A stretch of 64,000 nucleotides of DNA from Eutreptiella sp. 'Long Island Sound 2002' (lineage: Eukaryota > Protista > Euglenida), in NCBI GenBank assembly GCA_964036045.1, contig OZ038379.1, positions 13,020,001 to 13,084,000 of the forward strand, read 5' to 3'. The translations under genes and the position numbers were made by a program. The number at the start of each line of letters is the position of its first letter. Within the stretch, counting starts at the first letter, position 1. The notes under the pieces are model-generated. The model was not told the origin of the DNA and did not search any database. It saw only the letters and a list, made by a program, of their open reading frames with translations. Shown here in pieces: positions 1-64,000 of this stretch.

Positions 1-146
1 GACCCCCCCTCCCGCCCCGTGTCAAACCGCCTGAAGAGTCAACAACCAACCGACCAAGCGGGTCCCGCAAGGGGGCCCTAGAGCCATGACTGCAGTCACA
101 TGCACGCTGCTGCAGCTCCCAGGCCCCCCGTACATTGCCCAGGGAC

Positions 147-8213
<8,067 letters not shown>

Positions 8214-8234
8214 TTCCAAAGTTACAGAGGCAGA

Positions 8235-8262
8235 CTTGGGGTGATCAGAAGAAAGGAAGAAG
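8235..8262 (-). promoter_or_regulatory. Polypyrimidine tract plus AG just upstream of the putative CPT1 start; candidate trans-splice (SL) or cis 3' splice acceptor
   Basis: Minus strand reads cttcttcctttcttctgatcaccccaAG|tctgcc, with ATG 21 nt downstream of the AG. The role is inferred. Confidence 0.4.
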
Positions 8263-8349
8263 CCCAGGGCTGCCGGGTGTAAGCTGCGCCCATCGATCAG
8301 TGACGTGGGCGTCACCCGTGATACGTGTGGGACTGTTGGGCTCGGTCTG

Positions 8350-8403
8350 TCAGGCCATAAATAAAATCAATGCACGTCATAGAGCTGGGTAAAATGTCAT
8401 CCT
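8350..8403 (-). ncRNA. Terminal, truncated paralog of box C/D snoRNA A (D' guide kept, D guide lost)
   Basis: Minus: AGGATGA cattttacccagctct ATGA cgtgcattgattttatttatggc CTGA. The 13-nt D-guide segment of array copies is replaced by 3 nt. Confidence 0.6.
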
Positions 8404-8445
8404 CCCATCGAACATAAAATGGGTTGGTTTGCAACACCGGAACTA

Positions 8446-9120
8446 GGGGGCGTGTGCACACAGCGCGGGCACAGCGCGGGCACAGCGCGCACATGAAATT
8501 GGGGGTTTTTGCTACAATTGGCAATATTCTTGCCTATACAAACCATACCACCCCCACAACGTTGCACAGCCTGATGTTTCCTTATTTAGCTCTGGCACGG
8601 ACAGGGGAGGGAGTGTCGGACCTTCCTTCACGGACGCCCGGGCGAGCTGCTCTCGTAGTTGCCGAGTTTCTCTGGCTTGCTCCGGGAGTCTCTCCTCGGC
8701 GGAAGCGTGAGGCTGATGTGATTCTGAGGTTGCATTTCATGCCCGTCCATGGCACTGATTATGAAAAGAAGACAGAAAAACTGCCTAAGTATGGAAGTGC
8801 AGACAACAATTGAGGCAAGGCTCAACTAGTGATTTCTGTGCTGCCGGCTGATGAGGAGGACGAATCAGAACTGTGTGCACTTACAGTAGAGCCAATGGAT
8901 ATGTATTGGGCGAATCTCCAAAAAGATACCACGAACCTATAGGAATAGATGCACAACAACACATACCAATGCACTAGAAATGAGGGCAAAGCATGCATGC
9001 AACTCATATAAATGCATAACAAGGCTTATTGCTACGGGTACTAGGCACCATTATGCAGGTTGGACAAAGTCCTGTACAAACTTTGTGAACAGCGCGGGCA
9101 CAACGCGCAAAACGCCACCC
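8446..9120. mobile_element. 675-bp non-autonomous insertion (MITE-like) flanked by a TA (extendable to CTAG) duplication, inserted into the terminal array unit
   Basis: Intact units read ggaacTAgaaatatg; here ggaacTA[GGGGGCGTGT...AAACGCCACCC]TAgaaatatg. Imperfect short TIRs; sub-terminal CAGCGCGGGCACA motifs in direct orientation at both ends. Confidence 0.7.
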
Positions 9121-9392
9121 TAGAAATATGCAAAAAAGGAGAGGGGTTGAACAATTAAAACACTAAGATCCCCCAATCTGGATATCCACTGTACCACTTT
9201 TGGTGTTCTGTCCACATTGTCTCTCAAATGAACACAATGCCCTGTGAATCTTACAAACAATGGGTCTACTAACGTCAGTCACTCACAGAAATATGACCTA
9301 GGACCTTGCAAACCTCACAGAACACGGTCACATTGGGGTTTCAAAAATGAGGGAACATCATTGTTAGATAAAAATGTCATGATAGGTGAGCT
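9121..9392 (-). pseudogene. Diverged terminal portion of the array unit
   Basis: Alignable to array spacer (e.g. 11149-11375) but with many substitutions and about 60 extra nt; near-identity to the array resumes at ~9393. Confidence 0.7.
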
Positions 9393-11052
9393 ATTGAGGC
9401 CTTGCGGATCACAGCAGCGTAAAGCCATGGCATGATATCCACGTTGCTTATTGGGTAGATAGATTTACTAGTGTTGCATTTGTTCTTCAACCTGGATATG
9501 TCCATCACCACCCACATTCTATCTGCACATCTACCATATTGTATCATTGAAATATAATCGCAGCCACCAGCTGTGCAGATACTTTAGCCAACCCTTTCAC
9601 AGCGACTTGCAGATCCATCTTCCATTCGCCTTTCAGTCCAACAGGGAACACAATTGAAATCTTAGTTGGTCATCGAGCTGGGTAAGGTCTCATCATGGCG
9701 CTTACATAACACAAACACCTGCATCTGAACACAAAAAGTGTCACCAACAGCAAAGGCGTATCAGATTGAGGACTGGAAGAATGGGTCACATCATTGCTCA
9801 GCAACACTACTCATCATTCGCCACCAAGAAATAGCACCTGCAACATCCCAAACATCAATCTTTCGGAACATGCCTCCGGGAGGGCACACCCACACCTTGT
9901 GGCTCAATGAAAGAGTGTAACACAGCCAACACCAGTTCTACGCAATGCCACAAATTCCAATCTACAATGAGGTGATTCAGCAGTGGTTGAGGACATGTGG
10001 AACATCAGCAATCAGCAAATACACAAACTCATCACAACCTCAGTACGTGTAATGGCCATTGATGAAATGCTTAGGCAGTGGTTGAGGATTGTCTTGACAT
10101 CATGAACACAAATAGCATAAGTCCCCCTGACAGAAAGCTCACAGGCAGAGACTCTGTGTTGGCAAATACAAAACATAAATGCACTGTACAAATCAGACTG
10201 ACGTATGAAGCAACAACACATTCTAACCTCACATGTACAAACATGAAAAAATGCAAACACGGGACAAACCAAAAGAGCTGGCTAACCTAAATGGCACACG
10301 GAGTCAATTGTACGTCTTCTACGCAGCATAGCTAAGATTTGATCTTAAGTTGATTGTACCAACCTTTCACAAGAGAGAAACAAACTCCTAGCCAGCTACC
10401 ATGCATTGTGCCTTCACCACTCTTGGATGTTTTTTGTTTTGTCAGTGTGCCAGTCTGCTCTGTTAAAGCGAGATGTATCAATGATGAAAACCAAAACAGA
10501 CACAGTGTCACCTATGCAGCAGTGGTGCATGGCTGTGCAACTGCACCATCAGATTAGTCTGTCCTGCTTGGCTGGACCCTAGCACAGCAAACGTACCTTA
10601 CATTGCAACCATTGTGTGCATGTGCACAATGCAACAACACTATCTGCAATATACACAGACAACATTGCATCCCATCAGTCAATATTCGTTTAAGCATGTA
10701 TCGATCAGACAAATGCCTCAAAGCATCACATTTTCTTGGAACCCTTGGCCCACTGGGTTTTCTACACCCTACAGTGCACACTCAAAATCATCATCTATCT
10801 TCTGCAGCAACACATACCCCCATCTGATGACACCCAAACAACGACAACAAAGCAACGCATGGCCATGATGCAGGAATTGTGGCAGGAATGCTTTAACATC
10901 AAGCTTCAGCCACAAATTAAAATCCCCATTGCACAATATTACATCCAAATGTACAAATCAACAACCAAGTGTGACTCCTAACATCATGCCCCAAAAATAC
11001 AAGCAAGAAAGACACTTGGATACCCTGTTTCTGGATAAGGAGGTGCGATGTC

Positions 11053-11117
11053 TCAGTCCAACAGGGAACATAAGTAAAATCAATGGCACGTCATAGAGCT
11101 GGGTAAAATGTCATCCT
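11053..11117 (-). ncRNA. Box C/D snoRNA A (representative copy; one per unit), dual guide for LSU rRNA
   Basis: AGGATGA cattttACCCAGCTCt ATGA cgtgccattgattttacttatGTTCCCTGTTGGa CTGA. Guides are antisense to conserved LSU CYAAYAGGGAAC and GAGCUGGGU; the +5 rule gives yeast C2948 and A2934 equivalents. Confidence 0.9.
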
Positions 11118-11494
11118 CCCATCGAACATAAATTTGCAACACCGGAACTAGAAACATGCAAAAAAGAAAAGGGGATGCACACTTAAATCGTCAAGATCAA
11201 TCCACTAATCTCCATATCCACTGCACCACTGTTGTTGTTCTGTTCACATTGTCTCTCAAATGAACACAATGCCCTGTGAATCTCACGCTCAATGGGTCTA
11301 CCAAAGTGAGTCACTCACGTTGGTAACATTATTGTTAGATAGACATGTCATCATAGCTCAGCTACCTCAGCTACCGAGGCCTTGCAGATTACAGCAGCGT
11401 AAAGCCATGGCATGATATCCACGTTGCTTATTGGGCAGATAGATTTACTAGTGTTGCATTTGTTCTTCAACCTGGATATGTCCATCACCACCCA

Positions 11495-11561
11495 CATTCT
11501 ATCTGCACATCTACCATATTGTATAATTGAAATATAATCGCAGCCACCAGCTGTGCAGATA
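11495..11561 (-). ncRNA. Candidate single-hairpin AGA-box (H/ACA-like) pseudouridylation guide
   Basis: Minus: ATCTGCAC...GTGCAGAT AGA atg, a perfect 8-bp basal stem around an internal loop and an AU-rich upper stem, followed by AGA+3 nt. No target identified. Confidence 0.45.
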
Positions 11562-11612
11562 CTTTAGCCAACCCTTTCACAGCCACATGCAGATCCATCT
11601 TCCATTCGCCTT

Positions 11613-11676
11613 TCAGTCCAACAGGGAACACAATTGAAATCTTAGTTGGTCATCGAGCTGGGTAAGGTCTCATCAT
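11613..11676 (-). ncRNA. Box C/D snoRNA B (paralog of A; representative copy, first copy 9633-9696)
   Basis: ATGATGA gaccttACCCAGCTCg ATGA ccaactaagatttcaattgtGTTCCCTGTTGGa CTGA; same two guides and register as A with a diverged interior. Confidence 0.92.
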
Positions 11677-11740
11677 GGCGCTTACATAACACAAACACCT
11701 GCATCTGAACACAAAAAGTGTCACCAACAGCAAAGGCGTA

Positions 11741-11797
11741 TCAGATTGAGGACTGGAAGAATGGGTCACATCATTGCTCAGCAACACTACTCATCAT
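11741..11797 (-). ncRNA. Box C/D snoRNA C (representative copy)
   Basis: ATGATGA gtagtgttg CTGA gca ATGATGT gacccattcttcCAGTCCTCAAt CTGA: full C/D'/C'/D set. D guide is antisense to UUGAGGACUG, resembling the LSU segment that reads UUGAAGACUG in yeast (inferred). Confidence 0.78.
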
Positions 11798-11956
11798 TCG
11801 CCACCAAGAAATAGCACCTGCAACATCCCAAACATCAATCTTTCGGAACATGCCTCCGGGAGGGCACACCCACACCTTGTGGCTCAATGAAAGAGTGTAA
11901 CACAGCCAACACCAGTTCTACGCAATGCCACAAATTCCAATCTACAATGAGGTGAT

Positions 11957-12015
11957 TCAGCAGTGGTTGAGGACATGTGGAACATCAGCAATCAGCAAAT
12001 ACACAAACTCATCAC
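11957..12015 (-). ncRNA. Box C/D snoRNA D (representative copy)
   Basis: GTGATGA gtttgtgtatttg CTGA ttgc TGATGT tccacatgtcctcaaccactg CTGA. D' guide is antisense to (AG)CAAAUAY.CAAA of LSU rRNA just 3' of yeast Am1449/Gm1450. Confidence 0.78.
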
Positions 12016-12019
12016 AACC

Positions 12020-12083
12020 TCAGTACGTGTAATGGCCATTGATGAAATGCTTAGGCAGTGGTTGAGGATTGTCTTGACATCAT
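12020..12083 (-). ncRNA. Candidate box C/D snoRNA E (representative copy)
   Basis: ATGATGT caagacaaTCCTCAACCACTGc CTAA gcatttcatcaatggccattacacgta CTGA. Shares a 13-nt guide with D, placed before a D'-like CTAA; variant box C and no clear C'. Confidence 0.55.
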
Positions 12084-12684
12084 GAACACAAATAGCATAA
12101 GTCCCCCTGACAGAAAGCTCACAGGCAGAGACTCTGTGTTGGCAAATACAAAACATAAATGCACTGTACAAATCAGACTGACGTATGAAGCAACAACACA
12201 TTCTAACCTCACATGTACAAACATGAAAAAATGCAAACACGGGACAAACCAAAAGAGCTGGCTAACCTAAATGGCACACGGAGTCAATTGTACGTCTTCT
12301 ACGCAGCATAGCTAAGATTTGATCTTAAGTTGATTGTACTAACCTTTCACAAGAGAGAAACAAACTCCTAGCCAGCTACCATGCATTGTGCCTTCACCAC
12401 TCTTGGATGTTTTTTGTTTTGTCAGTGTGCCAGTCTGCTCTGTTAAAGCGAGATGTATCAATGATGAAAACCAAAACAGACACAGTGTCACCTATGCAGC
12501 AGTGGTGCATGGCTGTGCAACTGCACCATCAGATTAGTCTGTCCTGCTTGGCTGGACCCTAGCACAGCAAACGTACCTTACATTGCAACCATTGTGTGCA
12601 TGTGCACAATGCAACAACACTATCTGCAATATACACAGACAACATTGCATCCCATCAGTCAATATTCGTTTAAGCATGTATCGA

Positions 12685-12774
12685 TCAGACAAATGCCTCA
12701 AAGCATCACATTTTCTTGGAACCCTTGGCCCACTGGGTTTTCTACACCCTACAGTGCACACTCAAAATCATCAT
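12685..12774 (-). ncRNA. Box C/D snoRNA F (representative copy); snR13/SNORD15-like target
   Basis: ATGATGA...gcttt GAGGCATTTG t CTGA. The 10-nt guide is antisense to conserved LSU CAAAUGCCUC; +5 position is the yeast Am2281 equivalent. Confidence 0.85.
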
Positions 12775-12885
12775 CTATCTTCTGCAGCAACACATACCCC
12801 CATCTGATGACACCCAAACAACGACAACAAAGCAACGCATGGCCATGATGCAGGAATTGTGGCAGGAATGCTTTAACATCAAGCT

Positions 12886-12967
12886 TCAGCCACAAATTAA
12901 AATCCCCATTGCACAATATTACATCCAAATGTACAAATCAACAACCAAGTGTGACTCCTAACATCAT
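12886..12967 (-). ncRNA. Candidate box C/D snoRNA G (representative copy)
   Basis: ATGATGT taggagtcacacttggttg TTGA...tt TAATTTGTG g CTGA. The D guide can pair 9 nt (one G-U) with SSU CGCAAAUUA; +5 is the yeast Am436 equivalent (snR87/SNORD16 site). Short match. Confidence 0.55.
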
Positions 12968-15900
12968 GCCCCAAAAATACAAGCAAGAAAGACACTTGGA
13001 TACCCTGTTTCTGGATAAGGAGGTGCGATGTCTCAGTCCAACAGGGAACATAAGTAAAATCAATGGCACGTCATAGAGCTGGGTAAAATGTCATCCTCCC
13101 ATCGAACATAAATTTGCAACACCGGAACTAGAAACATGCAAAAAAGAAAAGGGGATGCACACTTAAATCGTCAAGATCAATCCACTAATCTCCATATCCA
13201 CTGCACCACTGTTGTTGTTCTGTTCACATTGTCTCTCAAATGAACACAATGCCCTGTGAATCTCACGCTCAATGGGTCTACCAAAGTGAGTCACTCACGT
13301 TGGTAACATTATTGTTAGATAGACATGTCATCATAGCTCAGCTACCTCAGCTACCGAGGCCTTGCAGATTACAGCAGCGTAAAGCCATGGCATGATATCC
13401 ACGTTGCTTATTGGGCAGATAGATTTACTAGTGTTGCATTTGTTCTTCAACCTGGATATGTCCATCACCACCCACATTCTATCTGCACATCTACCATATT
13501 GTATAATTGAAATATAATCGCAGCCACCAGCTGTGCAGATACTTTAGCCAACCCTTTCACAGCCACATGCAGATCCATCTTCCATTCACCTTTCAGTCCA
13601 ACAGGGAACACAATTGAAATCATAGTTGGTCATCGAGCTGGGTAAGGTCTCATCATGGCGCTTACATAACACAAACACCTGCATCTGAACACAAAAAGTG
13701 TCACCAACAGCAAAGACGTATCAGATTGAGGACTGGAAGAATGGGTCACATCATTGCTCAGCAACACTACTCATCATTCGCCACCAAGAAATAGCACCTG
13801 CAACATCCCAAACATCGATCTTTCGGAACATGCCTCCGGGAGGGCACATCCACACCTTGTGGCTCAATGAAAGAGTGTAACACAGCCAACACCAGTTCTA
13901 CGCAATGCCACAAATCCCAATCTACAATGAGGTGATTCAGCAGTGGTTGAGGACATGTGGAACATCAGCAATCAGCAAATACACAAACTCATCACAACCT
14001 CAGTACGTGTAATGGCCATTGATGAAATGCTTAGGCAGTGGTTGAGGATTGTCTTGACATCATGAACACAAATAGCATAAGTCCCCCTGACAGAAAGCTC
14101 ACAGGCAGAGACTCTGTGTTGGCAAATACAAAACATAAATGCACTGTACAAATCAGACTGACGTATGAAGCAACAACACATTCTAACCTCACATGTACAA
14201 ACATGAACAAATGCAAACACTGGACAAACCAAAAGAGCTGGCTAACCTAAATGGCACACGGAGTCAATTGTACGTCTTTTACGCAACATAGCTAAGATTT
14301 GATTGTACCAACCTTTCACAAGAGAGAAACAAACTCCTAGCCAGCTACCATGCATTGTGCATCTGAAAGCCTTCACCACTCTTGGATGTTTTTTGTTTTG
14401 TCAGTGTGCCAGTCTGCTCTGTTAAAGCGAGATGTATCAATGATGAAAACCAAAACAGACACAGTGTCACCTATGCAGCAGTGGTGCATGGCTGTGCAAC
14501 TGCACCATCAGATTAGTCTGTCCTGCTTGGCTGGACCCTAGCACAGCAAACGTACCTTACATTGCAACCATTGTGTGCATGTGCACAATGCAACAACACT
14601 ATCTGCAATATACACAGACAACATTGCATCCCATCAGTCAATATTCGTTTAAGCATGTATCGATCAGACAAATGCCTCAAAGCATCACATTTTCTTGGAA
14701 CCCTTGGCCCACTGGGTTTTCTACACTCTACAGTGCACACTCAAAATCATCATCTATCTTCTGCAGCAACACATACCCCCATCTGATGACACCCAAACAA
14801 CGACAACAAAGCAACGCATGGCCATGATGCAGGAATTGTGGCAGGAATGGTTTAACATCAAGCTTCAGCTACAAATTAAAATCCCCATTGCACAATATTA
14901 CATCCAAATGTACAAATCAACAACCAAGTGTAACTCCTCACATCATGCCCCAAAAATACAAGCAAGAAAGACACTTGGATACCCTGTTTCTGGATAAGGA
15001 GGTGCGATGTCTCAGTCCAACAGGGAACATAAGTAAAATCAATGGCACGTCATAGAGCTGGGTAAAATGTCATCCTCCCATCGAACATAAATTTGCAACA
15101 CCGGAACTAGAAACATGCAAAAAAGAAAAGGGGATGCACACTTAAATCGTCAAGATCAATCCACTAATCTCCATATCCACTGCACCACTGTTGTTGTTCT
15201 GTTCACATTGTCTCTCAAATGAACACAATGCCCTGTGAATCTCACGCTCAATGGGTCTACCAAAGTGAGTCACTCACGTTGGTAACATTATTGTTAGATA
15301 GACATGTCATCATAGCTCAGCTACCTCAGCTACCGAGGCCTTGCGGATCACAGCAGCGTAAAGCCATGGCATGATATCCACGTTGCTTATTGGGTAGATA
15401 GATTTACTAGTGTTGCATTTGTTCTTCAACCTGGATATGTCCATCACCACCCACATTCTATCTGCACATCTACCATTTTGTATAATTGAAATATAATCGC
15501 AGCCACCAGCTGTGCAGATACTTTAGCCAACCCTTTCACAGCCACATACAGATCCATCTTCCATTCGCCTTTCAGTCCAACAGGGAACACAATTGAAATC
15601 TTAGTTGGTCATCGAGCTGGGTAAGGTCTCATCATGGCGCTTACATAACACAAACAACTGCATCTGAACACAAAAAGTGTCACCAACAGCAAAGGCGTAT
15701 CAGATTGAGGACTGGAAGAATGGGTCACATCATTGCTCAGCAACACTACTCATCATTCGCCACCAAGAAATAGCACCTGCAACATCCCAAACATCAATCT
15801 TTCGGAACATGCCTCCGGGAGGGCACACCCACACCTTGTGGCTCAATGAAAGAGTGTAACACAGCCAACACCAGTTCTACGCAATGCCACAAATCCCAAT

Positions 15901-16073
15901 CTACAATGAGGTGATTCAGCAGTGGTTGAGGACATGTGGAACATCAGCAATCAGCAAATACACAAACTCATCACAACCTCAGTACGTGTAATGGCCATTG
16001 ATGAAATGCTTAGGCAGTGGTTGAGGATTGTCTTGACATCATGAACACAAATAGCATAAGTCCCCCTGACAGA

Positions 16074-16180
16074 AGCTACTTGGTGGCCTTAGCCAAGGGC
16101 TTGTGGCATTCTCAAGAGTATCTCCACATTCCTTGTGTGGCCACCTACAGATCCGCACACCTGACCCACACTTGGTGCCC
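16074..16180. other. 107-bp optional hairpin-forming cassette (first of 13 consecutive copies; last at 41179-41285)
   Basis: Short allele gacaga|aagctcac versus long gacaga[agctacttgg...tgccc]aagctcac; nested stems GGTGGCC/GGCCACC, CAAGG/CCTTG, TGTGG/CCACA. Confidence 0.9.
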
Positions 16181-19100
16181 AAGCTCACAGGCAGAGACTC
16201 TGTGTTGGCAAATACAAAACATAAATGCACTGTACAAATCAGACTGACGTATGAAGCAACAACACATTCTAACCTCACATGTACAAACATGAAAAAATGC
16301 AAACACTGGACAAACCAAAAGAGCTGGCTAACCTAAATGGCACACGGAGTCAATTGTACGTCTTTTACGCAACATAGCTAAGATTTGATTGTACCAACCT
16401 TTCACAAGAGAGAAACAAACTCCTAGCCAGCTACCATGCATTGTGCATCTGAAAGCCTTCACCACTCTTGGATGTTTTTTGTTTTGTCAGTGTGCCAGTC
16501 TGCTCTGTTAAAGCGAGATGTATCAATGATGAAAACCAAAACAGACACAGTGTCACCTATGCAGCAGTGGTGCATGGCTGTGCAACTGCACCATCAGATT
16601 AGTCTGTCCTGCTTGGCTGGACCCTAGCACAGCAAACGTACCTTACATTGCAACCATTGTGTGCATGTGCACAATGCAACAACACTATCTGCAATATACA
16701 CAGACAACATTGCATCCCATCAGTCAATATTCGTTTAAGCATGTATCGATCAGACAAATGCCTCAAAGCATCACATTTTCTTGGAACCCTTGGCCCACTG
16801 GGTTTTCTACACTCTACAGTGCACACTCAAAATCATCATCTATCTTCTGCAGCAACACATACCCCCATCTGATGACACCCAAACAACGACAACAAAGCAA
16901 CGCATGGCCATGATGCAGGAATTGTGGCAGGAATGGTTTAACATCAAGCTTCAGCTACAAATTAAAATCCCCATTGCACAATATTACATCCAAATGTACA
17001 AATCAACAACCAAGTGTAACTCCTCACATCATGCCCCAAAAATACAAGCAAGAAAGACACTTGGATACCCTGTTTCTGGATAAGGAGGTGCGATGTCTCA
17101 GTCCAACAGGGAACATAAGTAAAATCAATGGCACGTCATAGAGCTGGGTAAAATGTCATCCTCCCATCGAACATAAATTTGCAACACCGGAACTAGAAAC
17201 ATGCAAAAAAGAAAAGGGGATGCACACTTAAATCGTCAAGATCAATCCACTAATCTCCATATCCACTGCACCACTGTTGTTGTTCTGTTCACATTGTCTC
17301 TCAAATGAACACAATGCCCTGTGAATCTCACGCTCAATGGGTCTACCAAAGTGAGTCACTCACGTTGGTAACATTATTGTTAGATAGACATGTCATCATA
17401 GCTCAGCTACCTCAGCTACCGAGGCCTTGCAGATTACAGCAGCGTAAAGCCATGGCATGATATCCACGTTGCTTATTGGGTAGATAGATTTACTAGTGTT
17501 GCATTTGTTCTTCAACCTGGATATGTCCATCACCACCCACATTCTATCTGCACATCTACCATTTTGTATAATTGAAATATAATCGCAGCCACCAGCTGTG
17601 CAGATACTTTAGCCAACCCTTTCACAGCCACATACAGATCCATCTTCCATTCGCCTTTCAGTCCAACAGGGAACACAATTGAAATCTTAGTTGGTCATCG
17701 AGCTGGGTAAGGTCTCATCATGGCGCTTACATAACACAAACAACTGCATCTGAACACAAAAAGTGTCACCAACAGCAAAGGCGTATCAGATTGAGGACTG
17801 GAAGAATGGGTCACATCATTGCTCAGCAACACTACTCATCATTCGCCACCAAGAAATAGCACCTGCAACATCCCAAACATCAATCTTTCGGAACATGCCT
17901 CCGGGAGGGCACACCCACACCTTGTGGCTCAATGAAAGAGTGTAACACAGCCAACACCAGTTCTACGCAATGCCACAAATCCCAATCTACAATGAGGTGA
18001 TTCAGCAGTGGTTGAGGACATGTGGAACATCAGCAATCAGCAAATACACAAACTCATCACAACCTCAGTACGTGTAATGGCCATTGATGAAATGCTTAGG
18101 CAGTGGTTGAGGATTGTCTTGACATCATGAACACAAATAGCATAAGTCCCCCTGACAGAAGCTACTTGGTGGCCTTAGCCAAGGGCTTGTGGCATTCTCA
18201 AGAGTATCTCCACATTCCTTGTGTGGCCACCTACAGATCCGCACACCTGACCCACACTTGGTGCCCAAGCTCACAGGCAGAGACTCTGTGTTGGCAAATA
18301 CAAAACATAAATGCACTGTACAAATCAGACTGACGTATGAAGCAACAACACATTCTAACCTCACATGTACAAACATGAAAAAATGCAAACACTGGACAAA
18401 CCAAAAGAGCTGGCTAACCTAAATGGCACACGGAGTCAATTGTACGTCTTTTACGCAACATAGCTAAGATTTGATTGTACCAACCTTTCACAAGAGAGAA
18501 ACAAACTCCTAGCCAGCTACCATGCATTGTGCATCTGAAAGCCTTCACCACTCTTGGATGTTTTTTGTTTTGTCAGTGTGCCAGTCTGCTCTGTTAAAGC
18601 GAGATGTATCAATGATGAAAACCAAAACAGACACAGTGTCACCTATGCAGCAGTGGTGCATGGCTGTCCAACTACACCATCAGATTAGTCTGTCCTGCTT
18701 GGCTGGACCCTAGCACAGCAAACGTACCTTACATTGCAACCATTGTGTGCATGTGCACAATGCAACAACACTATCTGCAATATACACAGACAACATTGCA
18801 TCCCATCAGTCAATATTCGTTTAAGCATGTATCGATCAGACAAATGCCTCAAAGCATCACATTTTCTTGGAACCCTTGGCCCACTGGGTTTTCTACACCC
18901 TACAGTGCACACTCAAAATCATCATCTATCTTCTACAGCAACACATACCCCCATCTGATGACACCCAAACAACGACAACAAAGCAACGCATGGCCATGAT
19001 GCAGGAATTGTGGCAGGAATGGTTTAACATCAAGCTTCAGCCACAAATTAAAATCCCCATTGCACAATATTACATCCAAATGTACAAATCAACAACCAAG

Positions 19101-22100
19101 TGTAACTCCTCACATCATGCCCTAAAAATACAAGCAAGAAAGACACTTGGATACCCTGTTTCTGGATAAGGAGGTGCGATGTCTCAGTCCAACAGGGAAC
19201 ATAAGTAAAATCAATGGCACGTCATAGAGCTGGGTAAAATGTCATCCTCCCATCGAACATAAATTTGCAACACCGGAACTAGAAACATGCAAAAAAGAAA
19301 AGGGGATGCACACTTAAATCGTCAAGATCAATCCACTAATCTCCATATCCACTGCACCACTGTTGTTGTTCTGTTCACATTGTCTCTCAAATGAACACAA
19401 TGCCCTGTGAATCTCACGCTCAATGGGTCTACCAAAGTGAGTCACTCACGTTGGTAACATTATTGTTAGATAGACATGTCATCATAGCTCAGCTACCTCA
19501 GCTACCGAGGCCTTGCAGATTACAGCAGCGTAAAGCCATGGCATGATATCCACGTTGCTTATTGGGTAGATAGATTTACTAGTGTTGCATTTGTTCTTCA
19601 ACCTGGATATGTCCATCACCACCCACATTCTATCTGCACATCTACCACTTTGTATAATTGAAATATAATCGCAGCCACCAGCTGTGCAGATACTTTAGCC
19701 AACCCTTTCACAGCCACATGCAGATCCATCTTCCATTCGCCTTTCAGTCCAACAGGGAACACAATTGAAATCTTAATTGGTCATCGAGCTGGGTAAGGTC
19801 TCATCATGGCGCTTACATAACACAAACAACTGCATCTGAACACAAAAAGTGTCACCAACAGCAAAGGCGTATCAGATTGAGGACTGGAAGAATGGGTCAC
19901 ATCATTGCTCAGCAACACTACTCATCATTCGCCACCAAGAAATAGCACCTGCAACATCCCAAACATCAATCTTTCGGAACATGCCTCCGGGAGGGCACAC
20001 CCACACCTTGTGGCTCAATGAAAGAGTGTAACACAGCCAACACCAGTTCTACGCAATGCCACAAATTCCAATCTACAATGAGGTGATTCAGCAGTGGTTG
20101 AGGACATGTGGAACATCAGCAATCAGCAAATACACAAACTCATCACAACCTCAGTACGTGTAATGGCCATTGATGAAATGCTTAGGCAGTGGTTGAGGAT
20201 TGTCTTGACATCATGAACACAAATAGCATAAGTCCCCCTGACAGAAGCTACTTGGTGGCCTTAGCCAAGGGCTTGTGGCATTCTCAAGAGTATCTCCACA
20301 TTCCTTGTGTGGCCACCTACAGATCCGCACACCTGACCCACACTTGGTGCCCAAGCTCACAGGCAGAGACTCTGTGTTGGCAAATACAAAACATAAATGC
20401 ACTGTACAAATCAGACTGACGTATGAAGCAACAACACATTCTAACCTCACATGTACAAACATGAAAAAATGCAAACACTGGACAAACCAAAAGAGCTGGC
20501 TAACCTAAATGGCACACGGAGTCAATTGTACGTCTTTTACGCAACATAGCTAAGATTTGATTGTACCAACCTTTCACAAGAGAGAAACAAACTCCTAGCC
20601 AGCTACCATGCATTGTGCATCTGAAAGCCTTCACCACTCTTGGATGTTTTTTGTTTTGTCAGTGTGCCAGTCTGCTCTGTTAAAGCGAGATGTATCAATG
20701 ATGAAAACCACAACAGACACAGTGTCACCTATGCAGCAGTGGTGCATGGCTGTGCACCTACACCATCAGATTAGTCTGTCCTGCTTGGCTGGACCCTAGC
20801 ACAGCAAACGTACCTTACATTGCAACCATTGTGTGCATGTGCACAATGCAACAACACTATCTGCAATATACACAGACAACATTGCATCCCATCAGTCAAT
20901 ATTCGTTTAAGCATGTATCGATCAGACAAATGCCTCAAAGCATCACATTTTCTTGGAACCCTTGGCCCACTGGTTTTTCTACACCCTACAGTGCACACTC
21001 AAAATCATCATCTATCTTCTACAGCAACACATACCCCCATCTGATGACACCCAAACAACGACAACAAAGCAACGCATGGCCATGATGCAGGAATTGTGGC
21101 AGGAATGGTTTAACATCAAGCTTCAGCTACAAATTAAAATCCCCATTGCACAATATTACATCCAAATGTACAAATCAACAACCAAGTGTAACTCCTAACA
21201 TCATGCCCCAAAAATACAAGCAAGAAAGACACTTGGATACCCTGTTTCTGGATAAGGAGGTGCGATGTCTCAGTCCAACAGGGAACATAAGTAAAATCAA
21301 TGGCACGTCATAGAGCTGGGTAAAATGTCCTCCTCCCATCGAACATAAATTTGCAACACCGGAACTAGAAATATGCAAAAAAGAAAAGGGGATGCACACT
21401 TAAATCGTCAAGATCAATCCACTAATCTCCATATCCACTGTACCACTGTTGTTGTTCTGTTCACATTGTCTCTCAAATGAACACAATGCCCTGTGAATCT
21501 CACGCTCAATGGGTCTACCAAAGTGAGTCACTCACGTTGGTAACATTATTGTTAGATAGACATGTCATCATAGCTCAGCTACCTCAGCTACCGAGGCCTT
21601 GCAGATTACAGCAGCGTAAAGCCATGGCATGATATCCACGTTGCTTACTGGGCAGATAGATTTACTAGTGTTGCATTTGTTCTTCAACCTGGATATGTCC
21701 ATCACCACCCACATTCTATCTGCACATCTACCATTTTGTATAATTGAAATATAATCGCAGCCACCAGCTGTGCAGATACTTTAGCCAATCCTTTCACAGC
21801 CACATGCAGATCCATCTTCCATTCACCTTTCAGTCCAACAGGGAACACAATTGAAATCATAGTTGGTCATCGAGCTGGGTAAGGTCTCATCATGGCGCTT
21901 ACATAACAGAAACACCTGCATCTGAACACAAAAAGTGTCACCAACAGCAAAGACGTATCAGATTGAGGACTGGAAGAATGGGTCACATCATTGCTCAGCA
22001 ACACTACTCATCATTCGCCACCAAGAAATAGCACCTGCAACATCCCAAACATCAATCTTTCGGAACATGCCCCCGGGAGGGCACATCCACACCTTGTGGC

Positions 22101-25100
22101 TCAATGAAAGAGTGTAACACAGCCAACACCAGTTCTACGCAATGCCACAAATCCCAATCTACAATGAGGTGATTCAGCAGTGGTTGAGGACATGTGGAAC
22201 ATCAGCAATCAGCAAATACACAAACTCATCACAACCTCAGTACGTGTAATGGCCAGTGATGAAATGCTTAGGCAGTGGTTGAGGATTGTCTTGACATCAT
22301 GAACACAAATAGCATAAGTCCCCCTGACAGAAGCTACTTGGTGGCCTTAGCCAAGGGCTTGTGGCATTCTCAAGAGTATCTCCACATTCCTTGTGTGGCC
22401 ACCTACAGATCCGCACACCTGACCCACACTTGGTGCCCAAGCTCACAGGCAGAGACTCTGTGTTGGCAAATACAAAACATAAATGCACTGTACAAATCAG
22501 ACTGACGTATGAAGCAACAACACATTCTAACCTCACATGTACAAACATGAAAAAATGCAAACACTGGACAAACCAAAAGAGCTGGCTAACCTAAATGGCA
22601 CACGGAGTCAATTGTACGTCTTTTACGCAACATAGCTAAGATTTGATTGTACCAACCTTTCACAAGAGAGAAACAAACTCCTAGCCAGCTACCATGCATT
22701 GTGCATCTGAAAGCCTTCACCACTCTTGGATGTTTTTTGTTTTGTCAGTGTGCCAGTCTGCTCTGTTAAAGCGAGATGTATCAATGATGAAAACCACAAC
22801 AGACACAGTGTCACCTATGCAGCAGTGGTGCATGGCTGTGCACCTACACCATCAGATTAGTCTGTCCTGCTTGGCTGGACCCTAGCACAGCAAACGTACC
22901 TTACATTGCAACCATTGTGTGCATGTGCACAATGCAACAACACTATCTGCAATATACACAGACAACATTGCATCCCATCAGTCAATATTCGTTTAAGCAT
23001 GTATCGATCAGACAAATGCCTCAAAGCATCACATTTTCTTGGAACCCTTGGCCCACTGGTTTTTCTACACCCTACAGTGCACACTCAAAATCATCATCTA
23101 TCTTCTACAGCAACACATACCCCCATCTGATGACACCCAAACAACGACAACAAAGCAACGCATGGCCATGATGCAGGAATTGTGGCAGGAATGGTTTAAC
23201 ATCAAGCTTCAGCTACAAATTAAAATCCCCATTGCACAATATTACATCCAAATGTACAAATCAACAACCAAGTGTAACTCCTAACATCATGCCCCAAAAA
23301 TACAAGCAAGAAAGACACTTGGATACCCTGTTTCTGGATAAGGAGGTGCGATGTCTCAGTCCAACAGGGAACATAAGTAAAATCAATGGCACGTCATAGA
23401 GCTGGGTAAAATGTCATCCTCCCATCGAACATAAATTTGCAACACCGGAACTAGAAATATGCAAAAAAGAAAAGGGGATGCACACTTAAATCGTCAAGAT
23501 CAATCCACTAATCTCCATATCCACTGTACCACTGTTGTTGTTCTGTTCACATTGTCTCTCAAATGAACACAATGCCCTGTGAATCTCACGCTCAATGGGT
23601 CTACCAAAGTGAGTCACTCACGTTGGTAACATTATTGTTAGATAGACATGTCATCATAGCTCAGCTACCTCAGCTACCGAGGCCTTGCAGATTACAGCAG
23701 CGTAAAGCCATGGCATGATATCCACGTTGCTTATTGGGTAGATAGATTTACTAGTGTTGCATTTGTTCTTCAACCTGGATATGTCCATCACCACCCACAT
23801 TCTATCTGCACATCTACCATTTTGTATAATTGAAATATAATCGCAGCCACCAGCTGTGCAGATACTTTAGCCAATCCTTTCACAGCCACATGCAGATCCA
23901 TCTTCCATTCACCTTTCAGTCCAACAGGGAACACAATTGAAATCATAGTTGGTCATCGAGCTGGGTAAGGTCTCATCATGGCGCTTACATAACAGAAACA
24001 CCTGCATCTGAACACAAAAAGTGTCACCAACAGCAAAGACGTATCAGATTGAGGACTGGAAGAATGGGTCACATCATTGCTCAGCAACACTACTCATCAT
24101 TCGCCACCAAGAAATAGCACCTGCAACATCCCAAACATCAATCTTTCGGAACATGCCCCCGGGAGGGCACACCCACACCTTGTGGCTCAATGAAAGAGTG
24201 TAACACAGCCAACACCAGTTCTACGCAATGCCACAAATCCCAATCTACAATGAGGTGATTCAGCAGTGGTTGAGGACATGTGGAACATCAGCAATCAGCA
24301 AATACACAAACTCATCACAACCTCAGTACGTGTAATGGCCAGTGATGAAATGCTTAGGCAGTGGTTGAGGATTGTCTTGACATCATGAACACAAATAGCA
24401 TAAGTCCCCCTGACAGAAGCTACTTGGTGGCCTTAGCCAAGGGCTTGTGGCATTCTCAAGAGTATCTCCACATTCCTTGTGTGGCCACCTACAGATCCGC
24501 ACACCTGACCCACACTTGGTGCCCAAGCTCACAGGCAGAGACTCTGTGTTGGCAAATACAAAACATAAATGCACTGTACAAATCAGACTGACGTATGAAG
24601 CAACAACACATTCTAACCTCACATGTACAAACATGAAAAAATGCAAACACTGGACAAACCAAAAGAGCTGGCTAACCTAAATGGCACACGGAGTCAATTG
24701 TACGTCTTTTACGCAACATAGCTAAGATTTGATTGTACCAACCTTTCACAAGAGAGAAACAAACTCCTAGCCAGCTACCATGCATTGTGCATCTGAAAGC
24801 CTTCACCACTCTTGGATGTTTTTTGTTTTGTCAGTGTGCCAGTCTGCTCTGTTAAAGCGAGATGTATCAATGATGAAAACCACAACAGACACAGTGTCAC
24901 CTATGCAGCAGTGGTGCATGGCTGTGCACCTACACCATCAGATTAGTCTGTCCTGCTTGGCTGGACCCTAGCACAGCAAACGTACCTTACATTGCAACCA
25001 TTGTGTGCATGTGCACAATGCAACAACACTATCTGCAATATACACAGACAACATTGCATCCCATCAGTCAATATTCGTTTAAGCATGTATCGATCAGACA

Positions 25101-28100
25101 AATGCCTCAAAGCATCACATTTTCTTGGAACCCTTGGCCCACTGGTTTTTCTACACCCTACAGTGCACACTCAAAATCATCATCTATCTTCTACAGCAAC
25201 ACATACCCCCATCTGATGACACCCAAACAACGACAACAAAGCAACGCATGGCCATGATGCAGGAATTGTGGCAGGAATGGTTTAACATCAAGCTTCAGCT
25301 ACAAATTAAAATCCCCATTGCACAATATTACATCCAAATGTACAAATCAACAACCAAGTGTAACTCCTAACATCATGCCCCAAAAATACAAGCAAGAAAG
25401 ACACTTGGATACCCTGTTTCTGGATAAGGAGGTGCGATGTCTCAGTCCAACAGGGAACATAAGTAAAATCAATGGCACGTCATAGAGCTGGGTAAAATGT
25501 CATCCTCCCATCGAACATAAATTTGCAACACCGGAACTAGAAATATGCAAAAAAGAAAAGGGGATGCACACTTAAATCGTCAAGATCAATCCACTAATCT
25601 CCATATCCACTGCACCACTGTTGTTGTTCTGTTCACATTGTCTCTCAAATGAACACAATGCCCTGTGAATCTCACGCTCAATGGGTCTACCAAAGTGAGT
25701 CACTCACGTTGGTAACATTATTGTTAGATAGACATGTCATCATAGCTCAGCTACCTCAGCTACCGAGGCCTTGCAGATTACAGCAGCGTAAAGCCATGGC
25801 ATGATATCCACGTTGCTTACTGGGCAGATAGATTTACTAGTGTTGCATTTGTTCTTCAACCTGGATATGTCCATCACCACCCACATTCTATCTGCACATC
25901 TACCATTTTGTATAATTGAAATATAATCGCAGCCACCAGCTGTGCAGATACTTTAGCCAATCCTTTCACAGCCACATGCAGATCCATCTTCCATTCGCCT
26001 TTCAGTCCAACAGGGAACACAATTGAAATCATAGTTGGTCATCGAGCTGGGTAAGGTCTCATCATGGCGCTTACATAACAGAAACACCTGCATCTGAACA
26101 CAAAAAGTGTCACCAACAGCAAAGGCGTATCAGATTGAGGACTGGAAGAATGGGTCACATCATTGCTCAGCAACACTACTCATCATTCGCCACCAAGAAA
26201 TAGCACCTGCAACATCCCAAACATCGATCTTTCGGAACATGCCCCCGGGAGGGCACATCCACACCTTGTGGCTCAATGAAAGAGTGTAACACAGCCAACA
26301 CCAGTTCTACGCAATGCCACAAATCCCAATCTCCAATGAGGTGATTCAGCAGTGGTTGAGGACATGTGGAACATCAGCAATCAGCAAATACACAAACTCA
26401 TCACAACCTCAGTACGTGTAATGGCCAGTGATGAAATGCTTAGGCAGTGGTTGAGGATTGTCTTGACATCATGAACACAAATAGCATAAGTCCCCCTGAC
26501 AGAAGCTACTTGGTGGCCTTAGCCAAGGGCTTGTGGCATTCTCAAGAGTATCTCCACATTCCTTGTGTGGCCACCTACAGATCCGCACACCTGACCCACA
26601 CTTGGTGCCCAAGCTCACAGGCAGAGACTCTGTGTTGGCAAATACAAAACATAAATGCACTGTACAAATCAGACTGACGTATGAAGCAACAACACATTCT
26701 AACCTCACATGTACAAACATGAAAAAATGCAAACACTGGACAAACCAAAAGAGCTGGCTAACCTAAATGGCACACGGAGTCAATTGTACGTCTTTTACGC
26801 AAAATAGCTAAGATTTGATCTTAAGTTGATTGTACCAACCTTTCACAAGAGAGAAACAAACTCCTAGCCAGCTACCATGCATTGTGCATCTGAAAGCCTT
26901 CACCACTCTTGGATGTTTTTTGTTTTGTCAGTGTGCCAGTCTGCTCTGTTAAAGCGAGATGTATCAATGATGAAAACCACAACAGACACAGTGTCACCTA
27001 TGCAGCAGTGGTGCATGGCTGTGCACCTACACCATCAGATTAGTCTGTCCTGCTTGGCTGGACCCTAGCACAGCAAACGTACCTTACATTGCAACCATTG
27101 TGTGCATGTGCACAATGCAACAACACTATCTGCAATATACATAGACAACATTGCATCCCATCAGTCAATATTCGTTTAAGCATGTATCGATCAGACAAAT
27201 GCCTCAAAGCATCACATTTTCTTGGAACCCTTGGCCCACTGGTTTTTCTACACCCTACAGTGCACACTCAAAATCATCATCTATCTTCTACAGCAACACA
27301 TACCCCCATCTGATGACACCCAAACAACGACAACAAAGCAACGCATGGCCATGATGCAGGAATTGTGGCAGGAATGGTTTAACATCAAGCTTCAGCTACA
27401 AATTAAAATCCCCATTGCACAATATTACATCCAAATGTACAAATCAACAACCAAGTGTAACTCCTAACATCATGCCCCAAAAATACAAGCAAGAAAGACA
27501 CTTGGATACCCTGTTTCTGGATAAGGAGGTGCGATGTCTCAGTCCAACAGGGAACATAAGTAAAATCAATGGCACGTCATAGAGCTGGGTAAAATGTCAT
27601 CCTCCCATCGAACATAAATTTGCAACACCGGAACTAGAAATATGCAAAAAAGAAAAGGGGATGCACACTTAAATCGTCAAGATCAATCCACTAATCTCCA
27701 TATCCACTGTACCACTGTTGTTGTTCTGTTCACATTGTCTCTCAAATGAACACAATGCCCTGTGAATCTCACGCTCAATGGGTCTACCAAAGTGAGTCAC
27801 TCACGTTGGTAACATTATTGTTAGATAGACATGTCATCATAGCTCAGCTACCTCAGCTACCGAGGCCTTGCGGATCACAGCAGCGTAAAGCCATGGCATG
27901 ATATCCACGTTGCTTATTGGGTAGATAGATTTACTAGTGTTGCATTTGTTCTTCAACCTGGATATGTCCATCACCACCCACATTCTATCTGCACATCTAC
28001 CATATTGTATCATTGAAATATAATCGCAGCCACCAGCTGTGCAGATACTTTAGCCAACCCTTTCACAGCCACATGCAGATCCATCTTCCATTCGCCTTTC

Positions 28101-31100
28101 AGTCCAACAGGGAACACAATTGAAATCTTAGTTGGTCATCGAGCTGGGTAAGGTCTCATCATGGCGCTTACATAACACAAACACCTGCATCTGAACACAA
28201 AAAGTGTCACCAACAGCAAAGACGTATCAGATTGAGGACTGGAAGAATGGGTCACATCATTGCTCAGCAACACTACTCATCATTCGCCACCAAGAAATAG
28301 CACCTGCAACATCCCAAACATTGATCTTTCGGAACATGCCCCCGGGAGGGCACATCCACACCTTGTGGCTCAATGAAAGAGTGTAACACAGCCAACACCA
28401 GTTCTACGCAATGCCACAAATTCCAATCTACAATGAGGTGATTCAGCAGTGGTTGAGGACATGTGGAACATCAGCAATCAGCAAATACACAAACTCATCA
28501 CAACCTCAGTACGTGTAATGGCCATTGATGAAATGCTTAGGCAGTGGTTGAGGATTGTCTTGACATCATGAACACAAATAGCATAAGTCCCCCTGACAGA
28601 AGCTACTTGGTGGCCTTAGCCAAGGGCTTGTGGCATTCTCAAGAGTATCTCCACATTCCTTGTGTGGTCACCTACAGATCCGCACACCTGACCCACACTT
28701 GGTGCCCAAGCTCACAGGCAGAGACTCTGTGTTGGCAAATACAAAACATAAATGCACTGTACAAATCAGACTGACGTATGAAGCAACAACACATTCTAAC
28801 CTCACATGTACAAACATGAAAAAATGCAAACACGGGACAAACTAAAAGAGCTGGCTAACCTGAATGGCACACGGAGTCAATTGTACGTCTTCTACGCAAC
28901 ATAGCTAAAATTTGATCTTAAGTTGATTGTACCAACCTTTCACAAGAGAGAAACAAACTCCTAGCCAGCTACCATGCATTGTGCATCTGAAAGCCTTCAC
29001 CACTCTTGGATGTTTTTTGTTTTGTCAGTGTGCCAGTCTGCTCTGTTAAAGCGAGATGTATCAATGATGAAAACCAAAACAGACACAGTGTCACCTATGC
29101 AGCAGTGGTGCATGGCTGTGCACCTACACCATCAGATTAGTCTGTCCTGCTTGGCTGGACCCTAGCACAGCAAACGTACCTTACATTGCAACCATTGTGT
29201 GCATGTGCACAATGCAACAACACTATCTGCAATATACATAGACAACATTGCATCCCATCAGTCAATATTCGTTTAAGCATGTATCGATCAGACAAATGCC
29301 TCAAAGCATCACATTTTCTTGGAACCCTTGGCCCACTGGTTTTTCTACACCCTACAGTGCACACTCAAAATCATCATCTATCTTCTACAGCAACACATAC
29401 CCCCATCTGATGACACCCAAACAACGACAACAAAGCAACGCATGGCCATGATGCAGGAATTGTGGCAGGAATGGTTTAACATCAAGCTTCAGCTACAAAT
29501 TAAAATCCCCATTGCACAATATTACATCCAAATGTACAAATCAACAACCAAGTGTAACTCCTAACATCATGCCCCAAAAATACAAGCAAGAAAGACACTT
29601 GGATACCCTGTTTCTGGATAAGGAGGTGCGATGTCTCAGTCCAACAGGGAACATAAGTAAAATCAATGGCACGTCATAGAGCTGGGTAAAATGTCATCCT
29701 CCCATCGAACATAAATTTGCAACACCGGAACTAGAAATATGCAAAAAAGAAAAGGGGATGCACACTTAAATCGTCAAGATCAATCCACTAATCTCCATAT
29801 CCACTGTACCACTGTTGTTGTTCTGTTCACATTGTCTCTCAAATGAACACAATGCCCTGTGAATCTCACGCTCAATGGGTCTACCAAAGTGAGTCACTCA
29901 CGTTGGTAACATTATTGTTAGATAGACATGTCATCATAGCTCAGCTACCTCAGCTACCGAGGCCTTGCGGATCACAGCAGCGTAAAGCCATGGCATGATA
30001 TCCACGTTGCTTATTGGGTAGATAGATTTACTAGTGTTGCATTTGTTCTTCAACCTGGATATGTCCATCACCACCCACATTCTATCTGCACATCTACCAT
30101 ATTGTATCATTGAAATATAATCGCAGCCACCAGCTGTGCAGATACTTTAGCCAACCCTTTCACAGCCACATGCAGATCCATCTTCCATTCGCCTTTCAGT
30201 CCAACAGGGAACACAATTGAAATCTTAGTTGGTCATCGAGCTGGGTAAGGTCTCATCATGGCGCTTACATAACACAAACACCTGCATCTGAACACAAAAA
30301 GTGTCACCAACAGCAAAGACGTATCAGATTGAGGACTGGAAGAATGGGTCACATCATTGCTCAGCAACACTACTCATCATTCGCCACCAAGAAATAGCAC
30401 CTGCAACATCCCAAACATTGATCTTTCGGAACATGCCCCCGGGAGGGCACATCCACACCTTGTGGCTCAATGAAAGAGTGTAACACAGCCAACACCAGTT
30501 CTACGCAATGCCACAAATTCCAATCTACAATGAGGTGATTCAGCAGTGGTTGAGGACATGTGGAACATCAGCAATCAGCAAATACACAAACTCATCACAA
30601 CCTCAGTACGTGTAATGGCCATTGATGAAATGCTTAGGCAGTGGTTGAGGATTGTCTTGACATCATGAACACAAATAGCATAAGTCCCCCTGACAGAAGC
30701 TACTTGGTGGCCTTAGCCAAGGGCTTGTGGCATTCTCAAGAGTATCTCCACATTCCTTGTGTGGTCACCTACAGATCCGCACACCTGACCCACACTTGGT
30801 GCCCAAGCTCACAGGCAGAGACTCTGTGTTGGCAAATACAAAACATAAATGCACTGTACAAATCAGACTGACGTATGAAGCAACAACACATTCTAACCTC
30901 ACATGTACAAACATGAAAAAATGCAAACACGGGACAAACTAAAAGAGCTGGCTAACCTGAATGGCACACGGAGTCAATTGTACGTCTTCTACGCAACATA
31001 GCTAAGATTTGATCTTAAGTTGATTGTACCAACCTTTCACAAGAGAGAAACAAACTCCTAGCCAGCTACCATGCATTGTGCATCTGAAAGCCTTCACCAC

Positions 31101-34100
31101 TCTTGGATGTTTTTTGTTTTGTCAGTGTGCCAGTCTGCTCTGTTAAAGCGAGATGTATCAATGATGAAAACCAAAACAGACACAGTGTCACCTATGCAGC
31201 AGTGGTGCATGGCTGTGCACCTACACCATCAGATTAGTCTGTCCTGCTTGGCTGGACCCTAGCACAGCAAACGTACCTTACATTGCAACCATTGTGTGCA
31301 TGTGCACAATGCAACAACACTATCTGCAATATACATAGACAACATTGCATCCCATCAGTCAATATTCGTTTAAGCATGTATCGATCAGACAAATGCCTCA
31401 AAGCATCACATTTTCTTGGAACCCTTGGCCCACTGGTTTTTCTACACCCTACAGTGCACACTCAAAATCATCATCTATCTTCTACAGCAACACATACCCC
31501 CATCTGATGACACCCAAACAACGACAACAAAGCAACGCATGGCCATGATGCAGGAATTGTGGCAGGAATGGTTTAACATCAAGCTTCAGCCACAAATTAA
31601 AATCCCCATTGCACAATATTACATCCAAATGTACAAATCAACAACCAAGTGTGACTCCTAACATCATGCCCTAAAAATACAAGCAAGAAAGACACTTGGA
31701 TACCCTGTTTCTGGATGAGGAGGTGCGATGTCTCAGTCCAACAGGGAACATAAGTAAAATCAATGGCACGTCATAGAGCTGGGTAAAATGTCCTCCTCCC
31801 ATCGAACATAAATTTGCAACACCGGAACTAGAAATATGCAGGAAAGAAAAGGGGATGCACACTTAAATCGTCAAGATCAATCCACTAATCTCCATATCCA
31901 CTGCACCACTGTTGTTGTTCTGTTCACATTGTCTCTCAAATGAACACAATGCCCTGTGAATCTCACGCTCAATGGGTCTACCAAAGTGAGTCACTCACGT
32001 TAGTAACATTATTGTTAGATAGACATGTCATCATAGCTCAGCTACCTCAGCTACCGAGGCCTTGCAGATTACAGCAGCGTAAAGCCATGGCATGATATCC
32101 ACGTTGCTTATTGGGTAGATAGATTTACTAGTGTTGCATTTGTTCTTCAACCTGGATATGTCCATCACCACCCACATTCTATCTGCACATCTACCATATT
32201 GTATCATTGAAATATAATCGCAGCCACCAGCTGTGCAGATACTTTAGCCAACCCTTTCACAGCCACATGCAGATCCATCTTCCATTTGCCTTTCAGTCCA
32301 ACAGGGAACACAATTGAAATCTTAGTTGGTCATCGAGCTGGGTAAGGTCTCATCATGGCGCTTACATAACACAAACACCTGCATCTGAACACAAAAAGTG
32401 TCACCAACAGCAAAGACGTATCAGATTGAGGACTGGAAGAATGGGTCACATCATTGCTCAGCAACACTACTCATCATTCGCCACCAAGAAATAGCACCTG
32501 CAACATCCCAAACATCAATCTTTCGGAACATGCCTCCGGGAGGGCACATCCACACCTTGTGGCTCAATGAAAGAGTGTAACACAGCCAACACCAGTTCTA
32601 CGCAATGCCACAAATTCCAATCTACAATGAGGTGATTCAGCAGTGGTTGAGGACGTGTGGAACATCAGCAATCAGCAAATACACAAACTCATCACAACCT
32701 CAGTACGTGTAATGGCCATTGATGAAATGCTTAGGCAGTGGTTGAGGATTGTCTTGACATCATGAACACAAATAGCATAAGTCCCCCTGACAGAAGCTAC
32801 TTGGTGGCCTTAGCCAAGGGCTTGTGGCATTCTCAAGAGTATCTCCACATTCCCTGTGTGGTCACCTACAGATCCGCACACCTGACCCACACTTGGTGCC
32901 CAAGCTCACAGGCAGAGACTCTGTGTTGGCAAATACAAAACATAAATGCACTGTACAAATCAGACTGACGTATGAAGCAACAACACATTCTAACCTCACA
33001 TGTACAAACACGAAAAAATGCAAACACTGGACAAACCAAAAGAGCTGGCTAACCTAAATGGCACACGGAGTCAATTGTACGTCTTCTACGCAGCATAGCT
33101 AAGATTTGATCTTAAGTTGATTGTACCAACCTTTCACAAGAGAGAAACAAACTCCTAGCCAGCTACCATGCATTGTGCATCTGAAAGCCTTCACCACTCT
33201 TGGATGTTTTTTGTTTTGTCAGTGTGCCAGTCTGCTCTGTTAAAGCGAGATGTATCAATGATGAAAACCAAAACAGACACAGTGTCACCTATGCAGCAGT
33301 GGTGCATGGCTGTGCACCTACACCATCAGATTAGTCTGTCCTGCTTGGCTGGACCCTAGCACAGCAAACGTACCTTACATTGCAACCATTGTGTGCATGT
33401 GCACAATGCAACAACACTATCTGCAATATACATAGACAACATTGCATCCCATCAGTCAATATTCGTTTAAGCATGTATCGATCAGACAAATGCCTCAAAG
33501 CATCACATTTTCTTGGAACCCTTGGCCCACTGGTTTTTCTACACCCTACAGTGCACACTCAAAATCATCATCTATCTTCTACAGCAACACATACCCCCAT
33601 CTGATGACACCCAAACAACGACAACAAAGCAACGCATGGCCATGATGCAGGAATTGTGGCAGGAATGGTTTAACATCAAGCTTCAGCTACAAATTAAAAT
33701 CCCCATTGCACAATATTACATCCAAATGTACAAATCAACAACCAAGTGTAACTCCTAACATCATGCCCCAAAAATACAAGCAAGAAAGACACTTGGATAC
33801 CCTGTTTCTGGATAAGGAGGTGCGATGTCTCAGTCCAACAGGGAACATAAGTAAAATCAATGGCACGTCATAGAGCTGGGTAAAATGTCATCCTCCCATC
33901 GAACATAAATTTGCAACACCGGAACTAGAAACATGCAAAAAAGAAAAGGGGATGCACACTTAAATCGTCAAGATCAATCCACTGATCTCCATATCCACTG
34001 TACCACTGTTGTTGTTCTGTTCACATTGTCTCTCAAATGAACACAATGCCCTGTGAATCTCACGCTCAATGGGTCTACCAAAGTGAGTCACTCACGTTGG

Positions 34101-37100
34101 TAACATTATTGTTAGATAGACATGTCATCATAGCTCAGCTACCTCAGCTACCGAGGCCTTGCGGATCACAGCAGCGTAAAGCCATGGCATGATATCCACG
34201 TTGCTTATTGGGTAGATAGATTTACTAGTGTTGCATTTGTTCTTCAACCTGGATATGTCCATCACCACCCACATTCTATCTGCACATCTACCATATTGTA
34301 TCATTGAAATATAATCGCAGCCACCAGCTGTGCAGATACTTTAGCCAACCCTTTCACAGCCACATGCAGATCCATCTTCCATTCGCCTTTCAGTCCAACA
34401 GGGAACACAATTGAAATCTTAGTTGGTCATCGAGCTGGGTAAGGTCTCATCATGGCGCTTACATAACACAAACACCTGCATCTGAACACAAAAAGTGTCA
34501 CCAACAGCAAAGACGTATCAGATTGAGGACTGGAAGAATGGGTCACATCATTGCTCAGCAACACTACTCATCATTCGCCACCAAGAAATAGCACCTGCAA
34601 CATCCCAAACATTGATCTTTCGGAACATGCCCCCGGGAGGGCACATCCACACCTTGTGGCTCAATGAAAGAGTGTAACACAGCCAACACCAGTTCTACGC
34701 AATGCCACAAATTCCAATCTACAATGAGGTGATTCAGCAGTGGTTGAGGACATGTGGAACATCAGCAATCAGCAAATACACAAACTCATCACAACCTCAG
34801 TACGTGTAATGGCCATTGATGAAATGCTTAGGCAGTGGTTGAGGATTGTCTTGACATCATGAACACAAATAGCATAAGTCCCCCTGACAGAAGCTACTTG
34901 GTGGCCTTAGCCAAGGGCTTGTGGCATTCTCAAGAGTATCTCCACATTCCTTGTGTGGTCACCTACAGATCCGCACACCTGACCCACACTTGGTGCCCAA
35001 GCTCACAGGCAGAGACTCTGTGTTGGCAAATACAAAACATAAATGCACTGTACAAATCAGACTGACGTATGAAGCAACAACACATTCTAACCTCACATGT
35101 ACAAACATGAAAAAATGCAAACACGGGACAAACTAAAAGAGCTGGCTAACCTAAATGGCACACGGAGTCAATTGTACGTCTTCTACGCAACATAGCTAAG
35201 ATTTGATCTTAAGTTGATTGTACCAACCTTTCACAAGAGAGAAACAAACTCCTAGCCAGCTACCATGCATTGTGCATCTGAAAGCCTTCACCACTCTTGG
35301 ATGTTTTTTGTTTTGTCAGTGTGCCAGTCTGCTCTGTTAAAGCGAGATGTATCAATGATGAAAACCAAAACAGACACAGTGTCACCTATGCAGCAGTGGT
35401 GCATGGCTGTGCACCTACACCATCAGATTAGTCTGTCCTGCTTGGCTGGACCCTAGCACAGCAAACGTACCTTACATTGCAACCATTGTGTGCATGTGCA
35501 CAATGCAACAACACTATCTGCAATATACATAGACAACATTGCATCCCATCAGTCAATATTCGTTTAAGCATGTATCGATCAGACAAATGCCTCAAAGCAT
35601 CACATTTTCTTGGAACCCTTGGCCCACTGGTTTTTCTACACCCTACAGTGCACACTCAAAATCATCATCTATCTTCTACAGCAACACATACCCCCATCTG
35701 ATGACACCCAAACAACGACAACAAAGCAACGCATGGCCATGATGCAGGAATTGTGGCAGGAATGGTTTAACATCAAGCTTCAGCCACAAATTAAAATCCC
35801 CATTGCACAATATTACATCCAAATGTACAAATCAACAACCAAGTGTGACTCCTAACATCATGCCCTAAAAATACAAGCAAGAAAGACACTTGGATACCCT
35901 GTTTCTGGATGAGGAGGTGCGATGTCTCAGTCCAACAGGGAACATAAGTAAAATCAATGGCACGTCATAGAGCTGGGTAAAATGTCCTCCTCCCATCGAA
36001 CATAAATTTGCAACACCGGAACTAGAAATATGCAGGAAAGAAAAGGGGATGCACACTTAAATCGTCAAGATCAATCCACTAATCTCCATATCCACTGCAC
36101 CACTGTTGTTGTTCTGTTCACATTGTCTCTCAAATGAACACAATGCCCTGTGAATCTCACGCTCAATGGGTCTACCAAAGTGAGTCACTCACGTTAGTAA
36201 CATTATTGTTAGATAGACATGTCATCATAGCTCAGCTACCTCAGCTACCGAGGCCTTGCAGATTACAGCAGCGTAAAGCCATGGCATGATATCCACGTTG
36301 CTTATTGGGTAGATAGATTTACTAGTGTTGCATTTGTTCTTCAACCTGGATATGTCCATCACCACCCACATTCTATCTGCACATCTACCATATTGTATCA
36401 TTGAAATATAATCGCAGCCACCAGCTGTGCAGATACTTTAGCCAACCCTTTCACAGCCACATGCAGATCCATCTTCCATTCGCCTTTCAGTCCAACAGGG
36501 AACACAATTGAAATCTTAGTTGGTCATCGAGCTGGGTAAGGTCTCATCATGGCGCTTACATAACACAAACACCTGCATCTGAACACAAAAAGTGTCACCA
36601 ACAGCAAAGACGTATCAGATTGAGGACTGGAAGAATGGGTCACATCATTGCTCAGCAACACTACTCATCATTCGCCACCAAGAAATAGCACCTGCAACAT
36701 CCCAAACATCAATCTTTCGGAACATGCCTCCGGGAGGGCACATCCACACCTTGTGGCTCAATGAAAGAGTGTAACACAGCCAACACCAGTTCTACGCAAT
36801 GCCACAAATTCCAATCTACAATGAGGTGATTCAGCAGTGGTTGAGGACATGTGGAACATCAGCAATCAGCAAATACACAAACTCATCACAACCTCAGTAC
36901 GTGTAATGGCCATTGATGAAATGCTTAGGCAGTGGTTGAGGATTGTCTTGACATCATGAACACAAATAGCATAAGTCCCCCTGACAGAAGCTACTTGGTG
37001 GCCTTAGCCAAGGGCTTGTGGCATTCTCAAGAGTATCTCCACATTCCCTGTGTGGTCACCTACAGATCCGCACACCTGACCCACACTTGGTGCCCAAGCT

Positions 37101-40100
37101 CACAGGCAGAGACTCTGTGTTGGCAAATACAAAACATAAATGCACTGTACAAATCAGACTGACGTATGAAGCAACAACACATTCTAACCTCACATGTACA
37201 AACACGAAAAAATGCAAACACTGGACAAACCAAAAGAGCTGGCTAACCTAAATGGCACACGGAGTCAATTGTACGTCTTCTACGCAGCATAGCTAAGATT
37301 TGATCTTAAGTTGATTGTACCAACCTTTCACAAGAGAGAAACAAACTCCTAGCCAGCTACCATGCATTGTGCATCTGAAAGCCTTCACCACTCTTGGATG
37401 TTTTTTGTTTTGTCAGTGTGCCAGTCTGCTCTGTTAAAGCGAGATGTATCAATGATGAAAACCAAAACAGACACAGTGTCACCTATGCAGCAGTGGTGCA
37501 TGGCTGTGCAACTACACCATCAGATTAGTCTGTCCTGCTTGGCTGGACCCTAGCACAGCAAACGTACCTTACATTGCAACCATTGTGTGCATGTGCACAA
37601 TGCAACAACACTATCTGCAATATACACAGACAACATTGCATCCCATCAGTCAATATTCGTTTAAGCATGTATCGATCAGACAAATGCCTCAAAGCATCAC
37701 ATTTTCTTGGAACCCTTGGCCCACTGGTTTTTCTACACCCTACAGTGCACACTCAAAATCATCATCTATCTTCTACAGCAACACATACCCCCATCTGATG
37801 ACACCCAAACAACGACAACAAAGCAACGCATGGCCATGATGCAGGAATTGTGGCAGGAATGGTTTAACATCAAGCTTCAGCTACAAATTAAAATCCCCAT
37901 TGCACAATATTACATCCAAATGTACAAATCAACAACCAAGTGTAACTCCTAACATCATGCCCCAAAAATACAAGCAAGAAAGACACTTGGATACCCTGTT
38001 TCTGGATAAGGAGGTGCGATGTCTCAGTCCAACAGGGAACATAAGTAAAATCAATGGCACGTCATAGAGCTGGGTAAAATGTCATCCTCCCATCGAACAT
38101 AAATTTGCAACACCGGAACTAGAAACATGCAAAAAAGAAAAGGGGATGCACACTTAAATCGTCAAGATCAATCCACTAATCTCCATATCCACTGTACCAC
38201 TGTTGTTGTTCTGTTCACATTGTCTCTCAAATGAACACAATGCCCTGTGAATCTCACGCTCAATGGGTCTACCAAAGTGAGTCACTCACGTTGGTAACAT
38301 TATTGTTAGATAGACATGTCATCATAGCTCAGCGACCTCAGCTACCGAGGCCTTGCGGATCACAGCAGCGTAAAGCCATGGCATGATATCCACGTTGCTT
38401 ATTGGGTAGATAGATTTACTAGTGTTGCATTTGTTCTTCAACCTGGATATGTCCATCACCACCCACATTCTATCTGCACATCTACCATATTGTATCATTG
38501 AAATATAATCGCAGCCACCAGCTGTGCAGATACTTTAGCCAACCCTTTCACAGCCACATGCAGATCCATCTTCCATTCGCCTTTCAGTCCAACAGGGAAC
38601 ACAATTGAAATCATAATTGGTCATCGAGCTGGGTAAGGTCTCATCATGGCGCTTACATAACACAAACACCTGCATCTGAACACAAAAAGTGTCACCAACA
38701 GCAAAGGCGTATCAGATTGAGGACTGGAAGAATGGGTCACATCATTGCTCAGCAACACTACTCATCATTCGCCACCAAGAAATAGCACCTGCAACATCCC
38801 AAACATCGATCTTTCGGAACATGCCCCCGGGAGGGCACACCCACACCTTGTGGCTCAATGAAAGAGTGTAACACAGCCAACACCAGTTCTACGCAATGCC
38901 ACAAATCCCAATCTACAATGAGGTGATTCAGCAGTGGTTGAGGACATGTGGAACATCAGCAATCAGCAAATACACAAACTCATCACAACCTCAGTACGTG
39001 TAATGGCCATTGATGAAATGCTTAGGCAGTGGTTGAGGATTGTCTTGACATCATGAACACAAATAGCATAAGTCCCCCTGACAGAAGCTACTTGGTGGCC
39101 TTAGCCAAGGGCTTGTGGCATTCTCAAGAGTATCTCCACATTCCTTGTGTGGCCACCTACAGATCCGCACACCTGACCCACACTTGGTGCCCAAGCTCAC
39201 AGGCAGAGACTCTGTGTTGGCAAATACAAAACATAAATGCACTGTACAAATCAGACTGACGTATGAAGCAACAACACATTCTAACCTCACATGTACAAAC
39301 ATGAAAAAATGCAAACACTGGACAAACCAAAAGAGCTGGCTAACCTAAATGGCACACGGAGTCAATTGTACGTCTTTTACGCAACATAGCTAAGATTTGA
39401 TCTTAAGTTGATTGTACCAACCTTTCACAAGAGAGAAACAAACTCCTAGCCAGCTACCATGCATTGTGCATCTGAAAGCCTTCACCACTCTTGGATGTTT
39501 TTTGTTTTGTCAGTGTGCCAGTCTGCTCTGTTAAAGCGAGATGTATCAATGATGAAAACCAAAACAGACACAGTGTCACCTATGCAGCAGTGGTGCATGG
39601 CTGTGCAACTACACCATCAGATTAGTCTGTCCTGCTTGGCTGGACCCTAGCACAGCAAACGTACCTTACATTGCAACCATTGTGTGCATGTGCACAATGC
39701 AACAACACTATCTGCAATATACATAGACAACATTGCATCCCATCAGTCAATATTCGTTTAAGCATGTATCGATCAGACAAATGCCTCAAAGCATCACATT
39801 TTCTTGGAACCCTTGGCCCACTGGTTTTTCTACACTCTACAGTGCACACTCAAAATCATCATCTTCTACAGCAACACATACCCCCATCTGATGACACCCA
39901 AACAACGACAACAAAGCAACGCATGGCCATGATGCAGGAATTGTGGCAGGAATGGTTTAACATCAAGCTTCAGCTACAAATTAAAATCCCCATTGCACAA
40001 TATTACATCCAAATGTACAAATCAACAACCAAGTGTAACTCCTAACATCATGCCCCAAAAATACAAGCAAGAAAGACACTTGGATACCCTGTTTTTGGAT

Positions 40101-43100
40101 AAGGAGGTGCGATGTCTCAGTCCAACAGGGAACATAAGTAAAATCAATGGCACGTCATAGAGCTGGGTAAAATGTCATCCTCCCATCGAACATAAATTTG
40201 CAACACCGGAACTAGAAACATGCAAAAAAGAAAAGGGGATGCACACTTAAATCGTCAAGATCAATCCACTAATCTCCATATCCACTGTACCACTGTTGTT
40301 GTTCTGTTCACATTGTCTCTCAAATGAACACAATGCCCTGTGAATCTCACGCTCAATGGGTCTACCAAAGTGAGTCACTCACGTTGGTAACATTATTGTT
40401 AGATAGACATGTCATCATAGCTCAGCTACCTCAGCTACCGAGGCCTTGCGGATCACAGCAGCGTAAAGCCATGGCATGATATCCACGTTGCTTATTGGGT
40501 CGATAGATTTACTAGTGTTGCATTTGTTCTTCAACCTGGATATGCCCATCACCACCCACATTCTATCTGCACATCTACCATATTGTATCATTGAAATATA
40601 ATCGCAGCCACCAGCTGTGCAGATACTTTAGCCAACCCTTTCACAGCCACATGCAGATCCATCTTCCATTCGCCTTTCAGTCCAACAGGGAACACAATTG
40701 AAATCTTAGTTGGTCATCGAGCTGGGTAAGGTCTCATCATGGCGCTTACATAACACAAACACCTGCTTCTGAACACAAAAAGTGTCACCAACAGCAAAGG
40801 CGTATCAGATTGAGGACTGGAAGAATGGGTCACATCATTGCTCAGCAACACTACTCATCATTCGCCACCAAGAAATAGCACCTGCAACATCCCAAACATC
40901 GATCTTTCGGAACATGCCCCCGGGAGGGCACATCCACACCTTGTGGCTCAATGAAAGAGTGTAACACAGCCAACACCAGTTCTACGCAATGCCACAAATT
41001 CCAATCTACAATGAGGTGATTCAGCAGTGGTTGAGGACGTGTGGAACATCAGCAATCAGCAAATACACAAACTCATCACAACCTCAGTACGTGTAATGGC
41101 CATTGATGAAATGCTTAGGCAGTGGTTGAGGATTGTCTTGACATCATGAACACAAATAGCATAAGTCCCCCTGACAGAAGCTACTTGGTGGCCTTAGCCA
41201 AGGGCTTGTGGCATTCTCAAGAGTATCTCCACATTCCTTGTGTGGCCACCTACAGATCCGCACACCTGACCCACACTTGGTGCCCAAGCTCACAGGCAGA
41301 GACTCTGTGTTGGCAAATACAAAACATAAATGCACTGTACAAATCAGACTGACGTATGAAGCAACAACACATTCTAACCTCACATGTACAAACATGAAAA
41401 AATGCAAACACGGGACAAACCAAAAGAGCTGGCTAACCTAAATGGCACACGGAGTCAATTGTACGTCTTTTACGCAATATAGCTAAGATTGGATCTTAAG
41501 TTGATTGTACCAACCTTTCACAAGAGAGAAACAAACTCCTAGCCAGCTACCATGCATTGTGCATCTGAAAGCCTTCACCACTCTTGGATGTTTTTTGTTT
41601 TGTCAGTGTGCCAGTCTGCTCTGTTAAAGCGAGATGTATCAATGATGAAAACCAAAACAGACACAGTGTCACCTATGCAGCAGTGGTGCATGGCTGTGCA
41701 ACTACACCATCAGATTAGTCTGTCCTGCTTGGCTGGACCCTAGCACAGCAAACGTACCTTACATTGCAACCATTGTGTGCATGTGCACAATGCAACAACA
41801 CTATCTGCAATATACATAGACAACATTGCATCCCATCAGTCAATATTCGTTTAAGCATGTATCGATCAGACAAATGCCTCAAAGCATCACATTTTCTTGG
41901 AACCCTTGGCCCACTGGTTTTTCTACACTCTACAGTGCACACTCAAAATCATCATCTTCTACAGCAACACATACCCCCATCTGATGACACCCAAACAACG
42001 ACAACAAAGCAACGCATGGCCATGATGCAGGAATTGTGGCAGGAATGGTTTAACAGCAAGCTTCAGCCACAAATTAAAATCCCCATTGCACAATATTACA
42101 TCCAAATGTACAAATCAACAACCAAGTGTGACTCCTAACATCATGCCCTAAAAATACAAGCAAGAAAGACACTTGGATACCCTGTTTTTGGATAAGGAGG
42201 TGCGATGTCTCAGTCCAACAGGGAACATAAGTAAAATCAATGGCACGTCATAGAGCTGGGTAAAATGTCCTCCTCCCATCGAACATACATTTGCAACACC
42301 GGAACTAGAAACATGCAAAAAAGAAAAGGGGATGCACACTTAAATCGTCAAGATCAATCCACTAATCTCCATATCCACTGCACCACTGTTGTTGTTCTGT
42401 TCACATTGTCTCTCAAATGAACACAATGCCCTGTGAATCTCACGCTCAATGGGTCTACCAAAGTGAGTCACTCACGTTGGTAACATTACTGTTAGATAGA
42501 CATGTCATCATAGCTCAGCTACCTCAGCTACCGAGGCCTTGCGGATCACAGCAGCGTAAAGCCATGGCATGATATCCACGTTGCTTATTGGGTAGATAGA
42601 TTTACTAGTGTTGCATTTGTTCTTCAACCTGGATATGTCCATCACCACCCACATTCTATCTGCACATCTACCATATTGTATCATTGAAATATAATCGCAG
42701 CCACCAGCTGTGCAGATACTTTAGCCAACCCTTTCACAGCCACATGCAGATCCATCTTCCATTCGCCTTCCAGTCCAACAGGGAACACAATTGAAATCAT
42801 AGTTGGTCATCGAGCTGGGTAAGGTCTCATCATGGCGCTTACATAACACAAACACCTGCATCTGAACACAAAAAGTGTCACCAACAGCAAAGGCGTATCA
42901 GATTGAGGACTGGAAGAATGGGTCACATCATTGCTCAGCAACACTACTCATCATTCGCCACCAAGAAATAGCACCTGCAACATCCCAAACATCAATCTTT
43001 CGGAACATGCCTCCGGGAGGGCACATCCACACCTTGTGGCTCAATGAAAGAGTGTAACACAGCCAACACCAGTTCTACGCAATGCCACAAATCCCAATCT

Positions 43101-46100
43101 ACAATGAGGTGATTCAGCAGTGGTTGAGGACATGTGGAACATCAGCAATCAGCAAATACACAAACTCATCACAACCTCAGTACGTGTAATGGCCATTGAT
43201 GAAATGCTTAGGCAGTGGTTGAGGATTGTCTTGACATCATGAACACAAATAGCATAAGTCCCCCTGACAGAAAGCTCACAGGCAGAGACTCTGTGTTGGC
43301 AAATACAAAACATAAATGCACTGTACAAATCAGACTGACGTATGAAGCAACAACACATTCTAACCTCACATGTACAAACATGAAAAAATGCAAACACTGG
43401 ACAAACCAAAAGAGCTGGCTAACCTAAATGGCACACGGAGTCAATTGTACGTCTTTTACGCAACATAGCTAAGATTTGATTGTACCAACCTTTCACAAGA
43501 GAGAAACAAACTCCTAGCCAGCTACCATGCATTGTGCATCTGAAAGCCTTCACCACTCTTGGATGTTTTTTGTTTTGTCAGTGTGCCAGTCTGCTCTGTT
43601 AAAGCGAGATGTATCAATGATGAAAACCAAAACAGACACAGTGTCACCTATGCAGCAGTGGTGCATGGCTGTGCAACTACACCATCAGATTAGTCTGTCC
43701 TGCTTGGCTGGACCCTAGCACAGCAAACGTACCTTACATTGCAACCATTGTGTGCATGTGCACAATGCAACAACACTATCTGCAATATACACAGACAACA
43801 TTGCATCCCATCAGTCAATATTCGTTTAAGCATGTATCGATCAGACAAATGCCTCAAAGCATCACATTTTCTTGGAACCCTTGGCCCACTGGTTTTTCTA
43901 CACTCTACAGTGCACACTCAAAATCATCATCTATCTTCTGCAGCAACACATACCCCCATCTGATGACACCCAAACAACGACAACAAAGCAACGCATGGCC
44001 ATGATGCAGGAATTGTGGCAGGAATGCTTTAACATCAAGCTTCAGCCACAAATTAAAATCCCCATTGCACAATATTACATCCAAATGTACAAATCAACAA
44101 CCAAGTGTGACTCCTAACATCATGCCCCAAAAATACAAGCAAGAAAGACACTTGGATACCCTGTTTTTGGATAAGGAGGTGCGATGTCTCAGTCCAACAG
44201 GGAACATAAGTAAAATCAATGGCACGTCATAGAGCTGGGTAAAATGTCCTCCTCCCATCGAACATAAATTTGCAACACCGGAACTAGAAATATGCAAAAA
44301 AGAAAAGGGGATGCACACTTAAATCGTCAAGATCAATCCACTGATCTCCATATCCACTGCACCACTGTTGTTGTTCTGTTCACATTGTCTCTCAAATGAA
44401 CACAATGCCCTGTGAATCTCACGCTCAATGGGTCTACCAAAGTGAGTCACTCACGTTAGTAACATTACTGTTAGATAGACATGTCATCATAGCTCAGCTA
44501 CCTCAGCTACCGAGGCCTTGCAGATTACAGCAGCGTAAAGCCATGGCATGATATCCACGTTGCTTATTGGGCAGATAGATTTACTAGTGTTGTATTTGTT
44601 CTTCAACCTGGATATGTCCATCACCACCCACATTCTATCTGCACATCTACCATATTGTATCATTGAAATATAATCGCAGCCACCAGCTGTGCAGATACTT
44701 TAGCCAACCCTTTCACAGCCACATGCAGATCCATCTTCCATTCGCCTTTCAGTCCAACAGGGAACACAATTGAAATCTTAGTTGGTCATCGAGCTGGGTA
44801 AGGTCTCATCATGGCGCTTACATAACACAAACACCTGCATCTGAACACAAAAACTGTCACCAACAGCAAAGGCGTATCAGATTGAGGACTGGAAGAATGG
44901 GTCACATCATTGCTCAGCAACACTACTCATCATTCGCCACCAAGAAATAGCACCTGCAACATCCCAAACATCAATATTTCGGAACATGCCTCCGGGAGGG
45001 CACACCCACACCTTGTGGCTCAATGAAAGAGTGTAACACAGCCAACACCAGTTCTACGCAATGCCACAAATCCCAATCTACAATGAGGTGATTCAGCAGT
45101 GGTTGAGGACGTGTGGAACATCAGCAATCAGCAAATACACAAACTCATCACAACCTCAGTACGTGTAATGGCCATTGATGAAATGCTTAGGCAGTGGTTG
45201 AGGATTGTCTTGACATCATGAACACAAATAGCATAAGTCCCCCTGACAGAAAGCTCACAGGCAGAGACTCTGTGTTGGCAAATACAAAACATAAATGCAC
45301 TGTACAAATCAGACTGACGTATGAAGCAACAACACATTCTAACCTCACATGTACAAACATGAAAAAATGCAAACACGGGACAAACCAAAAGAGCTGGCTA
45401 ACCTAAATGGCACACGGAGTCAATTGTACGTCTTTTACGCAACATAGCTAAGATTTGATTGTACCAACCTTTCACAAGAGAGAAACAAACTCCTAGCCAG
45501 CTACCATGCATTGTGCATCTTAAAGCCTTCACCACTCTTGGATGTTTTTTGTTTTGTCAGTGTGCCAGTCTGCTCTGTTAAAGCGAGATGTATCAATGAT
45601 GAAAACCAAAACAGACACAGTGTCACCTATGCAGCAGTGGTGCATGGCTGTGCACCTACACCATCAGATTAGTCTGTCCTGCTTGGCTGGACCCTAGCAC
45701 AGCAAACGTACCTTACATTGCAACCATTGTGTGCATGTGCACAATGCAACAACACTATCTGCAATATACACAGACAACATTGCATCCCATCAGTCAATAT
45801 TCGTTTAAGCATGTATCGATCAGACAAATGCCTCAAAGCATCACATTTTCTTGGAACCCTTGGCCCACTGGTTTTTCTACACCCTACAGTGCACACTCAA
45901 AATCATCATCTATCTTCTACAGCAACACATACCCCCATCTGATGACACCCAAACAACGACAACAAAGCAACGCATGGCCATGATGCAGGAATTGTGGCAG
46001 GAATGGTTTAACATCAAGCTTCAGCCACAAATTAAAATAACCATTGCACAATATTACATCCAAATGTACAAATCAACAACCAAGTGTGACTCCTAACATC

Positions 46101-49100
46101 ATGCCCTAAAAATACAAGCAAGAAAGACACTTGGATACCCTGTTTTTGGATAAGGAGGTGCGATGTCTCAGTCCAACAGGGAACATAAGTAAAATCAATG
46201 GCACGTCATAGAGCTGGGTAAAATGTCCTCCTCCCATCGAACATAAATTTGCAACACCGGAACTAGAAATATGCAGGAAAGAAAAGGGGATGCACACTTA
46301 AATCGTCAAGATCAATCCACTAATCTCCATATCCACTGCACCACTGTTGTTGTTCTGTTCACATTGTCTCTCAAATGAACACAATGCCCTGTGAATCTCA
46401 CGCTCAATGGGTCTACCAAAGTGAGTCACTCACGTTGGTAACATTACTGTTAGATAGACATGTCATCATAGCTCAGCTACCTCAGCTACCGAGGCCTTGC
46501 GGATCACAGCAGCGTAAAGCCATGGCATGATATCCACGTTGCTTATTGGGCAGATAGATTTACTAGTGTTGCATTTGTTCTTCAACCTGGATATGTCCAT
46601 CACCACCCACATTCTATCTGCACATCTACCATATTGTATCATTGAAATATAATCGCAGCCACCAGCTGTGCAGATACTTTAGCCAACCCTTTCACAGCCA
46701 CATGCAGATCCATCTTCCATTCGCCTTTCAGTCCAACAGGGAACACAATTGAAATCATAGTTGGTCATCGAGCTGGGTAAGGTCTCATCATGGCGCTTAC
46801 ATAACACAAACAACTGCATCTGAACACAAAAAGTGTCACCAACAGCAAAGGCGTATCAGATTGAGGACTGGAAGAATGGGTCACATCATTGCTCAGCAAC
46901 ACTACTCATCATTCGCCACCAAGAAATAGCACCTGCAACATCCCAAACATCGATCTTTCGGAACATGCCTCCGGGAGGGCACACCCACACCTTGTGGCTC
47001 AATGAAAGAGTGTAACACAGCCAACACCAGTTCTACGCAATGCCACAAATCCCAATCTACAATGAGGTGATTCAGCAGTGGTTGAGGACGTGTGGAACAT
47101 CAGCAATCAGCAAATACACAAACTCATCACAACCTCAGTACGTGTAATGGCCATTGATGAAATGCTTAGGCAGTGGTTGAGGATTGTCTTGACATCATGA
47201 ACACAAATAGCATAAGTCCCCCTGACAGAAAGCTCACAGGCAGAGACTCTGTGTTGGCAAATACAAAACATAAATGCACTGTACAAATCAGACTGACGTA
47301 TGAAGCAACAACACATTCTAACCTCACATGTACAAACATGAAAAAATGCAAACACGGGACAAACCAAAAGAGCTGGCTAACCTAAATGGCACACGGAGTC
47401 AATTGTACGTCTTCTACGCAACATAGCTAAGATTTGATTGTACCAACCTTTCACAAGAGAGAAACAAACTCCTAGACAGCTACCATGCATTGTGCATCTG
47501 AAAGCCTTCACCACTCTTGGATGTTTTTTGTTTTGTCAGTGTGCCAGTCTGCTCTGTTAAAGCGAGATGTATCAATGATGAAAACCAAAACAGACACAGT
47601 GTCACCTATGCAGCAGTGGTGCATGGCTGTGCAACTACACCATCAGATTAGTCTGTCCTGCTTGGCTGGACCCTAGCACAGCAAACGTACCTTACATTGC
47701 AACCATTGTGTGCATGTGCACAATGCAACAACACTATCTGCAATATACATAGACAACATTGCATCCTATCAGTCAATATTCGTTTAAGCATGTATCGATC
47801 AGACAAATGCCTCAAAGCATCACATTTTCTTGGAACCCTTGGCCCACTGGGTTTTCTACACCCTACAGTGCACACTCAAAATCATCATCTATCTTCTACA
47901 GCAACACATACCCCCATCTGATGACACCCAAACAACGACAACAAAGCAACGCATGGCCATGATGCAGGAATTGTGGCAGGAATGCTTTAACATCAAGCTT
48001 CAGCTACAAATTAAAATCCCCATTGCACAATATTACATCCAAATGTACAAATCAACAACCAAGTGTGACTCCTAACATCATGCCCTAAAAATACAAGCAA
48101 GAAAGACACTTGGATACCCTGTTTTTGGATAAGGAGGTGCGATGTCTCAGTCCAACAGGGAACATAAGTAAAATCAATGGCACGTCATAGAGCTGGGTAA
48201 AATGTCATCCTCCCATCGAACATAAATTTGCAACACCGGAACTAGAAATATGCAAAAAAGAAAAGGGGATGCACACTTAAATCGTCAAGATCAATCCACT
48301 AATCTCCATATCCACTGTACCACTGTTGTTGTTCTGTTCACATTGTCTCTCAAATGAACACAATGCCCTGTGAATCTCACGCTCAATGGGTCTACCAAAG
48401 TGAGTCACTCACGTTGGTAACATTACTGTTAGATAGACATGTCATCATAGCTCAGCTACCTCAGCTACCGAGGCCTTGCGGATCACAGCAGCGTAAAGCC
48501 ATGGCATGATATCCACGTTGCTTATTGGGTAGATAGATTTACTAGTGTTGCATTTGTTCTTCAACCTGGATATGTCCATCACCACCCACATTCTATCTGC
48601 ACATCTACCATATTGTATCATTGAAATATAATCGCAGCCACCAGCTGTGCAGATACTTTAGCCAACCCTTTCACAGCCACATGCAGATCCATCTTCCATT
48701 TGCCTTTCAGTCCAACAGGGAACACAATTGAAATCATAGTTGGTCATCGAGCTGGGTAAGGTCTCATCATGGCGCTTACATAACACAAACACCTGCATCT
48801 GAACACAAAAACTGTCACCAACAGCAAAGACGTATCAGATTGAGGACTGGAAGAATGGGTCACATCATTGCTCAGCAACACTACTCATCATTCGCCACCA
48901 AGAAATAGCACCTGCAACATCCCAAACATCGATCTTTCGGAACATGCCTCCGGGAGGGCACACCCACACCTTGTGGCTCAATGAAAGAGTGTAACACAGC
49001 CAACACCAGTTCTACGCAATGCCACAAATCCCAATCTACAATGAGGTGATTCAGCAGTGGTTGAGGACGTGTGGAACATCAGCAATCAGCAAATACACAA

Positions 49101-52100
49101 ACTCATCACAACCTCAGTACGTGTAATGGCCATTGATGAAATGCTTAGGCAGTGGTTGAGGATTGTCTTGACATCATGAACACAAATAGCATAAGTCCCC
49201 CTGACAGAAAGCTCACAGGCAGAGACTCTATGTTGGCAAATACAAAACATAAATGCACTGTACAAATCAGACTGACATATGAAGCAACAACACATTCTAA
49301 CCTCACATGTACAAACATGAAAAAATGCAAACACGGGACAAACCAAAAGAGCTGGCTAACCTAAATGGCACACGGAGTCAATTGTACGTCTTTTACGCAA
49401 CATAGCTAAGATTTGATTGTACCAACCTTTCACAAGAGAGAAACAAACTCCTAGACAGCTACCATGCATTGTGCATCTGAAAGCCTTCACCACTCTTGGG
49501 TGTTTTTTGTTTTGTCAGTGTGCCAGTCTGCTCTGTTAAAGCGAGATGTATCAATGATGAAAACCAAAACAGACACAGTGTCACCTATGCAGCAGTGGTG
49601 CATGGCTGTGCACCTGCACCATCAGATTAGTCTGTCCTGCTTGGCTGGACCCTAGCACAGCAAACGTACCTTACATTGCAACCATTGTGTGCATGTGCAC
49701 AATGCAACAACACTATCTGCAATATACACAGACAACATTGCATCCCATCAGTCAATATTCGTTTAAGCATGTATCGATCAGACAAATGCCTCAAAGCATC
49801 ACATTTTCTTGGAACCCTTGGCCCACTGGTTTTTCTACACCCTACAGTGCACACTCAAAATCATCATCTATCTTCTACAGCAACACATACCCCCATCTGA
49901 TGACACCCAAACAACGACAACAAAGCAACGCATGGCCATGATGCAGGAATTGTGGCAGGAATGCTTTAACATCAAGCTTCAGCTACAAATTAAAATCCCC
50001 ATTGCACAATATTACATCCAAATGTACAAATCAACAACCAAGTGTAACTCCTAACATCATGCCCTAAAAATACAAGCAAGAAAGACACTTGGATACCCTG
50101 TTTCTGGATAAGGAGGTGCGATGTCTCAGTCCAACAGGGAACATAAGTAAAATCAATGGCACGTCATAGAGCTGGGTAAAATGTCATCCTCCCATCGAAC
50201 ATAAATTTGCAACACCGGAACTAGAAATATGCAAAAAAGAAAAGGGGATGCACACTTAAATCGTCAAGATCAATCCACTAATCTCCATATCCACTGTACC
50301 ACTGTTGTTGTTCTGTTCACATTGTCTCTCAAATGAACACAATGCCCTGTGAATCTCACGCTCAATGGGTCTACCAAAGTGAGTCACTCACGTTGGTAAC
50401 ATTACTGTTAGATAGACATGTCATCATAGCTCAGCTACCTCAGCTACCGAGGCCTTGCGGATCACAGCAGCGTAAAGCCATGGCATGATATCCACGTTGC
50501 TTATTGGGTAGATAGATTTACTAGTGTTGCATTTGTTCTTCAACCTGGATATGTCCATCACCACCCACATTCTATCTGCACATCTACCATATTGTATCAT
50601 TGAAATATAATCGCAGCCACCAGCTGTGCAGATACTTTAGCCAACCCTTTCACAGCCACATGCAGATCCATCTTCCATTCGCCTTTCAGTCCAACAGGGA
50701 ACACAATTGAAATCATAATTGGTCATCGAGCTGGGTAAGGTCTCATCATGGCGCTTACATAACACAAACAACTGCATCTGAACACAAAAAGTGTCACCAA
50801 CAGCAAAGACGTATCAGATTGAGGACTGGAAGAATGGGTCACATCATTGCTCAGCAACACTACTCATCATTCGCCACCAAGAAATAGCACCTGCAACATC
50901 CCAAACATCGATCTTTCGGAACATGCCTCCGGGAGGGCACACCCACACCTTGTGGCTCAATGAAAGAGTGTAACACAGCCAACACCAGTTCTACGCAATG
51001 CCACAAATCCCAATCTCCAATGAGGTGATTCAGCAGTGGTTGAGGACGTGTGGAACATCAGCAATCAGCAAATACACAAACTCATCACAACCTCAGTACG
51101 TGTAATGGCCATTGATGAAATGCTTAGGCAGTGGTTGAGGATTGTCTTGACATCATGAACACAAATAGCATAAGTCCCCCTGACAGAAAGCTCACAGGCA
51201 AAGACTCTGTGTTGGCAAATACAAAACATAAATGCACTGTACAAATCAGACTGACATATGAAGCAACAACACATTCTAACCTCACATGTACAAACATGAA
51301 AAAATGCAAACACGGGACAAACCAAAAGAGCTGGCTAACCTAAATGGCACACGGAGTCAATTGTACGTCTTTTACGCAACATAGCTAAGATTTGATTGTA
51401 CCAACCTTTCACAAGAGAGAAACAAACTCCTAGCCAGCTACCATGCATTGTGCATCTTAAAGCCTTCACCACTCTTGGATGTTTTTTGTTTTGTCAGTGT
51501 GCCAGTCTGCTCTGTTAAAGCGAGATGTATCAATGATGAAAACCAAAACAGACACAGTGTCACCTATGCAGCAGTGGTGCATGGCTGTGCACCTACACCA
51601 TCAGATTAGTCTGTCCTGCTTGGCTGGACCCTAGCACAGCAAACGTACCTTACATTGCAACCATTGTGTGCATGTGCACAATGCAACAACACTATCTGCA
51701 ATATACACAGACAACATTGCATCCCATCAGTCAATATTCGTTTAAGCATGTATCGATCAGACAAATGCCTCAAAGCATCACATTTTCTTGGAACCCTTGG
51801 CCCACTGGTTTTTCTACACCCTACAGTGCACACTCAAAATCATCATCTATCTTCTACAGCAACACATACCCCCATCTGATGACACCCAAACAACGACAAC
51901 AAAGCAACGCATGGCCATGATGCAGGAATTGTGGCAGGAATGGTTTAACATCAAGCTTCAGCTACAAATTAAAATCCCCATTGCACAATATTACATCCAA
52001 ATGTACAAATCAACAACCAAGTGTGACTCCTAACATCATGCCCCAAAAATACAAGCAAGAAAGACACTTGGATACCCTGTTTCTGGATAAGGAGGTGCGA

Positions 52101-55100
52101 TGTCTCAGTCCAACAGGGAACATAAGTAAATTCAATGGCACGTCATAGAGCTGGGTAAAATGTCATCCTCCCATCGAACATAAATTTGCAACACCGGAAC
52201 TAGAAATATGCAAAAAAGAAAAGGGGATGCACACTTAAATCGTCAAGATCAATCCACTAATCTCCATATCCACTGTACCACTGTTGTTGTTCTGTTCACA
52301 TTGTCTCTCAAATGAACACAATGCCCTGTGAATCTCACGCTCAATGGGTCTACCAAAGTGAGTCACTCACGTTGGTAACATTACTGTTAGATAGACATGT
52401 CATCATAGCTCAGCTACCTCAGCTACCGAGGCCTTGCGGATCACAGCAGCGTAAAGCCATGGCATGATATCCACGTTGCTTATTGGGTAGATAGATTTAC
52501 TAGTGTTGCATTTGTTCTTCAACCTGGATATGTCCATCACCACCCACATTCTATCTGCACATCTACCATATTGTATCATTGAAATATAATCGCAGCCACC
52601 AGCTGTGCAGATACTTTAGCCAACCCTTTCACAGCCACATGCAGATCCATCTTCCATTCGCCTTTCAGTCCAACAGGGAACACAATTGAAATCTTAGTTG
52701 GTCATCGAGCTGGGTAAGGTCTCATCATGGCGCTTACATAACACAAACAACTGCATCCGAACACAAAAAGTGTCACCAACAGCAAAGACGTATCAGATTG
52801 AGGACTGGAAGAATGGGTCACATCATTGCTCAGCAACACTACTCATCATTCGCCACCAAGAAATAGCACCTGCAACATCCCAAACATCGATCTTTCGGAA
52901 CATGCCTCCGGGAGGGCACACCCACACCTTGTGGCTCAATGAAAGAGTGTAACACAGCCAACACCAGTTCTACGCAATGCCACAAATCCCAATCTCCAAT
53001 GAGGTGATTCAGCAGTGGTTGAGGACGTGTGGAACATCAGCAATCAGCAAATACACAAACTCATCACAACCTCAGTACGTGTAATGGCCATTGATGAAAT
53101 GCTTAGGCAGTGGTTGAGGATTGTCTTGACATCATGAACACAAATAGCATAAGTCCCCCTGACAGAAAGCTCACAGGCAAAGACTCTGTGTTGGCAAATA
53201 CAAAACATAAATGCACTGTACAAATCAGACTGACGTATGAAGCAACAACACATTCTAACCTCACATGTACAAACATGAAAAAATGCAAACACGGGACAAA
53301 CCAAAAGAGCTGGCTAACCTAAATGGCACACGGAGTCAATTGTACGTCTTTTACGCAACATAGCTAAGATTTGATTGTACCAACCTTTCACAAGAGAGAA
53401 ACAAACTCCTAGACAGCTACCATGCATTGTGCATCTTAAAGCCTTCACCACTCTTGGATGTTTTTTGTTTTGTCAGTGTGCCAGTCTGCTCTGTTAAAGC
53501 GAGATGTATCAATGATGAAAACCAAAACAGACACAGTGTCACCTATGCAGCAGTGGTGCATGGCTGTGCACCTACACCATCAGATTAGTCTGTCCTGCTT
53601 GGCTGGACCCTAGCACAGCAAACGTACCTTACATTGCAACCATTGTGTGCATGTGCACAATGCAACAACACTATCTGCAATATACACAGACAACATTGCA
53701 TCCCATCAGTCAATATTCGTTTAAGCATGTATCGATCAGACAAATGCCTCAAAGCATCACATTTTCTTGGAACCCTTGGCCCACTGGTTTTTCTACACCC
53801 TACAGTGCACACTCAAAATCATCATCTATCTTCTACAGCAACACATACCCCCATCTGATGACACCCAAACAACGACAACAAAGCAACGCATGGCCATGAT
53901 GCAGGAATTGTGGCAGGAATGGTTTAACATCAAGCTTCAGCTACAAATTAAAATCCCCATTGCACAATATTACATCCAAATGTACAAATCAACAACCAAG
54001 TGTGACTCCTAACATCATGCCCCAAAAATACAAGCAAGAAAGACACTTGGATACCCTGTTTCTGGATAAGGAGGTGCGATGTCTCAGTCCAACAGGGAAC
54101 ATAAGTAAAATCAATGGCACGTCATAGAGCTGGGTAAAATGTCATCCTCCCATCGAACATAAATTTGCAACACCGGAACTAGAAATATGCAAAAAAGAAA
54201 AGGGGATGCACACTTAAATCGTCAAGATCAATCCACTAATCTCCATATCCACTGTACCACTGTTGTTGTTCTGTTCACATTGTCTCTCAAATGAACACAA
54301 TGCCCTGTGAATCTCACGCTCAATGGGTCTACCAAAGTGAGTCACTCACGTTAGTAACATTACTGTTAGATAGACATGTCATCATAGCTCAGCTACCTCA
54401 GCTACCGAGGCCTTGCGGATCACAGCAGCGTAAAGCCATGGCATGATATCCACGTTGCTTATTGGGTAGATAGATTTACTAGTGTTGCATTTGTTCTTCA
54501 ACCTGGATATGTCCATCACCACCCACATTCTATCTGCACATCTACCATATTGTATCATTGAAATATAATCGCAGCCACCAGCTGTGCAGATACTTTAGCC
54601 AACCCTTTCACAGCCACATGCAGATCCATCTTCCATTCGCCTTTCAGTCCAACAGGGAACACAATTGAAATCATAATTGGTCATCGAGCTGGGTAAGGTC
54701 TCATCATGGCGCTTACATAACACAAACACCTGCATCTGAACACAAAAAGTGTCACCAACAGCAAAGGCGTATCAGATTGAGGACTGGAAGAATGGGTCAC
54801 ATCATTGCTCAGCAACACTACTCATCATTCGCCACCAAGAAATAGCACCTGCAACATCCCAAACATTGATCTTTCGGAACATGCCTCCGGGAGGGCACAC
54901 CCACACCTTGTGGCTCAATGAAAGAGTGTAACACAGCCAACACCAGTTCTACGCAATGCCACAAATCCCAATCTACAATGAGGTGATTCAGCAGTGGTTG
55001 AGGACGTGTGGAACATCAGCAATCAGCAAATACACAAACTCATCACAACCTCAGTACGTGTAATGGCCATTGATGAAATGCTTAGGCAGTGGTTGAGGAT

Positions 55101-58100
55101 TGTCTTGACATCATGAACACAAATAGCATAAGTCCCCCTGACAGAAAGCTCACAGGCAGAGACTCTGTGTTGGCAAATACAAAACATAAATGCACTGTAC
55201 AAATCAGACTGACGTATGAAGCAACAACACATTCTAACCTCACATGTACAAACATGAAAAAATGCAAACACGGGACAAACCAAAAGAGCTGGCTAACCTA
55301 AATGGCACACGGAGTCAATTGTACGTCTTTTACGCAACATAGCTAAGATTTGATTGTACCAACCTTTCACAAGAGAGAAACAAACTCCTAGACAGCTACC
55401 ATGCATTGTGCATCTGAAAGCCTTCACCACTCTTGGATGTTTTTTGTTTTGTCAGTGTGCCAGTCTGCTCTGTTAAAGCGAGATGTATCAATGATGAAAA
55501 CCAAAACAGACACAGTGTCACCTATGCAGCAGTGGTGCATGGCTGTGCACCTACACCATCAGATTAGTCTGTCCTGCTTGGCTGGACCCTAGCACAGCAA
55601 ACGTACCTTACATTGCAACCATTGTGTGCATGTGCACAATGCAACAACACTATCTGCAATATACACAGACAACATTGCATCCCATCAGTCAATATTCGTT
55701 TAAGCATGTATCGATCAGACAAATGCCTCAAAGCATCACATTTTCTTGGAACCCTTGGCCCACTGGGTTTTCTACACCCTACAGTGCACACTCAAAATCA
55801 TCATCTATCTTCTACAGCAACACATACCCCCATCTGATGACACCCAAACAACGACAACAAAGCAACGCATGGCCATGATGCAGGAATTGTGGCAGGAATG
55901 CTTTAACATCAAGCTTCAGCTACAAATTAAAATCCCCATTGCACAATATTACATCCAAATGTACAAATCAACAACCAAGTGTGACTCCTAACATCATGCC
56001 CTAAAAATACAAGCAAGAAAGACACTTGGATACCCTGTTTCTGGATGAGGAGGTGCGATGTCTCAGTCCAACAGGGAACATAAGTAAAATCAATGGCACG
56101 TCATAGAGCTGGGTAAAATGTCCTCCTCCCATCGAACATAAATTTGCAACACCGGAACTAGAAATATGCAAAAAAGAAAAGGGGATGCACACTTAAATCG
56201 TCAAGATCAATCCACTAATCTCCATATCCACTGCACCACTGTTGTTGTTCTGTTCACATTGTCTCTCAAATGAACACAATGCCCTGTGAATCTCATGCTC
56301 AATGGGTCTACCAAAGTGAGTCACTCACGTTGGTAACATTATTGTTAGATAGACATGTCATCATAGCTCAGCTACCTCAGCTACCGAGGCCTTGCGGATC
56401 ACAGCAGCGTAAAGCCATGGCATGATATCCACGTTGCTTATTGGGTAGATAGATTTACTAGTGTTGCATTTGTTCTTCAACCTGGATATGTCCATCACCA
56501 CCCACATTCTATCTGCACATCTACCATATTGTATAATTGAAATATAATCGCAGCCACCAGCTGTGCAGATACTTTAGCCAACCCTTTCACAGCCACATGC
56601 AGATCCATCTTCCATTCGCCTTTCAGTCCAACAGGGAACACAATTGAAATCTTAGTTGGTCATCGAGCTGGGTAAGGTCTCATCATGGCGCTTACATAAC
56701 ACAAACAACTGCATCCGAACACAAAAAGTGTCACCAACAGCAAAGACGTATCAGATTGAGGACTGGAAGAATGGGTCACATCATTGCTCAGCAACACTAC
56801 TCATCATTCGCCACCAAGAAATAGCACCTGCAACATCCCAAACATCGATCTTTCGGAACATGCCTCCGGGAGGGCACACCCACACCTTGTGGCTCAATGA
56901 AAGAGTGTAACACAGCCAACACCAGTTCTACGCAATGCCACAAATCCCAATCTACAATGAGGTGATTCAGCAGTGGTTGAGGACATGTGGAACATCAGCA
57001 ATCAGCAAATACACAAACTCATCACAACCTCAGTACGTGTAATGGCCATTGATGAAATGCTTAGGCAGTGGTTCAGGATTGTCTTGACATCATGAACACA
57101 AATAGCATAAGTCCCCCTGACAGAAAGCTCACAGGCAGAGACTCTGTGTTGGCAAATACAAAACATAAATGCACTGTACAAATCAGACTGACGTATGAAG
57201 CAACAACACATTCTAACCTCACATGTACAAACATGAAAAAATGCAAACACTGGACAAACCAAAAGAGCTGGCTAACCTAAATGGCACACGGAGTCAATTG
57301 TACGTCTTTTACGCAACATAGCTAAGATTTGATTGTACCAACCTTTCACAAGAGAGAAACAAACTCCTAGACAGCTACCATGCATTGTGCATCTGAAAGC
57401 CTTCACCACTCTTGGATGTTTTTTGTTTTGTCAGTGTGCCAGTCTGCTCTGTTAAAGCGAGATGTATCAATGATGAAAACCAAAACAGACACAGTGTCAC
57501 CTATGCAGCAGTGGTGCATGGCTGTGCACCTACACCATCAGATTAGTCTGTCCTGCTTGGCTGGACCCTAGCACAGCAAACGTACCTTACATTGCAACCA
57601 TTGTGTGCATGTGCACAATGCAACAACACTATCTGCAATATACACAGACAACATTGCATCCCATCAGTCAATATTCGTTTAAGCATGTATCGATCAGACA
57701 AATGCCTCAAAGCATCACATTTTCTTGGAACCCTTGGCCCACTGGGTTTTCTACACCCTACAGTGCACACTCAAAATCATCATCTATCTTCTACAGCAAC
57801 ACATACCCCCATCTGATGACACCCAAACAACGACAACAAAGCAACGCATGGCCATGATGCAGGAATTGTGGCAGGAATGGTTTAACATCAAGCTTCAGCT
57901 ACAAATTAAAATCCCCATTGCACAATATTACATCCAAATGTACAAATCAACAACCAAGTGTGACTCCTAACATCATGCCCCAAAAATACAAGCAAGAAAG
58001 ACACTTGGATACCCTGTTTCTGGATGAGGAGGTGCGATGTCTCAGTCCAACAGGGAACATAAGTAAAATCAATGGCACGTCATAGAGCTGGGTAAAATGT

Positions 58101-61100
58101 CATCCTCCCATCGAACATAAATTTGCAACACCGGAACTAGAAATATGCAAAAAAGAAAAGGGGATGCACACTTAAATCGTCAAGATCAATCCACTAATCT
58201 CCATATCCACTGCACCACTGTTGTTGTTCTGTTCACATTGTCTCTCAAATGAACACAATGCCCTGTGAATCTCACGCTCAATGGGTCTACCAAAGTGAGT
58301 CACTCACGTTGGTAACATTACTGTTAGATAGACATGTCATCATAGCTCAGCTACCTCAGCTACCGAGGCCTTGCGGATCACAGCAGCGTAAAGCCATGGC
58401 ATGATATCCACGTTGCTTATTGGGTAGATAGATTTACTAGTGTTGCATTTGTTCTTCAACCTGGATATGTCCATCACCACCCACATTCTATCTGCACATC
58501 TACCATATTGTATAATTGAAATATAATCGCAGCCACCAGCTGTGCAGATACTTTAGCCAACCCTTTCACAGCCACATGCAGATCCATCTTCCATTCGCCT
58601 TTCAGTCCAACAGGGAACACAATTGAAATCATAGTTGGTCATCGAGCTGGGTAAGGTCTCATCATGGCGCTTACATAACACAAACAACTGCATCCGAACA
58701 CAAAAAGTGTCACCAACAGCAAAGACGTATCAGATTGAGGACTGGAAGAATGGGTCACATCATTGCTCAGCAACACTACTCATCATTCGCCACCAAGAAA
58801 TAGCACCTGCAACATCCCAAACATCGATCTTTCGGAACATGCCTCCGGGAGGGCACACCCACACCTTGTGGCTCAATGAAAGAGTGTAACACAGCCAACA
58901 CCAGTTCTACGCAATGCCACAAATCCCAATCTACAATGAGGTGATTCAGCAGTGGTTGAGGACATGTGGAACATCAGCAATCAGCAAATACACAAACTCA
59001 TCACAACCTCAGTACGTGTAATGGCCATTGATGAAATGCTTAGGCAGTGGTTCAGGATTGTCTTGACATCATGAACACAAATAGCATAAGTCCCCCTGAC
59101 AGAAAGCTCACAGGCAGAGACTCTGTGTTGGCAAATACAAAACATAAATGCACTGTACAAATCAGACTGACATATGAAGCAACAACACATTCTAACCTCA
59201 CATGTACAAACATGAAAAAATGCAAACACTGGACAAACCAAAAGAGCTGGCTAACCTAAATGGCACACGGAGTCAATTGTACGTCTTTTACGCAACATAG
59301 CTAAGATTTGATTGTACCAACCTTTCACAAGAGAGAAACAAACTCCTAGACAGCTACCATGCATTGTGCATCTGAAAGCCTTCACCACTCTTGGATGTTT
59401 TTTGTTTTGTCAGTGTGCCAGTCTGCTCTGTTAAAGCGAGATGTATCAATGATGAAAACCAAAACAGACACAGTGTCACCTATGCAGCAGTGGTGCATGG
59501 CTGTGCACCTACACCATCAGATTAGTCTGTCCTGCTTGGCTGGACCCTAGCACAGCAAACGTACCTTACATTGCAACCATTGTGTGCATGTGCACAATGC
59601 AACAACACTATCTGCAATATACACAGACAACATTGCATCCCATCAGTCAATATTCGTTTAAGCATGTATCGATCAGACAAATGCCTCAAAGCATCACATT
59701 TTCTTGGAACCCTTGGCCCACTGGGTTTTCTACACCCTACAGTGCACACTCAAAATCATCATCTATCTTCTACAGCAACACATACCCCCATCTGATGACA
59801 CCCAAACAACGACAACAAAGCAACGCATGGCCATGATGCAGGAATTGTGGCAGGAATGGTTTAACATCAAGCTTCAGCTACAAATTAAAATCCCCATTGC
59901 ACAATATTACATCCAAATGTACAAATCAACAACCAAGTGTGACTCCTAACATCATGCCCCAAAAATACAAGCAAGAAAGACACTTGGATACCCTGTTTCT
60001 GGATGAGGAGGTGCGATGTCTCAGTCCAACAGGGAACATAAGTAAAATCAATGGCACGTCATAGAGCTGGGTAAAATGTCATCCTCCCATCGAACATAAA
60101 TTTGCAACACCGGAACTAGAAATATGCAAAAAAGAAAAGGGGATGCACACTTAAATCGTCAAGATCAATCCACTAATCTCCATATCCACTGCACCACTGT
60201 TGTTGTTCTGTTCACATTGTCTCTCAAATGAACACAATGCCCTGTGAATCTCACGCTCAATGGGTCTACCAAAGTGAGTCACTCACGTTGGTAACATTAC
60301 TGTTAGATAGACATGTCATCATAGCTCAGCTACCTCAGCTACCGAGGCCTTGCGGATCACAGCAGCGTAAAGCCATGGCATGATATCCACGTTGCTTATT
60401 GGGTAGATAGATTTACTAGTGTTGCATTTGTTCTTCAACCTGGATATGTCCATCACCACCCACATTCTATCTGCACATCTACCATATTGTATAATTGAAA
60501 TATAATCGCAGCCACCAGCTGTGCAGATACTTTAGCCAACCCTTTCACAGCCACATGCAGATCCATCTTCCATTCGCCTTTCAGTCCAACAGGGAACACA
60601 ATTGAAATCATAGTTGGTCATCGAGCTGGGTAAGGTCTCATCATGGCGCTTACATAACACAAACAACTGCATCCGAACACAAAAAGTGTCACCAACAGCA
60701 AAGACGTATCAGATTGAGGACTGGAAGAATGGGTCACATCATTGCTCAGCAACACTACTCATCATTCGCCACCAAGAAATAGCACCTGCAACATCCCAAA
60801 CATCGATCTTTCGGAACATGCCTCCGGGAGGGCACACCCACACCTTGTGGCTCAATGAAAGAGTGTAACACAGCCAACACCAGTTCTACGCAATGCCACA
60901 AATCCCAATCTACAATGAGGTGATTCAGCAGTGGTTGAGGACATGTGGAACATCAGCAATCAGCAAATACACAAACTCATCACAACCTCAGTACGTGTAA
61001 TGGCCATTGATGAAATGCTTAGGCAGTGGTTGAGGATTGTCTTGACATCATGAACACAAATAGCATAAGTCCCCCTGACAGAAAGCTCACAGGCAGAGAC

Positions 61101-64000
61101 TCTGTGTTGGCAAATACAAAACATAAATGCACTGTACAAATCAGACTGACGTATGAAGCAACAACACATTCTAACCTCACATGTACAAACATGAAAAAAT
61201 GCAAACACGGGACAAACCAAAAGAGCTGGCTAACCTAAATGGCACACGGAGTCAATTGTACGTCTTTTACGCAACATAGCTAAGATTTGATTGTACCAAC
61301 CTTTCACAAGAGAGAAACAAACTCCTAGACAGCTACCATGCATTGTGCATCTGAAAGCCTTCACCACTCTTGGATGTTTTTTGTTTTGTCAGTGTGCCAG
61401 TCTGCTCTGTTAAAGCGAGATGTATCAATGATGAAAACCAAAACAGACACAGTGTCACCTATGCAGCAGTGGTGCATGGCTGTGCACCTACACCATCAGA
61501 TTAGTCTGTCCTGCTTGGCTGGACCCTAGCACAGCAAACGTACCTTACATTGCAACCATTGTGTGCATGTGCACAATGCAACAACACTATCTGCAATATA
61601 CACAGACAACATTGCATCCCATCAGTCAATATTCGTTTAAGCATGTATCGATCAGACAAATGCCTCAAAGCATCACATTTTCTTGGAACCCTTGGCCCAC
61701 TGGTTTTTCTACACCCTACAGTGCACACTCAAAATCATCATCTATCTTCTACAGCAACACATACCCCCATCTGATGACACCCAAACAACGACAACAAAGC
61801 AACGCATGGCCATGATGCAGGAATTGTGGCAGGAATGGTTTAACATCAAGCTTCAGCTACAAATTAAAATCCCCATTGCACAATATTACATCCAAATGTA
61901 CAAATCAACAACCAAGTGTGACTCCTAACATCATGCCCTAAAAATACAAGCAAGAAAGACACTTGGATACCCTGTTTCTGGATAAGGAGGTGCGATGTCT
62001 CAGTCCAACAGGGAACATAAGTAAAATCAATGGCACGTCATAGAGCTGGGTAAAATGTCATCCTCCCATCGAACATAAATTTGCAACACCGGAACTAGAA
62101 ATATGCAAAAAAGAAAAGGGGATGCACACTTAAATCGTCAAGATCAATCCACTAATCTCCATATCCACTGCACCACTGTTGTTGTTCTGTTCACATTGTC
62201 TCTCAAATGAACACAATGCCCTGTGAATCTCACGCTCAATGGGTCTACCAAAGTGAGTCACTCACGTTGGTAACATTACTGTTAGATAGACATGTCATCA
62301 CAGCTCAGCTACCTCAGCTACCGAGGCCTTGCGGATCACAGCAGCGTAAAGCCATGGCATGATATCCACGTTGCTTATTGGGTAGATAGATTTACTAGTG
62401 TTGCATTTGTTCTTCAACCTGGATATGTCCATCACCACCCACATTCTATCTGCACATCTACCATATTGTATCATTGAAATATAATCGCAGCCACCAGCTG
62501 TGCAGATACTTTAGCCAACCCTTTCACAGCCACATGCAGATCCATCTTCCATTCGCCTTTCAGTCCAACAGGGAACACAATTGAAATCATAGTTGGTCAT
62601 CGAGCTGGGTAAGGTCTCATCATGGCACTTACATAACACAAACACCTGCATCTGAACACAAAAAGTGTCACCAACAGCAAAGGCGTATCAGATTGAGGAC
62701 TGGAAGAATGGGTCACATCATTGCTCAGCAACACTACTCATCATTCGCCACCAAGAAATAGCACCTGCAACATCCCAAACATCGATCTTTCGGAACATGC
62801 CTCCGGGAGGGCACACCCACACCTTGTGGCTCAATGAAAGAGTGTAACACAGCCAACACCAGTTCTACGCAATGCCACAAATCCCAATCTCCAATGAGGT
62901 GATTCAGCAGTGGTTGAGGACATGTGGAACATCAGCAATCAGCAAATACACAAACTCATCACAACCTCAGTACGTGTAATGGCCATTGATGAAATGCTTA
63001 GGCAGTGGTTCAGGATTGTCTTGACATCATGAACACAAATAGCATAAGTCCCCCTGACAGAAAGCTCACAGGCAGAGACTCTGTGTTGGCAAATACAAAA
63101 CATAAATGCACTGTACAAATCAGACTGACATATGAAGCAACAACACATTCTAACCTCACATGTACAAACATGAAAAAATGCAAACACTGGACAAACCAAA
63201 AGAGCTGGCTAACCTAAATGGCACACGGAGTCAATTGTACGTCTTCTACGCAACATAGCTAAGATTTGATTGTACCAACCTTTCACAAGAGAGAAACAAA
63301 CTCCTAGACAGCTACCATGCATTGTGCATCTGAAAGCCTTCACCACTCTTGGATGTTTTTTGTTTTGTCAGTGTGCCAGTCTGCTCTGTTAAAGCGAGAT
63401 GTATCAATGATGAAAACCAAAACAGACACAGTGTCACCCATGCAGCAGTGGTGCATGGCTGTGCACCTACACCATCAGATTAGTCTGTCCTGCTTGGCTG
63501 GACCCTAGCACAGCAAACGTACCTTACATTGCAACCATTGTGTGCATGTGCACAATGCAACAACACTATCTGCAATATACACAGACAACATTGCATCCCA
63601 TCAGTCAATATTCGTTTAAGCATGTATCGATCAGACAAATGCCTCAAAGCATCACATTTTCTTGGAACCCTTGGCCCACTGGTTTTTCTACACCCTACAG
63701 TGCACACTCAAAATCATCATCTATCTTCTACAGCAACACATACCCCCATCTGATGACACCCAAACAACGACAACAAAGCAACGCATGGCCATGATGCAGG
63801 AATTGTGGCAGGAATGGTTTAACATCAAGCTTCAGCTACAAATTAAAATCCCCATTGCACAATATTACATCCAAATGTACAAATCAACAACCAAGTGTGA
63901 CTCCTAACATCATACCCTAAAAATACAAGCAAGAAAGACACTTGGATACCCTGTTTTTGGATAAGGAGGTGCGATGTCTCAGTCCAACAGGGAACATAAG

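Follow-up and report, generated by a model that had tools for sequence, protein, structure and literature searches.

Is the repeat of about 2 kb that occupies most of this 64,000-nt stretch of Eutreptiella DNA (hereafter the window) a satellite, or is it a set of genes present in many copies? Euglenid rRNA is the most heavily modified known, with 349 sites in Euglena gracilis (PMC7672448). The same alga has compact box C/D snoRNAs (Russell, Schnare & Gray 2006), and its snoRNA genes form clusters in tandem repeats that are transcribed polycistronically (Moore & Russell 2012, Mol Genet Genomics), as far as these two papers are reported in PMC7671301 and PMC2784804. Our analysis indicates, with a probability that we put at about 0.87, that this region of a euglenid alga's DNA consists of a ~2-kb polycistronic snoRNA cluster, repeated head to tail and processed to rRNA-methylation guides. 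An amplified minus-strand cluster of C/D guide RNAs had been proposed in the initial annotation, and this proposal is supported here by strand-specific boxes and by guides that fall on mapped 2'-O-methyl (Nm) sites.

Organisation of the array

A repeat search of the window located 27 in-register snoRNA units on the minus strand, between 10410 and 63336, in agreement with the earlier count of 27 or more near-identical tandem units. The units are 1975-2097 bp long and share 98.5-99.2% pairwise identity, with no identical pair among the 27. Periods of 1979/1980 bp characterise units 1-2 and 17-27, a period of 2086 bp units 3-7 and one of 2097 bp units 8-14; periods of 2093 and 1975 bp are found in a single unit each. 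The whole array (8355..64000, minus strand) is cut by the right edge of the window. The direction of transcription in the array is from high to low coordinates. All module coordinates given below are those of a reference unit of the 2097-bp variant (24799..26895, minus strand).

The array ends on its 3' side with a decayed 28th unit (8355..10409, minus strand; 78% identity), in which modules M1-M4 are preserved, M5 has degenerated from ~9395 onwards and M6 is truncated internally; a foreign insert of ~660 bp lies at ~8455-9120, and beyond it the 5' half of M6 is found, ending at ~8355. A start of the array at 9393 had been proposed; identity does collapse there, but the remnants extend to ~8355. 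On the array's strand, a carnitine/choline O-acyltransferase-like gene with at least two coding exons occupies 4897..7961, and ~400 nt separate the array end from its likely start codon downstream. A 107-nt segment (26505..26611, minus strand) is present in 13 of the 26 full units and has AGCT microhomology at both ends; it contains an 11-nt antisense match to LSU GGCUUGUGGCA, with no recognisable boxes. The longest ORF in the unit has 87 aa, and a protein-coding reading of the repeat was rejected on this basis.

Box C/D modules of the unit

On the minus strand, every unit has eight box C/D modules, 59-90 nt long, and a doubtful ninth; the earlier count on this strand was slightly low, at about seven. 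The C box (consensus RUGAUGA) lies near the 5' end and the D box (consensus CUGA) near the 3' end, 55-100 nt away on the same strand, and in M1-M4, M7 and M8 both are canonical or one base off, while M5 (GUGA) and M6 (GGAUGAC) deviate from the C/D consensus. All modules described below are on the minus strand. M1 (26409..26472) has C box ATGATGT, a degenerate D' (CCTA or CTGC) and D box CTGA. It is separated by 4 nt from M2 (26346..26404), a compact module of 59 nt with C GTGATGA, D' CTGA, C' CTGATGT and D CTGA, and the guide core CCTCAACCACTG is common to both. M3 (26124..26191) is canonical (ATGATGA, CTGA, ATGATG, CTGA), has a 4-bp terminal stem (GGCG/CGCC) and is identical in every one of the 27 units; there is a resemblance between the complement of its D guide and the diverged LSU segment UUUGAGGACUGGA. 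M4 (25996..26069) is a dual-guide module with a CGCC/GGCG terminal stem. M5 (25672..25743) is C/D-like, with C ATGATGA and GTGA at both D' and D, and its first guide is similar, in its complement, to a diverged LSU segment immediately 3' of the sarcin-ricin loop.

M6 (25435..25513) is a paralogue of M4 that carries both of its guides and a 5-bp terminal stem (CGATG/CATCG); its weak C box reads GGATGAC in 18-19 units and GGAGGAC in 7. M7 (25295..25376) has C ATGATGT, C' GGATGT and D CTGA, and its D guide is AT-rich and variable between units. M8 (25094..25183), the longest at 90 nt, has C ATGATGA, C' GTGATG and D CTGA and is snR13/U15-like. Terminal stems were not seen for M1, M2, M7 and M8. 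In the putative M9 (24831..24941), a 13-nt antisense to SSU AGUGGUGCAUGGC (16 nt with G:U pairs) lies between a C-like box (CTGATGG) and a D'-like box (CTGC). This module is graded doubtful because the fifth-nucleotide rule, applied from CTGC as D', gives a G flanked by two mapped sites, Um1679 and Gm1681.

Strict pattern matching retrieved 203 module copies in the window, so that the previous estimate of about 190 C/D genes was a fair one; M2, M3 and M7 fit the pattern in 27 of 27 copies, and boxes and verified guides are unchanged across nearly all copies. C-box...D-box pairs number six on the minus strand and none on the plus strand, against a shuffle mean of 0.2. At gathering thresholds, the search of Rfam gave no match. 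The matches below these thresholds, of which the best reach 17-22 bits, are without exception on the minus strand and belong with few exceptions to C/D families (SNORD29 and snoR69Y on M4/M6, with the SNORD29 clan at M4 and snoR69Y at M6; SNORD15 and U8 on M8; archaeal sR families on M3). Such an outcome is usual for short, fast-evolving guides of distant protists, and a score at gathering level does not define the class.

Guides and their predicted rRNA targets

Three antisense elements had been noticed beside D or D' boxes, and all three are in place. GTTCCCTGTTGG(A) adjoins CTGA in M4 and M6, ACCCAGCTC sits 1 nt upstream of ATGA in the same two modules, and GAGGCATTTG(T) adjoins CTGA in M8. 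Targets were predicted, for antisense elements of ~10 nt or longer immediately upstream of D or D', by the rule that the methylated base pairs with the guide nucleotide five positions from the box. Thus, the M4 D' guide (CCCAGCTCG followed by ATGA) is directed to the C of GAGCUGGG, the M4 D guide (GTTCCCTGTTGGA followed by CTGA) to the second A of CCAACAGGGAAC, and the M8 D guide (TTGAGGCATTTGT) to the third A of CCAAAUGCCUCG. These predictions were compared with the experimental 2'-O-methyl sites of the LSU rRNA of E. gracilis, a map from a species other than the host. The M4/M6 D guide falls on Am3521, the M4/M6 D' guide on Cm3535 (yeast C2948) and the M8 D guide on Am2769 (yeast A2281), so that three of three testable guides correspond to mapped Nm sites, ten of the guide elements being without a verified target. 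The yeast-equivalent sites C2948 and A2281 named beforehand are therefore recovered, by exact spacing, as Cm3535 and Am2769.

The spacing was established with a pattern made from both M4 targets, which matches at least 120 eukaryotic rDNA contigs of a metagenome. In these contigs, 12 nt separate the A-loop G from the predicted A, and 14 nt separate the predicted A from the predicted C; the spacings of E. gracilis Gm3509, Am3521 and Cm3535 are equal to these. Similarly, CCAAAUGCCUCG accommodates Am2768, Am2769 and Gm2776 when its third A is taken as the M8 target. In this single metagenome scan, no euglenid rDNA was found among the at least 120 rDNA contigs, and none of them matches beyond the conserved guides. 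To our knowledge, the A equivalent to Am3521 is not known as methylated in yeast.

An ordinary, non-genic satellite in which C/D-like motifs and rRNA antisense matches arose by chance would also be a repeat with no Rfam match at gathering score, and chance 11-mer antisense matches to conserved rRNA do arise, at ~1.7 segments per shuffled unit (a comparison that sets aside two matches forced by the search pattern). Indeed, the extra 11-nt matches in the 107-nt insert, in the interior of M4 and at the unit start are at this level and away from boxes, and were rejected as guides. But the six-to-none strand bias of the C...D pairs, the antisense elements that adjoin D or D' and lead, with the correct bases and exact spacings, to three mapped Nm sites, the terminal stems at M3, M4 and M6, and the weak Rfam matches to C/D families on one strand all speak against a chance origin, and we consider a non-genic satellite close to refuted.

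It may also be asked whether the snoRNA cluster is a mixed one, with more than eight genes per unit, the spacers of 154-718 nt encoding AGA-box pseudouridine guides or other small RNAs as well. Trypanosomatid clusters are as a rule mixtures of C/D and H/ACA-like genes, the spacers here are long by the standards of euglenozoan clusters, and a 66-nt hairpin followed by AGA and 3 nt occurs at 25884-25949. However, the upper stem of this hairpin is 22 nt from the AGA, against the 14-16 nt needed, a bipartite-guide search returned 47 plus-strand and 49 minus-strand matches, and folding z-scores of the spacers are unremarkable on both strands. None of the three approaches (AGA-hairpin scan, bipartite-guide search, folding z-scores) revealed an excess of pseudouridine guides over the opposite strand. 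An apparent pseudouridine guide near LSU U2713 was rejected, the site being Um and not pseudouridine. Additional genes in the spacers appear unlikely, although their probability is far from negligible.

Probable transcription and trans-splicing

The RNA evidence consists of assembled contigs of RNA runs. Metatranscriptome contigs of up to 1484 nt are colinear with the unit and cover several modules, DNA carry-over being possible; since these contigs are near-identical to the unit, they are uninformative on conservation. A more specific observation comes from a 2013 spliced leader (SL)-primed Eutreptiella library made from poly(A)-selected RNA, in which the engineered SL primer is followed, within a 315-nt contig, by minus-strand sequence of the unit; this contig identifies the host as Eutreptiella. 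The stretch covered by this cDNA (11413..11705, minus strand) comprises M4 and ~190 nt downstream, and the junction lies exactly behind a polypyrimidine tract with AG (CTTTTTGTGTTCAG; 11705..11720, minus strand), 25 nt upstream of M4. The tract with its AG is kept in most units, with CGG in 4 of the 24 copies caught by the pattern. The SL sequence itself was not found encoded in the window. Since the contig differs from the window copies at 6 of 293 positions, it derives from another copy. This SL-bearing cDNA, a single contig from a PCR library with the entire SL contained in the primer, suggests trans-splicing of the precursor.

Most of the amplification might nevertheless be silent or decaying, that is, a snoRNA cluster turned macrosatellite, with working copies elsewhere and RNA that reflects read-through or DNA carry-over. 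Modules are not depleted of substitutions relative to spacers (22/619 versus 63/1478, p = 0.54), so that copy-to-copy variation gives no signal of purifying selection; the M6 C box is lost in the 7 units mentioned above, the D boxes of M5 are non-canonical, and the SL-bearing cDNA comes from a copy other than those of the window. As the units differ by only 1-1.5%, this variation is too small to show selection either way. In contrast, nearly all 27 copies retain intact C and D boxes and the three verified guides, and a minus-strand SL-bearing cDNA from poly(A)-selected RNA does exist. We thus regard a mostly silent array as improbable and retain the expressed guide-RNA cluster as our reading.

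Discussion

The array is a large new example of a known arrangement. Tandem polycistronic snoRNA clusters, initially cited as known in E. gracilis and trypanosomatids, are the published norm in these organisms, and the description of the locus as unusually large and rDNA-like was overstated, given that norm and the similar size of SNORD115/116. Novelty may lie in the species, in the scale and in a precursor that is probably trans-spliced.

The closest parallel is E. gracilis. Both hosts are euglenids, and in both the clusters combine various compact box C/D genes on one strand in head-to-tail repeats, with isoforms that arose by local duplication, evidence of long precursor transcripts (tentative in Eutreptiella) and an exceptionally heavily modified rRNA as target. 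Eutreptiella is, however, an early-branching marine euglenophyte of another genus, and whereas the E. gracilis clusters were seen through PCR products, here a chromosome-scale assembly shows a stretch of more than 55 kb with at least 27 copies. The present array also differs by its long spacers, by the SL-bearing cDNA and by the fact that no pseudouridine guide was recognised in it. We know of no report of SL trans-splicing of a snoRNA precursor for Euglena.

In trypanosomatids, snoRNA precursors are trans-spliced and polyadenylated (PMC3273796). The clusters of T. brucei, L. major and Leptomonas collosoma are likewise repeated, with polycistronic Pol II transcription and precursor processing that we infer here as well; they interleave C/D and single-hairpin H/ACA-like genes, whereas no H/ACA-like gene was recognised in the Eutreptiella unit. 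As far as we know, they are repeated fewer times. Mammalian SNORD115/SNORD116 and SNORD113/114 comprise tens of tandem box C/D copies over tens to hundreds of kb, processed from a single long transcript; their repeats hold a single snoRNA each, in introns of a non-coding host gene, and these snoRNAs are imprinted orphans that have no rRNA targets. In contrast, eight different rRNA guides are present per unit here, with no sign of introns.

Individual guides also have counterparts. The M4/M6 D' guide has the CCCAGCUC-N-AUGA arrangement of the plant snoR69Y consensus (yeast snR69, Cm2948), the 3' end of M8 matches the SNORD15 model (yeast snR13 / human SNORD15, Am2280/2281), and the sites predicted for the M4/M6 D' guide and for M8 are the rRNA nucleotides of snR69/snoR69Y and snR13/SNORD15, although the scores against the snoR69Y and SNORD15 models are ~20 bits, compared with gathering values of 45-75 bits. 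Unlike snR69/snoR69Y, M4 and M6 have an additional guide, directed to the A that lies 14 nt upstream (E. gracilis Am3521).

According to the mechanism that we propose, the array would be transcribed into long precursors, probably by RNA polymerase II, which would then undergo cleavage and, in some cases at least, SL trans-splicing and polyadenylation like those of trypanosomes. Trimming would then release the snoRNAs, which would assemble with fibrillarin, Nop56, Nop58 and Snu13 and direct methylation of pre-rRNA. An rRNA with so many modifications might require the dosage that the high copy number provides. Unequal crossing-over could account for both the homogeneity of the units and the blocks of length variants, and duplications within the unit (M4/M6, M1/M2) may have provided isoforms as well as material from which new guide specificities could evolve. 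A more far-reaching version, in which the array is one long Pol II unit, with trypanosome-like SL trans-splicing (and polyadenylation) of its precursor between snoRNA genes and possible read-through into the carnitine acyltransferase gene ~400 nt downstream, is put forward tentatively, as a possibility with the odds against it.

To conclude, the array does not overturn current understanding. It presents the organisation of guide-RNA supply in a second, distant euglenid genus on an assembled chromosome, as one eight-gene cluster in at least 27 copies, and it provides concrete guide-to-site assignments, in which the Am3521 equivalent is a euglenid-type site aimed at by two paralogues per unit. 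It also warns annotators that such 'macrosatellites' are genes. If the long Pol II unit is real, the array would, with the units past the window, count as one of the largest arrays of rRNA-guide genes on record, and trypanosome-style processing of snoRNA precursors would be placed at the base of the Euglenozoa; the SL-bearing cDNA hints that precursor trans-splicing predates kinetoplastids.

Results

The repeat search delineated 27 in-register tandem copies of a unit of about 2 kb at 10410-63336, the last copy being truncated by the window end. The period is 1979/1980 bp in units 1-2 and 17-27, 2086 bp in units 3-7 and 2097 bp in units 8-14, and two single units measure 2093 and 1975 bp; length variants are grouped in contiguous blocks (14369-41570). 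Tandem Repeats Finder, run with a maximum period of 500, did not call the array only because this limit was too short. Across the array, G+C content is uniform (43-44%) and skews are constant; the flank has 56-64%.

Reading the consensus of 26 units revealed eight box C/D snoRNA modules of 59-90 nt per unit (M1-M8; module coordinates refer to the unit at 24799-26895), all on the minus strand. Pairs of a C box (RTGATGW) and CTGA at 40-110 nt numbered six on the minus strand and none on the plus strand, with a mean of 0.2 in shuffled units. Boxes are canonical or near-canonical in M1, M2, M3, M4, M7 and M8, and terminal stems of 4-5 bp are found in M3, M4 and M6. M1 and M2, separated by 4 nt, have a common guide core. 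In M5, GTGA occupies both the D' and the D position; M6, whose C box is weak, is paralogous to M4. Strict pattern matching recovered 203 module copies within the window, and the unit contains no ORF longer than 87 aa. No Rfam match was obtained at gathering scores; at E values up to 10, matches were exclusively on the minus strand and all except one were to C/D families. These sub-gathering matches included SNORD29 on M4 and snoR69Y on M6, which have the CCCAGCUC guide in common, SNORD15 and U8 on M8, and archaeal sR families on M3.

Guides were compared with conserved rRNA of other eukaryotes and with the E. gracilis modification map. A pattern in which CCAACAGGGAAC and GAGCTGGGT, the targets predicted for M4, are separated by two unspecified bases matched at least 120 eukaryotic rDNA contigs, and the two target sites therefore neighbour each other in LSU rRNA. 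As measured in these contigs, the D guide's predicted A lies 12 nt downstream of the G of the A-loop UG, and the D' guide's predicted C follows 14 nt after that A. The M8 target CAAATGCCTC was present in 66 rDNA contigs, about 665 nt upstream of the M4 targets. Experimentally mapped modifications of E. gracilis LSU rRNA include Um3508, Gm3509, Am3521, Am3533, Cm3535 and Cm3546, as well as Am2768, Am2769 and Gm2776 (PMC7672448, Supplementary Table S5). Am3521 and Cm3535 agree exactly with the spacings of 12 and 14 nt and with the predicted bases, and in CCAAAUGCCUCG the third A lies 7 nt ahead of a G, which fits Am2769 and Gm2776. Thus, the three testable predictions all match mapped sites, in a molecule with methylation at no more than a few percent of its residues. 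On the yeast map, which includes Um2921, Gm2922, Am2946, Cm2948, Cm2959, Am2280, Am2281 and Gm2288, Cm3535 and Am2769 are the equivalents of C2948 and A2281; the third site corresponds to yeast A2934, which is not known to be modified in yeast. The initial annotation had proposed C2948 and A2281, and both are borne out by mapped E. gracilis 2'-O-methylation sites.

For the guides other than those of M4/M6 and the D guide of M8, no conserved-rRNA target was found. For the M3 D guide, the complement is similar to UUUGAGGACUGGA in two rDNA contigs, and for the first M5 guide it agrees at 19 of 23 positions with the sequence directly 3' of the sarcin-ricin loop in six contigs; such resemblances would be expected, without amounting to proof, if these guides paired with lineage-specific versions of the segments. 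A doubtful ninth module, M9, contains an antisense stretch of 13-16 nt directed to the SSU helix bearing Um1679 and Gm1681; its boxes are degenerate and its register is uncertain. A count of 11-mers antisense to conserved rRNA marked six segments versus 1.7 in shuffles; since the search pattern itself had forced two of these segments, the additional short matches are not evidence. As for pseudouridine guides, one 66-nt hairpin followed by AGA was rejected because its pocket-to-box distance is wrong, a bipartite-guide search of the unit gave no strand excess and spacers folded no better than shuffles; none of these searches yielded a convincing candidate.

Units are 98.5-99.2% identical, with no identical pair, and their length classes are the product of three indels of 107, 11 and 4 nt. 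The 107-nt segment (26505-26611 and the equivalent place in 12 other units, i.e. 13 units, half of all) has AGCT microhomology at both ends and no recognisable C/D or H/ACA boxes; it carries an 11-nt antisense to LSU GGCUUGUGGCA, around the equivalent of yeast pseudouridine-2826. Adjacent units differ by 15 substitutions versus about 23-25 for distant ones, and the closest pairs show only 2 differences. Units 9, 10 and 12 form one set and units 11 and 13 another; the two sets alternate along the array and show only 2-5 differences internally, which points to recent duplication of two-unit blocks. Taken together, neighbour likeness, near-identical pairs and alternation form the signature that recent local duplication and unequal exchange would leave. 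Substitutions are not rarer in modules than in spacers, a comparison with little power at about 1% divergence. The M6 C box (25500-25506) occurs as GGATGAC (18-19 units) or GGAGGAC (7 units); as the latter form should abolish the K-turn, these might be pseudogene copies within an otherwise intact array.

The unit is present in estuary metagenomes and metatranscriptomes (about 0.6-0.8 of its words), and metatranscriptome contigs of up to 1484 nt are colinear with it. In a 2013 RNA run of small size, one 315-nt contig corresponds to 11413-11705 followed by 22 foreign letters, whose reverse complement is identical to the modified spliced leader (SL) primer used by Kuo et al. 2013, down to the T-to-C change that they engineered into its T-run (PMC3621762). 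The contig comes from their SL-primed Eutreptiella 454 libraries, for which RNA was selected with oligo-dT, priming was random and the SL primer served for amplification (PMC3621762). The match to this primer, together with the estuarine samples that contain the unit, identifies the genome as most likely that of Eutreptiella sp., a marine or estuarine euglenid, and not of Euglena gracilis. The primer joins the repeat immediately behind CTTTTTGTGTTCAG, in which a polypyrimidine stretch is followed by AG, and this places the junction 25 nt upstream of M4 (11413-11720, minus strand). Mispriming is disfavoured by the poor match of the primer 3' end to the genomic sequence upstream of the junction and by the lack of an SL sequence encoded in the window; we therefore read the cDNA as probably a real trans-spliced minus-strand transcript. 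This suggests trans-splicing of the snoRNA precursor and its occurrence in poly(A)+ RNA, on the evidence of one contig derived from another repeat copy (6 differences in 293 nt). The AG acceptor is kept in most units, with CGG in 4 of the 24 copies matched by pattern.

At the left end, the array had been proposed to start at 9393; this boundary does not hold, as a decayed last unit, in which M1-M4 are kept, extends to about 8355, within M6. Inserted in this unit is about 660 bp of foreign sequence (~8455-9120) with an 11-bp tandem repeat, CACAGCGCGGG, at 8459-8489 and the reverse complement of this motif at the opposite end, near 9085-9105. The insert might represent a small mobile element. 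Beyond the array 3' end, at a distance of about 400 nt, a carnitine/choline O-acyltransferase-like gene starts on the same strand (4897-7961, minus; Pfam PF00755 on exon 4897-5565, E = 8e-31; N-terminus in ORF 7656-8315), and read-through or co-transcription from the array is conceivable. The GC-rich flank also contains a perfect (CA)49 (2786-2884), a 12/24-bp CACAAT-type repeat (2018-2118) and (ACCC)8 (3585-3615).

Discussion

The initial annotation's reading of the array as amplified guide-RNA genes is correct, given the strand-specific boxes and the three of three testable guides that fall on mapped sites. In E. gracilis, snoRNA genes are described as clustered, polycistronic and isoform-producing (Moore & Russell 2012, cited in PMC7671301; PMC2784804). 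Each unit described here likewise holds clustered snoRNA genes. Moore and Russell reportedly also found the E. gracilis clusters to be tandemly repeated. In trypanosomatids, snoRNA genes are likewise described in repeated clusters, and trypanosome snoRNA precursors are trans-spliced and polyadenylated (PMC3273796); trans-splicing is also probable for the precursor here. A literature search for Eutreptiella together with snoRNAs found no joint paper.

To conclude, the array is a large example of an already known organisation and its novelty is modest. This novelty concerns the species, the copy number visible in an assembly, the paralogous dual-guide modules directed at the equivalents of Am3521 and Cm3535, and a precursor that is probably SL trans-spliced.
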